A DNA stretch of 64,000 bases, taken from NCBI GenBank assembly GCA_024277525.1, contig JAJRUZ010000035.1, positions 1,930 through 65,929 on the forward strand. The letters run 5' to 3'. Shown one piece after another: positions 1 through 64,000 of the stretch (position 1 is the stretch's first letter; the number at the start of each line of letters is the position of its first letter). The notes beneath the pieces are model-generated. The model had not been told where the DNA came from and ran no database searches. It saw only the letters and a program-made list of their open reading frames with translations. The stretch comes from a candidate division WOR-3 bacterium. GTDB taxonomy: Bacteria > Hydrothermota > Hydrothermia > Hydrothermales > JAJRUZ01. The position numbers and the translations under genes are program-made.

Positions 1-624
1 TAAGGCAGGAAATATGAATAACTCATTTTTAAATGCCTCCATAAAGCTCAATTCTAATATGAATTCTGATTTTTCTCCTATTAAAAATTTGTGTCCTACG
101 GACATTCCATACCAGAGAAATATATCCTGTATCCATGGTGAATTATTTTTTTTAGAATAGGAATACCAGTTAATAACCCTACAGGCAACATAAAATCTTT
201 CACCCCCTAAAATTAAAGAAGGTGAAAAGGAATAGGTTAACAATTTCTGCTCCCCGATAATCACATATTCCTCTCCTACCATTCCGTAACCCAAGGAAGA
301 TGCAAAATCAAAGGAGACATAAGGCGGATTATCACTGAATTGATGTTTTAAATCTATTTGTAACCCACACCAATATGGAAAATTAGAAATAAAGGGGTCA
401 AAAATTTTTATACCGAAATCCGTATTTAACCCAAGACCGTATCTGTAAGCAATGAACCACTCAGCAAAGGGAATATAATAAAAGAAAGTTATTCCTGCAT
501 CAATTTTTGATTTGCCTTTATCTATTACTTTCGGACTCTGCAAAAGGGAGATAGGAATACAATTTTGAATAAAAATAAAAAATAAAAAAGGGTTAATAAT
601 AAATTTCAAATAAAAATCTTTCAT
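1..624 (-). CDS. hypothetical exported / beta-barrel-like protein, 3' end cut by the window edge
   Basis: My own minus-strand translation. ATG at 622-624 (MKDFYLKFIINPFLFFIFIQNC...) stays open to base 1. Hydrophobic N-terminus, then alternating aromatic/Gly strands. Absent from the ORF track because it runs off the window. Confidence 0.45.
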   Translation of the reverse strand, partial: MKDFYLKFIINPFLFFIFIQNCIPISLLQSPKVIDKGKSKIDAGITFFYYIPFAEWFIAYRYGLGLNTDFGIKIFDPFISNFPYWCGLQIDLKHQFSDNPPYVSFDFASSLGYGMVGEEYVIIGEQKLLTYSFSPSLILGGERFYVACRVINWYSYSKKNNSPWIQDIFLWYGMSVGHKFLIGEKSEFILELSFMEAFKNELFIFPAL

Positions 625-633
625 ATTTTTGTA

Positions 634-3342
634 TTATTTAATTACCATAAATTTCCTTTTTAAAATATTTTTATTTCCATCATCAATCTTTATGAAATAA
701 ATTCCGTTTTTTAAACTCAAATCAATCTTTTTATAGCCTTTTTTAATAATCCTTTTTAAAACATTTCTTCCTGTTATATCATATATAAGCAATTTTATGT
801 CAAAAGGAGTTTTAACCTTTATGCTTCTCGGTTCAAATTTAATTTTTAATTTTTTATCATTAAAAACAAATTCCTTTACATCCAAGACTCTCTGAAGTAT
901 TTTAAAAGAAATTATTTTATTTAAATTTTTATCAGCAAAGAAAAGGGTGTCAGGATAAATTGTGTCCCCTTCTGTTACACTCGGATTCCCGCCTTCTGTT
1001 GAAAACTGAATGAGAAATATTGTGTCATTTATAAGTTCGGTTCTCGTAATTTCTCCTGAACCGGAAAGCCACGAATGGGAAGAAGAAAGCACAAGAGCAC
1101 TATCTATATTTGTCTCATTTATTTCTTTCAAAAGCACAACAGGCTCGGAGAATTTTATTATCACATGGTCAAAGGATGAATTGGGACTCGGTGAGAGAGG
1201 GGGATAATCATAAAAAATAGCACTTTCAATATAAGGTTTTTCATAATCAAGTGAACCTTCTGATCTTACTTTACCTTCTGCTATTTTATTTCTCCAGAGG
1301 TCCTCTATCGGATTTGCTGGGCTTACATAGACAGTGTCCCCTCTTTTAATAGGTTCTTCTCCCGAACCGTTAAACAGCACCAATAAAGTATCCTGAGATT
1401 TCCACTCGGTTTGAAGTGTATATCCTGAATTGAGCCAGGAACCGTTTTGAAGAGGAAACCACACATCTAAGGATTCCGGGTAAATAAATGGGGTATCCGT
1501 TTTTTCGGAAAAAATCATATATACCGTATCACCGATATTTGCTCCGTTATCAAAGAAACTTCCATCCGAGAGATAAACTTTTTTAAGTTTCGGTGGTATT
1601 ATGTCATCATAGGAACCCGTAATTATGCTCTGCGACAAAGTAGAATTACCGTAAATATCTTTTATGAATTTCTTTATTATTTTTAATGTATCTTCGGGAA
1701 CAGGAGGGGATAAAGAATTGTATAAAAATATTACAAGAGTATCATCGCTTATCCATTTTGCAGAATCCGCTCCTGCCAGGGTATTGCCTCCGGAAACATA
1801 AAACAGAGTATCTATTCCATTAACATCTATAAAGGGCTTATTTGTATTTTCATTAAAAACAATTACAAGCCTGTCATCAGAATCAATTCCGTTTTGTGAA
1901 AATTCTCCGTCGCTTATAAAACATTCCGAGATTAAAGGACCCGTAGTGTCCAGGTCATAGGTAAAATAAACTCTATCAACAAATGGTGTTTTTCCTACGG
2001 AGGTTCTGGAGATAATTATTCTGTATTGAAAATATCTCATTTTGGGATCTAAGTGAGTAATTGGGCTTCCATTTGAAGAATAGGGAATAAATTCCCATGA
2101 TAAAGCAGTACTCATATCGGGAAGTGTGTCTCCTCTTATTTGAATTTTTATATACCAAAGGTCAGTCCCTCTGATATATACTTTTTTAAAAAAGGTGGCA
2201 CCTTCATCCTTACCCCGTGAATCAAAAATTGAGGAAACAAGGTATCCATATGAAGGATAATTTGCTTTATAAATTTGTGCACCGCCAAGTGTACCACCCA
2301 AAAGTTCATAGTTATCTGTCTGAAAAATTGAAAAAGCATTTGGCACAGACCCCAGAGTATCCCATTTTATTCTGTCTGCTGTTCTGTAAACACCTTGCGA
2401 TGTTGCTCCGTATATATTTTCATCTTTTCCCATTGTAAGAGCATTGAATAAATTGGAATTATCAATATATATACTATCTATGAGGGCAAGCGAATTTGCT
2501 GGAAAATTAAATCTCCAGATAAAAGATTGTGTGGTGCTTGTATAGGGTACAAAGAGAATACCGGACAAAGTATCAAATAAAGGATGACCTATCAATACAT
2601 TTTTAAAAGTGCCAAAAAAATTAACCCAGCTTGTTCTTATATAAGGTGTTTTGGTGTAAAAAACACTCTCGCCACTGGTTTTAATTATTCCGATTGCGAC
2701 AGTATCCATACCATTATTAAAATAGGAAAAAATTAAATCTTTAAGATTTGCCGCCCAAACTACATAGAGGTAAGAAATCGAAGAAAAATCCGGATTAAGG
2801 GAATAATAAAGTTGTGATGCTGTAGCATCTGCACATAAATTAAAGAAATTTTTATAAAAGAAAATTTTATTAATTTCTTTCGGGGCAGGAGAAATAATTC
2901 TCTGATAAAATTTCTGTCCGTTATTTTGAGAAATCAATAAAATATAAGAAGTAGATGTCTTCCCCCCCAAATACCACCAGTTTTGAAATCTGAAAAAATC
3001 ATTATAGGATAAAACAGAAAAAGAGGATAAAGGCGCGAAGATTTGAGGGTCTCCCAAATCCACCGATATATACACTTTACCCGGGAAAGATTTTAAAATA
3101 AAAATGCTGTCGCTCCCCACTCTTTCAATTTGTGTTATCCTTGAAACAGAATCAGCTGCACTTTCCTTTAAATCCCATAATAAGGAAAAGCCCGAATATT
3201 TTAAACTCAGAGTTCCGCGCGGCTTATAAATATCAATATTTTCTTCTTCATAAAATTTCGTGGTATCTGTATAACTTATTTGTCCTCCACCTCCTGTCCA
3301 TGTTGATTGAGACCATATAAGGCTGAATAATAAAAGTAGCAT
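634..3342 (-). CDS. large secreted protein with three tandem Ig-like modules and a T9SS-type C-terminal sorting domain
   Basis: 902 aa with a short signal-like N-terminus. Three ~115-aa repeats (..SDG.F..NG..D.v.i.FsE.t..PfI..). C-terminal tail ..KNGIYFIKIDDGNKNILKRKFMVIK is typical of Por/T9SS CTDs. Confidence 0.6.
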   Translation of the reverse strand: MLLLLFSLIWSQSTWTGGGGQISYTDTTKFYEEENIDIYKPRGTLSLKYSGFSLLWDLKESAADSVSRITQIERVGSDSIFILKSFPGKVYISVDLGDPQIFAPLSSFSVLSYNDFFRFQNWWYLGGKTSTSYILLISQNNGQKFYQRIISPAPKEINKIFFYKNFFNLCADATASQLYYSLNPDFSSISYLYVVWAANLKDLIFSYFNNGMDTVAIGIIKTSGESVFYTKTPYIRTSWVNFFGTFKNVLIGHPLFDTLSGILFVPYTSTTQSFIWRFNFPANSLALIDSIYIDNSNLFNALTMGKDENIYGATSQGVYRTADRIKWDTLGSVPNAFSIFQTDNYELLGGTLGGAQIYKANYPSYGYLVSSIFDSRGKDEGATFFKKVYIRGTDLWYIKIQIRGDTLPDMSTALSWEFIPYSSNGSPITHLDPKMRYFQYRIIISRTSVGKTPFVDRVYFTYDLDTTGPLISECFISDGEFSQNGIDSDDRLVIVFNENTNKPFIDVNGIDTLFYVSGGNTLAGADSAKWISDDTLVIFLYNSLSPPVPEDTLKIIKKFIKDIYGNSTLSQSIITGSYDDIIPPKLKKVYLSDGSFFDNGANIGDTVYMIFSEKTDTPFIYPESLDVWFPLQNGSWLNSGYTLQTEWKSQDTLLVLFNGSGEEPIKRGDTVYVSPANPIEDLWRNKIAEGKVRSEGSLDYEKPYIESAIFYDYPPLSPSPNSSFDHVIIKFSEPVVLLKEINETNIDSALVLSSSHSWLSGSGEITRTELINDTIFLIQFSTEGGNPSVTEGDTIYPDTLFFADKNLNKIISFKILQRVLDVKEFVFNDKKLKIKFEPRSIKVKTPFDIKLLIYDITGRNVLKRIIKKGYKKIDLSLKNGIYFIKIDDGNKNILKRKFMVIK

Positions 3343-3381
3343 TATTTAAATTTTAATAAGAAAAAAATTTTATTTCAAATA

Positions 3382-3723
3382 TTAATATTTTTTGAAAATC
3401 TCTTTAAGTTTCTCGAAAGTCACCGGCTTTTCAATTACCGGAACTTCTCGCGGAAGGTCCGTATCCGGACTCCCGGTTACAAAGAATGTTTTCCTTGACA
3501 ATTCGGGATATTCTTTTCTCAGAAACTCAAAAATTTCCTTTCCGCTTTTTTCAGGCATCATAACATCAAGAAGAACAAAATCAGGAGGGGATTTCTCTAA
3601 GGTCTCTTTGAATAATTTAAATTGAGAGAAGACCCTCACTTCAAAACCTAACTTTTCAAGCATTTTGGACACCGCCTCTCTCACAAAAGAATCATCGTCT
3701 AAATAATAAATTCTTTTTTGCAT
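3382..3723 (-). CDS. stand-alone response regulator receiver (CheY-like REC) protein
   Basis: 113 aa. Has the DD pair (YYLDDD), phospho-acceptor context FVLLDVMMP and a conserved K region (EKPVTFEKL). No output domain. Confidence 0.8.
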   Translation of the reverse strand: MQKRIYYLDDDSFVREAVSKMLEKLGFEVRVFSQFKLFKETLEKSPPDFVLLDVMMPEKSGKEIFEFLRKEYPELSRKTFFVTGSPDTDLPREVPVIEKPVTFEKLKEIFKKY

Positions 3724-3728
3724 ATCAA

Positions 3729-3757
3729 ATTATAATAAATATTTTTTTAAAAATCAA
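3729..3757 (-). promoter_or_regulatory. sigma70-type promoter (TTGATT-17 nt-TATAAT) ending 5 nt before the REC gene ATG; possible leaderless mRNA
   Basis: Minus strand reads TTGATTtttaaaaaaatatttatTATAATttgatATG. No Shine-Dalgarno sequence between the -10 box and the ATG. Confidence 0.45.
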
Positions 3758-3778
3758 ATTTTTTAATTTTTAAACTGT

Positions 3779-3814
3779 AAAAAAAATTGACACCTCCCTT
3801 TGAAGGGAGGTGTC
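3779..3814 (-). terminator. intrinsic terminator after the small peptide gene
   Basis: Perfect 12-bp GC-rich inverted repeat GACACCTCCCTT/AAGGGAGGTGTC with a 2-nt loop, followed on the minus strand by AATTTTTTTT. Confidence 0.75.
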
Positions 3815-3846
3815 TGATGATATTTTTTATAAGGATATAAATTAAA

Positions 3847-4008
3847 TCAACCTAACGGATCAGGAGGGGGAAGAATCGGACCGGAGTCTGGTTCTACACC
3901 ATCGCAAACTACTATTCCTTTTGCGCTTGCTTTTTTTACTACATTTATATGCATCACTCCTGCGAATATCAACCCTACCAGGGCGATCAGGGCTATTAAT
4001 TTTTTCAT
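3847..4008 (-). CDS. small (53 aa) secreted or membrane-anchored Pro-rich peptide
   Basis: MKKLIALIALVGLIFAGVMHINVVKKASAKGIVVCDGVEPDSGPILPPPDPLG. AAGGAGG lies 7 nt before the ATG at 4008; the ORF-track start at 4062 has no RBS. Own promoter-like site and own terminator. Confidence 0.55.
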   Translation of the reverse strand: MKKLIALIALVGLIFAGVMHINVVKKASAKGIVVCDGVEPDSGPILPPPDPLG

Positions 4009-4030
4009 TTTAAACCTCCTTTTTAAATTA

Positions 4031-4045
4031 TCGGATTTGAACCGA
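4031..4045 (-). promoter_or_regulatory. T-arm-like leader hairpin, copy h (TCGG-TTCAAAT-CCGA)
   Basis: Coding-strand TCGGTTCAAATCCGA, 22 nt upstream of the ATG at 4008. Confidence 0.6.
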
Positions 4046-4058
4046 GATGATATATTTT

Positions 4059-4073
4059 TCAAAAATTATGCCA
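4059..4073 (-). promoter_or_regulatory. candidate sigma54 (-24/-12) promoter TGGCAT-N5-TTGA
   Basis: Minus strand reads TGGCATAATTTTTGA. GG and TTG have the canonical spacing, but the -12 element reads GA instead of GC. Sits immediately downstream of a sigma54-activator gene. Confidence 0.35.
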
Positions 4074-4123
4074 GATTTTTTTAAAAGAAGAATTTAATTG
4101 ATTTACAGAAAGATTTTAAATTT

Positions 4124-7100
4124 TTAAATTTTTTTTAAGAGACCATACTTTTTAAGTTTTTGAATCAAAGTCTGACGGGAAATATTTAATATTTTGGCGG
4201 TCTCGGTTTTATTCCAATTTGTCTTCTCTAAGACTTTTAAAATATATTTTTTCTCCATTTCTTCAAGCGGTAAAATTTTTTCTTTATCTTTCATACTTTT
4301 TCTTATCTCTTCCGGAAAATGCTCGGGACCTATTGCCTCACCGGGTTTTGAATTTAAAATTGCAAACTCAAGAGCAAATTTTAGTTCCCTTACATTTCCG
4401 GGCCAAGAATAATTATACAAATACTTCCATGTCTCATGTTTTATTCTTATCTTTTCTTTTATATTATGTTTCTTTATTATTTCTTTAAGAAAATGTGTAA
4501 TTAAAACAGGAATGTCATCTATTCTTTCCCTTAAAGGAGGGATATAAAAATAATAGCCTTTCAATCTGTAATAGAGGTCCTTTCTCAAAATTCCCTGTTT
4601 CACTTTCTCTTCAACATCGGGTAAAGCAGTTGCTATGACCATAACATCCACACTTTTTTCCCTTGTTGTGCCTAAGGGTCTTATCTTTCCTGTATCCAAG
4701 AACCTCAACAATTTCTCCTGAACAGGCGGAGGAATTGATTCCACATTTTCAAGAACAAGTGTTCCGTTGTCCGCTTGCTCAATCAAACCTGTTTTATCCT
4801 CATATGCACCTGTAAAAGCACCCTTTTTATACCCGAAAAGTTCACTCTCTGCGAGTGTTAAAGGAAATTCATTAAAAGAAAAAAATACAATCGGGTTGTT
4901 TTTCCTCAAACTTAATCTGTGAATCGTATCTGCAAGTAAAGTCTTCCCTGTGCCTGTCTCTCCCACTATTAAAATCGGTAAAGGCTTTTCAAGTTTTCTG
5001 ATTTTATCAATAAAGACAGTAATCCTGTTAATAAATTCCCTTGTCCCCACTATTTCTCCTATCCTTTCTATTTCCTTTAATTTTTGCTCCAACATCCTCT
5101 TCTCTTCTTCTATTTTTTCTTTTTCTTCTTTTATTTTATCAAAAAGAAGATTCCTCTGATAAGAAATTGTAAAAACATCAGCCATTATTCTTACAAGTTC
5201 CATATCCTCCTCTGTAAATTCCCTCTTTTTTCGTGAATCAAGATAAATTGCTCCGAAAGGTTTTCCTTCATAGAAAAGAGGAAGGCATAATATTGACCTT
5301 ATTCTGAACCTCCTTATGCTTTCCCTGTTTTTTAATTCAGGATGTGAAAATGTATCAGGTACAAAGAAATGGGTTCCCTTTTTTGAAGCAGAATATAATG
5401 AACTTTTGGATATATCAATTAACTCAATATTTATTTTCTTCTTGTACATTCTGTAAGTGCCTTTTACTTCGTATACATCTTTTTCGTCATCCTTTTTAAT
5501 TACTATCATTCCCCTTTCGCTGTTTGTTGCATTAGCAAGTATTTCAATTGTTCTATTAAAGAACTCCGTTTCCTCATGGTATTTTGAAGCATAAATAAGG
5601 TAATTTCTGAATATTTCCCATTTTGCATGACTCCTGATAATTGAAATGGAAGTTATTTTTAAAATTTCTTTCCTTATCTCTTCCAACTCGTGCTTCAAAA
5701 ACTTATCCTCTTCCCCCTCTATCATTTCATTTAAAAATTTCTCAAATTTTGTAATAATGCCGGAACTTAAAATTTTCTGCTTATTCTCATAAGCCAACAA
5801 AACATTAAAGAAGATAATTAAAAATTTTTTAAAATCTTTATTTGTTTTTAGTTCATCAGCTTTTTTAAGAAATCCGTCAAACCGGGTAAAGGCATTAACT
5901 ATGTGGTCGGATATAAGGTCATGAAAGGAATCAACAAAAATTTCAAATATGTCTGCAATGGGTAGAGAAAGTTTTATTCTTCTTATCTTCATCTTATACT
6001 TTTTATTCGGGGTCCGGTGCTCAACAAGGTCAATAAAGTAAAGTAAAAGTAAAAATAATTTCTGTTTCTGAATGTTATCCGTTTTTTCATAATGATCTAA
6101 AAGTGTTTGGGAATATTTTTTTATTTTGTTCAAATCTTTTATAATTGAATTAAAGAAAAGTAAGTCTTCAATTGTATTTATCTTTAAATAAAAAGGAAGG
6201 AACTTCTCTTTAACCTTTTCAAAATTTAACAACAATTCTTTAAATTTTTTATTATCTCCTTTTATTCTTACATAACGAATATACTCACTCATTATTTCTA
6301 TCAATTTCTCATTTAATTTTAATTTTTCACAAAGTTCAATTGCTCTCTTGTAATTATCTTCCGGGCTTTCACCGCTTAATTCTTTAAATTTTCCCTCAAG
6401 AAATTCTATATAAGGCTCAATGAAAGGAACGGGGTAACTTTTATGAATTGCCTTTATTTTCATCAATGCATTCTTAGCAGTTTCAATTGAATCTTTGTCA
6501 AGAAAATAATAAATTCTGATAAATTCGGTTAAAATATAGGGATAAGGGAAAATTTTTATATGCTTCAGAAACTCACTAATTCTTCGGGTTAAACGAATTG
6601 CCCTTTTCTTTTTGCCGATATTATATAAGAATTCAATATAATAAGCTAAATATTTATAGCTTTTTTCTGTTTCTCCCTCTTTTTTTGCCTTAAACAGACT
6701 TTTTCTGTAATCTATCTCCGCTTGTGCAAAATCTCCTTCAAACTCCTCTAATTTTGCTTTTACAAAATAAAACTGAGAGAGTTCCTCCGATGTGGCTTTC
6801 TTTTCGTACTTTTTAGCAAAAGTATGAAGAGTATTTTTTAATTTTTTTATATCATAAGTATTAAGCAGATAAAAACATTTTGAAAGCAAACCCCTTTTTG
6901 TATTCAATTTATCTATCACATTTACCGCTTTTTCGTATTCGCCTTTAAAATGATAATATAGTGATTTCCCTATTAAATATTTTTCTTTATTTTTCTTTTT
7001 CAATACATTTAATACCTCACTCACATTTTTCTCGTCCTTTTTAAAAGTATAATATATAAGCAGTTTCTCAAGTACATCAGAAGGTATTTTTTTGAGATCC

Positions 7101-8854
7101 GGTTTTTTCAAATTTTCAAAAAATGTGAATATATAAACCTGATTTTTTGTGTATATTTCTTCTATTTCTTCATTAAAATCTTTTGCAACCTCATACTTTC
7201 CGAGATTATATGCAGAAAGGTAAAATAAAAGTCTTCCTTCAAGGGATAATTTTTTTATATCTTTGAGATTCTTTAAAATCTTCTCAAATGTTCCTTTTCT
7301 CGATTCAAATTCAATCTCGGATAAAGGCACATACCCACCCCCTATTCTTTCAATAACTCTTCTATCGAGCAAACTTTTTATATTCCTTTCCCCGAATATT
7401 CTTTTTGTTTCAAATGTATTCAACTGTCCGAAGATGTTTAAAACATAAAGCACCTCTTTTTCTTCTTTTTTTAATCTTACTTCTGCTTTTGTAATTTTAT
7501 CAATCTCCCCTTTCTCCGAAAATTCTTTTATAAGTGTAAATACTTTTTTAAGGTCTCCTTTATTTTTTAAGACTGTTCTTTCAAATAATTTTTCTTTCCC
7601 GTATATACCGGTATTGTTCTCAATATATTGAACGATTTTTTCGGTATCAGGATCCGGGAATTCAATCACTTTACCCTTTAAATCAAAATCATAAGGAATT
7701 TCAATAACAACAGGAAATTTCCTTATTTTTTCCACCTCATATAAGGCGTTCAGGAAATTAATGAAAGTCTTTTTATGCAACGGAGGATCGGTCAAAATGA
7801 TGAAATAGGTTAAATCTGATTTTAAGTTTAATAAATGGGTAATCAAAAATGGATACAGATTTTCCTCTTTCAGGTTCAGATACGGTAATTTACCTTTATC
7901 TATTAAAAGACCGTTAAAATTTTCTTTAAGCTGAGTATAAATATTTCTTAAAATAAAACTTTTTCCTGTTCCTTTTTGCCCTTTGACAAGAAATATCCCT
8001 CCTTTCCTTTTGGAAATGTTTTCTTTTATTTTATTTTTTAAGTCTTTAAAAAATTGTTGATTTAAAATTTCTAAATCATTAAAATAAGTTCTTTTTTCGG
8101 AGAAAATTTTTTCTAATATCTCGGTCGCAGAAAGTCTTTTTTGAGGATCAGGATTAAGAATAAGGTCAAACAAGTTAATCCAGAAATCATCCTTGACCCT
8201 GTTTTTCCACTTTTTTTTATTTATAAAATCTTTCAAGCTCTCATAAGTCCTGAAACTTATTTCTTCTCCCGTAACCAATTCGTAAAGTACAATTCCTGCT
8301 GAAAACATATCCGATTTGTGCGTCGGAGATTCACCCGAAAGCACCTCAGGGGCACAATAGGGAATGGAACCTCTCGGAATTTTTTTCTCCGTAAAGGAGG
8401 CAAATCCGAAATCACTCAATACAGGATAAAATGACTTTTTGTGGGTGAAGAGGATGTTCTCCGGTTTTATGTCCGCATGAATAACACCGTTCTTTTCCAA
8501 ATAGGAAAGAATATCAAATAAATCTATCGCAAATTTTTTAAAGTCAAATTTCTCCTTCTCCTTTATTCTTTCCTTTAAATTTCCTCCGTTTAAATATTCA
8601 AGAACAAGAAAAGACTTCCATTGTGGATAAAAAAAGAAATCAAAGCTTTTTAAAATACCGGAATGATTCAATAAGGATAGGAAATAGAATTCATTATAAA
8701 GTTCTTTATGATTCTTATATTTTGTCTCTTTAAGAACAATATAATTCCCCGAAGGTTCTTTTAAAAGTGAAAGGGTATAATCTTTTGTTTTTCTTAGATC
8801 TTTTTCTTTTGTTAATATTGCATGTATCTCATATGTCCAGGCTCTCTTTTTCAT
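4124..8854 (-). CDS. multidomain regulator: Ser/Thr protein kinase, P-loop NTPase, helical (TPR-like) repeats, GAF, sigma54-interaction AAA+ domain and Fis-type HTH
   Basis: 1576 aa. Kinase motifs HADIKPENIL, DFG, APE. P-loop GQKGTGKS at about aa 292. GAF-like region at about aa 1075-1235. Enhancer-binding-protein (EBP) motifs GETGTGKT (nt 4940-4963), GAFTGA (nt 4805-4822) and WPGNVREL. C-terminal NISRQTLIQKLKKYGL. Confidence 0.85.
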   Translation of the reverse strand: MKKRAWTYEIHAILTKEKDLRKTKDYTLSLLKEPSGNYIVLKETKYKNHKELYNEFYFLSLLNHSGILKSFDFFFYPQWKSFLVLEYLNGGNLKERIKEKEKFDFKKFAIDLFDILSYLEKNGVIHADIKPENILFTHKKSFYPVLSDFGFASFTEKKIPRGSIPYCAPEVLSGESPTHKSDMFSAGIVLYELVTGEEISFRTYESLKDFINKKKWKNRVKDDFWINLFDLILNPDPQKRLSATEILEKIFSEKRTYFNDLEILNQQFFKDLKNKIKENISKRKGGIFLVKGQKGTGKSFILRNIYTQLKENFNGLLIDKGKLPYLNLKEENLYPFLITHLLNLKSDLTYFIILTDPPLHKKTFINFLNALYEVEKIRKFPVVIEIPYDFDLKGKVIEFPDPDTEKIVQYIENNTGIYGKEKLFERTVLKNKGDLKKVFTLIKEFSEKGEIDKITKAEVRLKKEEKEVLYVLNIFGQLNTFETKRIFGERNIKSLLDRRVIERIGGGYVPLSEIEFESRKGTFEKILKNLKDIKKLSLEGRLLFYLSAYNLGKYEVAKDFNEEIEEIYTKNQVYIFTFFENLKKPDLKKIPSDVLEKLLIYYTFKKDEKNVSEVLNVLKKKNKEKYLIGKSLYYHFKGEYEKAVNVIDKLNTKRGLLSKCFYLLNTYDIKKLKNTLHTFAKKYEKKATSEELSQFYFVKAKLEEFEGDFAQAEIDYRKSLFKAKKEGETEKSYKYLAYYIEFLYNIGKKKRAIRLTRRISEFLKHIKIFPYPYILTEFIRIYYFLDKDSIETAKNALMKIKAIHKSYPVPFIEPYIEFLEGKFKELSGESPEDNYKRAIELCEKLKLNEKLIEIMSEYIRYVRIKGDNKKFKELLLNFEKVKEKFLPFYLKINTIEDLLFFNSIIKDLNKIKKYSQTLLDHYEKTDNIQKQKLFLLLLYFIDLVEHRTPNKKYKMKIRRIKLSLPIADIFEIFVDSFHDLISDHIVNAFTRFDGFLKKADELKTNKDFKKFLIIFFNVLLAYENKQKILSSGIITKFEKFLNEMIEGEEDKFLKHELEEIRKEILKITSISIIRSHAKWEIFRNYLIYASKYHEETEFFNRTIEILANATNSERGMIVIKKDDEKDVYEVKGTYRMYKKKINIELIDISKSSLYSASKKGTHFFVPDTFSHPELKNRESIRRFRIRSILCLPLFYEGKPFGAIYLDSRKKREFTEEDMELVRIMADVFTISYQRNLLFDKIKEEKEKIEEEKRMLEQKLKEIERIGEIVGTREFINRITVFIDKIRKLEKPLPILIVGETGTGKTLLADTIHRLSLRKNNPIVFFSFNEFPLTLAESELFGYKKGAFTGAYEDKTGLIEQADNGTLVLENVESIPPPVQEKLLRFLDTGKIRPLGTTREKSVDVMVIATALPDVEEKVKQGILRKDLYYRLKGYYFYIPPLRERIDDIPVLITHFLKEIIKKHNIKEKIRIKHETWKYLYNYSWPGNVRELKFALEFAILNSKPGEAIGPEHFPEEIRKSMKDKEKILPLEEMEKKYILKVLEKTNWNKTETAKILNISRQTLIQKLKKYGLLKKI

Positions 8855-9693
8855 AGTATAACTTCTTCCCTTCTATCGGAATGACACTGAATATTAACTG
8901 CTACCGGCAATGAAGTAATATGACAGGGATATGTTTCAATATTAACATCAAGGGCTGTTATTCTTCCTCCGAGTCCCATAGGACCTATTCCGAGTTTGTT
9001 TATTTCCTCAAGCAGTTCTTCTTCAAATTGAGCATAAAAGGGGTCGGGATGTCTGTGTCCTATGGGTCTTGCGGTTGCTTTTTTTGCCAAGAATGCTGAA
9101 TATTCAAATGTCCCTCCGATTCCCACTCCCACTACAATAGGGGGACAGGGATTCGCCCCTGCTTTCTTAACTGTTTCAATTACAAATTTTTTAACCCCTT
9201 CCTTACCTTCACCCGGCAAAAGCATCTTGAAAGCACTCATATTTTCACTACCTCCTCCCTTCGGTTCAAATACTATCTTTAATTTGTCTCCGGGAACAAT
9301 ATCAAAATGAATGACAGGAGGGGTATTATCTCCTGTATTTTTCCTTCTTAACGGGTCTTCAACAATTGACTTTCTCAAATAGCCTTCTGTATAACCCTTT
9401 CTTATTCCCTCAATAAGTGCATCCTTGAGTGAACCACCTTCAATTTTCACATCTTCCCCTATTTCAACAAAAAGGACGGCAAAACCCGTATCCTGACATA
9501 AAGGCCTGTTATCCTCTTTTGCAACCTCAATATTTTTCAAAATCTGAGACAAAATTTCCTTCCCGAATGGGGATTCCTCTTTTTCATAAGCATTTTTCAA
9601 CGCATTAACCACATCGTCCTTTAATTCATGCGTTGCTTTTATGCACATATTTTTAACTTCTTCCACAATTTTTTCATATTTTATAATTTTCAT
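8851..9693 (-). CDS. Fe-S type hydro-lyase, fumarate/tartrate dehydratase alpha subunit (class I fumarase N-terminal domain)
   Basis: 280 aa with PLCQDTG motif and the overall FumA/TtdA alpha pattern. GGAGGAGG RBS. Stop overlaps the kinase start (ATGA). Confidence 0.8.
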   Translation of the reverse strand: MKIIKYEKIVEEVKNMCIKATHELKDDVVNALKNAYEKEESPFGKEILSQILKNIEVAKEDNRPLCQDTGFAVLFVEIGEDVKIEGGSLKDALIEGIRKGYTEGYLRKSIVEDPLRRKNTGDNTPPVIHFDIVPGDKLKIVFEPKGGGSENMSAFKMLLPGEGKEGVKKFVIETVKKAGANPCPPIVVGVGIGGTFEYSAFLAKKATARPIGHRHPDPFYAQFEEELLEEINKLGIGPMGLGGRITALDVNIETYPCHITSLPVAVNIQCHSDRREEVIL

Positions 9694-10552
9694 TTTTACC
9701 TCCTCCGAATTTTTTTAATTTTAACATATTATAATTTCCGAATGCATCTTCCATTTTCAAAATAAACTCACCGTTTATTTTCCTTATTTTCATTCTTATT
9801 ATATTTTTACATAAAAAATTGTTTTTTTCAATTTCTATTATACATCCATCAAGTCCCTCTCCCTGTTTAGCAGGCTCAAATTTATAAGGGATACCGGACA
9901 AAAATCTTTTTATGATAGGCTCCCTCTCCCCGCCTATCACGGAGTCAAAAGAACCCGTCATCCCGATATCGGTTATATACCCTGTTCCCTTCGGTAAAAT
10001 TTCATTATCCGATGTTTGAACATGAGTATGGGTACCTATTACAGCTGTGACTTTTCCGTCCGCAAAATATCCGAAAGCAATTTTTTCGGATGTTGCTTCT
10101 GCATGAAAATCAACAATTATAGGTTTTTTAATTTTTTGGATTATTTCTTCCAGCTTTCTGAAAGGACAATCAATCGGTTGCATAAAGACCCTTCCCATTA
10201 GATTTATTACAGTCAAATCTATTCCGTAAATATTGAAGACAGCATATCCTTTACCCGGGGCATTCGGTGGGTAATTTAAAGGTCTCAATAAATTATTTTT
10301 TGTGTCTATCCATTTTAAGATTTCCTTCTTGTCCCAGATATGATTTCCGCTTGTTAAACAATTCACCCCCGCATTCACGATTTCATTGTAAATTTTTTCG
10401 GTCAATCCGTTTCCGTGTGCAGCATTTTCCACATTTGCTATTACAAAACTTACATAAAAATTTTTTTTTATTTCGGGCAAAATCTCTTTTAATACTTTTC
10501 TTCCCGTCTTCCCGACAATATCACCTACGAATAATACTTTCAGGAGGTCCAT
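9674..10552 (-). CDS. ymdB: YmdB-family metallophosphoesterase (2',3'-cyclic-nucleotide phosphodiesterase-like)
   Basis: Motifs LFVGDIVGKTGR, NVENAAHGNGLT, SGNHIWDKKE, DFHAEATSEK, GTHTHVQTSD. Confidence 0.85.
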   Translation of the reverse strand: MDLLKVLFVGDIVGKTGRKVLKEILPEIKKNFYVSFVIANVENAAHGNGLTEKIYNEIVNAGVNCLTSGNHIWDKKEILKWIDTKNNLLRPLNYPPNAPGKGYAVFNIYGIDLTVINLMGRVFMQPIDCPFRKLEEIIQKIKKPIIVDFHAEATSEKIAFGYFADGKVTAVIGTHTHVQTSDNEILPKGTGYITDIGMTGSFDSVIGGEREPIIKRFLSGIPYKFEPAKQGEGLDGCIIEIEKNNFLCKNIIRMKIRKINGEFILKMEDAFGNYNMLKLKKFGGGKNENYKI

Positions 10553-11186
10553 TTAAATATATTTCCTTTGCAATTTTTAAATCCTTTAAAAGCAATTCCT
10601 CTTCCCTCGGATTCTGTAAAACCCTTGAAGGATGTAATGTAATCACAACGGGTATTTTTTTGTATTCATAAACAAGTCCCCTTTCCTTTGTAACTGCGAT
10701 ATTTCTTCCCGTCAAAACATAAGCAGCAAATCTTCCGAGCGCAACAATTACCTTAGGATTCAATATTTCTATTTGTTTTTCAAAATATGGAAAACAAGAT
10801 TTAATTTCTTTTTCCTCAGGGTCTCTGTTTCTGGGTGGTCTGCATTTTAATGTATTCAATATATAAACCCCCTCCCTTCTTATACCCGCCCTCATCAGAA
10901 TTTCATTTAATTTTTTACCCGCTCTTCCGACAAAAGGGATCCCCTGTTTATCCTCTTCTGCTCCAGGTGCTTCTCCTACAAGAACAAAACCGGTCAAAGG
11001 GTTGCCATCCCCGAATACCACATTTTTTCTCGTCTTATATAAGGGACATTTTCTACATCTCAAAGTTCTCTTCTTTAACCTTTCCAAAAGCACGGTTTTT
11101 AAAAAATCTTTTTTTTCTACCATAATATTTTCATCACCCATTGTTTCTTTTGCATAGAATAAAATCTCATAAGGATTTAATTTCAT
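10521..11186 (-). CDS. uracil-DNA glycosylase, family 4
   Basis: CRKCPL.., GEAPGAEEDKQGIPFVGRAGKKL, and HPS near the C-terminus. Confidence 0.85.
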   Translation of the reverse strand: MKLNPYEILFYAKETMGDENIMVEKKDFLKTVLLERLKKRTLRCRKCPLYKTRKNVVFGDGNPLTGFVLVGEAPGAEEDKQGIPFVGRAGKKLNEILMRAGIRREGVYILNTLKCRPPRNRDPEEKEIKSCFPYFEKQIEILNPKVIVALGRFAAYVLTGRNIAVTKERGLVYEYKKIPVVITLHPSRVLQNPREEELLLKDLKIAKEIYLNGPPESIIRR

Positions 11187-12352
11187 TATAGAATTTCTGC
11201 TATTTTTTTTGAAATCTCAAATGCAGCCTTCATTTTATGCATTTCTTCATATTCATAAATTTCCTTAGTTTTTTTAATTATCTTCATTTCAATCTTTTCA
11301 GAACCCATGGTTTTAACCGTATTCAAAATAATCATATCAAGGTTCTTGCTTTTAATTTTTTTATAAGCCTCTTTAATGTCAAATTTGTCCTCAAGGGCAA
11401 AACCTATAAATTTTGTTTTATTTTTGAACTTTTTAATCTCTGCAAGTATATCAATATTCTTTTCAAATTCAATTTTTAATTTTTCTTTGTTTTTTTTAAT
11501 TTTCTTCTCATATTTTTTCGCCGGTTTATAATCAGAAACAGCTGCACACATAATAAGTGCATCATATCTTTTATTTTCAATTTCATTTTTAAGAATTTCA
11601 AACATTTCTTCGCTTTTTTTTACTCTTTTAATATCAGGCGGAAGTTCAAAATCTGTTTTTCCCGCAATTGCGAAAACAGAGCATCTCATTGATTTTAATA
11701 TTTTATAAAGGGAATATCCCATTCTTCCGGATGACTTATTTGTAATAACTCTTACCGTGTCTATCTCCTCTTCCGTTCTTCCGAATACTAATATTATTTT
11801 CTTATCCTTTAATTTATTTTTTATTTTAATTATCTCTTCAATTTCTCTCACAATTTCTTCCGGTTCCTTCAATCTTCCTTTTCCGATTGTTAAATCAGAC
11901 ATTTCGCCGTATGTTGCTTCAATAACATACACTCCCATTTTTTCGAGATTTTTTAAATGTTTTGTATGGATTTCACTTTCATAAAGGGAGGGGTGCATGC
12001 ACGGAGCAACAATTTTGGGAACATTTGCGGTATGAAAAATTAAAGACAAAAGGTCATCCGCAATTCCTATGGATACTTTTGTAATAAAATTAAAAGTTGC
12101 AGGAACAATTGCAATGAGGTCTGCTTCCCTGGATAATTTCACATGAATAGGTATTTTATTATCTTCTATTTCAAACATATTATAATAAACTTTCTCATTC
12201 AGCAGCGAAGTTAGGGTTAAGGGTGTTACAAATTTTAAAGCGTTTTTAGTCAGTACAGGAATAACTTTGTGTCCTTTTTTCAAGAGAAGTCTTGCAACCG
12301 ACGGTGCTTTATATGCACCTATGCTTCCGGTTATTCCTAATATTATCTTCAC
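11186..12352 (-). CDS. coaBC: bifunctional phosphopantothenoylcysteine decarboxylase / phosphopantothenate-cysteine ligase
   Basis: 388 aa with flavoprotein N-terminus ILGITGSIGAYKAP and a DFP-like C-terminal half (AAVSDYKP). GTG start overlaps the rpoZ-like stop. Confidence 0.85.
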   Translation of the reverse strand: MKIILGITGSIGAYKAPSVARLLLKKGHKVIPVLTKNALKFVTPLTLTSLLNEKVYYNMFEIEDNKIPIHVKLSREADLIAIVPATFNFITKVSIGIADDLLSLIFHTANVPKIVAPCMHPSLYESEIHTKHLKNLEKMGVYVIEATYGEMSDLTIGKGRLKEPEEIVREIEEIIKIKNKLKDKKIILVFGRTEEEIDTVRVITNKSSGRMGYSLYKILKSMRCSVFAIAGKTDFELPPDIKRVKKSEEMFEILKNEIENKRYDALIMCAAVSDYKPAKKYEKKIKKNKEKLKIEFEKNIDILAEIKKFKNKTKFIGFALEDKFDIKEAYKKIKSKNLDMIILNTVKTMGSEKIEMKIIKKTKEIYEYEEMHKMKAAFEISKKIAEIL

Positions 12353-12564
12353 GAAGCAACTCTTCTTATCTCAATTTCACCTTCGGTAAAGTTTTTTATG
12401 CTTTCTTTAATTGCCTTTTCCCCGGGTGATTCAATATCTGAACCGAAGAGTTCTTTCAGAATTCTTCTCGTTTCTTTCATAATAATAACAAGACCCTTAA
12501 ATTTATTCTGTTCCCTGTTTAAAACATCTTCAATTCCATAATCTTTTAAAAAGTTTTTTTTCAT
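12349..12564 (-). CDS. rpoZ: probable RNA polymerase omega subunit
   Basis: 71 aa. IEDVLN..NKFKGLVIIMKETRRI resembles the RpoZ core VEDCL..NRFELVLLAAKRAR. Sits in the conserved position just upstream of coaBC. Confidence 0.5.
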   Translation of the reverse strand: MKKNFLKDYGIEDVLNREQNKFKGLVIIMKETRRILKELFGSDIESPGEKAIKESIKNFTEGEIEIRRVAS

Positions 12565-12577
12565 TCAATAAATTTTA

Positions 12578-12650
12578 TGGGCCGTCGGGGATTCGAACCC
12601 CGGACCCCTGGATTAAAAATCCAGTGCTCTTCCTACTGAGCTAACGGCCC
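12578..12650 (-). tRNA. tRNA-Lys (anticodon TTT)
   Basis: Minus strand GGGCCGTTAGCTCAGTAGGAAGAGCACTGGATTTTTAATCCAGGGGTCCGGGGTTCGAATCCCCGACGGCCCA folds as a cloverleaf: 7-bp acceptor, anticodon loop TTTTTAA, T-loop TTCGAAT. CCA is not encoded. Confidence 0.9.
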
Positions 12651-12674
12651 GTGTTTTTAATTATAATATCTATT

Positions 12675-13064
12675 ATGTTAAAAAATCAAGATTTTTATGA
12701 GAAAATTTTAAAAATGGCTGAAGATGTTAAAAACAATGCCTATGCTCCTTATTCAAATTTTAGAGTCGGAGCTGTCTTGCTCACAAAGAGCAGTAAAGTT
12801 TACACCGGTTGTAATATAGAGAATTCGTCTTACGGTCTTACAATATGTGCTGAAAGGGTTGCTGTATTTAAGGCGGTTTCGGAAGGAGAAAGGGAATTTA
12901 AGATACTTGTTCTTTGCGCTGACAAGGATGTCTTTCCCTGTGGCGCATGTCTTCAGGTTCTCAATGAATTCTCTCCTGAAATTGAAATTGTCCTTAAATT
13001 AAAGAAGGAAGTAAAAAAATTTAAATTAAAGGATTTATTGCCTTACGCATTCAAATTATTTTAA
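12675..13064 (+). CDS. cdd: cytidine deaminase
   Basis: APYSNFRVGA, CAERVA, PCGACLQVLNEF zinc motifs. Start moved to the ATG at 12675, because the track's GTG at 12651 abuts the tRNA. Confidence 0.85.
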   Translation: MLKNQDFYEKILKMAEDVKNNAYAPYSNFRVGAVLLTKSSKVYTGCNIENSSYGLTICAERVAVFKAVSEGEREFKILVLCADKDVFPCGACLQVLNEFSPEIEIVLKLKKEVKKFKLKDLLPYAFKLF

Positions 13065-13112
13065 TCAGAAGATTTACGGTTGGAAAAAGAGCTATAAGAG
13101 CACAAATACAAT

Positions 13113-13139
13113 GTAGGAAGTGTATCTTACGGTAAATGC
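13113..13139 (+). repeat. degenerate REP-like element (GTAGGAAG + weak hairpin)
   Basis: GTAGGAAGTGTATCTTACGGTAAATG aligns by eye at about three quarters identity with the element at 52715-52737 (GTAGGAGCGGTATCCTTACCGCGAAATG). Lies between convergent genes. Confidence 0.35.
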
Positions 13140-13155
13140 TTGTCCAAATTAAAAA

Positions 13156-14397
13156 TTACATACACACAATAAGTGTGGACCATCCGAAGTTTCTCATTGC
13201 TTTACCGGGATGTCCTGAAAACGGGTCATAAAACTCACAAAATCCGTATTTTTTAATTAATTCAATCGTTCTATTTTTGATTTTTTCATAAATTTCCTTT
13301 TTTTTATGTCTTAAAAGTCCTTTTAAAATAAACCAATTTGTATTTATCCATGTTGTTCCTCTCCATAAAAATCTTGTATCTGTGAGGGGTCCGAAAGATT
13401 TTTCATCCTTTGAGACAGAAGGAATAGGGAACGGCAAAAAGAATTCGTTCGTATTTAAAAGATGCTCTAAAAGATTATTAACATAATATTCGGGTATATC
13501 AAGACATAAGGGAAAAAGAGATGAAATTGTTTTTACTTTTGCTTTAAACTCTTTATCCTTTTTATGATAAATCCCGTAAAATATTTTATCTTTTTCATCC
13601 CAAAATTTCTCTAAGATTTTTTCTTTTATTTTTTCGTAAAGTTTCTTCAGTTCTTTTGCTTTTTCTTTGTCAATAAGTTCCCATAAATTTGAAATCGAAT
13701 CTACTGATAGAGCATATATTGTATTAAAAGCAACATCTTCAAAATCAAAAATGTTTTTATTGAAAATTTCTTTAATATCCCATTTTAACTTTTTATATAT
13801 CTCAAGCATGTTTCTTATTTTTTTCTTTGTTAGAAGTGGATTATGGGAATAATTATCAAAAGCAAGATCAAATTGAGGAGCCATATCCATTCCGGACTCC
13901 ATCGGAGTTATTATTGAGATTAAAAAATCCTCGTCAGGGTCCCTTTCTTTCTTAAGATAATCAAAATATTTTTGAACTCTTGGGAGATATTTTTTCAGAA
14001 ACTCTTTATCCTGATTTTCTTTATAAATTTCCTTTATTGTAATTCCTATAACAGGGGGTTGAATTTCTGCTGTGAAATACTTGTATTGCGGATGGGCTTC
14101 CATTTTCCACCATTTTTTAAATATAAAAAAATCTTTAAATCTCATTTTCCAAAATATAATATGGGGAATGAAACCGTTTTCAAGCTGGCATGATAAAAGC
14201 GAGTCTATTTCTTTTATGCTGTATTCAAAATTAAATTTTGACATTACAATTGCATGGAAACATGAATCCCAGAACCATTGATGAAAGTGTTCTTTATCAG
14301 GTGCAATATAAAAATAATTCTTTTTAAGATTTTTACTGTATCCCTCTTTTTTATTGGACAATAAAATTTTTAATGCCCTTTCTTTCAGCTCTTCCAT
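13156..14397 (-). CDS. (alpha/alpha)6-barrel glycoside hydrolase-like protein (GH63/GH15-like, glucosyl/mannosylglycerate hydrolase-like)
   Basis: 413 aa. QWFWDSCFHAIV near the N-terminus and WRGTTWINTNWFILKGL near the C-terminus are typical of this fold. Family assignment is not verified. Confidence 0.5.
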   Translation of the reverse strand: MEELKERALKILLSNKKEGYSKNLKKNYFYIAPDKEHFHQWFWDSCFHAIVMSKFNFEYSIKEIDSLLSCQLENGFIPHIIFWKMRFKDFFIFKKWWKMEAHPQYKYFTAEIQPPVIGITIKEIYKENQDKEFLKKYLPRVQKYFDYLKKERDPDEDFLISIITPMESGMDMAPQFDLAFDNYSHNPLLTKKKIRNMLEIYKKLKWDIKEIFNKNIFDFEDVAFNTIYALSVDSISNLWELIDKEKAKELKKLYEKIKEKILEKFWDEKDKIFYGIYHKKDKEFKAKVKTISSLFPLCLDIPEYYVNNLLEHLLNTNEFFLPFPIPSVSKDEKSFGPLTDTRFLWRGTTWINTNWFILKGLLRHKKKEIYEKIKNRTIELIKKYGFCEFYDPFSGHPGKAMRNFGWSTLIVCM

Positions 14398-15743
14398 TCA
14401 ATATCATATTTTTTTATTTTTTCATAAAGGGTTTTTCTTGATATACCCAAAATTCTTGCAGCTTCACTTATATTTCCGTTTGAATCTTTTATTACCTTAC
14501 TGATAACTTCTTTCTCTATCCTTTCCATTTCTTTTTCCAAATAATCTTTTAAATTTCTTATTTCTTTTTCTTTCCTTCTTTCTTCTCTTTCGGTTATAAA
14601 CAAGTCCTCGGGTTTTATTATTCCGTCATCCGTCAGAATGGCTGCCCTTTCCAGCATATTTTCGAGTTCCCTTATATTGCCCGGATAATCATAAGATAAA
14701 AGAATCTCTTTTGTTCTATCTTCTAAGATCAATTCTTTACCGAGTTTTCTTTCCAGTTTTTTTATATAATTTTCTGCGATGAGTAAAATGTCCTCCTTTC
14801 TTTCCCTTAAAGCAGGTAGGTGAATGGGAAATACTGCAATTCTATAATAAAGGTCTTCACGAAATTCTCCTTTTTCAACCAATTTTTTAAGGTCCCTGTT
14901 TGTAGCTGCTATTATTCTTGGATCAACTTTAATCGGTTTCAGTCCCCCTAATCTTTCAATTTCCTTATATTCAATTGCTCTCAAAAGTTTTGCTTGTAAA
15001 TCAAGAGGTAATTCCGCTATTTCATCAAGGAAAAGTGTTCCTCCATCTGCAATTTCAAATTTACCTATCTTGGTTTTGTAGGCACCTGTAAAAGCTCCTT
15101 TTTCCGAGCCGAAGAGTTCATTCTCCAAAAGTTCTCGCGGAATAGCAGCACAGTTTATTGCAATAAAAGGTCCTTCCTTTCTTTTTGAATTCAAATGTAT
15201 AAATCTTGCAAATACTTCTTTTCCTGTCCCCGATTCACCTATTAAAAGAACTGTTATATCTTCTTCTGCTACTTTTTTTGCAAGGTTTAAAGCATCAAGG
15301 AATTTTTTGCTTTTTCCCACAATTTCGGGAAAAGGCTTAAGGAGTTCTTCTTTTAATGCTTTTTCTTTTTCTTTTTCTTTCTTTATTTTTTCTATCAGTA
15401 TTATCACTTCTGAAGGTTCAAAAGGTTTTGTTAAATAATGATATGCTCCTTTTTTAATTGCTTTAATCGCATCTTCTATTGAGCCGTATGCGGTTACCAC
15501 AATTATTTCGCTTCTTACACCGATTTTATTTTTAAGTTCATCCAAAAGTTCGATTCCATTTGCTTCTTTTAACCTTACATCTAAGATTATAAACTCCGGC
15601 TCCTCTGTTTTCAGTTCTTTTAAAAATTTGTCAACCTCTGTAAATGCTTTTGCTTCGTATCCCTTTTTTTGAAGAAACAGTCTCAACGACTCCGCAAAAC
15701 TTTTGTTATCATCAAGAATATGAATTCTTTCTCTATTCTCCAT
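14385..15743 (-). CDS. NtrC-family sigma54-dependent response regulator (REC, AAA+, Fis HTH)
   Basis: DD..LDVRL receiver, GESGTGKE, GAFTGA, GGTLFLDEI, YPGNIRELEN, C-terminal ISRKTLYEKIKKY. Confidence 0.9.
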   Translation of the reverse strand: MENRERIHILDDNKSFAESLRLFLQKKGYEAKAFTEVDKFLKELKTEEPEFIILDVRLKEANGIELLDELKNKIGVRSEIIVVTAYGSIEDAIKAIKKGAYHYLTKPFEPSEVIILIEKIKKEKEKEKALKEELLKPFPEIVGKSKKFLDALNLAKKVAEEDITVLLIGESGTGKEVFARFIHLNSKRKEGPFIAINCAAIPRELLENELFGSEKGAFTGAYKTKIGKFEIADGGTLFLDEIAELPLDLQAKLLRAIEYKEIERLGGLKPIKVDPRIIAATNRDLKKLVEKGEFREDLYYRIAVFPIHLPALRERKEDILLIAENYIKKLERKLGKELILEDRTKEILLSYDYPGNIRELENMLERAAILTDDGIIKPEDLFITEREERRKEKEIRNLKDYLEKEMERIEKEVISKVIKDSNGNISEAARILGISRKTLYEKIKKYDIEWKS

Positions 15744-17010
15744 AAAAGGGAATAATTATATCAATTTTTGTGCCTTTATTTTCTTCGGATTCTACTTTTA
15801 TATCCCATCCCTGAATTTTAACTATCTGATAAACCATAGATAATCCGAGCCCGAGATTTTCTTTTTTTGTAGTAAAAAACGGAACAAAAATGTTTTTTAA
15901 TGTCTTTTTATCCATTCCTTTGCCGTTATCCTGAATGGAAATTATTATATTATCCTCTGTTTTTTTTGTTTCAATCCTTATTTTGCCCTCCCTTTCAATT
16001 GCTTCAATTGAGTTATTAATTATATTAAAAAATAACTTTTGGGTTAAAATAGGAAGACACTTTATATTAAGATCCTGAATATTCTTTTCAATTTCAATAT
16101 TTTTATCAGTTTTCCTAATCTTGGACTTAACTTCCTCTTCTATGCTATCCATCATTTCTTTAAGATTTGCAATTGAGTAGTCTTCTGTTCTTCCTTTCAT
16201 CAGGTTATTATATTCATTTAAAACCTGTTTCAATTCCATGATTTTATCTTCTGTCTCATGAATCAAATTTTTAATTTCTTCATCTTCTTCTTTTATGGAT
16301 ATTTCAAGCAACTTTAGGGTATTCAAAAGAGAGGCAATGATATTATTTATTTCATGAATTAAGTTTGCGGTGAAATGCCCGAGTATTAAGAATTTGTTTT
16401 CCATTTGTTTCTTTTTTAATATCTTTAATGTTTTCTTATCAAGAATTCCTTTAAATATTTTTTCTGCATCAATCTCTTCTTTTTCCATTATTTCTCTTAT
16501 GAGATTAAAAGGTTTCAAAATCGTGAAGATAAAAACAGCAAATGTTAGAACCCATAAAAAAATTATTATTATTCTTGTAATTTCGTATGATTTATTCGTT
16601 TTAAAAATATAGGGTGTTGTTCTCATAATCAAAAAGGTTGTATCTTTTGACGTATATTTTGCTATATATGTGTTTGAATTTAAAAACTCAAAATCATTCT
16701 CGGAAGAGATAAATTTATTCATCATTTTCCTATCCAGTTCCATCCCCCCGTATTCAGAATAGATTTTTTTATATTTATTTTTATGAAACACATAGAGCAT
16801 CTCTATATCAGGTGATAATCTAAATAACTGAATTAAATCTTTTATCTTTTTACCTTTTAATGATTTTATTTGACTGTGTATATAATTTTCTATAAACATT
16901 TTTTCAACTTCTTTTTCCTGTCTGTATATTATCTCCAGAATTATGGGAATACTGAATAGAATCAAAACAGTGAAAGTAAGCAAAATATTGATGATTCTTA
17001 TTTTATTCAA
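15733..17010 (-). CDS. sensor histidine kinase (two TM segments, HisKA, HATPase_c)
   Basis: H-box ANLIHEINN, N-box FFNIINNSIEA, G-boxes DNGKGM and GLGLSM. TTG start. Confidence 0.85.
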   Translation of the reverse strand: MNKIRIINILLTFTVLILFSIPIILEIIYRQEKEVEKMFIENYIHSQIKSLKGKKIKDLIQLFRLSPDIEMLYVFHKNKYKKIYSEYGGMELDRKMMNKFISSENDFEFLNSNTYIAKYTSKDTTFLIMRTTPYIFKTNKSYEITRIIIIFLWVLTFAVFIFTILKPFNLIREIMEKEEIDAEKIFKGILDKKTLKILKKKQMENKFLILGHFTANLIHEINNIIASLLNTLKLLEISIKEEDEEIKNLIHETEDKIMELKQVLNEYNNLMKGRTEDYSIANLKEMMDSIEEEVKSKIRKTDKNIEIEKNIQDLNIKCLPILTQKLFFNIINNSIEAIEREGKIRIETKKTEDNIIISIQDNGKGMDKKTLKNIFVPFFTTKKENLGLGLSMVYQIVKIQGWDIKVESEENKGTKIDIIIPFYGE

Positions 17011-17016
17011 AATTAT

Positions 17017-17895
17017 TTATTTAGTGAAAGAAAAATTAAGTCTGTAAGTTACATTATTTCCTGCTGTATCCGAGACTTCAAATTCAATTACATAATTTCC
17101 TTCTTTTTCCAGCTTTCCGTTAATTATTCCCTGGATACTGTCAATAGTTATTCCGGGTGGTGCTTTTTTTAATTTGAATTTTAAAGGGTCTCCATCGTAG
17201 TCATAAGCCGGAATTTTAAAGTTTATTACACCGTTTTTTGCTGTTAATTTTTCTCCGGGTTTAATTTTTATTTCCGGGGGAGAATTGAGAACGAATGTTC
17301 TCAGAATAAAAGGAGTTTCTGATGTATCTTCTCCATCAAATGCATAAATAAATACTTCAATCATATCACCTGTTTTAAGGTTTACTTCTATTTCGTTTCC
17401 GTTTTTTGCGTATTCTTCACCGTTTATTCTCCATTCGCATATATATTCAAGTTCATCGCCATCATCATCTGCTCCTTCTATATTTACTTTTATTTTCTTC
17501 TGTTTGGAAAATACTTTTTTTCCTTCAAATTCTGCGTTTTTAATATAGGGTTTTGAATTTTTGACCGTTACGGTATCAGAATAAAATTTTTTTCCGTTTA
17601 CAATCAATTCTGCGAAGACTTTATCTCCTTTTTTAAAATATTCGGGTAATAAAAATTTTCCTCCTTTTTTGAATTCTCCGTTTACATACCATTTAACATC
17701 AAAATTTTCGCCTTTAAGTCCTTGTATCCTTACCCTCAGCTTTTCTGTTCCGGAAGGTTCTTTCGGTATTATTTCAAAGTTTTTTATTCCTTCCTCGGGT
17801 TTTTTATATTTCTTTTTTTCTTCCCTTTTACAGGTTATGCATAGCAACAGAGGTAGAATAAGGAATATCTTTGTAAAATTATCCACCAGGAACAT
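17017..17895 (-). CDS. lipoprotein with Ig-like / cadherin-like repeats
   Basis: Lipobox-like LLLCITC. Repeats with DDDGDELEY and YDYDGDPLKF..APPGITIDS..G.I.G motifs. Confidence 0.6.
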   Translation of the reverse strand: MFLVDNFTKIFLILPLLLCITCKREEKKKYKKPEEGIKNFEIIPKEPSGTEKLRVRIQGLKGENFDVKWYVNGEFKKGGKFLLPEYFKKGDKVFAELIVNGKKFYSDTVTVKNSKPYIKNAEFEGKKVFSKQKKIKVNIEGADDDGDELEYICEWRINGEEYAKNGNEIEVNLKTGDMIEVFIYAFDGEDTSETPFILRTFVLNSPPEIKIKPGEKLTAKNGVINFKIPAYDYDGDPLKFKLKKAPPGITIDSIQGIINGKLEKEGNYVIEFEVSDTAGNNVTYRLNFSFTK

Positions 17896-18358
17896 TCGGG
17901 ACCCTTCTCAATAAAGTATGAAGTTCGTACCGGAGATTATCTCTTACTGCTTCTGATATAATCAGATATTCAAGAGCAGTTGAGCCTACGGCACTTTTTG
18001 CGACTCCTTTATATGCTTCCGCAAAGCCTATGTATCCGCCTGCTAAGGGGGTTGAAGCCATTTTCCTTGTAAAAACGATTATCTTAAAACCTTCTTTATT
18101 TAACTCTTTTGTTCCGAGATAAGTATTAGAGCCGGTTGAAAAAGCCAATTGGACTGTTTGCATTCCTTCCTGTATTCCGTATTCAGACATTGCGAATGCA
18201 TCGCCTATGGTTTTTTGGGTAGTTGTAATAATCATAGTCTTTGAGACAAGGAAGAGTGCAAGAGTTGCCAAAATTAAAACAACAGTAAGAACTATAACAG
18301 TAGTAACCAAAGCCACCCCCTCTTTCCCCTTATTTTTGCTTATTATTTTATCTTTCAT
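17879..18358 (-). CDS. PilX-like pilus assembly protein / minor pilin
   Basis: N-terminal KGKEGVALVTTVIVLTVVLILATLALF (PilX_N-like) with an AGGAGG RBS. Located in a minor-pilin operon. Confidence 0.55.
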   Translation of the reverse strand: MKDKIISKNKGKEGVALVTTVIVLTVVLILATLALFLVSKTMIITTTQKTIGDAFAMSEYGIQEGMQTVQLAFSTGSNTYLGTKELNKEGFKIIVFTRKMASTPLAGGYIGFAEAYKGVAKSAVGSTALEYLIISEAVRDNLRYELHTLLRRVPNVPGG

Positions 18359-18373
18359 AAAAAACCTCCTTTT

Positions 18374-19300
18374 TTATCTTTTTAAATTTCTCGGATATAT
18401 TACATTTGAAAATTTGGCTCTGGGGAATTTTTTTTCAACATCCGAAAGAGTAATGATTCTATTTTCTAATTGCACCGTATCTTTCGGAAATTCATAACCT
18501 ACAAGACCTTCCTCTGTTCTCACAAGGAGGGAAATTCTCAGAAGGACGGATTTTGTATAAAATTCATAGGGAGAGTATTGAGGCATTGAGTCCCTCCATA
18601 CATCAAAATCCAAATTTCCGTCATTATCCCAATCCGCACAGACCCTTACTTCAAAATCCTCAACATTATCAAGAAAAATTTCTCCGTTTCTCTCCAATGT
18701 GGTTCCGTCTAACATATAAATAATCGTATCTACGATGCGTGAAGAATTTCCCGGTTCAATCAAAACATAGCCTTTCTGCACACTCATAGCGCCTGCCGGT
18801 AGATTTGTAGTAATGTAATAAAGAGAATCGGATACGGTTGTTATTGAAAGAACATTTAAGACATTGTTCCATACCGGATTCCCTCTGTTGTCCACTATTA
18901 TTAAATAATCCCCGACTTTAAAATTGCGGGTTGTATCCGCCCATCTATAAGCAGGGATAACATTTGAACTTGTAGTTTGAGTTGCAATGGTCCATTTTCC
19001 GGATGAAGGATCAAGAGGAAAATCTGCTGCAAGTAAGAGTAAAGTATCCGGGGAGATACTGTCTCCATCCCTATACAAAAAAGGGATTACCGAATCTGGA
19101 ACACACAATCCTGCATGTAATACTTCCTGTGATAACACATTGAGAGCTATCTGTGCCTCGGAAAATAAAGTTGCTTTTTCGCTTACTTCGCTACTTTTTC
19201 TGCTCTGTGTTATAAAAATTGAAATAACCATCGCCATCACTATGCTGAAAATAAGCATACTTACCATCATTTCAATTATTGTTAATCCTTTCTTTTTCAT
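18374..19300 (-). CDS. PilW-like minor pilin (prepilin-type N-terminal cleavage/methylation domain)
   Basis: MKKKG|LTIIEMMVSMLIFSIVMAMV prepilin leader plus hydrophobic helix. 308 aa. Confidence 0.65.
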   Translation of the reverse strand: MKKKGLTIIEMMVSMLIFSIVMAMVISIFITQSRKSSEVSEKATLFSEAQIALNVLSQEVLHAGLCVPDSVIPFLYRDGDSISPDTLLLLAADFPLDPSSGKWTIATQTTSSNVIPAYRWADTTRNFKVGDYLIIVDNRGNPVWNNVLNVLSITTVSDSLYYITTNLPAGAMSVQKGYVLIEPGNSSRIVDTIIYMLDGTTLERNGEIFLDNVEDFEVRVCADWDNDGNLDFDVWRDSMPQYSPYEFYTKSVLLRISLLVRTEEGLVGYEFPKDTVQLENRIITLSDVEKKFPRAKFSNVIYPRNLKR

Positions 19301-19301
19301 C

Positions 19302-19724
19302 TTATTCCCTCCATTTTTCCATCAGTCTCGAAAAGTGGAATGTTTTTCCGCCGGAATTCCAAAATACAAATATTTTGATTTTCTTGAGTGTGCCATTGTC
19401 TGCTATGTTCCATATTACAGTGTAAGGTAAACCCTCAATTGTATCGGTTTTGGTATAATCAGGCAGTAACGGAGGTACATTGTCCAAATCAAGTGTATCT
19501 CCGTCATCCAAAAGTAAGGTATCATCATAAGAAAGAGTAGAGAATGTTTCTACATATTTGTTAAGTTCATGTATTGCACTTTTTCTGTGGTTTGTCAAAA
19601 TAAGAGCATGGGAACCGAAAAGCACAAGTCCGAGAAGCCCACCTGCAAATACTATGCCTAATATTGCAATAGCCACTATTACTTCAAGTAAAGTAAATCC
19701 TTTTCTTTTATTTTTCAGTACCAT
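19302..19724 (-). CDS. PilV-like minor pilin (prepilin-type N-terminal domain)
   Basis: MVLKNKRKG|FTLLEVIVAIAILGIV. Start set at the ATG at 19724, which is preceded by a G-rich tract; the track start at 19745 would give an atypically long leader. Confidence 0.65.
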   Translation of the reverse strand: MVLKNKRKGFTLLEVIVAIAILGIVFAGGLLGLVLFGSHALILTNHRKSAIHELNKYVETFSTLSYDDTLLLDDGDTLDLDNVPPLLPDYTKTDTIEGLPYTVIWNIADNGTLKKIKIFVFWNSGGKTFHFSRLMEKWRE

Positions 19725-20224
19725 GATGACCCCCCCCATTTCCACACTTTTATCCTTCCGCTCCTTGCTATCCCGACTGCATAGGCTTTTTCTCCGTCAG
19801 AGAAATATATTCCACCCGGTGTTAAGGAACCTCCGCTTGATGTAAATAAAACCGGATTATTATCATAAGGAGAGGAAAAGGTTCCACCTGCCTCAGGAAC
19901 CCCGGTAGAGGGTATTCCGTTACTTTGCCCGAGATATGAGAAAAATCCATCAGGAGGCGAGATGGTGGTAGTATCCGAAAGACCGAAAACTACCACGATT
20001 TTTTCACCTGTGGAAGACGGAAATCTGACTTCTGTATATGCTCCTCTTGCCATAGCCATCTGTCTTATATTACGAAGAATTTGAGCAGTTTTCTTCACAA
20101 CAGAAGCCAAATTTGATTTTCTTATCTCGGAAGAGGAAATAAAAGCAACTAATCCTACCAAGATTCCGATAACCGTAATAACCATAAGCAATTCAACTAT
20201 TGAAAATCCTTTTTTCACTCTCAT
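19715..20224 (-). CDS. FimT/GspH-like minor pilin
   Basis: MRVKKG|FSIVELLMVITVIGILVGL prepilin N-terminus. 169 aa with a GspH-like body. Confidence 0.65.
   Translation of the reverse strand: MRVKKGFSIVELLMVITVIGILVGLVAFISSSEIRKSNLASVVKKTAQILRNIRQMAMARGAYTEVRFPSSTGEKIVVVFGLSDTTTISPPDGFFSYLGQSNGIPSTGVPEAGGTFSSPYDNNPVLFTSSGGSLTPGGIYFSDGEKAYAVGIARSGRIKVWKWGGSSWY
19730..19737 (-). repeat. G8 homopolymer (C8 on the + strand) at the fimT-like 3' end / pilV-like ribosome-binding region
   Basis: Minus strand reads ..tgg aaa tGG GGG GGG tca tca tgg tac tga. It lies 6-13 nt upstream of the pilV-like ATG. Confidence 0.9.
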
Positions 20225-20228
20225 AGCA

Positions 20229-20660
20229 CTACCTCACATAAATTATAAAGATTAAATTCCCTATTCTCTCTGCTATTGATGCTCCTTTCTTTTTTATATA
20301 TACAACAATTGCCGGACCGGTTTTTAGCTTTGTCGGAGTGCTGTTTTTCCTAACAAATTCTAACATATTCTTAGGTATCGTTTCAATTACTCTCCCGGAA
20401 GGCTCTTTTATGTAAAGGTTTTCAATTATACCTTTACTTATCTGCAATATCTGTGTTGACTTTGTAAAATAAATATAAGTTTTCTCCGGGGAAGCATCAT
20501 CAATTGCAATCTTTATATAATTACTTCCGGTTTCTCCTATGTAAACAATATTTGCCGAATATCCCTTCTCCTTTCTCAGGCATTTAATAAAATGGCGAAG
20601 GGCAGGAGACATCCCCATCTGATTCACCAAAAAAGATAAAGTTAAAATAAATCCCATCAT
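20229..20660 (-). CDS. hypothetical protein, positioned directly after pilY1
   Basis: 143 aa with an AGGAGG RBS. No motif recognised. Confidence 0.5.
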   Translation of the reverse strand: MMGFILTLSFLVNQMGMSPALRHFIKCLRKEKGYSANIVYIGETGSNYIKIAIDDASPEKTYIYFTKSTQILQISKGIIENLYIKEPSGRVIETIPKNMLEFVRKNSTPTKLKTGPAIVVYIKKKGASIAERIGNLIFIIYVR

Positions 20661-20670
20661 TTTAAACCTC

Positions 20671-23600
20671 CTATTTTTGTTTTTTCCATAAAATTATACC
20701 TTTTCTAATTGAAAGAGGCAAGTTTATATCAAATTTTTCAATTACTCCTTCAGAAGTATGAACACTCACCGTAGCACTTTTTTCTCCGATATGCACGGTC
20801 GGTTCGGAAGGAAGTCCTGCTACGGATTTTGCTTTTTCAATTCTTGTCTGTCCGCCTCCTAATTCGGTTTCTGTTTTTAAAATTGAAATGGGATGTGCGG
20901 TTCCTGTTTTATAATATAAACCGAATATTTCTCCGCTTCCTCCGCCTCCTCCTGCTTCGCACGGGTCACAAGCCCCGGCAAGTGCAGCAGGATTTAAAGT
21001 AGTAAATATAACAGCTCCTCCTACTGCTGCGGGTTTATGGATACATCTTTCACCGCTCGGAAGCCTTATATACCAGCCGTCATAAGTTGAAACAAGAGAG
21101 ACAAACTCGTAAAAAGAATATTTACTTGCACCCAATATAATACTATCAACACCGGGTGCATAATTTATCAAAACAGCATCCGTTACATCTATAAGATTAG
21201 CCAATGTTTTTGTGCTATCCGAAACCTTAACACCCACAAGGTATTGCTGTGATGCATCACTTATATCTTCAGCGGACCAGAATTTCCCTGTTCCGAAATA
21301 AACCCAGATATTTCCCCTTTCATCAAGCACAGGTGCAATACCTCCGATTATGGGTGCATCAATAACAAACACGGAATCCATTATCCATAGAGCAGGGTTG
21401 TTATCATAATTTGTTTTTATTCTGTATACGTATCCTTTCCATGTTCCTGTAAGAGGGAAGTATCTATTAACACCGAAGAAAATATAATCCACATTATAAT
21501 TCAAATTTATATCCGTAGATACAATATCTCCGCAAAAAGCATTCGGAACACCGAGGTCAAATTTTAAAACATTTGCCAAATTATCAAGATTTAAAACATA
21601 CAAAAATGCATTTTGGTCCGATGTACCTGATATTATCTCGGTGGGTCCTGAACCAATGGTTAAAAACCAGAATGTATCAATTTTTGCAATTGCAGGCATA
21701 CTTGTTGTATATCCGAGATTTGTATCAGAAAATTCGGTCAGGATATTAATGTTATCTGCGGTAGGATTGGTTACATCTAAAATCATATAAGAAGAAGACA
21801 AAATTTCTCCTGTTGGAAGCGTTTCCGGAAAACCGCCGAAGTTTAATCCTTGAATGAGTATTGTTCCCCAGCCGTTAGGATGAATTACATCTGGATTAAA
21901 TATTTTCACATCGCTTAAATAGGGTCTTCCGTCAACATAGTAAATATGACATCCTTCATAATCCGGGTCCATGTAATATTTTAAATGAGGTAAAACCGCT
22001 CTGGGAATAATTGCAAGTATTTCCTCTCCAAGATTATAGAGTAACGGGTAATCATTAACCAATTTACCAACGGTATCACCGCCTGTAAGGGGTTTAAAGA
22101 CACCCGCATTAAATACATGTAGCATACCGTCATTTGCTCCCACAAATAAAACTCCCCTTTTACCCCTGTTATTAACTTCATCATAATAGGTTGAGTAGAA
22201 ATCTAAATAAGACATATCTCCGTAAAGTAAGTCATATCTTTCCATAGGCTCTGCCATATAAGCCGGATTTGAATAAATAATATCTCCTAACTTCCACACA
22301 TTTCCATTTATGAGACGTGACCTTAAGTTGGGATAATCTATACCCCTTATGTAACTTATAACCGTATCAGCGGAGGTTGCTGTTGGGACCTCCAATAAAG
22401 GTTGAAGTGATAACCTGTTCAATGTTGTAAAATCATTTAAGAAATAAGTTGTCCCGGTAAATTCTACATATTTTATTCTTCTTGAACTTTCAAGTGTAGT
22501 ATGAAGATATTCACCGAAATCTAATACAGTATTTATATCTGTTATGGTATCTATTCCCACTGCCACTGTTTCTGCACCTGTAATCTGACCATCTCCATTT
22601 ATGTCTGCATAAAAATATGCATATGTTATACCTTCCACTGAGTTATATTTATACTTTATTACACGGTCATTAAGATAATTTAATATCTTATTATTATCCG
22701 TATCTTCTCTCAGATTACCGTATTCATCAACCCACAGCGATCTAACTTCTCCAAGCCAATATCTATCTTTATTTGTAAGCGGATCTTTTCTTGAAGGGAA
22801 GAAAAAGGCTTCAAAGAATAAACCTTCTCCGGCTGAACCTGCAGGAAAGGTGGGAGCTGCTGAAGCAGCTGCGATTTTTCTGCTTACTTTTTTGAGAAAT
22901 TTTTCAAGACCTTTTTCTATTTCTTCTCCTGATGCAGCATCAACAAAATTATCCGGTAATGAATCTTGGTCACTGTCCCATTCAGCCCAGTCAAGGGAAT
23001 TATAAGGAACAGGTAAGGTAAAAGGAACAAGAAGGGAATTAGTCGGAAAATTAGTGTAATTTCCGGGAAGAGAATCATTATTTGTGTCTTCAAATCCTCC
23101 CCATAACCCCATCCATGTCATCGCATTTTTTCCGGCTGCAGAACCACCAAATATATACATTGTGAAGAATGTTATAAATTGTTTGTCTCGTAATGAATCT
23201 CTTAAATCTATTGTATGGTAAGTGTAAACTTCATCTAAGGGGTCCCCTCCAAGGTTCCAGTCTCCATCCGAAATAATTATTGCATAAGCAGGTTTACACC
23301 ACACTGCAACGGCTGAATTGCAATAGGAATCATAAAACAGATCAGTAAGGGTATCTCTTGTTGCCCTTGAATAAAGAGCTTTGGCTGTATCTACTCCACA
23401 TACAGTAGGCGTACCACCCATTGGACAAGTTGCATTTATTCCGTATTCAATATCTGATATACTTCTTCCTTTTAAAAATAAAGTATAAGCATAATAGATT
23501 GTTCCGAGAGTATTACTGTTATATTTTACAATACTCCATGTCGGAGCATCAGCATCAATCAACCCGTCTTTATTTTTATCAGAAAATTTTTCTATTATTC

Positions 23601-24414
23601 CCCTTGCTTCTGATTCTGACATTTTAATCCATGCAGAATCATGACTTGCCCATGTATCAACTATTGTCCAAATTACTGTAGTCCCTCCTCCACCTCCACC
23701 ACCTCCACCACCTCCTCCTCCACCCCCTCCACCTCCAGAAAAAACTATACCTTTCTCTAATGTGATAGAAATACTTCCTCCAATAGATGAGTAGCTTCCA
23801 TCACTGTTATATAAAGCCTCTATTGCAGAGGTTCCGTTAAGCGGTATAGTAGGATCACAATTATACCATCCATTAGGGTCAAATGATATATTTATTGCAT
23901 AAAGTGTATCTCCAAGAGGAGAGGTATCATATATGTATTTTCGCTCATAAGGTGATAAAGCATATCTTCTCCTTCTCATTTCTATTACAACTTCCCCTGT
24001 ACCTAAATCTATTACAATGTATTCTCCTGTCAATACCTTTTTCAATACCTGATGCCTATGCAAATTCTGAGCCCAATTAAGTAGATTCCCCCATATCTCA
24101 CCAGTTGTTAGCTTTATTATAGGATCTGTAGACACGAAGGTATCCGTCTTTTCAAAATAATGTGAAAGAGTGTCATATTTATAATAATGATATGGGCTAA
24201 AACTTCCGTAATATTTATAATCCGGATAAAAACTGTCTTCTGGTAAAGTATATGCTGGCCAGCACATGCTTCCGGAGTAGTCCAAAATAAGCACAATATG
24301 CGGGGATACAGCAGATGTCTGAATTCCTAAGAAAGGCGGAAATTTACAAGGCGGCTGGACGGCATACAAAGCCATCCATATCACAAATATCACCGGAATT
24401 GTTTTTTTAACCAT
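20671..24414 (-). CDS. pilY1: PilY1-like type IV pilus tip adhesin with an N-terminal vWA-like region
   Basis: Signal peptide. MIDAS-like LILDYSGSM. Gly18 linker. GANDGMLHVFNAG motif typical of the PilY1/PilC beta-propeller. Start set at the ATG at 24414, 7 nt after AGGAGG. Confidence 0.8.
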   Translation of the reverse strand: MVKKTIPVIFVIWMALYAVQPPCKFPPFLGIQTSAVSPHIVLILDYSGSMCWPAYTLPEDSFYPDYKYYGSFSPYHYYKYDTLSHYFEKTDTFVSTDPIIKLTTGEIWGNLLNWAQNLHRHQVLKKVLTGEYIVIDLGTGEVVIEMRRRRYALSPYERKYIYDTSPLGDTLYAINISFDPNGWYNCDPTIPLNGTSAIEALYNSDGSYSSIGGSISITLEKGIVFSGGGGGGGGGGGGGGGGGGTTVIWTIVDTWASHDSAWIKMSESEARGIIEKFSDKNKDGLIDADAPTWSIVKYNSNTLGTIYYAYTLFLKGRSISDIEYGINATCPMGGTPTVCGVDTAKALYSRATRDTLTDLFYDSYCNSAVAVWCKPAYAIIISDGDWNLGGDPLDEVYTYHTIDLRDSLRDKQFITFFTMYIFGGSAAGKNAMTWMGLWGGFEDTNNDSLPGNYTNFPTNSLLVPFTLPVPYNSLDWAEWDSDQDSLPDNFVDAASGEEIEKGLEKFLKKVSRKIAAASAAPTFPAGSAGEGLFFEAFFFPSRKDPLTNKDRYWLGEVRSLWVDEYGNLREDTDNNKILNYLNDRVIKYKYNSVEGITYAYFYADINGDGQITGAETVAVGIDTITDINTVLDFGEYLHTTLESSRRIKYVEFTGTTYFLNDFTTLNRLSLQPLLEVPTATSADTVISYIRGIDYPNLRSRLINGNVWKLGDIIYSNPAYMAEPMERYDLLYGDMSYLDFYSTYYDEVNNRGKRGVLFVGANDGMLHVFNAGVFKPLTGGDTVGKLVNDYPLLYNLGEEILAIIPRAVLPHLKYYMDPDYEGCHIYYVDGRPYLSDVKIFNPDVIHPNGWGTILIQGLNFGGFPETLPTGEILSSSYMILDVTNPTADNINILTEFSDTNLGYTTSMPAIAKIDTFWFLTIGSGPTEIISGTSDQNAFLYVLNLDNLANVLKFDLGVPNAFCGDIVSTDINLNYNVDYIFFGVNRYFPLTGTWKGYVYRIKTNYDNNPALWIMDSVFVIDAPIIGGIAPVLDERGNIWVYFGTGKFWSAEDISDASQQYLVGVKVSDSTKTLANLIDVTDAVLINYAPGVDSIILGASKYSFYEFVSLVSTYDGWYIRLPSGERCIHKPAAVGGAVIFTTLNPAALAGACDPCEAGGGGGSGEIFGLYYKTGTAHPISILKTETELGGGQTRIEKAKSVAGLPSEPTVHIGEKSATVSVHTSEGVIEKFDINLPLSIRKGIILWKKQK
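23683..23736 (-). repeat. (GGN)18 tract encoding 18 consecutive glycines inside pilY1
   Basis: The + strand reads ccctcctccacctccaccacctccaccacctcctcctccaccccctccacctcc, an imperfect CCTCCA-type microrepeat. Confidence 0.9.
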
Positions 24415-24444
24415 TTTCAAACCTCCTTCTTAACCTAATTTAAT

Positions 24445-24460
24445 AGCAAAATCTATTCCA
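24445..24460 (-). promoter_or_regulatory. candidate sigma54 promoter TGGAAT-N5-TTGCT upstream of pilY1
   Basis: Minus strand reads TGGAATAGATTTTGCT. GG and GC have the canonical -24/-12 spacing. About 20 nt upstream of the AGGAGG RBS. Confidence 0.55.
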
Positions 24461-24489
24461 CACACTTTTTACCCCTTTTTTGTGTAAAA

Positions 24490-24509
24490 GTGTTACCTTC
24501 GGGTAACAC
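24490..24509 (-). terminator. probable intrinsic terminator after pgk
   Basis: GTGTTACC-cgaa-GGTAACAC hairpin followed by TTTTAC on the minus strand, a few nt after the pgk stop. Confidence 0.45.
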
Positions 24510-24515
24510 ACTGTT

Positions 24516-25673
24516 TCATTCAAGTGCCTCAATTCCGGGTAAGGTTCCTTTTTCAATAAATTCAAGCGATGCCCCTCCCCCTGTTGATACAAAGGAAATT
24601 TTTTCCTCCAGATTCAATTTTTTTATTGCTGTCACCGTCTCACCTCCTCCGCATACGGTAAAAGCCCCTTTTTCCGAAACTTCTGCTAATACCCTTGCTA
24701 TTTCATATGTTCCCTTTGCAAATACTTCATTCTCAAAAACACCCATCGGACCGTTCCAGAAAATTGTTTTTCCTTTGAAAATCTCTTCTTTAAATATATT
24801 AATTGTCTTTGTTCCTATATCAAATCCAGCCTTCTCATCCGGGACTTCCTTCCCTTCCTCAAATTCCTCCGCATCCTTTGAATCACCATATTTCACATCA
24901 ATAGGCAATATTATCCTGTCTTCGGGTAATTTTTTAACTTCTTCAATAAAAGTCTCATCAAGTATTGAATTTCCGATTTTTTTACCTTTTGCCTTCCAAA
25001 AAGTAAATGCCATTCCTCCTCCGATTAATATTTTATCACATTTTTCAATTAATGCTTTTATAACACCGATTTTATCTTTGACTTTTGCGCCGCCGAGTAT
25101 CGCAAGAAAAGGTCTTTCCGGTTCTTTAAGCAATTTCGAAATGTTCTTTATTTCTTCTTCGAGTAAGAATCCCGCATATTTCTCCGAGAAAAGCTTGGGA
25201 AGTGCATGCACCGATACATGCTTTCTGTGAGAAGCAGAAAATGCTTCATTCACATAAATATCAGCAAGTTCCCTCCATTTTTTTGCAAGTTCTTCATCGT
25301 CTTTCTCCTCTCCTTTTGCGAATCTCGTGTTTTCCAAAAGCAATATATCACCTTCTTTCATCCCTTCAATTATTTTTTTAACTCCTTCACCATAAAGTTC
25401 TTCCGAGAATTTTACTTCTTTTTTCATAAGCTCTGATAGTCTCTCGGCACACGGCTTTAACGATAACTCCGGTTTTCTCTCTCCCTTAGGTCTTCCGAGA
25501 TGCGAGGCAAGAATCAACTTTGCACCTCTTGAACAGAGAAATTCAATTGTCGGGATTGCTTTTTTTATTCGGGTATCATCCGTTATTTTACCTTCTTTTA
25601 TAGGAACATTGAAGTCCACCCTTATAAAAATTTTTTTATTTTTAACGTCTGTAATTTTATTTAAAGTATTCAT
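24516..25673 (-). CDS. pgk: phosphoglycerate kinase
   Basis: 385 aa. IRVDFNVP, ASHLGRPKG and the C-terminal STGGGASLE motif. Confidence 0.95.
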   Translation of the reverse strand: MNTLNKITDVKNKKIFIRVDFNVPIKEGKITDDTRIKKAIPTIEFLCSRGAKLILASHLGRPKGERKPELSLKPCAERLSELMKKEVKFSEELYGEGVKKIIEGMKEGDILLLENTRFAKGEEKDDEELAKKWRELADIYVNEAFSASHRKHVSVHALPKLFSEKYAGFLLEEEIKNISKLLKEPERPFLAILGGAKVKDKIGVIKALIEKCDKILIGGGMAFTFWKAKGKKIGNSILDETFIEEVKKLPEDRIILPIDVKYGDSKDAEEFEEGKEVPDEKAGFDIGTKTINIFKEEIFKGKTIFWNGPMGVFENEVFAKGTYEIARVLAEVSEKGAFTVCGGGETVTAIKKLNLEEKISFVSTGGGASLEFIEKGTLPGIEALE

Positions 25674-25678
25674 TCTCT

Positions 25679-26341
25679 CTATAAATAAAAGAAAAACATC
25701 AATCTGAAAGTGGTGAGTTCTATTTTAAGAAAATGAGTATAACTTGTTTCTCTTATTATCTCGGTGGTAGTTCCTACGGTTTGGGTTGTTTTCTCTGAAT
25801 ATCTTTCAACAAGCGGAAACTTTAAACCTATGTCTACTGCGAATCCTTTCGTAAAGAAATACTCCAAACCTGCTCCAAAGGGGAGTCCGAAGCCCATAAG
25901 TGTAGAAGTAGCACTGAAATCAGCTCCTTGAACCATCGGTTTTATATCATATTTATGAAGTCTGAACACAAAACCGAAGAAAGAGTAAATATTTCCTTTT
26001 TTTGCTATCATAATTTTTGTTCCACCCTTCATTCCCAATCCGAAATTGAAATTAGTCACACTCAAAGAATCCGGAACAGTGTAGTCTTCTTTATTAAATC
26101 CGAAAATAATATCGGGCTCAACAAAGAATTTTCCGAGTTCCATTTTAACAGCAAAATGCGGATAATTTATTATTGAAGGGATGAATCCGCCGAATTGCCA
26201 TTGTGCAGTTCCGGTTGTTACATCAAAAAACGGGGTTGCGGTGTTCATATCAGTTCCTATTCCGAATCCGATGGTCATGGCTTTAAGAGAGAAAAATACG
26301 GATACAAATAAGACAAGAATCTTAAAGGTAAAGTTTCTCAT
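25679..26341 (-). CDS. outer-membrane beta-barrel protein (OmpA-barrel / porin-family-like)
   Basis: 220 aa with a signal peptide and alternating hydrophobic strands carrying aromatic girdle residues. Confidence 0.5.
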   Translation of the reverse strand: MRNFTFKILVLFVSVFFSLKAMTIGFGIGTDMNTATPFFDVTTGTAQWQFGGFIPSIINYPHFAVKMELGKFFVEPDIIFGFNKEDYTVPDSLSVTNFNFGLGMKGGTKIMIAKKGNIYSFFGFVFRLHKYDIKPMVQGADFSATSTLMGFGLPFGAGLEYFFTKGFAVDIGLKFPLVERYSEKTTQTVGTTTEIIRETSYTHFLKIELTTFRLMFFFYL

Positions 26342-26361
26342 TTTTATTTAAATTAATTTTA

Positions 26362-26378
26362 AAGGGATTGGAACCCTT
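26362..26378 (-). promoter_or_regulatory. T-arm-like leader hairpin, copy d (AAGGG-TTCCAAT-CCCTT)
   Basis: Coding strand AAGGGTTCCAATCCCTT, 20 nt upstream of the ATG at 26341. TATAAA box 5 nt upstream. Confidence 0.6.
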
Positions 26379-26392
26379 AATTTATAAAATTA

Positions 26393-27403
26393 TTATCCCT
26401 CTTTTTCACCCATAAATTCAAGTAAATCAACCACCCTCACAGAGTATCCCCATTCATTGTCATACCATCCGCCCACTTTTACCATGTTTCCGAGCACCTC
26501 TGTGAAAGTTGCATCAAATATACAGGAATGAGGATTTCCGATAAAATCAGAAGACACAAGAGGTTCCTCGCAATATTCAAGGTATCTGGGCAATTTTTCT
26601 GCCTCTTTTTTAAAAGCGGAATTTACTTCTTCTTTTTTAACCTCTTTTGATAAAATAGCAGTAAAATCACATAAAGAAACATCAGGAGTAGGAACCCTTA
26701 TTGCTATTGCTTTAAGTTTGCCTTTTAATTCAGGATAAATGAGTTCAATTGCCTTTGCTGCTCCGGTGGATGTGGGAATTATGTTCTGAGCAGCCGCCCT
26801 TGCCCTCCTTAAATCTTTGTGTATTTGATCAAGAATTCTCTGATCATTTGTGTATGAATGAATGGTGGTCATTTCTCCTTTCTCAATTCCGAAATTTTCA
26901 TGCAGAACCTTAACAAGAAATGCAAAACAGTTGGTCGTGCATGAAGCATTTGAAATAACAAAGTGTTTTTGAGGGTCGTATTTATCTTCATTTACACCCA
27001 AAACAATCGTTATATCCGGAGGAGTTCCTTTTCCGGGGGCAGTAATAATTACCCTTTTTGCACCTGCAGAAATATGCTGAGCAGCCTTTTCCCTGTCCCT
27101 GAAAACACCCGTTGCCTCCACCACATAGTCAATTTCAAGTTCTTTCCACGGAAGCTTATTAGGATCTTTTTCGGCAAAGACTTTTATCTTAATTCCGTTG
27201 ATTAAAAAACCGTCCCCTTCAACTTTTATTTCACCTTCTGCTTTTCCGAAAACCGTATCATATTTATAAAGATGAGCCAAAGCAGCAGGATCCGAAAGGT
27301 CATTAATTGCTACGAATTCAAGATTTTCCCTTTTTAATCCTTCTTTTAAAACCTGTCTTCCGATTCTTCCGAATCCGTTAATTGCAATCCTTATTTTTTT
27401 CAT
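26393..27403 (-). CDS. gap: type I glyceraldehyde-3-phosphate dehydrogenase
   Basis: INGFGRIGR, SNASCTTNC, WYDNEWGYS. Confidence 0.95.
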   Translation of the reverse strand: MKKIRIAINGFGRIGRQVLKEGLKRENLEFVAINDLSDPAALAHLYKYDTVFGKAEGEIKVEGDGFLINGIKIKVFAEKDPNKLPWKELEIDYVVEATGVFRDREKAAQHISAGAKRVIITAPGKGTPPDITIVLGVNEDKYDPQKHFVISNASCTTNCFAFLVKVLHENFGIEKGEMTTIHSYTNDQRILDQIHKDLRRARAAAQNIIPTSTGAAKAIELIYPELKGKLKAIAIRVPTPDVSLCDFTAILSKEVKKEEVNSAFKKEAEKLPRYLEYCEEPLVSSDFIGNPHSCIFDATFTEVLGNMVKVGGWYDNEWGYSVRVVDLLEFMGEKEG

Positions 27404-27425
27404 AATTGTTTTTAAAAATTATAAA

Positions 27426-27438
27426 GGGAATAGAACCC
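27426..27438 (-). promoter_or_regulatory. T-arm-like leader hairpin, copy c (GGG-TTCTATT-CCC)
   Basis: Coding strand GGGTTCTATTCCC, 22 nt upstream of the gap ATG at 27403. TATAAA box 4 nt upstream. Confidence 0.5.
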
Positions 27439-27478
27439 GTTTTTATAAATTAATTATAAGTAAATTTTTATGAAAATT

Positions 27479-28312
27479 TCATTTCACCTCATATACATAG
27501 AACCACACATGGGCATCTTCAAAAGGATAACTCTGTGTCATTACTGATTCCCATCTTAAAACATCAAAGGCAACATGATAGATACCGGGATGCATAGGTG
27601 CATGATATGTTCCCTGAAATATGCCGTTTCCGAGAGGTTTTAAAATTCTCCTTGCAAAAGGTCTGGGATGTAAAACAGCAATTAAATTTTCCCTATTTGT
27701 ATAATATGTAACAATTACAGTATCTCCCGGAGAAATTTGGAGAATTTCCTCTCTTTTTCTCATTTCAAGCGGATTTTTATATACTTGGGTTATTCCCTGA
27801 GAAGGTATTTCAATTTTGATTGAATCTATTTTTACAGTAAATGAATCAACAGAACGGGATTCTCCGTCCGAAATTTTTTCAATTTTCCATTTCCTTCCTT
27901 CTCCCTCACTGTGTTTTTTAAATAAAGCATATCTCGTAAAAACGTGATGAAGAGGTTTTTCAACATGAAAAGAGGTATCGGTGCCGGTTGCTATTATATG
28001 AAGTGTTCCGAAGACATTTCTCGTTATTGTTACAAAAGCCGAATCTCCGTCAATTTGAACATTTACATTTTTATCTATACTGTCAATCTTTCTTCCCCAG
28101 AATACCAAATAATCGGAAATGGTGTCCGCGGACGATTTTGTCATCGGGTTCCAATCAGAAAATCCTTCAAGAGCATTGAAGAATTCACTTGTTGCTATAA
28201 TATTCTGTATTTCCTGAAGGTCATTGGTTTCCTCGGGCTCTGTGGTTTTCTTTTTACACCCTGCTACCATTATGATACCCGAGATTAAGGCAATTTTTAA
28301 CAATTTTTTCAT
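27479..28312 (-). CDS. hypothetical lipoprotein
   Basis: Lipobox IMVAGC. 277 aa. No recognised motif. Confidence 0.55.
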   Translation of the reverse strand: MKKLLKIALISGIIMVAGCKKKTTEPEETNDLQEIQNIIATSEFFNALEGFSDWNPMTKSSADTISDYLVFWGRKIDSIDKNVNVQIDGDSAFVTITRNVFGTLHIIATGTDTSFHVEKPLHHVFTRYALFKKHSEGEGRKWKIEKISDGESRSVDSFTVKIDSIKIEIPSQGITQVYKNPLEMRKREEILQISPGDTVIVTYYTNRENLIAVLHPRPFARRILKPLGNGIFQGTYHAPMHPGIYHVAFDVLRWESVMTQSYPFEDAHVWFYVYEVK

Positions 28313-28333
28313 TTGAAAACCTCCTTGTTTTTT

Positions 28334-28347
28334 AAGGATTTGAACCC
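28334..28347 (-). promoter_or_regulatory. T-arm-like leader hairpin, copy b (GGG-TTCAAAT-CCTT)
   Basis: Coding strand GGGTTCAAATCCTT, 21 nt upstream of the ATG at 28312. TATAAT box 6 nt upstream. Confidence 0.55.
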
Positions 28348-28434
28348 GAACTATTATAATTAGACATTCAAATTTATAAAATGGTTCATTATTTTGAGGG
28401 AAAGACTATTTTTATGATATAATAGTTTCCATTT

Positions 28435-29061
28435 ATGAGAAGATTTTTATTTTTTATATTAATACTTTCTTCCTCCTGCCTTCTGAGGAGAAATAAAGAA
28501 ATCCCCCTTTCTCCTCAGAGGTATTTTGAACTGGGGCTTTATTATTATTTTAAAGGTAAATATGAAAAAGCAAGGGAATATTTTAATAAAGTTCTTTTTT
28601 CGGGTGAGATTACGGAGATGACAGACGATGCCCAGTTTTATATAGCAAAATCTTACTTAATGGAGAAAAATTACGAAACAGCCCTATCCGAGTTCAATTT
28701 TTTAATAACTCAATTTCCGAACTCCGAGCATGTTGAAGAGGCAGAATTTCGCATTGCTGAGATTTATATGCTTAAAATAAAGTCGGTTGAACATGAAACA
28801 GAGGATCTTAAAGAGGCACTTGATAAAATAGAAGACTTTCTCAGAAAATATCCAGAATCCGAATTTATTGAAGAAGCAAAAGCAATGAAGAATGAGGTAA
28901 GGAATTTACTTGCGGAAAAGATTTTCAGAATCGGTGAACTTTATGAAAATCTCGGAAAGTTTGAATCTGCAAAAATTTATTTTGAAGAAGTAATAAAAGA
29001 ATATCCCGATACATATTGGGCAGAACTTGCGGAAAATAAGATTAATAAAGATAAGAGATGA
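28435..29061 (+). CDS. BamD/YfiO-like TPR lipoprotein (outer-membrane assembly factor)
   Basis: Lipobox-like LSSSC, TPR-like repeats, about 200 aa. Identification rests on pattern only. Confidence 0.5.
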   Translation: MRRFLFFILILSSSCLLRRNKEIPLSPQRYFELGLYYYFKGKYEKAREYFNKVLFSGEITEMTDDAQFYIAKSYLMEKNYETALSEFNFLITQFPNSEHVEEAEFRIAEIYMLKIKSVEHETEDLKEALDKIEDFLRKYPESEFIEEAKAMKNEVRNLLAEKIFRIGELYENLGKFESAKIYFEEVIKEYPDTYWAELAENKINKDKR

Positions 29062-29630
29062 AAAAAATAGGGATTTTCGGCGGAACATTTGACCCTCCGC
29101 ATATAGGACATTTTTTGATTGCAAGGGATATTTATGAAAAATTGGAACTTGATGAAATTTATTTTTTGGTTTCTTACAGACCCCCTCATCGGAAAGTAAG
29201 GGCGTCATTTGAACACAGATTAAAAATGGTTGAACTTATGCTTCCCGGTCCCCCTTTTTATGCCTCTGATTTTGAATCCAAGTTAAACTTTGCTCCGACT
29301 TATACTGTTCTTGTACTTGCAGAGTGGAAAAAAAGGAGAAAAAACAATGAAATTTATTTTATAATGGGTTCTGATCAGTTTGTTAACATTGAAAGCTGGT
29401 ATGAATATGAGATGTTGTTTGACATTGCCAAAGTTGTGGTCTGTGAAAGAAAAAAGGCACCCCTTAATAAAAATTTTAAATTCAAAAACAAGGTGATTCT
29501 GGTTAATACGAGAATTATTGAAATTTCGGCAAAAGAGATAAGAAAGAGAATCAAAAAAAATAAAAGCATTCATCTGTTTGTTCATCCGGAAGTTGAAACA
29601 TATATTTTTAAAAAAGGACTTTACAAATGA
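29058..29630 (+). CDS. nadD: nicotinate-nucleotide adenylyltransferase
   Basis: GIFGGTFDPPHIGH motif, and ISAKEIRKR matching the ISST-type C-terminal motif. Confidence 0.85.
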   Translation: MKKIGIFGGTFDPPHIGHFLIARDIYEKLELDEIYFLVSYRPPHRKVRASFEHRLKMVELMLPGPPFYASDFESKLNFAPTYTVLVLAEWKKRRKNNEIYFIMGSDQFVNIESWYEYEMLFDIAKVVVCERKKAPLNKNFKFKNKVILVNTRIIEISAKEIRKRIKKNKSIHLFVHPEVETYIFKKGLYK

Positions 29631-30529
29631 GACTGATTTATTCATCAAGATACGAAGTTGATATAGGTCCACATGTTTTTCCGACTTATAAATACAGATT
29701 AATAAAGGAAAGATTACTAAAAGAAGGAATAGCAAAGGAAGAAGATTTCTATGAGCCCGAACCCTGCTCTTTTGAAGAACTTACAATAGTTCACACTCCC
29801 GAATATCTGGATGATTTAAAAAATCTGAGATGGACAAGAAGAACGATGTTTTCCGAACTTCCGATAAGTAAAGAAATAATTGATTTTTATTTAATAGGAG
29901 CAAAGGGCACTTTACTTGCTTCTTATGATGCTTTGAAAGAGGGGCTCGGAATTCATGTAGGCGGGGGTTGGCACCATGCTTTTCCTGACAGAGCGGAAGG
30001 TTTTTGTTATATAAATGACCTTGCCTTTGCCTCCAAAATGCTTCTTAAGAACGGAGAGGTAAAAAATGTACTGATAATTGACCTCGACCTTCACCAGGGG
30101 AACGGAACAGCATATATTTTTAAAGATGAAAAAAGAGTTTTTACCTTCTCAATGCATCAGGAAGACCTTTACCCTGTTCCAAAACAGAGAAGTGACCTTG
30201 ATATAGGTTTATGGGGGGGTACATCCGAAGAAACTTATCTTCAAAAACTTGAAGAAGCTCTTGATAAAATTTTTGACAAAAATGATTTTGACCTTATTTT
30301 ATATCAAGCAGGAGCAGATCCTTATGAAAAAGACCTTTTGGGAAGTTTAAAACTCTCAAAAGAAGGAATTAAAAAAAGAGATGAGATTGTGAGAAAATTC
30401 ACTTTGGAAAAGGGAAAGAATATAGCCTTAACCCTGGGTGGAGGTTATTCGTCGGATATCAACGATTTAATAGATATACATGTAAACACAATCAAAACAT
30501 TTTTGCTATGGAAAAGAGAAAAACAATAA
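29627..30529 (+). CDS. histone deacetylase-family (HDAC / acetoin-utilisation / acetylpolyamine amidohydrolase-like) protein
   Basis: GGWHHAFPDRAEGFCYIND, DLDLHQGNGT, GADPYEKD. Confidence 0.8.
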   Translation: MRLIYSSRYEVDIGPHVFPTYKYRLIKERLLKEGIAKEEDFYEPEPCSFEELTIVHTPEYLDDLKNLRWTRRTMFSELPISKEIIDFYLIGAKGTLLASYDALKEGLGIHVGGGWHHAFPDRAEGFCYINDLAFASKMLLKNGEVKNVLIIDLDLHQGNGTAYIFKDEKRVFTFSMHQEDLYPVPKQRSDLDIGLWGGTSEETYLQKLEEALDKIFDKNDFDLILYQAGADPYEKDLLGSLKLSKEGIKKRDEIVRKFTLEKGKNIALTLGGGYSSDINDLIDIHVNTIKTFLLWKREKQ

Positions 30530-31761
30530 AAAGGGAAATCATATTTGAAGGTAAAGGGCTTGATAAAGGTGAAAAATGTAAGGTCATCCTCAAGCCCACC
30601 TATGATAAGGGAATTAAATTTGAAATAGAAGGAAGGACTTATAAACTTTCGGAAATAGGTTTTATTGCGGAAAAAAGGGGAACCTGTATTTCTGCGGATA
30701 AAAAAAGAATTTATTATGTTGAGCACCTTCTGTCTGCTGTATACGGCTCCGGAATCGATGATTTGATAATAAAAATAGAGGGAGATGAAATTCCATTTTT
30801 TGATGGTTCGGCAAAACTCTTTGCGGAAAGGATTTTTGAAGCCGGTCTCGAAGAGAAAGAAGAAGAAATTAAATTTTATGAAATCAAAAGACCTTTCAAA
30901 ATGGATTTTGAAAATTCGAGTATAAGTATCCTGCCTTCGGATAAATTTGAAGTAATATATAGCTTTACAAAAGAGCCTTTTCAGGGTATTGAGCATAAAT
31001 TTGAATTTGATTCTGAATCTTATTTAAAAAATATAGCACCTTCAAAGACCTTTATAACATATGAAGAGGCTCTCAAATTGAAAGAAAAAGGTTATTTTAA
31101 AGGAGGCGATGAGACTCTTGCACTTATATATAAAGGAAAAGAGATTATTAACAGGGAAGTTCTATCCTTTGAAGATGAACCTGCAAGACATAAAATTCTG
31201 GATATACTGGGTGATTTATGTTTAACAGGTAAAAGATTTAAAGGGAAATTTATTTTTGAAGGTACAGGACACAAAGACCATTTAAATTTTATTCCTTTTT
31301 TGGAGGCATACTCCGGATGCGGTACAGAAATTGATATTGAACAAATAAGAAAATTACTTCCTCATGACTATCCTTTTCTGTTAGTGGACAGGGTCATATC
31401 TCTTGAGGAGGATCGGGTTGTTGGAATAAAAAATGTAACTTATAATGAGCCATTTTTTGAAGGACATTTTCCTGAGAGAAGAATAATGCCCGGTGTTTTG
31501 ATAGTTGAAGCAATGGCTCAAACAGGTGGACTTATGCTTTTGAATAAAGTAAATGACAGAGAAAACACACTTGTATTTTTTACATCCATTGAAAATGCCA
31601 AATTCAGAAATCCTGTATTTCCGGGTGATACCCTTTATTTTGTTTTAAGTCTTTTAAGATTCAAAGGAAGAATCTGCAAAATGAAAGGATATACTGTAAA
31701 GGATGACAAAATTGTATGTGAGGCAGTAATGACAGCGTCTATTATACCGAGGGAGGAATAA
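30508..31761 (+). CDS. lpxC/fabZ: bifunctional UDP-3-O-acyl-GlcNAc deacetylase / 3-hydroxyacyl-ACP dehydratase
   Basis: LpxC-like N-terminal part (HLLSA.., GHKDH) and FabZ-like C-terminal part (LPHDYPFLLVDRV, FFEGHFPERRIMPGVLIVEAMAQ). Confidence 0.85.
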   Translation: MEKRKTIKREIIFEGKGLDKGEKCKVILKPTYDKGIKFEIEGRTYKLSEIGFIAEKRGTCISADKKRIYYVEHLLSAVYGSGIDDLIIKIEGDEIPFFDGSAKLFAERIFEAGLEEKEEEIKFYEIKRPFKMDFENSSISILPSDKFEVIYSFTKEPFQGIEHKFEFDSESYLKNIAPSKTFITYEEALKLKEKGYFKGGDETLALIYKGKEIINREVLSFEDEPARHKILDILGDLCLTGKRFKGKFIFEGTGHKDHLNFIPFLEAYSGCGTEIDIEQIRKLLPHDYPFLLVDRVISLEEDRVVGIKNVTYNEPFFEGHFPERRIMPGVLIVEAMAQTGGLMLLNKVNDRENTLVFFTSIENAKFRNPVFPGDTLYFVLSLLRFKGRICKMKGYTVKDDKIVCEAVMTASIIPREE

Positions 31762-32532
31762 ATGATTGACAAAACCGCTATAATAAAAGGTGATGTAAAA
31801 TTAGGAGAAAATGTTTTTATAGGTCCTTATTCAATAATTGAGGGCAATATCTTTATAGATGATAATACTTTTATTGATTCCCATGTAGTAATAAAAGGTA
31901 ATGTGAGAATAGGGAAAAAAAACAAAATTTATTCAGGAGCAAGAATAGGGTTTCCTCCTCAGGATTTAAAATATCAAGGAGAGGACACACAGATTATAAT
32001 GGGTGATGAAAATATTATAAGGGAGTTTGTTACCATTCACAGGGCTACGGGTGAAGGAGGAAAGACAATTATCGGAAATAAAAATTTTTTCATGGCGTAT
32101 TCTCATATAGCACATAATTGTAAAATAGGAAATGAAGTGATAATTGTTAACGGTACACAGCTTGCGGGTCATGTAGAGGTGGAGGATTTTGCTTTTATAA
32201 GTTCGAATTGTCTAATCCATCAATTTGTAAGGATAGGTAAATATGTGATGATCGGGGGCGGAACACATGTAAAAATGGATATAGTGCCTTATGCACTGGT
32301 ATACGGGGCACCTGATGCAGAAATAAAAGGAATAAATTCCGTCGGTTTAAAAAGGAGAGGTTTTGAGGGTGAGCGTCTTTTAAACATTAAAAGGGCATTT
32401 AAAGTTTTATTTTTTAACAATCTGAATACAACTCAGGCTTTAAATGTTTTAAAAGACAATTTTGAGAACAATGAAGATATAGAATATTTAATAAAATTTA
32501 TCCAGGATTCAAAAAGGGGTATAACAAAATAG
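31762..32532 (+). CDS. lpxA: acyl-ACP--UDP-N-acetylglucosamine O-acyltransferase
   Basis: Hexapeptide repeats, 256 aa, conserved HIAHNC motif. Ends in TAG. Confidence 0.85.
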   Translation: MIDKTAIIKGDVKLGENVFIGPYSIIEGNIFIDDNTFIDSHVVIKGNVRIGKKNKIYSGARIGFPPQDLKYQGEDTQIIMGDENIIREFVTIHRATGEGGKTIIGNKNFFMAYSHIAHNCKIGNEVIIVNGTQLAGHVEVEDFAFISSNCLIHQFVRIGKYVMIGGGTHVKMDIVPYALVYGAPDAEIKGINSVGLKRRGFEGERLLNIKRAFKVLFFNNLNTTQALNVLKDNFENNEDIEYLIKFIQDSKRGITK

Positions 32533-32544
32533 GAGGATATTTTT

Positions 32545-33477
32545 ATGAAGATTGTTCTTGCTCTCGGTGGAAATGCCATTTTGCCGAAAGGAGCAAAACC
32601 CGATATTGTTACTCAATTTGAAAATACCGAAAAGACATTAAGGACTTTACTTCCGCTTTTAAAAAAGTCCAAAAGCACAATTATAACTCATGGAAACGGT
32701 CCGCAGGTCGGCATTGAGTTTTTGAGGAGTTTTTATGCAAGGGAAGTAACTCCTCCTTATCCTCTTGATATTCTGGGTGCGGAGACACAGGGATGGATGG
32801 GGTATATGATTGCTCATATATTAAGAGAGCTTTTTTGGGAGAAAAATGTAAGGAAGGAGGTGGTTGCTGTTGTGACACAGGTTATTGTATCAGAAGATGA
32901 CCCTGAATTCAAAAATCCTTCAAAGCCGATAGGTCCGTTTTTCACTAAGGAAGAGGCAGATTCTTTGAGGGCAAAATTTCCTTGGCCTATAAAAGAAGAT
33001 GCCGGAAGAGGCTACAGGATTACCGTGCCTTCCCCTGCACCGGTTGATATAATAGAAAAGGACATTTTGAAAAAACTTTCGGAAGATGGGGTGATTACGG
33101 TTGCGGTCGGTGGTGGAGGAATACCCGTATTTAAAAAAGGAACAAGATTAAAGGCTCAGCTTGCGGTTATTGATAAAGATAGGGCGTCTTCTTTGCTTGC
33201 AACGCTTGTAGATGCAGATTTATTTATGATTCTTACCGATGTAGATTTTGTTTACATAAATTTCGGAAAGGAGAATCAGAAAGAGTTAAGGGAGATAAAT
33301 ATATATGAATTAAAAAAGTATATAAAGGAGGGTCATTTCGCAAAGGGAAGTATGCTTCCGAAGGTTGAGTCAGCGATTTCTTTTGTTGAGAAAAAGAAAA
33401 AAAGGGCAGTTATAACTTCGCTTGATAAGTGCATGGAAGGTTTTGAGGGCAAGTGGGGTACCCAAATTTTACCTTAA
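32545..33477 (+). CDS. arcC: carbamate kinase
   Basis: VLALGGNA, THGNGPQVG, GGGGIPV. Confidence 0.85.
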   Translation: MKIVLALGGNAILPKGAKPDIVTQFENTEKTLRTLLPLLKKSKSTIITHGNGPQVGIEFLRSFYAREVTPPYPLDILGAETQGWMGYMIAHILRELFWEKNVRKEVVAVVTQVIVSEDDPEFKNPSKPIGPFFTKEEADSLRAKFPWPIKEDAGRGYRITVPSPAPVDIIEKDILKKLSEDGVITVAVGGGGIPVFKKGTRLKAQLAVIDKDRASSLLATLVDADLFMILTDVDFVYINFGKENQKELREINIYELKKYIKEGHFAKGSMLPKVESAISFVEKKKKRAVITSLDKCMEGFEGKWGTQILP

Positions 33478-33503
33478 AGATTTTTGAAATCTTTTATTTT
33501 TTT
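33476..33503 (+). terminator. possible weak intrinsic terminator after arcC
   Basis: AAAGATTT-ttg-AAATCTTT hairpin followed by TATTTTTTTA. The stem is AT-only. Confidence 0.35.
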
Positions 33504-33520
33504 ATCTTAAAATTTTTATT

Positions 33521-34144
33521 ATGAATACTTTAATTTTGTTTACCTATTTTATAGGATTCAAGTTGTCAAATAACCTAATTCCATCTTCGTATCTAATAGA
33601 ATTTGCTCTGGGAAAAAAAGTTTTGTGGGGCGTGAACTGGAACTATTCATATGAAATGAACACAGGCTCACTGAGAGTTGACAAAAATACATCCTGCCAG
33701 AAAATAGAAGGCATGGCTCAACATTTTAAACTCTCCCTGCCTGTGAAACTTTTAATAAAAAAGATTAAGTTTCTAAAAAAATTAGAGACTAATCTTCTAA
33801 TTAAATTTTCACCTTACTATTCTTTACAACTACATAAACAAGAAACAAAAACAACACGACCATCCTCAGACACATTCAAAAGAATCATGACACTCAAATA
33901 CTGGTCAACAGGGATTCATGTGGGATTTTCATGGGACTTCCCTGTGAATTATAAGGGATTCCCATTTAAAATCAGATTAAATACAAATTTTGCAAATCTC
34001 TACTATCGCGAAGATATCTTAGAATCGAAGCAAATCTTTGAATCAGATGAGAAATCTTCTCGAATCATAATGAAACATGCTAATTTTTATTTTGAAAATC
34101 CTTTAAAAAATGAATTGAGTATTTACTTAATTTTTGAATTATAA
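33521..34144 (+). CDS. hypothetical protein (possibly beta-strand-rich)
   Basis: 207-aa ORF with no RBS or motif recognised. Retained only because it fills otherwise empty sequence. Confidence 0.3.
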   Translation: MNTLILFTYFIGFKLSNNLIPSSYLIEFALGKKVLWGVNWNYSYEMNTGSLRVDKNTSCQKIEGMAQHFKLSLPVKLLIKKIKFLKKLETNLLIKFSPYYSLQLHKQETKTTRPSSDTFKRIMTLKYWSTGIHVGFSWDFPVNYKGFPFKIRLNTNFANLYYREDILESKQIFESDEKSSRIIMKHANFYFENPLKNELSIYLIFEL

Positions 34145-34264
34145 TAATAAGAGAAACTCATAATCCTGATAAGGGATTTGAAAAACAGAGTTCCCAAGAA
34201 TTTAACCTGAAACCCCTACTTTCGGAAAGAATACGCTTAAGAAAATTCTCTGAAAAATAAAAAT

Positions 34265-34291
34265 AACAATAAATAAGAGAAGTTTATTGTT
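34265..34291 (-). terminator. possible terminator hairpin between convergent genes
   Basis: AACAATAAA-9 nt-TTTATTGTT, followed on the minus strand by ATTTTTATTTTT. Confidence 0.35.
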
Positions 34292-34324
34292 TTTCATTAA
34301 TAGACTTAATTTTAAAATTTTTAT

Positions 34325-34880
34325 TCATTCCCCTTCAAGCAAAACCTTTGATTTCTTAAAAGCATAGGAGAATATCAAAAGAGCCATGATTCCCATAACA
34401 GAGAAATTAATTGAAGAGAACTTTGTATTTAAACTCAAAAACGTTTCTTTCCTCTCCTATTAACCTTGTCATATAACCCGAAAGTGATGAGAAAAGTGTG
34501 GGGTCTGAACCGTCAATTATAAAAACAAGTTCAGAATTTCCTCTTTTGATAAAATTCTTTTTAAAATCAGAGGATATAAAAATCTTTGCTTTAATTTCAT
34601 TTTTAAGAAATTTTTTCTCATCAAGGGAATATTCCTCTTTGATTTTTGAAAATACCCCTGTTGCCTGCAATTTATCCTTTATTTCCCTTGAAAGGGAATT
34701 CTGTTCATAGCTGGCAAATCCTATACCGATGTTTTCAATATCCATCCTTATTGCATAACCGAAAATTATAAGTAAAAAAACAGGAACAACGATTGACAAA
34801 ATCAAAGACCTCGCATCCCTTAAAATATGGATTGTTTCTTTTAATGAAATTGCCTTTATTTTTCTGATTGAGTTTTTCAT
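34325..34880 (-). pseudogene. ABC-2 type permease (YbhS/YbhR-like) with an internal deletion
   Basis: The 157-aa ORF holds TM1 and the periplasmic loop and stops at ..KVLFN*. Right after the stop, in another frame, FSVMGIMALLIFSYAFKKSKVLLEGE* looks like the last TM and C-terminus. About 200 aa (TM2-5) are missing. Confidence 0.55.
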
Positions 34881-36568
34881 TTTGCGTTAATTGTGTTTAT
34901 AATCTCTGTAGCGGTCGCATTTATGCGACAAATATTATAAGCACGATAAATCGTGCCGCACATCTCCGACACCCTTGCATAAAAAACCTCTTCCAGGTCA
35001 GGTTCGCTTTTTTTGAATTCCTTTATTACAATTCCCGTTTCTTTTGCCTTTTTAATAGTTTCTTTAATTTTTTCCTCTGTTAATGAAAAAATCTTAAAAC
35101 CGTCTTTTGTTCTTGTATAGAGAATTCCTTTTTCCTTTTCAAGTAATTTTTCAAACTTTATCTCCTGTGTCGTCTTAACTTCATAAATCTTATATTCTTC
35201 CAGAAATTTATTTTTTAAATTCAAGGGTGTATCAAGAGCTCTTTTTTCTCCTTTATCAATCAAAAGAACCCTGTCACAGAATTCAGCCTCATCCATATAA
35301 TGGGTTGTTAAAATCAATGTGTGTCCTTTTTCTTTTAAATTATTCAAAATACCCCAGAATTCCTTTCTTGTTTCAAAACCCATTCCCGATGTGGGTTCAT
35401 CAAGGAAAAGAAGGGGTGGAAGATTTATAATTGCACAGGCAAGGGAAAGTCTCTGTTTAACTCCGAGCGGAAGTTTACTTGTTAAATGATTTCTCCATCT
35501 ATCCATCTCAAGAATTTCAATAAGTTCCTCAATTCTTTTTTTCTCATTTTCAACCTCATATAAACCTGCATAAAATTTCAGATTCTGATAAAGGGTTAAA
35601 TCAGGATAAAGGGAAAATTTCTGGGAAAGATACCCTATATTTTTTCTTATCTTTCTCACATTTTCCTTTCTCAATTCCTCACCTAAAATCTCAATTCTTC
35701 CCTCTGTGGGTCTTAAAATTCCTAAAAGCATCTTTAATGTTGTTGTTTTACCTGCTCCGTTAGGTCCTAAAAATCCGAATATTTCTCCTTTCTTGATTTC
35801 AAAACTTAATTTTTTAACAGCATAAAAATTTCCGAATTTTTTAACAAAACTCTCAGCCTTAACAGCTATCTCTTCTTTTTCTTTAACATAAACCTTTCCC
35901 TTTTTAATTTCTTCCTCTTTAATACTTTCATGAAGAATCCCATCCTTTAAAACAAAAAATCTACCCGCCCTTTTTGTTTCAAGAATATAAGGGGTTGTTA
36001 TTATTATTGATATTCCTTCATTTTGAAGGGTATAGAAAAGATTCCATAATTTCTGTCTTGAAACAGGGTCAATTACCCTTGTTGGTTCATCAAGAAGTAA
36101 AAGTTTCGGTCTTGAAATTAAAAGGGTGGCAAGGGACAATTTTTTCTGCATACCACCCGACAATGCCTTTGCCTTTCTGTTTCTTGCGGATTTAAGTTCT
36201 GTTAGTTCAAGTAATTCCTCTATCCTCTCCTCCATTTCTTCCTTTTTTCCGAAAATCTCTCCGAAAAATCTCATTGTTTCCTCAACCGTAAGGTCAGGAT
36301 AAAGGGAAAATATTTCTGATGAATAACCTATTTTATCCTTAAAATTTTCCCTTTCTTTTATAAGGTCTTTTCCCAGAAAAATAATTTCTCCTTCATCCGG
36401 TTTTAAAAGACCTGCAATTATTTTTAAAAGGGTGCTTTTTCCGGAGCCATCGGGTCCTGTAATTGCAATAATTTCTCCCTCTTTAACATCAAAACTTATT
36501 CCTTTCAAAACCTCATCCTTTCCGAATCTTTTTTTGATGTTTTTCAGTCTGAGTATTATATTAGACAT
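34877..36568 (-). CDS. ABC transporter ATP-binding protein with duplicated ATPase domains (YbhF-like)
   Basis: Two Walker A motifs (GPDGSGKST, GPNGAGKTT), two signature motifs (LSGGMQKK, LPLGVKQR) and two Walker B motifs (LLLDEP, LFLDEP). The last ~30 codons are read from a REPIN-like repeat. Confidence 0.85.
   Translation of the reverse strand: MSNIILRLKNIKKRFGKDEVLKGISFDVKEGEIIAITGPDGSGKSTLLKIIAGLLKPDEGEIIFLGKDLIKERENFKDKIGYSSEIFSLYPDLTVEETMRFFGEIFGKKEEMEERIEELLELTELKSARNRKAKALSGGMQKKLSLATLLISRPKLLLLDEPTRVIDPVSRQKLWNLFYTLQNEGISIIITTPYILETKRAGRFFVLKDGILHESIKEEEIKKGKVYVKEKEEIAVKAESFVKKFGNFYAVKKLSFEIKKGEIFGFLGPNGAGKTTTLKMLLGILRPTEGRIEILGEELRKENVRKIRKNIGYLSQKFSLYPDLTLYQNLKFYAGLYEVENEKKRIEELIEILEMDRWRNHLTSKLPLGVKQRLSLACAIINLPPLLFLDEPTSGMGFETRKEFWGILNNLKEKGHTLILTTHYMDEAEFCDRVLLIDKGEKRALDTPLNLKNKFLEEYKIYEVKTTQEIKFEKLLEKEKGILYTRTKDGFKIFSLTEEKIKETIKKAKETGIVIKEFKKSEPDLEEVFYARVSEMCGTIYRAYNICRINATATEIINTINAK
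34908..34961. repeat. REPIN-like inverted doublet of GTAG-hairpin (REP-like) elements
   Basis: GTAGCGGTCGCATTTATGCGAC on the + strand, an 11-nt spacer, then the reverse complement of GTGCGGCACGATTTATCGTGC. GC-rich against an AT-rich background. Confidence 0.6.
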
Positions 36569-36571
36569 AAA

Positions 36572-36961
36572 TTATTCAACTTCTAGAATTCCGGTTTTAA
36601 AATCAATTGTTATTTTAAAATGTTTTAAAAATGATAAACCCAGAAGACCCACAACATAGCTTCTCGGGGGTAAATCATGACATACTACAGGGACATTTTT
36701 TACACTTTTATCTAAAAATTTTATTTCTTTTACTTTTATCAAAGGTGCAGTTTCTATTCCGCTTGCGGTTATCAAGGTAATCTTTTCTCTGGAGAGTGCA
36801 GGGTCATAACCCAGTGCTTCTGCTATTTGCCATGGAATGATTGTATAAGTAGCCCCTGTATCCAGAGCTACTTTTATTCTTCTTTTATTTTGTCCCTTAC
36901 CGTACAGGGTAATCTCTACTCCGATAACAGGAGAACCCGGGTCAAATTTAATTCTTGCCAC
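36572..36961 (-). CDS. retropepsin-like (clan AA) aspartic protease
   Basis: 129 aa with active-site context VALDTGATYTIIP and C-terminal ..GLLGLSFLKHFKITIDFKTGILEV. GTG start. Confidence 0.7.
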   Translation of the reverse strand: MARIKFDPGSPVIGVEITLYGKGQNKRRIKVALDTGATYTIIPWQIAEALGYDPALSREKITLITASGIETAPLIKVKEIKFLDKSVKNVPVVCHDLPPRSYVVGLLGLSFLKHFKITIDFKTGILEVE

Positions 36962-37193
36962 AAAAAGCTACCGCAAATCCTTTTTTGGGTAATTCTCCGG
37001 AATAGGTCACATACAGATAACCTTTCAATTTTTTTTGTAATTCATAGACTTCATCCCTGTTTTTACTGTGAAATATAAGTTCACCCTCCACTGGCTCATC
37101 TTTCTCATTTGTTTTGGTAATCTTTATAAGTATCCACTCATTTTTATATTTTTTCATAATATCGGATATTTTCATAATTTTTCTCTTTTTCAT
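36948..37193 (-). CDS. small hypothetical protein partnered with the retropepsin-like protease
   Basis: 81 aa. The KKYKNEWILI...GELIFHSKNRDEVYE pattern recalls, from memory only, small DUF5678-type proteins. Overlaps the protease start by 14 nt. Confidence 0.45.
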   Translation of the reverse strand: MKKRKIMKISDIMKKYKNEWILIKITKTNEKDEPVEGELIFHSKNRDEVYELQKKLKGYLYVTYSGELPKKGFAVAFCGKN

Positions 37194-37231
37194 ACTCTAA
37201 TTTTAATACAATTAAAACAATTATTCAATTT

Positions 37232-38080
37232 TTATTTATAATAAACAGAAACCGTCATTCCGGGTTTTAAGAGATTCTCTCTATTTATAACCTTTACTTT
37301 AAATTTAAAAACAAGTAAAGCCTTTTCATCGGGTGTTATTATATTTTTGGGTGTGAATTCTGCTTCATCGGAAATCCATACAACCTCTCCTTTAAACTCA
37401 ATCTTTTTACCGGTATGAGGAACAACCTTCACAGTTTTTCCTGTTTTTAAATCATAAATTTCCTTCTGTGGTAAAAAAGCATAAACATAAAGGGTATCAA
37501 GATTTGCAATTGTAAAAAGCGGAAAACCGGGTTTTGTGAGTTCTCCTGTTTCAATATTTTTCTCAAGAACAACACCTGTAATCGGTGACCTTATTTCCGT
37601 TTCCTCTTCCTGAATATTCAATCTCTCAAGGATTTTTCTGAGTGACTCAATATTTTCTTCAAGGGCTTTTAATTTATATTGAAGGGAGGAGAGTTTTGTT
37701 TTCATTCTTTCATATTCCCTTTCAGGAACAGCACCTTCTTCTTCCAGTTTCCTGGTTCTTTTAACATCTTCTTTCAGATTCTTTATCTGAGCTTCAAGAG
37801 ATTTCTTTTCAAAATATAAACTTTTGAGCCTTTTCTCTGTTTCCTGTTTCAGAGCTTCAAGCTCCCTTCTATCAATCTCAAGAAGAAGTTCACCCTTTTT
37901 AACAAAATCCCCTTCATCTTTATAAATCTTTATCACCCTTCCCGAATACTTTGTTGCAACATCAACTTCAATTGCCTCAACCCTTCCAGTTGTGTAATTG
38001 ATTTTCTTTTTAGGATAGAGAATATAAATGAGAATACCTATGATAATAACCACACATATGATTATCAACCTTTTTTTCAA
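37232..38080 (-). CDS. HlyD-family membrane-fusion / efflux adaptor protein (YbhG-like)
   Basis: N-terminal TM segment, a lipoyl-like hairpin half, a long coiled coil and a beta-barrel half. TTG start 7 nt after AGGAGG. Confidence 0.75.
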   Translation of the reverse strand: MKKRLIIICVVIIIGILIYILYPKKKINYTTGRVEAIEVDVATKYSGRVIKIYKDEGDFVKKGELLLEIDRRELEALKQETEKRLKSLYFEKKSLEAQIKNLKEDVKRTRKLEEEGAVPEREYERMKTKLSSLQYKLKALEENIESLRKILERLNIQEEETEIRSPITGVVLEKNIETGELTKPGFPLFTIANLDTLYVYAFLPQKEIYDLKTGKTVKVVPHTGKKIEFKGEVVWISDEAEFTPKNIITPDEKALLVFKFKVKVINRENLLKPGMTVSVYYK

Positions 38081-38154
38081 TTCCAGCCCTCCTTTTTGAA
38101 AGAGATATATTCCATTTATATCATACTTTATTCGGATAAATCAATTCTTTTAAT

Positions 38155-38209
38155 GCGCGATGAATCGCGCCGCTACATCCATTATTCCCACGATAAATCG
38201 TGTCGCTAC
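38155..38209 (-). repeat. tandem pair of GTAG-hairpin (REP-like) elements
   Basis: Minus strand carries GTAGCGACACGATTTATCGTG and GTAGCGGCGCGATTCATCGCGC, separated by 12 nt. Confidence 0.6.
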
Positions 38210-38221
38210 GTTTTGTGGATA

Positions 38222-40495
38222 TTATTTCAATTTCACGGGTTCATAATAAATATAACCCCTTTCAATTAAGGATTTTAAAGGTGATTTAAGGGTTATGTCA
38301 GAAGGGTAGAACATTTTTAAAAGTTCCTTTTTCGGATAAATTACAATCCTTACATCACCTTCAATATTTGCAAGTTCCTTTGCCTTTTCAATTGCATCAA
38401 AAATCCCGCCGATTTCGTCAACAATTTTAACCTGTTTTCCATCATAACCCGACCATATTCTTCCCTGTCCGATTGAATCAACATAGGATTCACTCAGATT
38501 CCTTGATGCCGCAACCCTTCTTACAAAATTCTTATATCCCCACATAAGTTCATCCTTAAGTTTCTCAATTTCTTCATTATCAAAAGGTCTTATTAAAGAA
38601 AAGGCATCCGAATGTTTCATAAGTTTTACAACATCAAAGGTAATTCCTATTTTTTCAAACATGGAGCCCAGAGCAAGTTTTCCTCCCAGAATTCCTATTG
38701 AACCTGTGATTGTTGTATAATCCGCAAATATATAATCCGCGGGACAGGAAATGTAATATCCTCCAGAAGCAGCAACTCCACCCATTGAAACAATAACAGG
38801 TTTTTTCCTTTTCAACCTTCTGATAGCATTCCAGATTATCTCCGATGCCAAAGCATCACCACCCGGAGAATTTACCCGTATTACAACCGCTTTTACACTC
38901 TTATCCTTTTCAATTTTTGATAAAATCCTCTGCATTGTGGATGAACCCAACATTTTGCCTCCTATTAAAGGAAAGGGATTTCTTCCGCTTTCACCGGTTA
39001 CAATACCGCCTTCCGCAATTACAAGGGCAATTTTCGGTCTTGTATCTACAAAATCCCTTCTTATAAACTTCCGGGAAACCCATTTCTTTTGGGAGATTTT
39101 TTTCGGTTTCTTTTTATACCATTTTTCAATTAAATCAGGAATATCGGACTCAAAGGCTACGGTATCAACAAGACCGTATTTAAGTGCTTTTTCCGAATTA
39201 AAATAAGCCTCCCGCTCCATCAATTTTCTCAAAGAATCCTTATCAATCCCTCTTGAAGACGAAATTTCATCAATTTCCTTTTCAAGAAGCCTTTTTAAAT
39301 AAAGTTCCCTCTGCTCCCTATCTTCTTTACTCATATTTTCCCTGATAAGGGGTTCAACAGCAGACTTGTATTTGCCTACTCTTTCCAATTGAGCTACAAT
39401 TCCGGTTTTCTCAAAAAATTTCTTAAGATAAGGAACCTCCATATAAGGACCTTTCAGAATAACATATCCCTCATTCGGTAAAATTATCTTATCACATGCA
39501 CTTGCAATATAATAGTTTCTTTCCGAAAGATTCTCCGCATAAGCAATAACATATTTTTTTTCTTTTAACTCAAGAATCTCTTCTCTCAACTCCTCTGCCT
39601 GAGCAGGATAAAAAGAGGGGGATTCAAAATATAAAATTACACCCTCAACTTCCCTATCTTTTTCTGCTTTTTTTATTACTTTCAGAAGGTCATAAAAAGA
39701 AGGTTTTGTCTCAAAACCCGGAAATCCTTTTCTACTCCTTTCTTCAGGGTAAACACCTTTTAATCTTATCTCCAACCATTTGTTTTCCAATTTAAAGAAT
39801 CTCGGATAAATTTCTTTGGATAAAATAATACTGTAATTTCTTAAATTTCTCTCTTTTTCCACAGAAGAAGAAATAAGGGTTTTACCGAAAGAAACTTCAA
39901 TACCCAAAAAGTATTTTGTCAATTCTCTATACAGGGTCCTCGGTGTCTCCAGATGAAATGTAAATACCAACCCATCAATAATTTCTATTCCGGAAGTTAT
40001 ATAATAATAATCAATGGTATTCTTTTTAATCTTTAAATCTCCTGAAACTGTAATTCTATTTGTTAAAGGTTTTAGCCCGATTCCTAAAAGATACTCCGAT
40101 CCGTCTTTATAAAAATCTCCCTTAGCACCGATGGATAAAAATGACCATGGTCTTATCATTATACCGAGGGTAAAGAAACTACTTTCTTTATTTTTTGTAT
40201 ATGTGTAACCTATCCCCAATTTCTGTCCCACAGGCACTCCGAAACCGAATGAATAAATTCTTGTCTTATCTATAATTCTATATGAAAATCCGGCACCTCC
40301 TACACTCAATGCAAAATCATGATTAAATTTACTTTCATTTGTAAAAGGATTTACTTTTTCAAAAGCATTATAATAAAGTTCAAATCCGGGTTTAAAAGCA
40401 AGCCCTGCAGGATTTGTAAAAAGTGCTTTACTTCTCTCACAAAGAGCAGGTGAGAATTGATAAAAGACATAAGATACAACAAAAATCAAAAACAT
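38222..40495 (-). CDS. sppA: signal peptide peptidase SppA (67K type, two S49 domains) with a ~250-aa N-terminal beta-strand-rich extension
   Basis: Two ClpP/S49-like halves (..SPGG.., GGVAASGGYYISC). The N-terminal region begins FTNPAGLAF. Start set at the ATG at 40495, 5 nt after GGAGGA. Confidence 0.75.
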   Translation of the reverse strand: MFLIFVVSYVFYQFSPALCERSKALFTNPAGLAFKPGFELYYNAFEKVNPFTNESKFNHDFALSVGGAGFSYRIIDKTRIYSFGFGVPVGQKLGIGYTYTKNKESSFFTLGIMIRPWSFLSIGAKGDFYKDGSEYLLGIGLKPLTNRITVSGDLKIKKNTIDYYYITSGIEIIDGLVFTFHLETPRTLYRELTKYFLGIEVSFGKTLISSSVEKERNLRNYSIILSKEIYPRFFKLENKWLEIRLKGVYPEERSRKGFPGFETKPSFYDLLKVIKKAEKDREVEGVILYFESPSFYPAQAEELREEILELKEKKYVIAYAENLSERNYYIASACDKIILPNEGYVILKGPYMEVPYLKKFFEKTGIVAQLERVGKYKSAVEPLIRENMSKEDREQRELYLKRLLEKEIDEISSSRGIDKDSLRKLMEREAYFNSEKALKYGLVDTVAFESDIPDLIEKWYKKKPKKISQKKWVSRKFIRRDFVDTRPKIALVIAEGGIVTGESGRNPFPLIGGKMLGSSTMQRILSKIEKDKSVKAVVIRVNSPGGDALASEIIWNAIRRLKRKKPVIVSMGGVAASGGYYISCPADYIFADYTTITGSIGILGGKLALGSMFEKIGITFDVVKLMKHSDAFSLIRPFDNEEIEKLKDELMWGYKNFVRRVAASRNLSESYVDSIGQGRIWSGYDGKQVKIVDEIGGIFDAIEKAKELANIEGDVRIVIYPKKELLKMFYPSDITLKSPLKSLIERGYIYYEPVKLK

Positions 40496-40517
40496 TTTTA
40501 TCCTCCGATTAAATTTT

Positions 40518-40532
40518 AAGGATTTGAACCTG
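40518..40532 (-). promoter_or_regulatory. T-arm-like leader hairpin, copy a (AGG-TTCAAAT-CCT)
   Basis: Coding strand CAGGTTCAAATCCTT, 22 nt upstream of the ATG at 40495. Confidence 0.55.
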
Positions 40533-40560
40533 CTATACAAAAACCCATAAAATTTTCATT

Positions 40561-41460
40561 ATGAATAATAAATTAAACGGTGAAATTTGTGCAATTGTTA
40601 CACCTTTTAAAGATGGCAAAATTGATTTTGATTCTTTCGGAAAATTACTTGATTTGCATCTTGAAAAAGGAACAAACGGAATTCTTGTCCTCGGAACAAC
40701 AGGTGAAGCTCCGACCGTTGATATTGAAGAAAGGAAAGAGCTTTTAAAATTTGCAAAAGAAAAAATAAAGGATAGGGCTTTTCTGATTGCAGGAGTCGGA
40801 ACAAATGACGGGAAAAAAACACTTAAATATGCGGAAATTGCACTTGACCTGGGAATTGATTATCATCTTGTTGTAATTCCCTATTATAACAAGCCCACAC
40901 AACATAATCTTGTTGATTATTTTGTTTTTCTTGCTAAAAATACGAATGCAAGGATAATAATTTACAATGTACCCGGAAGAACAGGAACAAATATTCTGCC
41001 TGAAACAATTGCAAAAATTTATGAAAAGATTCCTGAAAACATTGCAGGAATAAAAGAAGCATCAAAAAATCTTGACCAGATGATGAAAATTGCAAATATG
41101 TGCAAAGGAAAATTCGCACTTCTTTCAGGAGACGATTCCTGGACCTTTCCGCTTTTATCACTCGGATATGAAGGAGTTATTTCTGTTTATTCAAATGTAA
41201 ATCCCGGTTATCTGAGAAAAATGATAGAGACCTTTGAAAAAGGAAACATTGAAGAGGCAAGAAGGATGCATTTTTCCGCTTTACCCTTAATGAATGTCCT
41301 TTTTATTGAGACAAATCCTTTGCCTGTAAAGACATTACTCTCTCATCTCGGGTGGATCGAGGAAGAATTCAGGTATCCTTTGGGTAAAATGCAAAAAGAG
41401 AATAAAGAGAAATTGTTAAAGATAGCAGAAAAGTATAATTTACCCGTAATTAAAAAATAA
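40561..41460 (+). CDS. dapA: 4-hydroxy-tetrahydrodipicolinate synthase
   Basis: TPF..G.IDF, GILVLGTTGE and YNVPGRTG motifs. Confidence 0.9.
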   Translation: MNNKLNGEICAIVTPFKDGKIDFDSFGKLLDLHLEKGTNGILVLGTTGEAPTVDIEERKELLKFAKEKIKDRAFLIAGVGTNDGKKTLKYAEIALDLGIDYHLVVIPYYNKPTQHNLVDYFVFLAKNTNARIIIYNVPGRTGTNILPETIAKIYEKIPENIAGIKEASKNLDQMMKIANMCKGKFALLSGDDSWTFPLLSLGYEGVISVYSNVNPGYLRKMIETFEKGNIEEARRMHFSALPLMNVLFIETNPLPVKTLLSHLGWIEEEFRYPLGKMQKENKEKLLKIAEKYNLPVIKK

Positions 41461-41478
41461 AAATTATTTAAAATCTAA

Positions 41479-42291
41479 ATGTACTTTTCAGAAAGACAAT
41501 CAAAAGGGACAGAATTTAAAGTCAGGATTAAAAAAGTCTTATTCAGAAAAAAGTCAAAATTTCAAAAAATTGAAATATTTGAAACAGAAGATTGGGGGAA
41601 AGTCCTTGTTCTTGACGGATTATTTATGGTAACCGAAAGAGACGAATTTTTTTATCATGAATCCCTTGTACATCCCCTTTTGTCCTCTTTGAGAGAACCA
41701 TCAGAAGTGTTAATTATCGGGGGAGGTGATGGAGGAACATTGAGGGAAGTTTTAAAACATCCTGTAAAAAGAGTAATCCAAGTTGAAATAGATAAAGATG
41801 TGGTGGATGCCTGTAAGAGAATTTTTTCTTGGGCAAGAAAGGTATATTCGGATAAAAGGGTCTCCTTAATTTTTGAGGATGCGGGAAAGTTTGTAAAAAA
41901 TTCAAATGGAAAATTTGACGCAATTATTCTTGACACATCTGACCCGGTTGGACCCGCAGAGGTTTGTTATAAAAAAGAGTTTTATAGAAATTTAAATAAA
42001 TTGTTAAAAAATAAAGGAGGAATCTCAATTCAGGCAGAATCTCCTATCCACCATACCAACATAATCAGAAATCTATACAAAGTCTTAAAACAGGAATTTA
42101 AATCGGTATTTCCTTATTTTTCGCCGATGCCTACTTATCCGGGCGGTTATTGGCTTTATTTTTTTGTATTTAAAAATAAAAGAAAAAAAATATCCCCCTT
42201 AAGGATTCCATCTGAAACAAAGTATTATAACAAAGAAATTCATCACTCAGGATTTGCAATTCCTGAATTTATGAAAAATTTATTGAAATGA
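41479..42291 (+). CDS. speE: spermidine synthase (polyamine aminopropyltransferase)
   Basis: VLVLDG, LIIGGGDGGTLREVLKH, DAIILDTSDPVGPA. Confidence 0.9.
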   Translation: MYFSERQSKGTEFKVRIKKVLFRKKSKFQKIEIFETEDWGKVLVLDGLFMVTERDEFFYHESLVHPLLSSLREPSEVLIIGGGDGGTLREVLKHPVKRVIQVEIDKDVVDACKRIFSWARKVYSDKRVSLIFEDAGKFVKNSNGKFDAIILDTSDPVGPAEVCYKKEFYRNLNKLLKNKGGISIQAESPIHHTNIIRNLYKVLKQEFKSVFPYFSPMPTYPGGYWLYFFVFKNKRKKISPLRIPSETKYYNKEIHHSGFAIPEFMKNLLK

Positions 42292-43079
42292 AATTTTTCG
42301 GAAAGGATTCACCGGGTTCCAGAGTCATTATAAAGGGTGTTCCTTTTGAATCTGTTTCTTTTTCAAGGGGTTGTGCTTTGGGTCCTTCTTTTGTGAGATA
42401 TTGCGCGGAAGCAATTGAAACTTTTTCTACAAGGTATAAAAAGGAATGCGAAAATTTTGAAGATTTGGGTGATATTCCGTGTTACGGCATTGAACTTAAT
42501 GAGGCATTCGATTTAATAAAAAAAGAAACATCACAAATTTTATTACAGAAAAAATTACCCATTTTTATCGGGGGTGATCACACGATCACCTTACCCATTT
42601 TTGAGGAATTTAAAAAAAATTACCCTGATTTAAAACTTTTAATTCTTGATGCTCATACCGATTTCAGAGAAAAATTTATGGACTCTGACATAAATCATGC
42701 AACATGGCTCAGAAAACTGTATGAAAAAGAAAAAATAAAAAAAGAAGACATATTTTTATCGGGGATACGGGAGAATTTTCCGGATGTGCCTTTTGAAATA
42801 ATCAGTTTAAAAGAAATAGATAAAATAAAAAAATTCAAAATTTATTTGTCAATTGACCTTGATTTTTTTGATTATAAAGAATTCAATTCCGTATCAAACC
42901 CTGTGCCCGGTGGTGCAAATATTAAAGATTTATATTTTATTTTTGAAAATATTTATAAAAATTTGAAAGGAATTGATATAGTTGAATTTAATCCATTGAG
43001 GGGTGATGCCCTTTTATCAGGCACCACCCTCTCGGTTATTTTAAGGGACTTTATTGTGCTTCTCAGCGGATTAATGTAA
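42288..43079 (+). CDS. speB: agmatinase / arginase-family ureohydrolase
   Basis: GGDHTIT, LDAHTDF and SIDLDFFD metal-binding motifs. Adjacent to speE. Confidence 0.8.
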   Translation: MKFFGKDSPGSRVIIKGVPFESVSFSRGCALGPSFVRYCAEAIETFSTRYKKECENFEDLGDIPCYGIELNEAFDLIKKETSQILLQKKLPIFIGGDHTITLPIFEEFKKNYPDLKLLILDAHTDFREKFMDSDINHATWLRKLYEKEKIKKEDIFLSGIRENFPDVPFEIISLKEIDKIKKFKIYLSIDLDFFDYKEFNSVSNPVPGGANIKDLYFIFENIYKNLKGIDIVEFNPLRGDALLSGTTLSVILRDFIVLLSGLM

Positions 43080-44691
43080 ATTTAAATATCTGTTCCTTTC
43101 CGTTTTCTCTTAAAATAAGAAAATATGTACCTTTTTTCAGTTTCAAATCAAACAAATTCATGCCTGTTTTTAAAGTTTCAGAAATATTAAGTACTTTTCT
43201 GCCGGATACATCCAAAAGATTAAGATTTACCTTCTTATTATCAGGAGCAAAAATAAAAAGTTTTGAAGATACAAAGAACAGTTTTGTTTCATTTTCTTTA
43301 TTAACATTTTCTTTTACATCGGTTGCATTTATATAAAGGAACCCGCTTATTTTTGTTTGTGCGATATCAAGCCATGTTATTTGGTTAACACCGCAATGTG
43401 TATTGATACCCGAATTACTTCTTGAATCGGGTATTGTTCCTGTTGAATCAAATGCGGTATTTCCTGTTGAACCCGGATAAGGATCACCAGTGTCTCCCCA
43501 ATTAACTCCGTTAAACAAATCATCATTACCGTCTGCTTGTTCAAGTGCAACACCGTAAATACTATCGGCATTTACTGTATTTGACCACCAATTTGCGTTA
43601 ATTATATCCCAGTCAACATGATAAATAAGCATTCCTTTTCCAACAAGGGTGGTATCAAACTTTCTTTTGTCTCTGAATTCAATAAGAAAATACTCTGTAT
43701 CAGGTTGTCCATCTGTCCATAGTTTAAAAACAAGCGCTGTATCTTCTACTGGAAATAATGTGTCAAATCTATTTGAATTTATTACAACAGGGGTAATCCA
43801 TCCGAGCCATTCTTTGCTCCATGGGTCAAAATGTGATGGTTTCCATGGACTTCTTCCATCACCGCCCCATGCACCACCCGCCATTACAGACCATACACCG
43901 AGTCCTGACCCGCTACCGTCTGTATCATATAAATCTGGTAATCCCAATCCGTGACCCCATTCATGAACAAAAACTCCTATACTTACAATTGAATCAATGC
44001 CTGTATAAGGAGAAAAGTACCTGCTTTTTTCTGGTTGAATGGTATATACATTTACTTTTGTATATAAACCTGTTACAGGGTCATAATCATTTGTTATGTA
44101 TTCCCCTATTCCTGCTGAATTAAAAGACCATTTATGGGACCATATATCACTTCCATCTCCCGTTTCTTCATATCCGTATCCTGCATGAATTACAGAAAAT
44201 ATATCAACATAACCGTCTTTATCATTATCAAATTGTGAAAAATCTATAGAAGCATCGGCTTTTTGTGCTGCCTCCTTTGCAAGTATTGCTGCCCTCTGAA
44301 AGCCATTACTTACTCCGTAATAACTTTTATTACTATCGGAGGTTACCCATCCGTAGGCGGTTCCGTTTATAGCAAACTGACCGTAAGAGTTTTCAATATA
44401 GAAATCCCTTGCAGAACCACCCGGCCATTGACCGAACATCATTTTTTGAAAAAGAGTATCCGCAAATTTGTAAGGATAATCAGGATAATCAATAAGAACA
44501 ACAGGAATCATTAAGGAATCTTGTGTTTTTTTCAGCACCGTTATTTTGGATCGTATGTTATAGAACCCGGAAGAAGGAGCATCAATCCCGAGTTCCCTTT
44601 TATTTTTTGCATACTTTACTATTTCCGGATGCTCTTTCACCAGATCTGGATGAGGAGGCATCAGAAATACTATTAATGCTATAACACTCAT
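43063..44691 (-). CDS. M6-family (immune inhibitor A-like) metalloprotease with a T9SS C-terminal sorting domain
   Basis: HEWGHGLGLPDLYD zinc motif. C-terminal ..KKGTYFLILRENGKEQIFKFTLIR. Confidence 0.75.
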   Translation of the reverse strand: MSVIALIVFLMPPHPDLVKEHPEIVKYAKNKRELGIDAPSSGFYNIRSKITVLKKTQDSLMIPVVLIDYPDYPYKFADTLFQKMMFGQWPGGSARDFYIENSYGQFAINGTAYGWVTSDSNKSYYGVSNGFQRAAILAKEAAQKADASIDFSQFDNDKDGYVDIFSVIHAGYGYEETGDGSDIWSHKWSFNSAGIGEYITNDYDPVTGLYTKVNVYTIQPEKSRYFSPYTGIDSIVSIGVFVHEWGHGLGLPDLYDTDGSGSGLGVWSVMAGGAWGGDGRSPWKPSHFDPWSKEWLGWITPVVINSNRFDTLFPVEDTALVFKLWTDGQPDTEYFLIEFRDKRKFDTTLVGKGMLIYHVDWDIINANWWSNTVNADSIYGVALEQADGNDDLFNGVNWGDTGDPYPGSTGNTAFDSTGTIPDSRSNSGINTHCGVNQITWLDIAQTKISGFLYINATDVKENVNKENETKLFFVSSKLFIFAPDNKKVNLNLLDVSGRKVLNISETLKTGMNLFDLKLKKGTYFLILRENGKEQIFKFTLIR

Positions 44692-44713
44692 AATACACCT
44701 CTTAGCGGTTTTC

Positions 44714-44726
44714 AGGGATTGAACCT
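44714..44726 (-). promoter_or_regulatory. T-arm-like leader hairpin, copy e (AGG-TTCAATC-CCT)
   Basis: Coding strand AGGTTCAATCCCT, 22 nt upstream of the ATG at 44691. Confidence 0.45.
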
Positions 44727-44806
44727 TATTTTTTATTTTAAGATAAATTTAAATTGATTTTCAAATTCATAAAAGATTATTATTAACTTTCAAAAAGGAG
44801 GAAAAA

Positions 44807-45856
44807 ATGGAAAAGAAAATCAATGAAATTTTAAATGCTTTGAAAAATGTATATGATCCTGAACTCGGAAAAGATGTAGTATCTTTGGGAATGATAAGTG
44901 ATATAAAAATTTGTGATAACACGGTATCTTTCAGATTTACATTAACCACACCTGCCTGTCCGTTAAGGGAACATCTTAAAAGAAAGGCAGAAGAAGCAGT
45001 GAAATCTATACCGTGGGTAGAAAATGTTAATGTTATAATGGATGCCCGGGTAAGAAGTAGAATGACTTCTCCTGAAAAAAAAATCAAAGGGGTTAAGAAT
45101 ATTATAATCGTCGTCAGCGGAAAAGGAGGGGTAGGGAAGTCAACGGTTGCTCTTAATCTCGCAATTGCTTTAAAAAAACTGGACTCAAAAGCAGGTCTTC
45201 TTGACGGAGATGTGTACGGTCCCACTTTAAGTATAATGGGAAAAACAAAAGCTCCTCCACTTGTTAAAGAAGAGGAAAAAATTGTTCCTCCTCTTTATTA
45301 TGGAATACCGATTTTATCAATAGGTTTTATGACAAATCCGAATCAAGCAGTTGTATGGAGAGGACCCATGGTGCACACTGCTTACAGACAAATGCTCTTT
45401 GATGTTGAATGGGGAGAACTCGATTATCTAATAATAGACCTTCCTCCGGGAACAGGGGACCCTTTAATTTCTATAACACAACTTATTGAATTGTCAGGAG
45501 CCGTTTTGATTACAACTCCTCAAGAAGTATCAATTGCTGATGTAAGAAGAGCCGGCAACTTTTTGAAAAAAATGAATGTTCCTATTCTCTCAATCGTTGA
45601 AAATATGAGTGATTTCATCTGTCCGCATTGTAAAAAGAATACAAAGTTATTTGAAGGAAAAGGTGGAGAAATTCTCGCAAAAGAATTTGATGTGGATGAA
45701 GTGATAAGAATTCCTTTTGATCCCCTGCTTACCGGTCTATCGGAAGAAGGAATACCTCTGCTTGAAGAAGTTAAAGAAAGCCCCGCTTCCTCATCTTTCA
45801 TCAGATTAGCACAAAAAGTTGCATCCAAAATAAGTGTGCTACTGAATCCTGACTAA
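44807..45856 (+). CDS. Mrp/NBP35 (ApbC) family Fe-S cluster carrier ATPase with an N-terminal DUF59-like domain
   Basis: VYDPELGKDVVSLGM (MIP18/DUF59-like), SGKGGVGKST P-loop, CPHC motif. Confidence 0.85.
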   Translation: MEKKINEILNALKNVYDPELGKDVVSLGMISDIKICDNTVSFRFTLTTPACPLREHLKRKAEEAVKSIPWVENVNVIMDARVRSRMTSPEKKIKGVKNIIIVVSGKGGVGKSTVALNLAIALKKLDSKAGLLDGDVYGPTLSIMGKTKAPPLVKEEEKIVPPLYYGIPILSIGFMTNPNQAVVWRGPMVHTAYRQMLFDVEWGELDYLIIDLPPGTGDPLISITQLIELSGAVLITTPQEVSIADVRRAGNFLKKMNVPILSIVENMSDFICPHCKKNTKLFEGKGGEILAKEFDVDEVIRIPFDPLLTGLSEEGIPLLEEVKESPASSSFIRLAQKVASKISVLLNPD

Positions 45857-46905
45857 GAATTTTTAATGCACAATAATGTCTTTATGATTTCGTCACCCGT
45901 AAATTTCTCAGGCATTAGAAAAACATCAAATCCTTTTTTCGAAATATGTTCCTTCGTCACCCTTCCGATAGAAATTATTTTTTTATTTTTTAATAAATTC
46001 TTTCCCTGCTTACCTATTATTTTCAAAAAGGTATCAAAAAGTTTGGGACTCGTGAAAATAAATTCGTCCGCCTGATGGAGAGAAGAATAAAATATCCCGA
46101 GTCTTTTTCTTTGCTCCGGAACCATATCATATATCTTAATCTCCTTAACATTAAAACCCAATCTTTTTAGTGTTTCAAAAAGGTATTCCCTTCCGTATGT
46201 CCTTAAAATCAAAGTTTTCTTACTCCCTTTAATATTTTTCTTAAAAAATTCAACGATTCCTTCCTGTGTATACTCCTCAGGCAAGATTGAATCAAAACCG
46301 AGTTTTAAAACTTCTTTTCTTGTTTCCGGTCCTATTGATATTATTTTTTTATTTCTTAAAAATTCATATAACTCTTTTTTATTTTTTATTAAACTTTCAA
46401 AAGCCATGACACCCCTTTTGCTTGTAAAAATAATAAAATCCCAATTTTTCTTTAAATTTTTTTCAAGATCCGGGGGTTTTGTAATTTTAAACTTTAAAAC
46501 AGGAAAAGGGACCGCCTTTGCACCGAATTTTTCAAGTTTATTTGCAAAATAAAGGGCGTCGGGCATCGGACGGACAACAACAAAAAATCTCCCTTTTAAA
46601 TTTCCGTAAGGCAATTGATATTTGATGTTGACCTCTGTAAATGAATTTTTATTTTCTTTGAGTTTTTTTAAAATAAAATCTCGGTTTTCCTTTTTCCCGA
46701 GCAAGAAAAGTGTTTTGCTTTTTATCTCAATATCTCTCTGTTCAAACCTTTCCCATTTCGCCTCCGAGACCCACAAAACACCCAGAGGAGATTTTTCATC
46801 AAAGTATACTTTCTTAAAATTCGAAAAAAAATTCCATATTTCCGGAAAAAGGGTAAAACTATCGGTTTTTGCATAACATATATAAATTTCAGATGAGTTT
46901 TTCAT
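45853..46905 (-). CDS. hemD: uroporphyrinogen-III synthase with a ~100-aa N-terminal extension
   Basis: The C-terminal ~250 aa show the HemD pattern (two Rossmann-like halves, ..IIFTSKRGV.., ..FTSP..). Follows hemA-hemC. Start set at the ATG at 46905. Confidence 0.65.
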   Translation of the reverse strand: MKNSSEIYICYAKTDSFTLFPEIWNFFSNFKKVYFDEKSPLGVLWVSEAKWERFEQRDIEIKSKTLFLLGKKENRDFILKKLKENKNSFTEVNIKYQLPYGNLKGRFFVVVRPMPDALYFANKLEKFGAKAVPFPVLKFKITKPPDLEKNLKKNWDFIIFTSKRGVMAFESLIKNKKELYEFLRNKKIISIGPETRKEVLKLGFDSILPEEYTQEGIVEFFKKNIKGSKKTLILRTYGREYLFETLKRLGFNVKEIKIYDMVPEQRKRLGIFYSSLHQADEFIFTSPKLFDTFLKIIGKQGKNLLKNKKIISIGRVTKEHISKKGFDVFLMPEKFTGDEIIKTLLCIKNS

Positions 46906-47743
46906 ACGCTTTTTTAACCACCTCTTCGGGAGATTCACCAACTATATGAACCTTTCGGACCTTTTTGTCTTTTATATACATAGCAAAAAGACTTATTTTA
47001 TTGTCCTTTAATTCAGCATAACATCCGAAAGGAATGGCACAACCGCCACCGAGCTTTTTCAAAAGCATCCTTTCGGTATTTACTTCAATTTCGGTCTTTT
47101 TGTGCGATAAATTTTTGAGTATTTCATAAAAAGAAGAACTTTTTCTTATTTCAACACATATTGCTCCCTGACCCGGGGAAGGGGGAAATTCGTAAATATC
47201 AAGAATTATGCAGGGTTCTTTAATTCCCAACCTTTTGATAGCAGGACCCGCAAGTAAAATGGCGTCAACAATTCCCTGCTTCCATTTCCTTATCCTTGTA
47301 TCAACATTTCCTCTCAAAGGGACAAATTCAAAGTCATTTCTTTTTAAAGATAAAAACGCAACCCTTCTCACACTGCTTGTTCCTATTTTGGCTTTCTCGG
47401 GAATTTCATCCATGGAGTTGCATTTCGTTATAATAACATCAAAAGGTTTTTCCCTCTCAAGATACATTGCAATTTCAAGTTCCTCCGGAATCTCTGTGGG
47501 AACATCCTTAGCACTGTGCACAGCAATGTCTATTTTATCTTCAAGAAGAGCCTGTTCCAAGGCTTTAACAAATATTCCCTTTTCTTTTATTTTAAAAAGT
47601 GGAGTATCCTTGTCCCTGTCTCCTTTTGTTCTTATGGGAACAAACTCGGTTTTAAAACCATTATTTTCTAAAATTTTTATCACTTTTTCTGCTTGTATCC
47701 TGCTTAATTTTGAACCCCTTGCTCCTACCCTTATTTTATCCAA
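46889..47743 (-). CDS. hemC: hydroxymethylbilane synthase (porphobilinogen deaminase)
   Basis: IRVGARGSKLSRIQA, RGNVDTR, and a cofactor Cys context (GGGCAIP). Confidence 0.9.
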   Translation of the reverse strand: MDKIRVGARGSKLSRIQAEKVIKILENNGFKTEFVPIRTKGDRDKDTPLFKIKEKGIFVKALEQALLEDKIDIAVHSAKDVPTEIPEELEIAMYLEREKPFDVIITKCNSMDEIPEKAKIGTSSVRRVAFLSLKRNDFEFVPLRGNVDTRIRKWKQGIVDAILLAGPAIKRLGIKEPCIILDIYEFPPSPGQGAICVEIRKSSSFYEILKNLSHKKTEIEVNTERMLLKKLGGGCAIPFGCYAELKDNKISLFAMYIKDKKVRKVHIVGESPEEVVKKAYEKLI

Positions 47744-48879
47744 TTTTTAATAATTTCCTCTATGGGCTTTCCGCTTCTTAAAGATTTAAGGGTCGGATAA
47801 AGATAAAATTTCTTCATTTTTTCAAGGATTTTCCTTAATTTTCCGTTATCTTCGTATCCTTTTAATATTTTGTCAGTCTTTAAATCAACAAATTCAAAAA
47901 TTTTAAGAATTTCTTCCTCTTTTTTAATCCATCTTTCAAATTTCTCACTCTCTCTTTTTGCTCTGAATTTCACATAAGACAGGAGATTTTCTTTCTCCTT
48001 AACTCTTTCCTCTATTATTTTCTTGAACTCATCAATCTGATGGAACTTAATTTTATTTAAATTTCTTACCTCAGGATCAACATTTCTGGGAAATCCGAGG
48101 TCTATAATAATCTTAGGATTGTCTTTACTTTTTAAATGTTCCGGTTTTAAAAGATATTCTTCTGTATTGGTAGCAAATATAACAGCAGTAAAATGAGGAA
48201 CATATAAAGGGAGTGTTTCGGATGTATAAACGATTGTATCAAGTTTGGCGTGCTCTTTTAGAAATTTTGCCCTTTCTTCGCTTTTTGTTGCTATTGCAAA
48301 CGGAATTCTTTCCTGATAAAGATACTTTGAAATGCTTATTCCCATTTCACCCGTTCCCACTATTAAACATCTAATATTTTTATATTCACGGGAAAAATCT
48401 TTTAAATAGAGTGATACAATTCTCGGAATTGACATGGATCCGAATTGCAACTTTGTTTCCTCTCTGATTTTTTTTGCGGTAAAGATTGCTCTTTCAAAAG
48501 CCCTCACAAGATATTTTGATACCCACCCTTTTTCTTTTGCTTTTTCATAAGCATCCTTTACCTGTCCCAGAACCTCGGGTTCACCTATTGCAGGAGAATC
48601 AGCGCCCGTCCCCACAATAACAATATGCTCAAAAATACGGGAAGGTGAATTAACAATTTCAGGATATTTTAAAAGAACAGGAGGAATAATATTCTTTATC
48701 ACTTCTTTTTTATTTTTATCAACCCTCAGATAAAGTTCTACTCTGTAACATGTAACAAGGAGGACTTTCTCTTTGATTCCGGGCAAGTCTTTTTCGAGTG
48801 TTTCTTCCCAGAATTTATAAATTCTTTCCCTCACCTCTCCGGGTGAGTTGCGATGGGTAAAAAGAATTCCGTATAACAT
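47731..48879 (-). CDS. hemA: glutamyl-tRNA reductase
   Basis: TCYRVELY active-site Cys motif and GTGEMG NADPH-binding site. Start set at the ATG at 48879 (MLYGILFTH..). Confidence 0.85.
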   Translation of the reverse strand: MLYGILFTHRNSPGEVRERIYKFWEETLEKDLPGIKEKVLLVTCYRVELYLRVDKNKKEVIKNIIPPVLLKYPEIVNSPSRIFEHIVIVGTGADSPAIGEPEVLGQVKDAYEKAKEKGWVSKYLVRAFERAIFTAKKIREETKLQFGSMSIPRIVSLYLKDFSREYKNIRCLIVGTGEMGISISKYLYQERIPFAIATKSEERAKFLKEHAKLDTIVYTSETLPLYVPHFTAVIFATNTEEYLLKPEHLKSKDNPKIIIDLGFPRNVDPEVRNLNKIKFHQIDEFKKIIEERVKEKENLLSYVKFRAKRESEKFERWIKKEEEILKIFEFVDLKTDKILKGYEDNGKLRKILEKMKKFYLYPTLKSLRSGKPIEEIIKNWIK

Positions 48880-48965
48880 TTTAAATATTATATTCAAAAA
48901 TTCAAAATAAGTAAAGAAAAGTTAAAAAAATAAAATATTTTAGAATCAATCTAAAATTATAAAAA

Positions 48966-50192
48966 TTATTTCTCAAAAAACTTAAAAGGGTTATCCGTTA
49001 ATATTTCCTCTCCTGTTTCCATGTTTTTTAATTTAACTTTTTCTCTTTTTATTTCTTCTTCCCCTATTATCAAAACCCATTTCGCTCCTTTGTTGTTTGC
49101 TTTCCTCATCTGGGATTTTAAAGACCTATAATCCCATTCCATATCTGCATAGAGATTATTTTCCCGGATTTTTCTTACCCATTTTATTGCTTCATCCTTT
49201 TCTTTCTCTGTGACATAAACTACATAAATGAGGGCTTTATCTTTCTTTTTAATATCTTCCATTACAAGCATTAACCTCTCGACACCGAAGGCAAATCCTA
49301 TTCCCGGACTATCAGGTCCACCCATATCTTTTAATAAAAAATCATATCTTCCGCCACCGCCCAGAGCATCCTGCGCACCCAGTCTGTCAGAAATTATCTC
49401 AAATGCCGTCCTTGTATAATAATCAAGTCCTCTGACAATTAAAGGATTTTCAACATATTTAAAATTTTCTTTTTCAAGTAAATTGATCAAAATTTCATGA
49501 TGCCTCCTGCAATCATCACACAAAAAATCCATTAAACTCTTAATTTCTCTAATTTTTGCTTTATCTATTTTGCAATCAATTATCCGGAAAGGGTTCCTTT
49601 CATATCTTCTTTTACAATTTTCACAAAAATTATTTATCTTATCTTTCAAAATATTTCTTAAATATTTTGAATATTTTTCTCTATCCGAAATGCACCCTAC
49701 AGAATTAATTTCAAATCTATAATCTTTTATTCCCAGATTTTTTAATAAATCTTCGGCAAGTAAAAGAACTTCAAGGTCAATATAAGGTTCTTTAAATCCC
49801 ACCGCCTCTGCTCCTAATTGAAAGAATTCCCTGTATCTTCCCTTTTGCGGTCTTTCATATCTGAACATATTCATGAAATATGCAAATTTACAGGGGATTT
49901 CAATATTATTCTCAAGAATTGCTCTTAAAACCGGAGGTGTTCCTTCGGGTCTTAAAGCAAGTTTTCTTCCTGATAAATCTTCAAATACATACATTTCCTT
50001 TTGGACAATATCCGTTGTTTCTCCTGTTGACTTTTCAAAAAGTTCCTTAGATTCAAAAGCAGGAGTCAATATAAAATCATATCCGTATTTTGAGAATATT
50101 TCCCTTGATTTTTCAAAAATAAAAAATAATTTTTCAAATTCTTCGCCGTAAATATCTCTTGTTCCGCGGATTTTTTTGAATTTAATACTCAT
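48966..50192 (-). CDS. hisS: histidine--tRNA ligase
   Basis: RGTRDI, LRPEGT, FRYERPQKGRYREFFQ, GGGRYD. Confidence 0.95.
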   Translation of the reverse strand: MSIKFKKIRGTRDIYGEEFEKLFFIFEKSREIFSKYGYDFILTPAFESKELFEKSTGETTDIVQKEMYVFEDLSGRKLALRPEGTPPVLRAILENNIEIPCKFAYFMNMFRYERPQKGRYREFFQLGAEAVGFKEPYIDLEVLLLAEDLLKNLGIKDYRFEINSVGCISDREKYSKYLRNILKDKINNFCENCKRRYERNPFRIIDCKIDKAKIREIKSLMDFLCDDCRRHHEILINLLEKENFKYVENPLIVRGLDYYTRTAFEIISDRLGAQDALGGGGRYDFLLKDMGGPDSPGIGFAFGVERLMLVMEDIKKKDKALIYVVYVTEKEKDEAIKWVRKIRENNLYADMEWDYRSLKSQMRKANNKGAKWVLIIGEEEIKREKVKLKNMETGEEILTDNPFKFFEK

Positions 50193-50255
50193 AAGTCTTA
50201 ATTATAAACTATTTTTTGAAATCTACTCCTTTTTTTAATAAAATTTTATAATAAA

Positions 50256-50270
50256 AAGGTTCAAACCCTT
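50256..50270 (+). promoter_or_regulatory. T-arm-like leader hairpin, copy f (AAGG-TTCAAAC-CCTT)
   Basis: AAGGTTCAAACCCTT, 24 nt upstream of the GTG at 50295. TATAAT box 5 nt upstream. Confidence 0.6.
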
Positions 50271-50294
50271 AAAATATTAAAAAGGAGAAAATTT

Positions 50295-51128
50295 GTGAAA
50301 AAACTATTGTTTGTGATTTTTATTCTGCTATTCTCTTTTTCCTGTAAACAGAAGGAAAAAAAGCCGATAACAGGTAATTTGATTGCTAAAATCGGGAATG
50401 TCTATATCACAAGTGAAGACCTTGAGAAGGGTTTGCCTCAATTTGCTTATCAATTAATGGGAGAGGAACAAAGGAGACAATTTTTTGATTATGTGATAGA
50501 CCTGGTTTTATTTTCCCTTGCAGCGGAAAAAGAGGGCATAGATAAGGAGCCTTTGATGAAGGAGCGTCTTTTATGGGCAAGAAGGATGGTTCTATCCGAT
50601 GAATACTTTAAGAGAAAAACTCAGAATGTTTTTGTATCACAGGCAGAGGTGGATTCTTTTTATAAAAAATATGAAAATGATTTTTTAAAAGAGATTGAAT
50701 TTGTGTATTTCTTTGCTGAAAAGGCAGCAGATGCGGAAGAGATAAAAAGACTTTTAAGTTCTCAAGTTTTCAGTAAAATATTGGTTGATAAAATATTATC
50801 AAAATATAATGTGAACGGAGACATTACGAGTGTCAACGCAGGGTATTTACATCTTGAAAATGCCCTCCCCTTTCCGAAAGAAATTGCAGATGCACTTTTA
50901 AATCTTCCAAAGGGTAAAGTTTCGGATGTAATATCACTTCAAAATCCTCCATCCTTTGCGGTTGTTAAAATTCTGAGCACAAGTCCGACAAAAATTCCCA
51001 AACAGGATATCTTGAATAACATAAGGCAATATCTTCAGCTCACCAAAATATTAAAAATAAAAGATTCTTTAAGGGAAGAATTAAAAAAACAATTCCCTGT
51101 TGAGATTTATTCGAAGGCAATTAAGTAA
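50295..51128 (+). CDS. SurA/PrsA-like periplasmic chaperone lipoprotein (degenerate parvulin-like domain)
   Basis: Lipobox LFSFSC, SurA_N-like helical N-terminal part, weak PPIase-like C-terminal part. GTG start after AAGGAG. Confidence 0.5.
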   Translation: MKKLLFVIFILLFSFSCKQKEKKPITGNLIAKIGNVYITSEDLEKGLPQFAYQLMGEEQRRQFFDYVIDLVLFSLAAEKEGIDKEPLMKERLLWARRMVLSDEYFKRKTQNVFVSQAEVDSFYKKYENDFLKEIEFVYFFAEKAADAEEIKRLLSSQVFSKILVDKILSKYNVNGDITSVNAGYLHLENALPFPKEIADALLNLPKGKVSDVISLQNPPSFAVVKILSTSPTKIPKQDILNNIRQYLQLTKILKIKDSLREELKKQFPVEIYSKAIK

Positions 51129-51141
51129 GGTTCAAATCCTT
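51127..51141 (+). promoter_or_regulatory. T-arm-like leader hairpin, copy g (AAGG-TTCAAAT-CCTT)
   Basis: AAGGTTCAAATCCTT, 20 nt upstream of the hbd ATG at 51162. Overlaps the stop codon of the preceding gene. Confidence 0.6.
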
Positions 51142-51161
51142 TAAAAACCAAAAAATAAAAA

Positions 51162-52007
51162 ATGAAAGTAGGAATTTGCGGTGCAGGAACGATGGGGAAC
51201 GGAATTGCACATGTTTTTGCACTTGCAGGACATGATGTGCTTTTACAGGACTTATCCATGGAGATTCTGGATAAGGCAGTTGAAAGAATCTCAAAAAATA
51301 TGGACAGGCAAATTAAAAAGGGAATTATTGATGAAACTAAAAAAAACGAAGCCTTATCCAGAATAAAAAAGACGGTTTCACTTGATGATTTGTCCGACTG
51401 CGATTTAATCATAGAGGCAATTTTTGAAAAAGAGGAAATAAAAAAAGAGTTATTTAAAAAACTTGATAAGATTGTAAAAAAAGAGGCAATCTTTGCATCA
51501 AATACATCCTCAATTTCAATAACTTCTCTTGCTTCCGTGACTCAGAGGCAGAAAAAATTTGTAGGAATGCACTTTTTCAATCCTGTTCCTGTTATGAAAC
51601 TTGTGGAAGTTGTTAAAGGGATAAGTACATCCAAGGAAACCGTTGACTTTATTTATAATCTTGCCAAAGAACTCGGAAAGGAGCCTGTTATTGTAAATGA
51701 TTATCCCGGTTTTGTCTCTAACAGAATTTTAATGCCCATGATAAATGAAGCAATTTATGCTCTAATGGAAGGTGTTGCTGATAAGGAAGCAATAGACACG
51801 GTGATGAAACTGGGCATGAATCATCCCATGGGACCGCTTGAACTTGCGGATTTCATAGGTCTTGATGTCTGTTTAAACATACTTGAAGTTTTATACAGGG
51901 ATTTAGGAGACCCGAAATACAGACCCTGTCCATTATTAAGAAAACTCGTTGAAGCAGGACATCTCGGTAGAAAGACAGGAAAAGGATTTTACGAATATAA
52001 AACCTGA
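51162..52007 (+). CDS. hbd: 3-hydroxybutyryl-CoA dehydrogenase
   Basis: [36 protein letters not shown]. Confidence 0.9.
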
Positions 52008-52032
52008 TAAATATATAGTTGAATCCTGAAGG

Positions 52033-52665
52033 TTGAAAGATTTTAATTATGAAGAATTAAGGAATATACAGAGAGGGTTAGTAAAAAAGATAAATTTAAA
52101 AAAAGTCAATTTTAAAAGAATAAAATATATAGGAGCAGTTGATGTCTCATATAAAAAACGGTTTGCAAAAGGTGCAATTGTTATATATGATAATCACAAA
52201 GAAGAAATTATTTATGAATTTACCATAGAAAAAGAGATAAAATTTCCTTATGTTCCGACATTTTTATCGTTCAGAGAAATTCCTGTTATTGAGGAACTTT
52301 ACGAGTGTTCCAAAATAAAACCGCAAATTCTTTTTCTGGATGGACAGGGCATTCTTCACCCTTTGGGTATAGGACTCGCTTCTCATTTCGGAGTAATAAA
52401 GAACTTAATCACAATCGGGGTTGCCAAGAAAAGATTGGTAGGAGATATCAAAAAACTCCCTGAAAGAGAAATGGAATATGCTCCTGTTTATTATGAAGGT
52501 GTATTAAAGGGTTATTGTTTAAAGATAGGAAAAGGTAAAAGATTCCTCTGGATTTCCCCGGGAAACTTAATAACACCGGAGGAAGCGTTAAAAATAACCC
52601 TGAAATTTATAAAAAACGGCAGACATATTTTACTCCATAGGGCAGACAGATTGAGCAAGAAATAA
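52033..52665 (+). CDS. nfi: endonuclease V (deoxyinosine 3' endonuclease)
   Basis: GAVDVSY, YVPTFLSFRE, DGQGILHP, GVAKKRL. TTG start. Confidence 0.8.
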   Translation: MKDFNYEELRNIQRGLVKKINLKKVNFKRIKYIGAVDVSYKKRFAKGAIVIYDNHKEEIIYEFTIEKEIKFPYVPTFLSFREIPVIEELYECSKIKPQILFLDGQGILHPLGIGLASHFGVIKNLITIGVAKKRLVGDIKKLPEREMEYAPVYYEGVLKGYCLKIGKGKRFLWISPGNLITPEEALKITLKFIKNGRHILLHRADRLSKK

Positions 52666-52669
52666 ATTA

Positions 52670-52737
52670 CGACAAGGGTATCGCTTTTACAACTTCGGGA
52701 TCAAGATTTCATTTCGCGGTAAGGATACCGCTCCTAC
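52670..52737 (-). repeat. pair of REP-like GTAG-hairpin elements (second family)
   Basis: Minus strand has GTAGGAGCGGTATCCTTACCGCG with a perfect GCGGTA/TACCGC stem, a 24-nt spacer, then the degenerate GTAAAAGCGATACCCTTGTCG. Between convergent genes. Confidence 0.5.
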
Positions 52738-52769
52738 AAGATTTATAAAATTAACTTAAATTACAAAGT

Positions 52770-53519
52770 TTATTTCTCTTTCCACACCGGCTTTCGTTTT
52801 TCAAGAAATGCTTTAAGTCCTTCCAGAGCATCCTCGGTTTTCATAAGTTCATCTAAATAGATTTTATTTGCTCTGTCAAGTCTGTTTTTTAACAACCCTG
52901 AGTCAAAATTGGTTGCCTTTTTTGTAAGTTTCAAAACAGGAAAACTCAAATCATTAAACTTTTTCAGAAAATTATGAGATTCTTCAAAAAGATTTTCTTT
53001 ATCAAAGGTTTTTGTTATTATTCCTCTTTTTTCCAGTTCCCCGGCTTTAAAGTTTTCTCCTGAATAAATGATAAGATTTGAAAATTTGGAAGGAAAAAGA
53101 AGAGGATAAAGTGCGCAGGCAACAGGAGGGAAAACCCCGAGTTTTATTTCAGGTTGAGAAAAAACAGCATCCTTTTCCGCAAGCACTATATCACAACATA
53201 AAGCAACTTCACAACCTCCACCGTATGCACCTCCCTGAACTACGGAAACTACGAGACCAGGATATTCAAATATCTGAAGGATAAATTTTGAAAATACATC
53301 AAGCATCTCTTGCACTTTATCAGGGAGATGGTCCTTTACATCAAGTCCAGCACAGAATATTTTTCCGGATCCTTTTAAGGCAACAACTTTGAAATTTTTT
53401 TCATTTTGTAATATATCAGTAAGTTCCTTCAATCTTGAAATTTCAAGAACATTCACGGGCGGTGAATTAAAATCTATATAAAGGATATTATCTTTTATTT
53501 CCTTTTTTATTTTATCCAT
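52770..53519 (-). CDS. enoyl-CoA hydratase/isomerase (crotonase) family protein
   Basis: 249 aa with GSGKIFCAGLDV and an oxyanion-hole pattern (GGAYGGGCEVAL). Confidence 0.8.
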   Translation of the reverse strand: MDKIKKEIKDNILYIDFNSPPVNVLEISRLKELTDILQNEKNFKVVALKGSGKIFCAGLDVKDHLPDKVQEMLDVFSKFILQIFEYPGLVVSVVQGGAYGGGCEVALCCDIVLAEKDAVFSQPEIKLGVFPPVACALYPLLFPSKFSNLIIYSGENFKAGELEKRGIITKTFDKENLFEESHNFLKKFNDLSFPVLKLTKKATNFDSGLLKNRLDRANKIYLDELMKTEDALEGLKAFLEKRKPVWKEK

Positions 53520-53591
53520 TTGATCCCTCTTTTATCATTTATACTTAATTATACAGTTTAAAAAAAACAAATAAGATTTTATAATTCTTCC

Positions 53592-54518
53592 CTATCCAAG
53601 TTTTTTACCGCAATTAAGGCAATATTTTGAGTTTAAAGGCAAAAATTCCGTTCCGCAACTATCACATTTACCGAGATAAGGACCAAAAGGAAATTGCCCA
53701 TCCGTTCCTTTTGATATCATTTCCCTTATTTTCACATAATCCCTTTTTCTCTTTTCCTTAAATGCCCACAATCCTTCAGAAGGTTCTATGGAACCTATAT
53801 GCAGAGAAAACCACTCCTTTGCATGTTCCCATGTTAAATCCCATACTAAATCCTTCCACCAGTTTATATGGACTTTAAAATAATGTAAACTTGCAGGGGA
53901 CAGGTTCATCATTTCATCAATGTATTCTTTAACTTTATCATCGATTTTCTCATAAGGTACCACCTCATTCACTATCCCCAATTCAAGTGCCTCTTTTGCG
54001 GTTATCTCCCTTGACAACATAACTATTTCGGTTGCCTTTTTTATACTCATATGCAGGGGTAACCATTGAGAGAGTCCTCCTATGGAAGTCATACCTACTC
54101 TGGGACCAGGTGAGAGGAATCTTGCATGTTCAGCAGCAATTGCAAGATCCGAGGCAGCAACAAATTCAAATCCACCACCGGCTGTAACACCGTTTACCCT
54201 TGCAATAACAGGTTTTCCGCAATGTCTTATAAAATGAAAAACCCTTCCGTATACCTCTCCCCATTTCCAGAAATCGGATGGCTTTTTATTGTATATATCC
54301 GCGTATTCCTTAACATTTCCGCCTGTACAAAAAGCCTTTTCACCAGCACCCGTCAACACTATGAACTGAACATCATCATCCCACATTGCATCCTCAAAGG
54401 CTTCACACATTGATCTGAGTGTAGGAAGCAGATAGGAATTGTACTCCTTCGGATTGTTTATCATTATTAATGCGGTATGTTTATACCACTTTTTATCATA
54501 TATTACTGTTTCATGCAT
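53592..54518 (-). CDS. MenB/BadI-like crotonase-family protein with a C-terminal CxxC-x11-CxxC zinc ribbon
   Basis: LTGAGEKAFCTGGNVKEY and VNGVTAGGGFE motifs. The tail is CDSCGTEFLPLNSKYCLNCGKKLG. Confidence 0.7.
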   Translation of the reverse strand: MHETVIYDKKWYKHTALIMINNPKEYNSYLLPTLRSMCEAFEDAMWDDDVQFIVLTGAGEKAFCTGGNVKEYADIYNKKPSDFWKWGEVYGRVFHFIRHCGKPVIARVNGVTAGGGFEFVAASDLAIAAEHARFLSPGPRVGMTSIGGLSQWLPLHMSIKKATEIVMLSREITAKEALELGIVNEVVPYEKIDDKVKEYIDEMMNLSPASLHYFKVHINWWKDLVWDLTWEHAKEWFSLHIGSIEPSEGLWAFKEKRKRDYVKIREMISKGTDGQFPFGPYLGKCDSCGTEFLPLNSKYCLNCGKKLG

Positions 54519-54532
54519 TTTTTTTCCTCCTT

Positions 54533-56314
54533 TTAGGTTAGTTTTATTTCGGTTTCAAGTTCCTTTACCTTCTCAACTCTTATAACTTCCTCTGCAAGCT
54601 TCTTTTCCGCTTTTCTCGGATTATATATGGCATCTATAAGAGGCGCATAATTCTCCATAACCTTAGGTCTCACAATTTTAAGAGAAGGAGTTAATTCGCC
54701 TCTTTGAAGCGAAAGTTCATCCGGTATCAAAACAAATGCCCTTATTCGGGAATAAAAAGGATAAATCTTTTTGTTTATCCTCTTTATCTCATCTTTGAAA
54801 AATTCTCTCACTTCTTTGTTTTTAACAATTTTCTTTCTGTCTTTTAAATTAATTTTCTTTTTCTTTAAAAATTTCCCAAGCTCAACAAAGTTTGGAAATA
54901 TTAAAGCACTCACATAATCTTTTCCGCTTCCTAAAACAATTGCATGGGTTATATAATCGGACTCTCCGACAAGTTTCATCTCAATAAGTTGAGAAAATAT
55001 TTTTTCACCATTTGACAATTTAAAAACTCCATCCATTCTGCCTTTGAGAATTAAACCCTGAGGCGTTATTTCTCCGTAATCACCCGTCCTGAACCATCCG
55101 TCCTTTGTAAATACTTTTTTTGTTTTCTCAGGGTTTCTGAAATATCCCTTCATAACATTCGGACCTTTAACAAGAATTTCTCCATCGTGTGAAATTTTCA
55201 CCATCACTCCGGGTATCGGCATTCCTACATTATGAGGGTACCTTTCCCCGCCCAGAGGGGTCAGGGTGACACACGGAGCAGTCTCTGTCAATCCCCATCC
55301 TTCCACAATAGGGATACCCTTGTTTGTAATATACTCCTCGATATCCTTCGGAAGGGGAGCAGCTGCTGTAAAGAAAAATTTTATTTCAGGATGAAAAATC
55401 TCTTTTTCAAGTTTGGGATTATTTTTACATTCCTGAACAAGAACCTGATAAATCTTAGGAACACTGAAATATACCGTCGGCTTTATTTCCCTGAAATTTT
55501 TTACAAGTAAAGGAAGGTCTTTTCCATAGCTGTTATCAATTGCAAGTGTACATGAAAAGTAAAGAGCTGTGAATCTCTCAAATATTCCACCAAAACTGTG
55601 ATGCCAGGGAAGATAGGAAAGAAATCTGTCTTCCGGACCGAGATTCCAGAGATGCTCCTGTGCTTTCCTTTGAGAGAGAATGTTTCTGTGGGTCAATACA
55701 ACACCCTTGGGTCTTCCCGTTGTTCCAGAAGTGTATTGAATCAAACAGGGATCTGTCGGTTTCACCCTCGCAAGTTTTTCCTCAAAAACCGAAGTATCGT
55801 ACCTCAGATCATAAAGATAATAAAAAGGATAAACTTTTTTCTTTAATTCGTCTCGGAGTGTATCATATTCAAAAACAAAAATCTTTTTTATTTTTTTTGA
55901 TATTCCGGTTTTTAAAAATTCTTTGAGATGCTCCTCGTTATCTATGAATACAAAGACCGGTTCTGCATTTGAGAGGGTGTATTCAAGTTGAGTTGAAGGG
56001 TATTCGGAAAAAACAGGAGATGAAATTGCCCCGATTGACATAACCGCAAGCTCAAGAACAAGCATTTCTTTCCTGTTTCTTGAAATTATTCCGACTCTTT
56101 CTCCCTTTTTTAATCCTTCCCTTAGAAGCGCCGAACCGAGAAGTGAAATTTCATGATACAACTCATACCACCTGTAACAATTCCATTTGTTTTCTTTTTT
56201 TTCTTTCAAAATTACATGTTCGGGATACTTTACAAGCCTTTCCCGTAACATTGCCCCGATGGTGGGGCATATTTTACCTAATTTTATATTGCTTTTAAGG
56301 ATTTTCTCCTTCAT
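54533..56314 (-). CDS. AMP-dependent acyl-CoA synthetase/ligase (long-chain-fatty-acid--CoA ligase-like)
   Basis: YTSGTTGRPKGV, GWGLTE, TGDYG and the conserved C-terminal lysine region. Confidence 0.85.
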   Translation of the reverse strand: MKEKILKSNIKLGKICPTIGAMLRERLVKYPEHVILKEKKENKWNCYRWYELYHEISLLGSALLREGLKKGERVGIISRNRKEMLVLELAVMSIGAISSPVFSEYPSTQLEYTLSNAEPVFVFIDNEEHLKEFLKTGISKKIKKIFVFEYDTLRDELKKKVYPFYYLYDLRYDTSVFEEKLARVKPTDPCLIQYTSGTTGRPKGVVLTHRNILSQRKAQEHLWNLGPEDRFLSYLPWHHSFGGIFERFTALYFSCTLAIDNSYGKDLPLLVKNFREIKPTVYFSVPKIYQVLVQECKNNPKLEKEIFHPEIKFFFTAAAPLPKDIEEYITNKGIPIVEGWGLTETAPCVTLTPLGGERYPHNVGMPIPGVMVKISHDGEILVKGPNVMKGYFRNPEKTKKVFTKDGWFRTGDYGEITPQGLILKGRMDGVFKLSNGEKIFSQLIEMKLVGESDYITHAIVLGSGKDYVSALIFPNFVELGKFLKKKKINLKDRKKIVKNKEVREFFKDEIKRINKKIYPFYSRIRAFVLIPDELSLQRGELTPSLKIVRPKVMENYAPLIDAIYNPRKAEKKLAEEVIRVEKVKELETEIKLT

Positions 56315-56322
56315 TGTGTAAA

Positions 56323-57114
56323 TTATACATCAATCTTCTTTTTATTTTCCAAAGCAAAAAGTGCTGCACCGAAGGCAACAAGAGTCTGGGGATTGGGAGG
56401 AACAAGGGGTGTGATTCCTGTCTTTTCCTCAAATACTTTTAAAAGAAAAGGATTATGAGCAACCGCGCCTCCTGCAAGGAAAAGTTTCCCTTCTACCTTC
56501 ACCATGCTTAAAATCCGGTTAACAAATGACTCAAAAACTCCCCTTGCTATTTCTTTTATGTCCTTTCCTTCCCTTATTAAATGAATAATTTCTGTTCCCG
56601 CAAATACGGTGCAAAAGCTGTTAATTTCTATACTCTTTTTTGCTTGCTCAGCCAGATTGTTTAACTTCTTTAAAGGCATTCTCAATTTTCTCGAAATTTC
56701 CTCAATAAAGGCACCTGTACCTGCTGCACATTTTCTGTTCATCTTAAAATCCACCTCCTCTCCCTCTTCATTTATTTGAACCATTTTAACATCTTCCGCA
56801 CCTATATCAATTATTGTTCCCTTTCCGGAAAAATAATAGGTCATCCCTTTCACAAGACATGAAATTTCTGTTTTTGTTATTTTTTTAAAAGGAAAATTAT
56901 ATCTTCCAACACCCGTACTCACAAAAACTTTGATATCGTTTATTTTAAAATTTCCGTTTATTTTCTTAAACACCCTTCTTAAAATTTTTTTTGAGGTCTT
57001 CTCAAATGAAATTCCCGAGGAAACAATATCTTCAGCAATTATTTTCTTTTTTTCATCAATTAAACATATTTTTGTATAAGAGGAACCTATGTCAATACCC
57101 GCAAAAAAACTCAT
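56323..57114 (-). CDS. 2-hydroxyacyl-CoA dehydratase activase (BcrAD/BadFG/HgdC-type ATPase)
   Basis: GIDIGSSYTK, an acetate/sugar-kinase-fold ATPase of 263 aa. Adjacent to an HGD-D family gene. Confidence 0.8.
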   Translation of the reverse strand: MSFFAGIDIGSSYTKICLIDEKKKIIAEDIVSSGISFEKTSKKILRRVFKKINGNFKINDIKVFVSTGVGRYNFPFKKITKTEISCLVKGMTYYFSGKGTIIDIGAEDVKMVQINEEGEEVDFKMNRKCAAGTGAFIEEISRKLRMPLKKLNNLAEQAKKSIEINSFCTVFAGTEIIHLIREGKDIKEIARGVFESFVNRILSMVKVEGKLFLAGGAVAHNPFLLKVFEEKTGITPLVPPNPQTLVAFGAALFALENKKKIDV

Positions 57115-58323
57115 CTATGTTCTTTCTGGAAAACTTTCAATCAATGTTTTTGTCTGCTCATCCGAGAAACACCTTAAATCGTTTAAATCTCCGTAAATAA
57201 TAAGTGTCTTTATTCCATATTTTTCCCTTAATCTCTCCGGCATCCCGAATCTCGAATTTGTATTATGAGGACAGGTTTTAGCATCATGAAAAATTATTGC
57301 ATCACATTTATATTTCTGAATTTCTTCTACGAGTATTCTCTCTTTAACTTCCTCGCTTCTGTTTATGAATATTTTTAAATAACATTCCGCCATACTTTCA
57401 AAAGGCTCTTCCGGTGAAAGGTCCTCAAACACCCATGAATTGCAATAAGTTGAAGCAACAACATTTGAATTGTTTTTTTCAAAAACTTCAGACAGAAATC
57501 TCAATCTTCCCCATATCGGCATTCCTTCCCAGTAAAACCTTATTTTTTCATTATCTATTGCTCCTTCTTTTCTCTTAATTCTTTCCTCAACTTCGGAATT
57601 CAAAAGTTTATAATAATCAACCGCCTCTTTAAGTCCTCTTAAACATACAGCAGGTGCCATGTGAATTGTACCGTCAAAAAATGTTATGGGAGACGGTCTG
57701 TTTTGAGCAGTCTCAAGAAATCTTTTCCATAAAAGGGAACATTCCCTTGAAAGATTTATAACTTCTTTAAAATAATCATAATCAAATTTTCTCTGAGTTA
57801 TTTTTTCAAGTTCTTTTACCAAATTCTTAAATTGATTTGAAACAAATTCAACATGTTCTTTCTTCAAATCTTTTATTTTCCAAGGAGAAAATATACCTAC
57901 GACAGGGATTTTGAATTCATTACCGTAAAATTTGAACCAATCCTGAACCTCCCTGCATTGATTTGTATTATAAACAAGAACATCGGGTCTGGGAATGGAT
58001 GGGACATTATAAGCATCCTTTAAAGGTGTTTCATTCATTAAATAAGCACCTATATCACTTGTTAGGTAAGAGCATATATCCGGTGAGTATCCGATTGAAT
58101 TTGCTTTTATAATATATTTTGTTGCTAATTTTTTAGCTCCTATTAAAGCACCGTGATTTTCAGGATAATATACTTTAAATCCCGCAGCAATCAAAATTTC
58201 GGCTGGTCCCACACTGGAACACCAAGCAACTTTTTCCTTGTCACTTTGAGAAGCTTCATAAATTTCTTTGTAATATCTCTCCATCAACTCCTTTAACTTT
58301 TCTGATGTCTTTAGCTTTTTCAC
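57115..58323 (-). CDS. 2-hydroxyacyl-CoA dehydratase family subunit (HgdA/HgdB/BcrC/BadD-type)
   Basis: 402 aa with VAWCSSVGPAEILIAAGF and a conserved Cys context. GTG start. Ends in TAG, immediately followed by the activase ATG. Confidence 0.7.
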   Translation of the reverse strand: MKKLKTSEKLKELMERYYKEIYEASQSDKEKVAWCSSVGPAEILIAAGFKVYYPENHGALIGAKKLATKYIIKANSIGYSPDICSYLTSDIGAYLMNETPLKDAYNVPSIPRPDVLVYNTNQCREVQDWFKFYGNEFKIPVVGIFSPWKIKDLKKEHVEFVSNQFKNLVKELEKITQRKFDYDYFKEVINLSRECSLLWKRFLETAQNRPSPITFFDGTIHMAPAVCLRGLKEAVDYYKLLNSEVEERIKRKEGAIDNEKIRFYWEGMPIWGRLRFLSEVFEKNNSNVVASTYCNSWVFEDLSPEEPFESMAECYLKIFINRSEEVKERILVEEIQKYKCDAIIFHDAKTCPHNTNSRFGMPERLREKYGIKTLIIYGDLNDLRCFSDEQTKTLIESFPERT

Positions 58324-60332
58324 CTTCCCTTAAATTCAGGCTTTTTCTTTCCTATGGAAGATAAACCTTCATAAGCATCTTCTGTTGAGAAAATTTCTTT
58401 TAAATATTTGAGTTCAAGTTCTAACCCTTCTTCTAAGGATAAGTTGTATCCTTCATCCATTATTTTATTTGCTAACCTGAGAGCAAGCGGAGCCTTTGAT
58501 TGTATTACTTTTTTAACCTTATTCAAGAGAGGATTACTTTCATCAATAACTTTTCCTTCAAATAACATTTCTATATTTTCATCTTTGAACTGTTCAATTA
58601 ATATTTTAAATTCTTCGGGTATTTCCCTTTTACGGTACTTATCAGGAATTTCTTTCATTTCTTTTATATATTCATTCATTTTATCAAAAGACAAAACTTC
58701 ACATATAATTCCCAACTTTTTACCCGTTTGTGCGTCAATCGGAAAACCTGTGAAAATAAACTATTTTGCAAGTTCCTTTCCGATCATTCTGGGGAGTCTC
58801 TGTGTTCCTCCGAGACCGGGATATATCCCTATGCCTGTCTCTGGAAAAGCAAAATATGCTTTGGGATGAGAAATTACAGTATGAGATGCAAGCGCAATTT
58901 CGGAACCCCCTCCGAGTGCCATTCCGTTCAATTTACATATAAAAGGCTTTTCAGATTTCTCTATTTTATTTAAAACCCCTTGAGCATATTTTGTAAATTC
59001 CACAATTCTATCGAGGTTTTTGCTTTCAATATTTTTCAAGAAAAATCTTATATCTGCTCCGGCTGCAAATGCCTTTCCTTCTCCTTCAATCACTATTTTT
59101 TGGACTTCCTTATCCTCTTTGAATTTCTCAAAAATTTCCTCCATTTCTTTAAAAACATCCTCATTTAAAGCATTAAGAGCCTCGGGTCTTGAAATTATTA
59201 TAAATCCGACTCCATCTTTTTTTAATCCTGTCACATTCCTTATTTTAAAAGGTCCTATATTTATTTGTTTTTTGAGAGATTCAGGTTTTTTAAGAGAATA
59301 TTTCTTAACTATTTCATCAACATACTCATCAACCTTTTGTATTCCTTCTCTGTTCATCATTTCAAATGGTCCCTTTCTCCATCTGAGTGCAACCTTTGCC
59401 CCTTTTTCAATATCTTCAATTTTGCAAATATTTTGATCTAACATTTCAAGAACTACATAAAATACAGCACCCATGATTCTTTTCTTAACTTCTTCTTTTT
59501 TGTCCTGTTCCAAATTACCTTCTATATTACACATTTGCCCTTTCTCAGTTTTTTCTTTTAAGAGCTCGGCAGGTTTATAGAAATCACCAAGTTTTTCTGA
59601 CAAGAATTTTGCTGCATGATAGGCTATGGGAACACCCGTTACATTCATGAGTTCAAATGGTCCCATAGGGATGCCCAAAATTTCTTTACAGACCTCTTCG
59701 ATTGTAAATATATTTGCAATTTTTTCCTCTAATATCCTGACCGATTCATTCAAAAAGGGAACAAAAAATCTGTTTACAACAAATCCCGGAGAATCTTTTG
59801 TAATAACGGTCACCTTTCCGATTATTCTGGAAAAAGTCAAACATTTTGCAATTATCTCATTTGAAGTATATCTGGAGGGGATTATTTCCAGAAATCTGTT
59901 TTTTGCAGGATGATAGAAAAAGTGCATCCCTATGAATTTCTCTTTTCTTTCAACACATTCAGATAACTCGTTCACAGAGAGAGACGAAGTATTCGTTGCA
60001 AAGATGGTTTTTTTCTCACATAGATTGTCCAGTTTTTTAAATACATCTTCTTTTATTTTTTTATCTTCATATACTGCTTCAATAATCAAGTCGCATTCTT
60101 TGAGTTGTTCGTAAGAAAGGGTAGGATGAATAAGAGAAAGAATTTTCTCAGTATCTTCCTGTTTAAAGATTCTTTTTTTAACACCTTCATCAAGGGTCTG
60201 TTTAATCTTCTCCATTCCTCTTTCCAGAAATTTTTCTTCCTTATCAACTAATACAACTTCCATACCTTCTTGGGCTATTTTTTGTGCAATTCCTGAGCCC
60301 ATTGTTCCGGCACCGATGACTCCTATTTTCAT
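58320..60332 (-). pseudogene. 3-hydroxyacyl-CoA dehydrogenase / enoyl-CoA hydratase fusion (FadB-like) interrupted by one in-frame TAG at 58761-58763
   Basis: ORFs 58761-60332 and 58320-58715 share a frame. Reading through gives a continuous crotonase motif ..LPRMIGKELAK*FIFTGFPIDAQTGKKLGIICEV... N-terminus IGVIGAGTMGSGIA. Confidence 0.65.
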
Positions 60333-60466
60333 TTTTTCCTCCTCCTTTTAATAAACATTTTTATAAATAACATCTCTAATTTTAAAATAAATTTTTCCGA
60401 AACAGCAAATTTTTTTCCCTTATTATGTAATTGATTTCTCTTTTATTTACTTTATATAATTTTCCT

Positions 60467-61045
60467 ATGAAACTGTTTTTTCTTTGTCTGATTATTTTTA
60501 CTCAATTAAAAATTGAAAGAATTCTGAATAAGAATTCCACTCCTGAAGAAAGAATAAAAGTTGCAAAGAAATATAAGGATATTAAAATTGAGGTACCGAA
60601 AAATGTAAAAGTGAGCATAAAAACAAATAAAGGAGAAATAACATGTGAACTTTATCCCGAATATGCTCCGAAAACAGTTGAAAATTTTGTTAAACTTGCG
60701 AAATTAGGATTTTATGATGTACTTATTTTCCACAGGTATGTTCCGAATTTTGTTATTCAGGGAGGAGACCCTTATGGAAAGGGATACGGCGACGCAGGTT
60801 ATACAATACCTCTTGAAACACATCCAAAAGCAAAACATGTAGAAGGAGCATTGGGAATAGCAAGGGCATCTGACCCGAATTCAGGATCCTGCCAGTTTTA
60901 CATAACTTTAACAAAAACACCTCACTTAGACGGTAATTATACAGTTTTCGGAAGAGTAATTAAAGGAATGGAAGTGGTAAAAAAATTGAGAAAAGGAGAT
61001 GTAATCGAGAAAATTGAAATAATAGAAAAGAAGAAAAATAGGTAA
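60467..61045 (+). CDS. cyclophilin-type peptidyl-prolyl cis-trans isomerase (exported)
   Basis: FHRYVPNFVIQGGDP, SCQFYITL and GRVIKGMEVV motifs. Start set at MKLFFLCLIIF (ATG at 60467). Confidence 0.85.
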   Translation: MKLFFLCLIIFTQLKIERILNKNSTPEERIKVAKKYKDIKIEVPKNVKVSIKTNKGEITCELYPEYAPKTVENFVKLAKLGFYDVLIFHRYVPNFVIQGGDPYGKGYGDAGYTIPLETHPKAKHVEGALGIARASDPNSGSCQFYITLTKTPHLDGNYTVFGRVIKGMEVVKKLRKGDVIEKIEIIEKKKNR

Positions 61046-61180
61046 ATTGTAAACTTTAAACACGGGTCTGATAGAATTTATGTTAAAATGCTTCTTTTTT
61101 TAATTCTCTCCTTCCGCCTTCTGCGGGACAGGTATCAAGAAAAGGAAACTAAAAATATCCTTGTATGAACAAAAAAAATT

Positions 61181-61202
61181 GTAGGAGTGGCTTCCGAGTC
61201 GC
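61181..61202 (+). repeat. REP-like GTAG-hairpin element (second family, degenerate)
   Basis: GTAGGAGTGGCTTCCGAGTCGC. The stem forms only with G-T pairs. Shares GTAGGAG..TCC..CGC with 52715-52737. Between convergent genes. Confidence 0.4.
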
Positions 61203-61266
61203 AGGATGAGGTTTTTTGCTTGAAAATACTATCAGAGAGCATAAATAAATAAAGTAAGTTCATTTT

Positions 61267-61599
61267 CTACCTCCAGTGGTATCCGATTATTGCTCCAACG
61301 GAAGGGGAAATTAGCCCAATAAAAAAACCAACAGGCACTTCTCCTTTTCCACCGTATGCATTTTTCCTTAAAGAGTCATAAAGAAAAACTAACCCTACAA
61401 GTGTCCCTACAAATGAACCTATCAATGTATTCAAATATTTACCTTTTTTTCCAAACGCATTCCCCACCAGATATACACTTCCGGATGTAAGTATAACTCC
61501 TGCCCCAATGTATATCAATGAAAAATTCGGATTACTTTTCAGAGAAGATTTATGAGCATAAAAAACACTTTTAAAGGAATTAGAAAACCTATATTTCAT
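61267..61599 (-). CDS. hypothetical small membrane protein (glycine-zipper-like)
   Basis: 110 aa with three Gly/Ala/Val-rich hydrophobic segments (GxxxG-like). Confidence 0.4.
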   Translation of the reverse strand: MKYRFSNSFKSVFYAHKSSLKSNPNFSLIYIGAGVILTSGSVYLVGNAFGKKGKYLNTLIGSFVGTLVGLVFLYDSLRKNAYGGKGEVPVGFFIGLISPSVGAIIGYHWR

Positions 61600-61942
61600 T
61601 TTACTCAGGCTTTACTGTTTGACATTCAGGGAAAATCTTGAAAACGAATTGTTAACATCAAAAAATCCGGCATCCGAGAATAAAATATTTATGCTTATTA
61701 AAACAAAAGTAAAAAATTTAAAATATTTCACAATAAAAACCTCCCACCCACTTATTTTAATGCTTTTTAAAAATTTTTTCAAAACCTTATACCCAAAAAT
61801 TCAATCAAAATTTTCATTTTGTATTTTCATTCGAAAACGAGGTAAAAGGCACATTCTGGTTCAAGTTTTTTTAATAGGCAAAAGAAAGGTTTTCAATAAA
61901 CCGGAATTGAAAACTTATAAAATACCTGTGCTACAAAAATTT

Positions 61943-62980
61943 TTAACTCAACAACACTTCCTCACTTATCAAAGCACATCCCCTTAAATCTTCGTCAACT
62001 CTTTCCATAATTTCAAACCCTCTTCCTTTGATTCTTCCCATATCAGGTGTTAATAAAAAAGAACATGTATCAAGATTGAAAAGGTCAAGTATCCCTATTA
62101 AACCGATTTTATCATCTTCTCCTTCTTCATTTATTATCCTGAATCTTAAAAAGGGCAAAGATGATTTGTACCTTACGGTCTTTTTTTCAAAAATAAATTT
62201 CCTTAAAGTTATATCATAAAACTGTGAAGCAAGCTCACACATTCCATATTCATTTATAACAAAATTTTTTGAAACATTAAAAAATTTTTTATACATTTTT
62301 AAAAGAGAATGTCCTTTAATGCTTACACTCCTTCCTTTCCATCCACCTGTGTCCATAATTCTTGACCCCTTTTTTAAATTTAATTTTTCTTTTTTATATT
62401 TCAGAAAATTCATAAAATCATAAAGTGAAATTGTTGTTCCGAGAATTAAAACAGGCTTTCTCTCCCTTTTTAACTCTTTAAAAATGGATTCATATTGATT
62501 TTTATCGTAAATAAAACATGTTTTTTTCGAAAACTTCCCGGAAACAAGGGAAAACATATATGAAAGGGAAGAATTTTTTCTTATTCTAAGGGGCTCAAAA
62601 AATATATAAAAATTTGCTTTAAAATTATCGGGAAGTAAAAAATATTCAAAAGAGACTAAAATACTTTTATTTATAAATTCAATATCTTTATAAAAAGATT
62701 TAGACCTTATCCCTTCGCTTGTCCCGGAAGAAACAAAAATTAACTTTGCCTTTCCTCTGAAGGATTTAATCTCATATTTTTTAAAAAATCTGACAGGCAT
62801 TAAGGGAATATCCTTAATTTCTTTTACATTTTTTTTATGTTTTCCGATAAAATCACAAAATTTTCTGTAAACTTCATTATTATCATACTGAAATTTAAAA
62901 ACATCAATAAAAATTTCCTCATCAAAATCCATATTTTTAAGAGATTTCAAAATTTTTTCTTTCAAAATTTTTTTATACAT
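61943..62980 (-). CDS. LuxE/PaaK-like acyl-adenylate-forming enzyme (acyl-protein synthetase family)
   Basis: 345 aa. The N-terminal ..FKFQYDNNEVYRKFCDF...IKDIPLMPVRFFK pattern resembles the LuxE family. Pattern-level call only. Confidence 0.45.
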   Translation of the reverse strand: MYKKILKEKILKSLKNMDFDEEIFIDVFKFQYDNNEVYRKFCDFIGKHKKNVKEIKDIPLMPVRFFKKYEIKSFRGKAKLIFVSSGTSEGIRSKSFYKDIEFINKSILVSFEYFLLPDNFKANFYIFFEPLRIRKNSSLSYMFSLVSGKFSKKTCFIYDKNQYESIFKELKRERKPVLILGTTISLYDFMNFLKYKKEKLNLKKGSRIMDTGGWKGRSVSIKGHSLLKMYKKFFNVSKNFVINEYGMCELASQFYDITLRKFIFEKKTVRYKSSLPFLRFRIINEEGEDDKIGLIGILDLFNLDTCSFLLTPDMGRIKGRGFEIMERVDEDLRGCALISEEVLLS

Positions 62981-63005
62981 AAAATCATATTATAAAATTA
63001 AACAT

Positions 63006-63752
63006 ATGAAAATAGGAATTATCGGATTCGGAAAAGTAGGAGCTTCACTTTTTGATTTACTTAAAGAGAAAAAATTAAAAGTAAATGTTTACTCAAAATC
63101 AAAAAAGAAAGGAAATTTTGAAAAGGTGGTTAAAGAATCCGAAGTAATTTTTATATGTGTAAAGGATGATATAATTCCCGAAGTTGTAAGAAAAATTAAA
63201 AAGTTAAAAATAAAAGAAAAAAAACATTTTTTGCATTTATCGGGTGCAACATCTTTAACTGTTTTAGATACTTTAAAAAGGAAAGGGCATAACACAGGGA
63301 AATTACATCCTGTTCAAACTTTTTCAAAAAGAGATAAAAATGCTTTTAAAAAAATATATGCAACATTTTCGGGAAATGAAGAGACTTTTAAGATTTTAAA
63401 AAAAATTTTTCAGGGAGATTTAAAAATTATTAAAATGAAAGATGAAGAGCAGGTTCTTGTTCATATTGCCTGTGTTTTTGCCTCCAATTTTTCTGTATAT
63501 CTGTTAATCAAAGCGGAAGAAATCTTAAAGGAAATCAACTTAAATATGGAAGTCTTGAAGCCTATTATAAAAACCTCTTTCGAGAATGTTCTCAAATTCG
63601 GACCCTCAAACTCGCTTACAGGACCTGCAAAAAGAAGGGATATTAAGACAATAAAAAGACATTTAAAAGTGCTTAAAAAATTTAAAAAGGATTTGTTTTT
63701 AATTTATAATTATATTTCAAAAAAAATACTCAAAAATGGAAGAAAAATATAA
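63006..63752 (+). CDS. Rossmann-like NAD(P)-binding protein with a DUF2520-type C-terminal domain
   Basis: IGIIGFGKVG dinucleotide fold. C-terminal SLTGPAKRRDIKTIKRHL matches the LTGP..RGD...HL pattern. Confidence 0.6.
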   Translation: MKIGIIGFGKVGASLFDLLKEKKLKVNVYSKSKKKGNFEKVVKESEVIFICVKDDIIPEVVRKIKKLKIKEKKHFLHLSGATSLTVLDTLKRKGHNTGKLHPVQTFSKRDKNAFKKIYATFSGNEETFKILKKIFQGDLKIIKMKDEEQVLVHIACVFASNFSVYLLIKAEEILKEINLNMEVLKPIIKTSFENVLKFGPSNSLTGPAKRRDIKTIKRHLKVLKKFKKDLFLIYNYISKKILKNGRKI

Positions 63753-64000
63753 AGAATTTTTATTAACTCATCCCATTCTGGAAGGGATCGGAGAAAAAGG
63801 TATTGATGACATTTCTTCAATTGCTTCTTTTTTACATCTGAAAAAAGGAGACATTCTTTTTAAAGAAGGTTCCCAGGGAGAGGATTTGTATATTATAGTG
63901 GAGGGAAAAGCAGAGGTTTTAAAAGGGAAGGAAAATGTAAAAATAGCGGAACTTGCAAAAGGAGCAATTGTGGGAGAGATTTCTTTTCTTTTAAAATCAG
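63735..64000 (+). CDS. cyclic-nucleotide-binding domain protein (Crp/Fnr-like), 3' end beyond the window
   Basis: My own translation from the ATG at 63735: MEEKYKEFLLTHPILEGI...GDILFKEGSQGEDLYIIVEGKAEV...GAIVGEISFL. Open to the window end. Confidence 0.65.

Follow-up and report, generated by a model that had tools for sequence, protein, structure and literature searches.

The closest described relative of the element reported here is the T-arm of tRNA, in which a 7-nt loop is closed by the pairs G53-C61 and G52-C62. U54, U55, C56 and A58 of the loop are invariant; positions 57, 59 and 60 vary. In mRNA, targets of TruB/Pus4 and TrmA are defined by a determinant that combines sequence and hairpin, namely GUUCNANNC in a stem-loop of at least 2-3 bp. 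In vitro, GUUCNANNC stem-loops of 3 bp are substrates of TruB, with a rate about 0.3 times that of tRNA (PMC13492117), and GU-psi-CG sites have been reported in bacterial mRNAs (PMC13236023). The known mRNA sites of these enzymes are scattered and mostly coding; they are not a positioned, conserved, genome-wide leader element.

Several other leader elements are relevant. The ompA, ermC and aprE leaders carry 5'-terminal stabiliser stem-loops, which are stable and share no loop sequence. In chloroplasts, PPR10-type caps consist of a bound protein which blocks 5'-to-3' decay and frees the ribosome-binding site. The T7 gene 10 'epsilon' sequence and A/U-rich S1 sites are linear sequences which pair with 16S rRNA or bind S1. 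The ops element is read by RfaH; leader elements of the ops type bring a NusG paralogue to a paused polymerase and are found in a few long operons.

The window analysed here is a 64,000-nt stretch of DNA from a candidate division WOR-3 bacterium. It contains eight copies of a 13-nt mini-hairpin which looks like an undescribed mRNA-leader signal governing expression of the genes downstream. The motif imitates the tRNA T-loop; it lies about 23 nt 5' of the start codon, precedes about one fifth of genes (~20%) and belongs to one small WOR-3 clade. The pattern GGTTCNANNCC matches the window 11 times, compared with 1.27 +/- 1.14 matches in shuffled sequence, and 11 was reached in none of 100 shuffles. 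Eight of these matches are start-codon sites, one is the T-arm of a true tRNA-Lys (12578-12650) and two are in coding sequence (3890, plus strand; 8361, minus strand). A covariance model built from 39 copies recovers exactly the eight sites in the window, at 20.9 bits or more; the next match scores 16.6 bits. The original prediction had placed eight hairpins at these positions and strands, with hairpin-edge-to-start distances of 22, 20, 22, 21, 22, 22, 24 and 20 nt. All were reproduced, and the loop variants and downstream genes are as it described. It had also held that no such leader motif was known; neither an Rfam family nor a paper found matches it.

Distances to start codons are given here from the end of the 11-nt core. 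Copy 1 (4032..4044, minus strand; C-GG-TTCAAAT-CC-G; 23.5 bits) lies 24 nt upstream of the ATG of a gene (3850-4008) for a 53-aa secreted peptide. Copy 2 (26364..26376, minus; G-GG-TTCCAAT-CC-C; 32.4 bits) lies 23 nt upstream of the ATG of a gene for an outer-membrane beta-barrel; it is located within a 51-nt gap after gap. The gap gene (GAPDH) itself has copy 3 (27426..27438, minus; G-GG-TTCTATT-CC-C) 23 nt before its ATG. Copy 4 (28335..28347, minus; G-GG-TTCAAAT-CC-T, with a G.U third pair) is followed after 23 nt by the ATG of a gene for a putative lipoprotein of 277 aa. Copy 5 (40519..40531, minus; A-GG-TTCAAAT-CC-T; 29.9 bits) precedes the ATG of sppA (peptidase S49) by 24 nt, and copy 6 (44714..44726, minus; A-GG-TTCAATC-CC-T; 20.9 bits) precedes that of an M6 peptidase gene with a T9SS tail by 23 nt. 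On the plus strand, copy 7 (50257..50269; A-GG-TTCAAAC-CC-T; 32.4 bits) is 26 nt from the GTG with which a SurA-like PPIase gene starts, and copy 8 (51128..51140; A-GG-TTCAAAT-CC-T; 31.3 bits) is 22 nt before the ATG of hbd. Copy 8 begins on the last base of the preceding stop codon, in an intercistronic gap of 33 nt, and neither a promoter-like nor a terminator-like site is found near it.

The same arrangement is found throughout 245 kb of clade DNA. An ORF start lies 18-30 nt downstream (mode 23) of 45 of the 53 non-tRNA matches, compared with about 11% of matches in control DNA. Orientation on the coding strand, claimed for the window copies, holds for all eight of them and for 45/45 in-context copies in the clade; the eight out-of-context matches are near the chance expectation of ~5. 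Enrichment, strand and spacing thus mark an element that is strand-specific and tied to start codons. Its range is narrow. Sister WOR-3 lineages (105 kb) give one imperfect model match only, and about 660 kb from unrelated phyla, made up of loci from a GAPDH search of contigs (54-62% identity), gives no covariance-model match with E<1. Viral contigs with the exact 17-mer were set aside as chance matches or phage tRNA clusters, with start-codon context in at most one copy each.

No exact match to the window lipoprotein was found; related contigs (WOR-3 / 'Ca. Hydrothermales') were reached via homologues. At orthologous gap, lipoprotein and rho genes the flanks have diverged but the upstream motif persists, which suggests that it is under purifying selection. 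The gap copy is present at five orthologous loci, with the third pair switching between GC and AU in the first four of them, and the lipoprotein copy at three; the lipoprotein orthologues are only 57-63% identical. Many other genes on the related contigs are also preceded by the motif. At the HD-rho junction the sister lineage L166 has TAGGAGGtttatATG, whereas the clade has a stop codon, the motif and an A/U linker. One locus, L098, is an integrase-bearing mobile element with five copies, two of which precede internal genes of a long operon.

The hairpin was originally drawn with a stem of 3-5 bp and covarying outer pairs. Its inner part stands: there are two invariant G-C pairs and one covarying pair. 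The pair flanking GG/CC is formed in 35/45 copies (GC 14, AU 12, UA 3, CG 2, GU 4) compared with 23.3 in shuffles, and 35 was reached in 0/20,000 shuffles; these p-values overstate the covariation, since orthologous copies are not independent. GC-to-AU switches at this third pair occur inside the gap, lipoprotein and 245-aa orthologue sets. It is absent in 10/45 copies, including three of the four in L170. Stem pairs 4 to 8 are at shuffle level in the 39-copy alignment, and the supported stem is therefore 3 bp, as only the GG/CC-flanking pair covaries (39-45 copies). Outer covariation of the AAGG/CCTT type is explained by chance in A/T-rich flanks. The hairpin is also weak: folding energies are -0.4 to -6.3 kcal/mol with z-scores mostly between 0 and -2, barely better than shuffles, and whole initiation regions are no more structured than shuffles. 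RNAalifold finds the 3-bp hairpin and no larger conserved structure in gap leaders. The lipoprotein leader yields an invariant pairing of UGAACC with GGUUCA, read as an ECF -35 box and not as a larger structure.

The likeness to the T-arm consensus, also predicted, agrees position by position. G7, G8, T9, T10, C11, A13, C16 and C17 are invariant in the 39 copies, as the search pattern requires; when one mismatch was allowed, about 120 kb of clade DNA gave one convincing variant only. In tRNA numbering, U54, U55, C56 and A58 are invariant (likewise fixed by the pattern), and 57, 59 and 60 drift between orthologues. The counts are A34/T3/C1/G1 at 57, A25/T11/C3 at 59 and T30/C8/A1 at 60. Position 57 is a purine in 35/39 copies, and U57 is found in gap copies of several genomes.

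The motif core is identical to the T-arms of tRNAs in the same genomes. It differs from a T-arm in having three supported stem pairs instead of five and a pyrimidine at position 57 in 4/39 copies, and from a tRNA in lacking acceptor, D and anticodon arms; it also resides in mRNA leaders, with constant spacing to the start codon. Copies were considered as whole tRNA-like structures, and this was rejected. The second site has a full-length tRNA-model match of 21.3 bits (threshold 29) with the D and anticodon arms deleted; its score comes from the T-arm and A/U-rich pseudo-stems. In the window, an Rfam 15 search finds only the tRNA-Lys at or above the gathering threshold, and a permissive search gives sub-threshold matches only. 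Sequence and 3-bp stem agree with the TruB/Pus4 or TrmA determinant, and recognition by TruB or TrmA is plausible.

Resemblance to the other leader elements is partial. As in the ompA, ermC and aprE leaders, the hairpin falls within the first few predicted transcript bases, 5' of the ribosome-binding site. It differs from these stabilisers in being weak, conserved in sequence and also present between cistrons; a stable stem at the extreme 5' end is not found, as folding is weak and some copies are intercistronic. With PPR10-type caps it shares a short, sequence-specific intercistronic site 5' of a start codon. Those belong to other organisms and proteins, and PPR sites are single-stranded and gene-specific, with no shared T-loop mimic; the likeness may indicate a possible mode of action, not membership. 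Upstream translational enhancers are similar in lying 5' of the Shine-Dalgarno (SD) position, ahead of an unstructured A/U-rich linker, whether or not there is an SD, but they have neither the covarying pair nor the T-loop consensus. The motif loop may also be partly complementary to the 790 loop of 16S rRNA.

Only about 35% of genes here have an SD. The frequency is 9/24 in genes with the motif (26 counted minus two tRNA T-arm matches) and 34/97 in genes without it, so there is no sign that the motif replaces or needs an SD. A role as SD replacement was rejected on this ground, although the rho junction did lose its SD. Pairing of UCCUU in the 3' arm with the SD is possible in some copies; copies without an SD rule it out as a general rule.

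The explanation proposed, to which we give about an even chance, is that the motif is a cis-element mimicking the T-arm, transcribed as part of the translation-initiation region, which docks a factor at the 5' edge of the ribosome-binding site. The element would be a 13-nt mini-hairpin with a 3-bp stem and a 7-nt UUCNANN loop, placed at about -24 to -36 from the start codon and, where an SD exists, about 12 nt 5' of it. It is too weak to act alone, yet the bases which define a T-loop are invariant, and it is therefore most likely a docking site for a trans-acting factor with the ability to recognise T-loops. Candidate readers are an enzyme of the TruB/TrmA type, some other RNA-binding protein or the 30S platform. 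Bound at this constant distance, the factor would define where the ribosome-binding site begins on its 5' side. It might hold the A/U-rich linker in an open state, protect primary or processed transcripts at their 5' end, or do both, and each of these would increase expression of the cistron that follows, regardless of the promoter. Action at the RNA level, binding of a factor and the direction of the effect are all proposals.

That the motif is transcribed is inferred from its intercistronic positions and from promoter-like sites, which lie 5' of different copies and resemble sigma-70, ECF or sigma-54 promoters; every transcription start given here is a prediction from consensus matches in A/T-rich DNA. 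Upstream of copy 1 is the sole sigma-54-type promoter match in the window (TGGCATAATTTTTGA, 4059..4073, minus strand). The standard -12 spacing rule puts its start near 4047, 2 nt before the stem as originally drawn (TCGG, 4045). The gene adjoining this site (4124-8854) encodes a sigma-54 activator. An ECF-like GAACC-N17-GTCTAA (28360..28387, minus strand) is upstream of copy 4 and is kept in orthologues, 8-13 nt 5' of the lipoprotein copies; a similar GAACC...GTCTAA arrangement precedes a copy at L105. Copy 7 has a sigma-70-like TTGAAA-17-TAAAAT ending 13 nt upstream, and sigma-70-like sites end 6-16 nt 5' of other copies. The TATAAT/TATAAA box predicted 4-6 nt upstream is present in four window copies, but -10-like boxes as a whole occur at distances of 1-17 nt, and a fixed-offset -10 box was rejected as a general feature. 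A position at or near the mRNA 5' end, also predicted, would follow for copies downstream of promoter-like sites, but it is not valid for all since several copies are intercistronic. Some fill 33-50 nt co-directional gaps, 0-5 nt after the preceding stop codon (copy 8, the HD-rho junctions and L098).

A DNA promoter element is considered rather unlikely. The motif would then be recognised as the -10 region by a sigma factor particular to the lineage, or be bound by an activator, with transcription starting in the TTAAAA that follows. The resulting uniform leaders of ~17-20 nt would explain the fixed distance to the start codon, and the conserved, A-rich TTAAAA directly after the core would suit an initiation region. 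Strand specificity, use by a mobile element, the weak stem with its third pair missing in some copies, and a gene share of ~20%, near the share expected to head transcription units, are all compatible with a promoter. Against this, the motif forms one block of 11-13 nt that lacks a conserved upstream partner at any spacing, and it fits no known promoter consensus (sigma-70 -35/-10, ECF, sigma-54 or the Bacteroidota-type -7 box). Individual copies already have promoter-like sites of three kinds on their 5' side, with predicted starts preceding the motif, and many transcription-unit heads lack it, at least 10 apparent ones in the window. The asymmetric conservation matches a T-loop position by position, and a protein reading double-stranded DNA would give the flanking pair no reason to covary. 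Two related ideas were also rejected. As the -35 of leaderless mRNAs the motif is excluded by AGGAGG at SD spacing (-12 to -7) in many copies; an antisense ECF promoter (TGAACC on the other strand) is excluded by the sense orientation of the GTCTAA box and by all copies following the downstream gene.

It is unlikely that the hairpin serves RNA processing or stability only, without taking part directly in initiation. In that case an endonuclease would cleave immediately 5' of the hairpin, or a protein bound to it would block 5'-end-dependent decay, giving neighbouring cistrons different stabilities in the manner of protein-capped 5' ends in chloroplast operons. Copies between functionally unrelated genes (lipoprotein-gap, gap-OMP, HD-rho, gap-EF-G-like) and predicted primary starts 0-10 nt 5' of the hairpin agree with such a role. 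A stability element would, however, not need the tight start-codon spacing (mode 23, range 18-30), and the motif-to-ATG distance is less variable than the sum of its two parts (sd 2.1 vs 2.15 and 1.84). The hairpin is also far weaker than known 5' stabilisers. No intrinsic terminator (G+C-rich stem of at least 5 bp with a T-run) coincides with any copy; the sequence after the stem is A-rich.

Very improbable is a hairpin in the non-template DNA strand of the transcription bubble, which a NusG-family or sigma factor would read in early elongation as in the ops system. A 13-nt strand-specific leader element with a short covarying stem and a conserved loop would look identical in RNA and in non-template DNA. 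The motif precedes ~20% of genes, however, including second cistrons in 33-nt gaps; a fixed start-codon distance is not a known ops feature, and agreement with the T-loop consensus would have to be accidental. An artefact of chance or base composition, or remnants of tRNA genes such as attachment-site duplications of mobile elements, can be dismissed almost with certainty: the core is identical to real T-arms of the same genomes and the second site weakly matches a tRNA model, but enrichment, strand bias, spacing and orthologous conservation refute it, ARAGORN and Rfam find one tRNA in the window, and L098 is the sole copy-bearing locus with an integrase, the other copies preceding ordinary chromosomal genes.

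Bacterial initiation signals beyond the SD are poorly understood, notably in the FCB group, in which many genes have no SD. A short, easily mutated element with a fixed place in the initiation region of about one fifth of genes, recent in one clade, is a clean natural experiment. As the sister lineage lacks the motif, a comparison of gene content could point to the factor which reads it. A cultured WOR-3 strain, sy37, exists (PMC12285271), and transcript mapping in the phylum is thus becoming feasible. A practical gain would be better gene-start prediction and operon annotation in these genomes. A bolder reading, on balance improbable and offered tentatively, is clade-wide tRNA mimicry in mRNA: the T-arm look-alike, at its constant distance from start codons, would recruit a component of translation that reads T-loops (the ribosome, or an abundant enzyme which binds tRNA and would act here as RNA chaperone) and serve several hundred genes as an expression signal independent of promoter and SD, borrowed by mobile elements. 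Should a T-arm enzyme or the ribosome prove to be the reader, leaders of bacterial mRNAs would offer their first case of tRNA mimicry that is both positioned and genome-wide.

The window (G+C 33%) contains eight copies of a 13-nt hairpin resembling a tRNA T-arm. On the minus strand they precede genes for a 53-aa secreted peptide (copy 1, 4031-4045), an OMP beta-barrel (copy 2, 26362-26378), GAPDH (gap; copy 3, 27426-27438), a putative lipoprotein (copy 4, 28334-28347), SppA (copy 5, 40518-40532) and an M6 peptidase with a T9SS tail (copy 6, 44714-44726). On the plus strand they precede genes for a SurA-like PPIase (copy 7, 50256-50270) and 3-hydroxybutyryl-CoA dehydrogenase (hbd; copy 8, 51127-51141). 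All coordinates, strands and downstream-gene identities in the original prediction were confirmed, and its distances from hairpin edge to start codon (22, 20, 22, 21, 22, 22, 24 and 20 nt) were reproduced. [quoted passage not shown] In the window the core is matched 11 times, versus 1.27 +/- 1.14 in dinucleotide-preserving shuffles, none of which attains 11; the other three matches are the T-arm of tRNA-Lys (12578-12650) and two isolated matches in coding sequence. A covariance model built from 39 motif copies was run on the window and recovers exactly the eight predicted copies (20.9-32.4 bits), ahead of the next match at 16.6 bits. The region around copy 2 (26354-26419, minus strand) also gives a sub-threshold, full-length match to the Rfam tRNA model (21.3 bits). 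A tRNA-like structure was rejected here; the score is driven by the T-arm and by A/U-rich pseudo-acceptor pairing.

Across 245 kb of clade DNA the core has 53 distinct matches outside tRNAs. A match was considered in context if an ORF of at least 40 codons starts 18-30 nt downstream. This is the case for 45 of the 53, versus about 11% of core matches in control DNA, and the eight out-of-context matches are close to the approximately five expected by chance. All 45 in-context copies lie on the coding strand; the distance to the start has a mode of 23 nt, and 35 of them fall at 22-27 nt. About 20% of genes in the clade loci have the motif. Two good copies are exceptions to the 18-30 nt rule (299-325 in contig L164 and 5471-5497 in contig L102), at 36 and 39 nt before a start. 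The L164 copy precedes alaS and has a tRNA T-arm about 40 nt upstream.

The main rival explanation is that the motif is a promoter element read by a sigma factor specific to the clade, in which case leaders would be uniform and very short. Promoter-like sites of several types, however, lie upstream of it. The window has a single sigma-54-type match, TGGCATAATTTTTGA (4059-4073), and copy 1 lies downstream of it; the usual spacing rule places the predicted start 2 nt ahead of the stem of this copy. Lipoprotein copies are preceded by a conserved ECF/RpoE-like site, GAACC-N17-GTCTAA (28360-28387 in the window, minus strand), which ends 8-13 nt upstream and is also found in L081, L083 and L084, the contigs carrying lipoprotein relatives. 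A similar GAACC...GTCTAA arrangement is found ahead of a copy at another small gene in locus L105. Upstream of the gap, OMP, M6-peptidase and SurA-like copies there are sigma-70-like sites that end at a distance of 6-16 nt, and -10-like hexamers are scattered 1-17 nt upstream of the motif without a sharp peak. It is thus the start codon, rather than the promoter, to which the spacing of the motif is tied. Further copies lie between cistrons. Copy 8, whose start overlaps the upstream stop codon, sits in a 33-nt gap in which no promoter-like or terminator-like site was found; HD-rho junctions with the motif are 33-43 nt long (L083 and L084). Two copies in L098, a contig of the same clade, lie 1-4 nt past a stop codon inside a long operon, the first gene of which has no motif. 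At least 10 apparent transcription-unit heads in the window also lack it. The upstream promoter-like sites, the intercistronic copies and the motif-less unit heads together suggest that the motif is not the promoter itself and is most likely transcribed.

Several other features of these regions should be noted. The lipoprotein gene is divergent from bamD (YfiO). The TGAACC of its ECF-like site is the exact complement of GGTTCA in the motif, and RNAalifold pairs the two. The sigma-54-type match lies between the 53-aa secreted-peptide gene and a 1576-aa gene (4124-8854 within 3850-8854, minus strand) encoding a Ser/Thr protein kinase with a STAND/AAA NTPase region, GAF, a sigma-54 activator domain and HTH; the arrangement resembles a sigma-54 switch under kinase control that serves a small exported peptide. 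Several motif-less genes (e.g. 3382-3723 and 33521-34144) have a TATAAT-like box 6-7 nt ahead of the ATG, which suggests leaderless transcripts or very short leaders. A 129-aa retropepsin-like aspartyl protease gene (36572-36961, minus strand; gag-asp_proteas, Asp_protease_2) adjoins an ABC transporter pair.

The motif is regularly placed relative to the ribosome-binding region. Where an SD is present, its GG begins 13.4 +/- 2.2 nt past the core and the ATG lies 25.0 +/- 2.1 nt past it. The core-to-ATG distance has a smaller variance than its two parts added together, suggesting that it is this distance that is constrained. A makes up 48% of the linker and T 30%. GGAG or GAGG is found 4-18 nt before the start in only about 35% of genes (window, L081, L083, L084 and L164). 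Genes with the motif (9 of 24, two tRNA T-arm matches having been dropped from the 26 counted) and genes without it (34 of 97) have an SD equally often; the motif in general therefore neither requires nor substitutes for an SD. At the HD-rho junction of the sister lineage L166 (9900-10010) the SD overlaps the HD stop codon, TAGGAGGtttatATG; in the clade (e.g. L083 3150-3240) the junction has no SD and consists of the stop codon, the motif and an A/U linker. L166 and the motif-bearing clade (L083) differ in the Rho N-terminus as well.

The two G-C pairs (GG/CC) of the stem are invariant. The pair directly outside them is formed in 35 of 45 copies versus 23.3 in shuffles, and none of 20,000 shuffles attains 35. 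It occurs as all four Watson-Crick types and G.U (GC 14, AU 12, UA 3, CG 2, GU 4), and is absent from ten copies, three of which are in L170. Within orthologue sets it alternates between G-C and A-U, at times via G.U or A.C: GC, GC, AU, AU, GC and AC for gap; GU, GC, AU and AC for the lipoprotein; and GU, GC and AU for a 245-aa gene. A stem of 3-5 bp had been proposed. Pairs beyond the third are at the level of shuffles and slid controls, so the helix is 3 bp. Predicted folding energies (-0.4 to -6.3 kcal/mol) are hardly beyond those of shuffles, and whole initiation regions are unstructured to the same degree as shuffles or more. By these predictions the hairpin cannot by itself be a stable structure.

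The loop carries the signature of a T-loop. Using tRNA numbering, the invariant positions are G52, G53, U54, U55, C56, A58, C61 and C62, which are those fixed by the search pattern. Even so, allowing one mismatch across about 120 kb of clade DNA gave a single convincing core variant, GGTCCAAATCC, before the L081 OMP orthologue. Positions 57, 59 and 60 vary, also between orthologues (gap loops include UUCUAUU, UUCUAAU, UUCAAUC and UUCAAAU), and position 57 is a pyrimidine in 4 of 39 copies, which relaxes the purine rule. Position by position, this asymmetric conservation is that of the T-loop consensus; a palindromic site bound by a protein in DNA would not be expected to look like this.

The lineage range of the motif is narrow. 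T9SS tails indicate that the window belongs to the FCB group. Among 5.8 billion proteins the window lipoprotein has only three relatives (57-63% identity), one of which is named candidate division WOR-3. Their contigs (L081, L083 and L084) keep the local gene order, with the motif before the orthologous lipoprotein and gap genes; other copies precede further genes, among them rho, an EF-G-like gene and a sigma-factor-like gene. Scanning metagenome contigs by pattern yielded only 21 loci. About 13 of these are true elements, and several have additional independent copies nearby. With identity to the L084 Rho as lineage yardstick, the motif is present in genomes at 86-89% (L164 and L170, the latter named Ca. 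Hydrothermales, equivalent to the NCBI order Caldifarciminales). There are zero copies in 42 kb of the sister WOR-3 lineages L165 and L166 (Rho 73-74%, G+C 28-29%), and the more distant WOR-3 loci L167-L169 have only one imperfect match, within a gene. In unrelated phyla, about 660 kb gave no covariance-model match with E<1, and a regular-expression scan of all 1.3 Mb found zero copies in start-codon context; nor was this context found in viral contigs picked for the exact 17-mer. On this distribution, the element is a recent invention of a single narrow clade.

In the window (25679-26341, minus strand) and L081 (12336-12974), gap and pgk are separated by the OMP gene, which has its own copy; in L084, L164 and L170, pgk follows gap directly. 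L098 (1-11644), one of the loci from the metagenome scan, is a mobile element that encodes an integrase; weak virion and endolysin matches suggest that it may be a prophage. It has five copies in 11.6 kb. Two of these precede internal genes for a lysine-rich and an acidic protein.

No Rfam 15 family matches the motif. Full-text literature searches by sequence and for T-arm-like leader elements gave only tRNA contexts and general pseudouridine work, and papers on WOR-3 do not mention it. It would belong to the known kind of cis-acting leader RNA motifs. It resembles the tRNA T-arm and TruB/Pus4 mRNA targets in sequence, and may work like the protein-capped intercistronic 5' ends of chloroplasts or like upstream translational enhancers, but belongs to none of these groups. 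The simplest interpretation is that the motif is a transcribed T-arm mimic on the 5' border of the ribosome-binding region and would be read by a T-loop-recognising factor. From established knowledge, candidate readers are TruB, TrmA, other T-arm binders or the 30S platform. TruB binds 3-bp GUUCNANNC stem-loops weakly in vitro, yet modifies them at about 0.3x the tRNA rate (PMC13492117), and bacterial mRNAs reportedly carry GU-psi-CG sites (PMC13236023). Use of the motif by a mobile element and its presence before housekeeping genes (gap, rho, an L31 gene in L170 and an EF-G-like gene) favour a putative role as a positive expression signal, which may act through translation enhancement, 5'-end protection, or both.

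Follow-up and report, generated by a model that had tools for sequence, protein, structure and literature searches.

The regulator described here is encoded by a single ATG open reading frame of 1576 aa on the minus strand (4124..8854) of a 64-kb stretch of WOR-3 DNA, hereafter the window, and its start shares 4 nt with the stop of the fumarate hydratase alpha gene. The source organism is a heat-loving WOR-3 bacterium. Pfam profiles and an AlphaFold model place the domains in the order kinase, STAND NTPase, helical repeats, GAF, sigma54 AAA+, lid and Fis HTH. All domain calls of a first-pass annotation, made from the letters alone, hold up against profiles, structure and homologues, and the motifs it quoted (HADIKPENIL, SDFG, CAPE, GQKGTGKS, GETGTGKT, GAFTGA, WPGNVREL and TLVLEN) are all present in the translation. 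The parts of the gene, in the order of the protein, are:

8105..8731, minus strand: Hanks-type kinase domain (Pkinase Pfam match, residues 42-250, E 6e-37)
7325..8059, minus strand: STAND-type core, residues ~266-510 (Pfam, alignment of relatives, AlphaFold2 and Foldseek)
7958-7981, minus strand: STAND Walker A GQKGTGKS, residues 292-299 (register common to 24 relatives)
5579..7297, minus strand: paired-helix TPR-like repeats, ~570 aa, residues ~520-1092 (AlphaFold2 and Foldseek)
5171..5575, minus strand: GAF domain, residues 1094-1228 (Pfam GAF_2, residues 1094-1227, E 1e-12)
4532..5047, minus strand: sigma54-interaction AAA+ domain, residues 1270-1441 (Pfam, structure alignment and a sample of enhancer-binding protein (EBP) domains)
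4745..4750, minus strand: codons of Walker B Glu1369-Asn1370, where Asp-Glu is canonical (translation and EBP structure alignment)
4283..4531, minus strand: AAA+ lid (AAA_lid_14), residues 1442-1524, with sensor II WPGNVREL (R1489) (Pfam)
4145..4267, minus strand: Fis-type HTH (HTH_8), residues 1530-1570 (Pfam)

Two orthologues, P0002 (JGI and NCBI) and P0003 (GCA_039804025.1 and a Logan assembly), are full-length and colinear with the window protein, share 46-50% identity with it and have the same flanking genes and gene order; in all three loci the regulator gene forms part of a conserved operon of housekeeping genes (coaBC, udg, ymdB and fumA). An exhaustive search of representatives placed close relatives in one cluster only, and when the orthologue alignment was run against GTDB genomes and JGI metagenomes in search of further close orthologues, only unrelated EBPs and the known locus came up.

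The kinase domain keeps K42, E55, H126-A-D128, K130, N133, D148-F-G, A168-P-E, D182 and R240, all of which are invariant in the orthologues, and in its catalytic loop HAD or HSD stands in place of HRD, so the Arg is absent and the earlier description of a non-RD kinase stands. The Pkinase match begins only at model position 35. The glycine-rich loop is replaced by LRKTKDYTLS, in which the three Gly columns, occupied by Gly in 110/134, 118/134 and 102/134 relatives, read R, T and Y. The Hanks-type assignment is sound as to domain and catalytic motifs, but kinase activity is less certain than the first-pass annotation implied, because all three glycines of the loop are lost.

Behind the kinase, the AAA_16 profile scores 36.1 bits against a cut-off of 32.6, and the AlphaFold2 model (mean pLDDT 83.4) shows a STAND core in which a P-loop domain of five strands is succeeded by a helical domain and a winged helix, with the repeats behind it. 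Its Walker B, IILTD, has the second acidic residue only; relatives mostly read hhhhDD, the first position being D in 15 of 25 of them, and several are likewise degenerate. The best PDB match to the model by Foldseek is the STAND-TPR protein 6mfv_A (E 9e-9), followed by SAMD9 and Avs3. The repeat region gives no strong Pfam match, and its assignment as TPR-like is upheld by the helical pairs of the AlphaFold2 model and by Foldseek matches to the STAND-TPR protein and to TPR solenoids. This arm, which we presume to be a sensor, is the least conserved part of the regulator (33-42% identity among the orthologues).

The resemblance of this front end to PknK and MalT, proposed from the sequence, is confirmed by profile, structure and homologues. 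Like PknK (M. tuberculosis Rv3080c) and the MalT/LAL proteins, the regulator opens with a kinase, an AAA_16/STAND NTPase and helical repeats, and its relatives match the TPR_MalT profile; it differs from them in the single acidic residue of the STAND Walker B and in the kinase lacking a glycine-rich loop. In all of these proteins, the regulator included, ATP- and ligand-controlled oligomerisation is expected. Unlike MalT/LAL, which end in a LuxR HTH, and PknK, which has no DNA-binding domain, the regulator has a GAF domain, a sigma54 EBP and a Fis HTH as its output, and Pfam detects no LuxR-type HTH (GerE) in the 1576 residues, in agreement with the first-pass reading of a sigma54 activator at this end of the protein. 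Other proteins share the kinase-STAND-(TPR)-GAF scaffold, viz. the HstK-type dual kinases and Pkinase-AAA_16-GAF proteins, some of which also have degenerate glycine-rich loops; where the regulator has a sigma54 EBP, their outputs are His kinase (P0015, P0056), GGDEF (P0052, P0071, P0080, P0131), HD (P0008), STAS (P0079), LuxR (P0058) or SARP (P0109).

The C-terminal 490 residues have the GAF-AAA+-HTH_8 layout of the GAF-EBPs NorR, NifA, FhlA and PexR, and the best NCBIfam scores are those of NorR and NifA, both under the equivalog cut-offs. In these proteins the AAA+ stays under repression by the GAF domain as long as no signal has come (PMC2941729; PMC12754779). Unlike these proteins, the regulator has 1090 extra N-terminal residues and a non-canonical ATPase site.

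The fusion itself is not unique, as kinase and EBP fusions are widespread in databases. The architecture Pkinase-AAA_16-TPR-GAF-Sigma54-HTH_8 occurs in dozens of clusters from several phyla, Pkinase and Sigma54_activat occur together in about 30 database clusters, and a kinase catalytic-loop motif is found in 56/191 sampled EBP proteins, which gives at least 56 kinase and EBP proteins among those fetched. They come from Deltaproteobacteria, Polyangia, Planctomycetota, Eisenbacteria and WOR-3, and carry generic names (‘sigma 54-interacting transcriptional regulator’ at NCBI; ‘PknK’ or ‘Nif-specific regulatory protein’ at JGI). About 60 of the 150 nearest GAF-EBP representatives are 1440-2183 aa long. 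Examples of the family are P0025-P0043, including the WOR-3 protein P0042 (MEO0122752.1); they share the domain order of the regulator, a length of about 1450-1960 aa and a P-loop about 170-200 residues after the kinase catalytic loop, and their GAF-EBP modules are the nearest relatives of its own. In BLASTP, P0041 and P0042 are 27-28% identical to the regulator in the kinase and P-loop part and 32-33% in GAF-EBP; both share with it a kinase without a glycine-rich loop, and each has a sigma54 promoter directly downstream of its gene, where the window has a sigma54-type element. A literature search found no description or experimental study of a kinase-fused EBP, with an earlier mention in myxobacterial genome papers possible. 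The regulator therefore belongs to an existing, experimentally uncharacterised kinase-STAND-TPR-GAF-EBP family, common in several phyla, of which no studied member was found; its architecture is already known from databases, and what is distinctive is the AAA+ catalytic site of the window clade.

The AAA+ domain matches Sigma54_activat (PF00158) over residues 1280-1433 (E 3e-53), with NtrC4, ZraR and NtrC1 as PDB matches (E 1e-49 to 1e-57). It is the most conserved domain of the regulator, at 72-80% identity among the three orthologues, which indicates a functional rather than a decaying module. Walker A K1304, the R-hand R1424/D1426/R1430, sensor II R1489 and the sigma54-contact loop GAFTGA (residues 1345-1350, nt 4805-4822) are kept, KGAFTGA (1344-1350) being invariant in the orthologues. 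The first-pass annotation had noted that Walker B reads TLVLEN; the EN, residues 1369-1370, maps to nt 4745-4750 exactly as it had given, and the register fits solved EBP structures. It had also called the EBP module complete, which needs correcting: in addition to EN, four or five more ATPase-site residues, all near-invariant, have been exchanged, which strengthens the annotation's suspicion of altered hydrolysis.

The changed residues, viz. T1305, S1326, E1369-N1370, M1405 and A1410-L1411, are fixed in all three orthologues and were compared with a sample of 208-218 EBP domains. The first Walker B position is D in 97% of sampled domains and E in the regulator, the second is E in 92% and N in the regulator. 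The glutamate-switch position, N or D in about 86%, is S; the Walker A GKE glutamate, present in 82%, is T (GKT); the beta4 Arg, present in 96%, is M; and the sensor-I position, N or H in about 92%, is L (T-N to A-L). Loss of the catalytic Glu alone is not unprecedented, because about 7% of sampled EBP domains are without it, and the full combination occurs in the three orthologues and in no other of the 208 domains. The kinase-EBP family differs in this respect from the window clade, since all 25 members examined keep the Walker B DE and the xNCxA switch Asn/Asp. So does the canonical NtrC-type/PilR-type EBP encoded at 14385-15743 (minus strand) of the window, the neighbour in which the first-pass annotation had correctly read TLFLDE: it has GGTLFLDE, INCAA and IAATN, which implies that the organism as a whole has not relaxed its need for hydrolysis. 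As no rpoN is found among the annotated ORFs of the 64-kb window, the presence of sigma54 in the genome rests on this protein. A small WOR-3 clade has thus rebuilt the hydrolytic centre of its AAA+, with the ATP-binding, inter-subunit and sigma54-contact residues intact and strongly constrained.

The clearest guide to what these changes may do comes from the E. coli phage-shock EBP PspF, whose K42, E43, N64, F85/T86, D107/E108 and R162/D164/R168 map onto the regulator at a constant offset of 1262. The ATPase activity of PspF is 39.5 min-1 in the wild type, 1.37 in E43A, 1.5 in N64Q, 0.23 in D107A, 0.15 in E108A and 0.07 in E108Q, so that single substitutions at four positions changed in the regulator lower it 25- to 500-fold (PMC3419264). 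The engineered variant E108Q, with ATPase under 1%, still activates (PMC4132715, PMC3419264): it binds ATP 30-fold more tightly, forms a constitutive hexamer, engages the closed complex in long-lived complexes, activates at about 100-fold lower ATP with a preference for pre-melted DNA, and keeps some substrate-stimulated turnover (PMC4132715). Like E108Q, the regulator has an amide in place of the catalytic Glu, and both retain an unaltered GAFTGA, R-hand and Walker A Lys. Unlike E108Q, its variant is natural, fixed in the clade, Asn rather than Gln and set within a 1576-aa sensor protein, and to it are added D to E, N64 to S, E43 to T and the sensor-I changes. By this analogy the AAA+ of the regulator is predicted to bind ATP and to hydrolyse it slowly or not at all, as a natural counterpart of PspF E108Q with a presumably low ATPase.

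This matters since sigma54 transcription is the textbook case of a promoter class unable to open without ATP hydrolysis by an AAA+ activator, and the engineered PspF variant showed that ATP binding alone can do part of the activator job. The clade with EN, in which the sigma54-contact loop is strongly constrained and catalytic Glu, switch Asn, Walker A Glu and sensor I are replaced, would offer a test, set up by nature, of the amount of hydrolysis that sigma54 activation truly needs.

A candidate target lies directly beyond the regulator gene, where a compact conserved module of regulator, promoter, micropeptide and response regulator offers a setting for working out inputs and output:

4058..4074, minus strand: sigma54-type -24/-12 element CTGGCATAATTTTTGAA, 50 nt past the regulator stop, the sole match in the 64-kb window
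4033..4043, minus strand: GGTTCAAATCC, a conserved and T-loop-like element within the predicted 5' UTR (three-locus comparison)
3847..4008, minus strand: micro-ORF, 53 aa, MKKLIALIALVGLIFAGVMHINVVKKASAKGIVVCDGVEPDSGPILPPPDPLG, with a strong AGGAGG ribosome-binding site (three-locus comparison)
3789..3814, minus strand: intrinsic terminator after the micro-ORF, 11-bp stem with 7 G-C pairs and a T-run, kept in the orthologue loci
3382..3723, minus strand: receiver-only response regulator, 113 aa, kept as a neighbour in the window and in both orthologue loci (neighbour comparison)

The sigma54-type element is kept at the same position in the orthologue loci as CTGGTATATATTTTGCA and CTGGAACAAATTTTTCA, once per locus and nowhere else among 17 loci. 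Its -12 element has the canonical GC in orthologue locus L001 only, with GA in the window and TC in the other orthologue locus, L003, and a weak sigma70-like alternative (CTGGCA-16-TATCAT, 9/12) can be read from the same letters in the window. The spacer containing GGTTCAAATCC gave no Rfam match below E 0.26 and no tRNA. In the 340 nt upstream of the promoter, inverted-repeat and palindrome scans for an enhancer dyad in the three EN loci returned AT-rich noise only; the same palindrome scan detects perfect dyads in locus L010. An apparent TTACAGA/TCTGTAA inverted repeat of L001 and L003 was dropped, because part of it falls within codons and the window has no copy. Dyad enhancers, not found in the EN loci, are clear at the P0041 and P0042 loci, where two perfect dyads and a consensus sigma54 promoter lie directly downstream of the regulator genes.

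The GPILPP core of the proline-rich micro-ORF is kept in the orthologue loci with synonymous codon changes only. In the window its product has a signal-like N-terminus and a conserved short C-terminal motif; in the two orthologue loci the peptides are just 16-17 aa, without a signal sequence. At the P0041 locus, the sigma54 promoter drives a small signal-peptide ORF with a proline-rich tail at its end. Attenuation by proline stalling was rejected, because the proline codons sit about 30-60 nt from the terminator stem. The response regulator has a sigma70-like sequence of its own, TTGATT-N17-TATAAT at 3729-3757, which ends 5 nt before its ATG.

Taken as a whole, we consider it fairly probable, though well short of assured, that the protein is a genuine multi-input sigma54 activator with a nearby downstream target and a switch-like, ATP-tight and slowly hydrolysing EBP. 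By analogy with the STAND proteins MalT and PknK and with the GAF-EBPs NorR and PexR, the C-terminal AAA+ would be kept off by its STAND-repeat arm and GAF domain until a ligand or partner binds. Oligomerisation of the AAA+ modules would follow, bringing their GAFTGA loops into contact with sigma54-RNA polymerase at a promoter close by. Such an EBP would hold ATP tightly and, once assembled, engage the closed complex with slow or no hydrolysis. The likeliest target would be the sigma54-type promoter 50 nt downstream, driving the proline-rich micro-ORF, itself a candidate direct target, and the conserved response regulator might be reached from the same promoter by read-through. We infer the identity of the target, the order of these signalling steps and the part that the kinase domain plays.

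An unlikely alternative is that the regulator hydrolyses ATP fully and works as a GAF-EBP ordinarily does, its sensory front end being larger, with EN and the accompanying changes forming a compensated catalytic geometry in which Glu1369 is catalytic or binds Mg. The conservation of the AAA+ above all other parts would suit it, as would the intact R-hand, sensor II, Walker A Lys and GAFTGA and the acidic residue that remains in Walker B; several changes fixed together resemble a co-adapted set more than random decay, and Glu at the first Walker B position could, with an Asn able to orient the attacking water, still allow hydrolysis. Against this stand the 25- to 500-fold losses that four of the changed positions singly cause in PspF (PMC3419264), the replacement of the sensor-I polar residue by Leu and of the beta4 Arg by Met, and a combination that no other of the 208 EBP domains shares.

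It is improbable that the protein is instead a negative or modulatory EBP, which would bind ATP and the sigma54-holoenzyme, or join a canonical EBP in mixed rings, and leave the closed complex poised or blocked, not opened, until released through the kinase, STAND or GAF inputs or the neighbouring response regulator. A predicted hydrolysis defect alongside an intact sigma54-contact loop is what such a protein might display, and the long-lived closed-complex assemblies of PspF E108Q point the same way (PMC4132715), although that variant still activates (PMC4132715). GGTTCAAATCC, the only conserved non-coding motif besides the promoter, sits downstream of it, a position typical of operators, and degenerate EBP domains adjoin canonical ones in sampled tandem-EBP proteins, e.g. 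P0135 and P0193. However, no partner EBP gene adjoins the regulator in any of the three loci, and relatives with a canonical site show upstream dyads and a promoter, as expected of activators.

Returning to the activator reading, a bolder form of it, which we regard as quite improbable, would make the regulator a natural hydrolysis-independent activator that opens an AT-rich promoter with a weak -12 element at ~65 C, and also the receptor of a peptide autoinduction loop, in which its TPR arm would bind the mature GPILPPxP peptide and the peptide gene just downstream would be its own sigma54-dependent target. Here the RRNPP cassettes (Rap, NprR, PlcR and PrgX with adjacent pro-peptide genes) offer an analogy only: they too place a cytoplasmic TPR regulator beside a small ORF, and in the window and at the P0041 locus that ORF has a signal-like N-terminus and a conserved short C-terminal motif. 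Unlike RRNPP proteins, to which it has no homology, the regulator is of the STAND and sigma54 EBP class, its peptide binding is hypothetical, and the short peptides of the two orthologue loci lack the signal sequence. The locus may include a peptide-signalling loop, in an uncultured phylum.

The idea of a STAND system for anti-phage defence or conflict, in which the kinase would be the effector and transcription would not be regulated, is very hard to credit and was rejected: STAND NTPase-kinase fusions do exist in defence systems, Avs3 and SAMD9 are among the Foldseek matches and PADLOC kinase models match the kinase domain, but these PADLOC matches are at domain level, with no system-level model, the output is a complete EBP with an HTH, and the conserved synteny is with the housekeeping genes, with no defence neighbours or defence-island context. 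The remaining suggestion, an artefact through chimeric assembly, pseudogene fusion or misread Walker B codons, has a negligible chance of being right, since no evidence in favour of it was found at 4124-8854, the full-length orthologues of three lineages are colinear end to end in independent assemblies, EN and the remaining substitutions are identical across them, and base composition runs along the gene without a break.

The regulator, P0001, is a single ATG-initiated ORF of 1576 aa in the ORF listing of the window (4124..8854, minus strand), and the motifs quoted by the first-pass annotation are all present in its translation. Pfam-A profiles, which had been proposed there as a check, recovered the kinase, AAA_16, GAF, sigma54 AAA+, lid and HTH_8 domains from this minus-strand ORF:

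Residues 42-250, Pkinase (E 6e-37)
P-loop region, AAA_16 (36.1 bits against a cut-off of 32.6)
Residues 1094-1227, GAF_2
Residues 1280-1433, Sigma54_activat (E 3e-53)
Residues 1442-1524, AAA_lid_14
Residues 1530-1570, HTH_8

In NCBIfam the C-terminal ~490 residues are nearest to NorR and NifA, with scores below their equivalog cut-offs. Base composition is uniform along the gene. A search space of 5.8 billion proteins yielded two full-length orthologues, P0002 (1567 aa, 50% identity) and P0003 (1566 aa, 46% identity; named ‘sigma 54-interacting transcriptional regulator [candidate division WOR-3 bacterium]’), both colinear with the window protein from residue 1 to the stop, and an assembly chimera is thereby rejected. 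The three loci share the gene order coaBC, udg, ymdB, fumarate hydratase alpha, regulator, spacer and receiver-only response regulator, with the fumA stop overlapped by the regulator start codon in two of them. Window proteins look thermophilic in composition despite a GC content of 33% (K 11.9%, E 9.0%, I 9.7%; charged-minus-polar bias 14%), and their IVYWREL fraction of 0.427 reportedly corresponds, by the Zeldovich relation, to ~65 °C.

The catalytic centre of the AAA+ domain is where this clade departs from other sigma54 enhancer-binding proteins (EBPs). An EBP core profile was built and 218 domains were aligned, the window clade (P0001-P0003) being compared with the remainder:

First Walker B residue: D in 97% of other EBP domains, E in the window clade
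Second Walker B residue: E in 92% of other EBP domains, N in the window clade
Glutamate-switch position: N in 74% and D in 12% of other EBP domains, S in the window clade
Position following the Walker A Lys: E (GKE) in 82% of other EBP domains, T in the window clade
Arg of the beta4 DVR motif: R in 96% of other EBP domains, M in the window clade
Sensor-I pair: T/S then N/H in other EBP domains, A (S in P0003) then L in the window clade

Apart from that first sensor-I position, the substitutions are identical in all three proteins, and the full combination is theirs alone among the aligned domains. The register was checked by HMMER alignment to solved EBPs, in which ‘tlfldE’ (NtrC4, ZraR, NtrC1) pairs with ‘tlvlEN’ here and ‘lNvas’/‘lNcaa’ with ‘fSfne’. 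The Glu-Asn pair reported earlier was confirmed at residues 1369-1370 (nt 4745-4750), as was the canonical state of the nearby NtrC-type regulator (14385-15743; GGTLFLDE, INCAA, IAATN), which retains the standard catalytic site in the same genome; the overall reading of the first-pass annotation is supported, while it understated the change at the ATPase site, since the regulator departs from a canonical EBP at Walker B, glutamate switch and sensor I together. Retained are K1304, GAFTGA, the R-hand R1424-x-D1426-x-x-x-R1430 and sensor II R1489. The window residues map to PspF K42, E43, N64, F85/T86, D107/E108 and R162/D164/R168 with a constant offset of 1262, and the AAA+ core is therefore without indels relative to PspF. 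Decay of the site is ruled out by the identity of this domain among the orthologues, which at 72-80% is the highest of all (kinase ~50%, repeats 33-42%) and argues for a constrained, re-engineered site. The catalytic Glu is also absent from ~7% of sampled EBP domains, some of them from tandem-EBP proteins in which the copy is degenerate, and a few being DQ variants, among them the kinase fusions P0155 and P0213.

Mutants of PspF offer a guide to the likely consequences. ATPase rates (min-1) are 39.5 for the wild type, 1.37 for E43A, 1.5 for N64Q, 0.23 for D107A, 0.15 for E108A and 0.07 for E108Q (PMC3419264). The E108Q protein binds ATP ~30-fold more tightly, forms a hexamer without nucleotide, contacts the closed complex via GAFTGA, and activates at ~100-fold lower ATP with a preference for pre-melted DNA (PMC4132715). 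By analogy, the WOR-3 clade should keep ATP binding, assembly and sigma54 contact, with hydrolysis slow or nil. The prediction calls for caution: the Asn of the pair could still orient the attacking water, compensation might come from the Glu in the first Walker B place, the canonical EBP of the same genome retains its standard site, and the ~7% of sampled EBP domains without the catalytic Glu show that its absence is not confined to this clade. Whereas PspF E108Q is engineered, the window clade holds the prospect of a natural E108Q-like activator, which would operate as a STAND-gated GAF-EBP. Its interest for the sigma54 field lies in this predicted behaviour being combined with an identifiable, compact target module.

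That module lies directly downstream and is, on comparison of the three loci, the likely target of the regulator:

Window 3847-4074 (minus strand); L001, orthologue locus, 8602-8726; L003, orthologue locus, 12742-12836: -24/-12 element, AGGAGG and micro-ORF
Window 4058-4074 (minus strand): sigma54-type -24/-12 element CTGGCATAATTTTTGAA, 50 nt past the regulator stop
Window 4033-4043 (minus strand): conserved 11-mer GGTTCAAATCC, between promoter and ribosome-binding site, in the same place in L001 and L003
Window 3382-3757 (minus strand): receiver-only response regulator of 113 aa, including its promoter

The -24/-12 element is the sole match in the window to a relaxed pattern; each orthologue locus has exactly one match, at the equivalent position, and the pattern is absent elsewhere in the 17 fetched loci. 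In all three loci it is followed by GGTTCAAATCC, an AGGAGG ribosome-binding site, a GPILPP ORF, a strong terminator and a sigma70-like promoter. The 11-mer resembles a tRNA T-loop with stems of 3-4 bp only, and Rfam and tRNA searches with its region gave no match. The micro-ORF has the core GPILPPxxPxP. Its window version encodes 53 aa, the N-terminus being signal-like, against 16-17 aa in the two orthologue loci; the six GPILPP codons vary between loci at third positions only (GGT CCG ATT CTT CCC CCT in the window, GGA CCA ATA CTT CCT CCA in L001), which argues for translation. The conserved receiver carries an acidic pocket and a phospho-acceptor Asp, and its promoter (TTGATT-N17-TATAAT, 10/12) ends 5-6 nt ahead of the ATG in 3/3 loci, suggesting a leaderless mRNA. 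Of the three loci only L001 has a canonical -12 dinucleotide, no enhancer dyad was found in any of them, and rpoN is absent from the window; a PilR/PilS-like pair is indirect evidence that the genome uses sigma54. That the protein is a hydrolysis-independent activator which also serves as receptor in a proline-rich-peptide autoinduction loop seems improbable.

The rule that the target lies just downstream is supported by two related loci. In P0042, a canonical WOR-3 relative, the interval separating the stop codon from an HD-domain gene contains two perfect dyads, TGCGACAATTTGTCGCA, together with a consensus sigma54 promoter. The P0041 locus repeats these dyads and the promoter, and after them comes a 62-aa ORF whose product has a lipoprotein-like signal and ends in GGYIPKPPPIK:

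L010 (P0042 locus), 9017-9036, 9088-9106 and 9157-9171: dyads and sigma54 promoter
L013 (P0041 locus), 7921-7938, 7990-8008 and 8073-8087: dyads and sigma54 promoter

The dyads read TGCGACA-N3/4-TGTCGCA, the promoters lie directly past the regulators' own genes, and HD or GAF-HD genes follow. No such element was found within 1 kb downstream of high-GC family members. Downstream of the Eisenbacteria member P0039 (L014, 7691-9094) are a 78-aa signal-peptide ORF, a truncated Sigma54_activat-like ORF of 201 aa and a response-regulator receiver, a set that echoes the pairing of small, predicted secreted ORF and receiver in the window.

The middle region was examined with an AlphaFold2 model of residues 255-1095 (mean pLDDT 83.4, pTM 0.64), built on an alignment of 25 relatives. 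In the model a P-loop domain of five strands is followed by a helical bundle, then by a winged helix of the order helix-helix-helix-strand-strand, and finally by ~570 residues of paired helices, which bears out the earlier claim of a P-loop module with TPR-like repeats. In the PDB, Foldseek ranks highest the STAND protein 6mfv_A, which has a TPR sensor (E 9e-9), with SAMD9, Avs3 and many TPR solenoids ranked lower; the TM-scores of 0.2-0.4 are low, which is unsurprising in a flexible model of several domains. Opposite the Walker A sequence GQKGTGKS, 24 relatives share an invariant G-x-x-G-x-G-K-S/T, and Walker B is IILTD here and hhhhDD in most of them. On the model, the region is a STAND NTPase plus repeat arm.

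The kinase domain retains K42, E55, H126-x-D128, K130, N133, DFG, APE, D182 and R240. It departs from canonical Hanks kinases at the glycine-rich loop, where all three glycines, each present in 102-118 of 134 relatives, are lost (LRKTKDYTLS), and its non-RD character holds in the alignment, the HRD Arg being Ala or Ser. P0041 and P0042 likewise lack the glycine-rich loop and have His in place of the catalytic-loop Asn (HSDLKPEH), and the domain may be a pseudokinase in their low-GC sub-lineage. The window domain may be either a phosphorylating enzyme or a pseudokinase for nucleotide sensing or scaffolding. The regulator is not a member of the MalT/LAL or PknK families, because their outputs differ from its own.

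The first-pass annotation overstated the uniqueness of the fusion, as the same layout occurs in dozens of database clusters from several phyla and the regulator belongs to a kinase-STAND-TPR-GAF-EBP family already common in databases. A query with the distant match P0004 returned ~30 clusters (1266-1960 aa) with Pkinase and Sigma54_activat, most adding AAA_16, TPR, GAF and HTH_8; their sources are Deltaproteobacteria, Polyangia, Planctomycetota, Eisenbacteria and WOR-3. When the GAF-EBP part was run exhaustively with HMMER against 1.84 billion cluster representatives, 177,367 matches were obtained, and ~60 of the best 150 were proteins of 1440-2183 aa matched at the C-terminus. The kinase catalytic-loop motif is present in 56/191 collected EBP-containing proteins, mostly with a P-loop ~170-200 residues beyond it. 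The same kinase-STAND front end also carries GGDEF, His-kinase, HD, STAS, LuxR or SARP outputs. Database names of kinase-EBP fusions are generic only, and full-text literature searches brought up no publication on an EBP fused to a kinase; together with the clusters, this marks the fusion as known to databases and uncharacterised, and the present protein gives a first way into a large family of regulators that has so far gone unstudied.

Several other features of the window were observed:

14385-24420 (minus strand): type IV pilus regulatory cluster, with the PilR/PilS-like pair (canonical NtrC-type EBP and His kinase) beside N-methyl-motif minor pilins and a 1249-aa PilY1-domain protein
634-3342 (minus strand): 902-aa protein with a single Pfam match, the type IX secretion sorting domain Por_Secre_tail at its C-terminus; in the orthologue loci it is not conserved beside the regulator, and nadA comes there instead
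30508-31761 (plus strand): LpxC-FabZ-like fusion of 417 aa (LpxC and a FabA-like domain), with LpxA next
51162-60332: CoA-dependent fermentation or beta-oxidation cluster, with a 2-hydroxyacyl-CoA dehydratase D-component and its activator of the BcrAD/BadFG type, beside an AMP-binding ligase, 3-hydroxyacyl-CoA dehydrogenases and two enoyl-CoA hydratases
58320-60332 (minus strand): FadB-like multifunctional enzyme, apparently split

The LpxC-FabZ-like fusion and LpxA indicate a diderm envelope with lipid A synthesis. The FadB-like enzyme consists of a 523-aa ORF with 3HCDH and the first ~150 enoyl-CoA hydratase positions and an adjoining 131-aa ORF with the hydratase C-terminus, and the split may be a frameshift or sequencing error.
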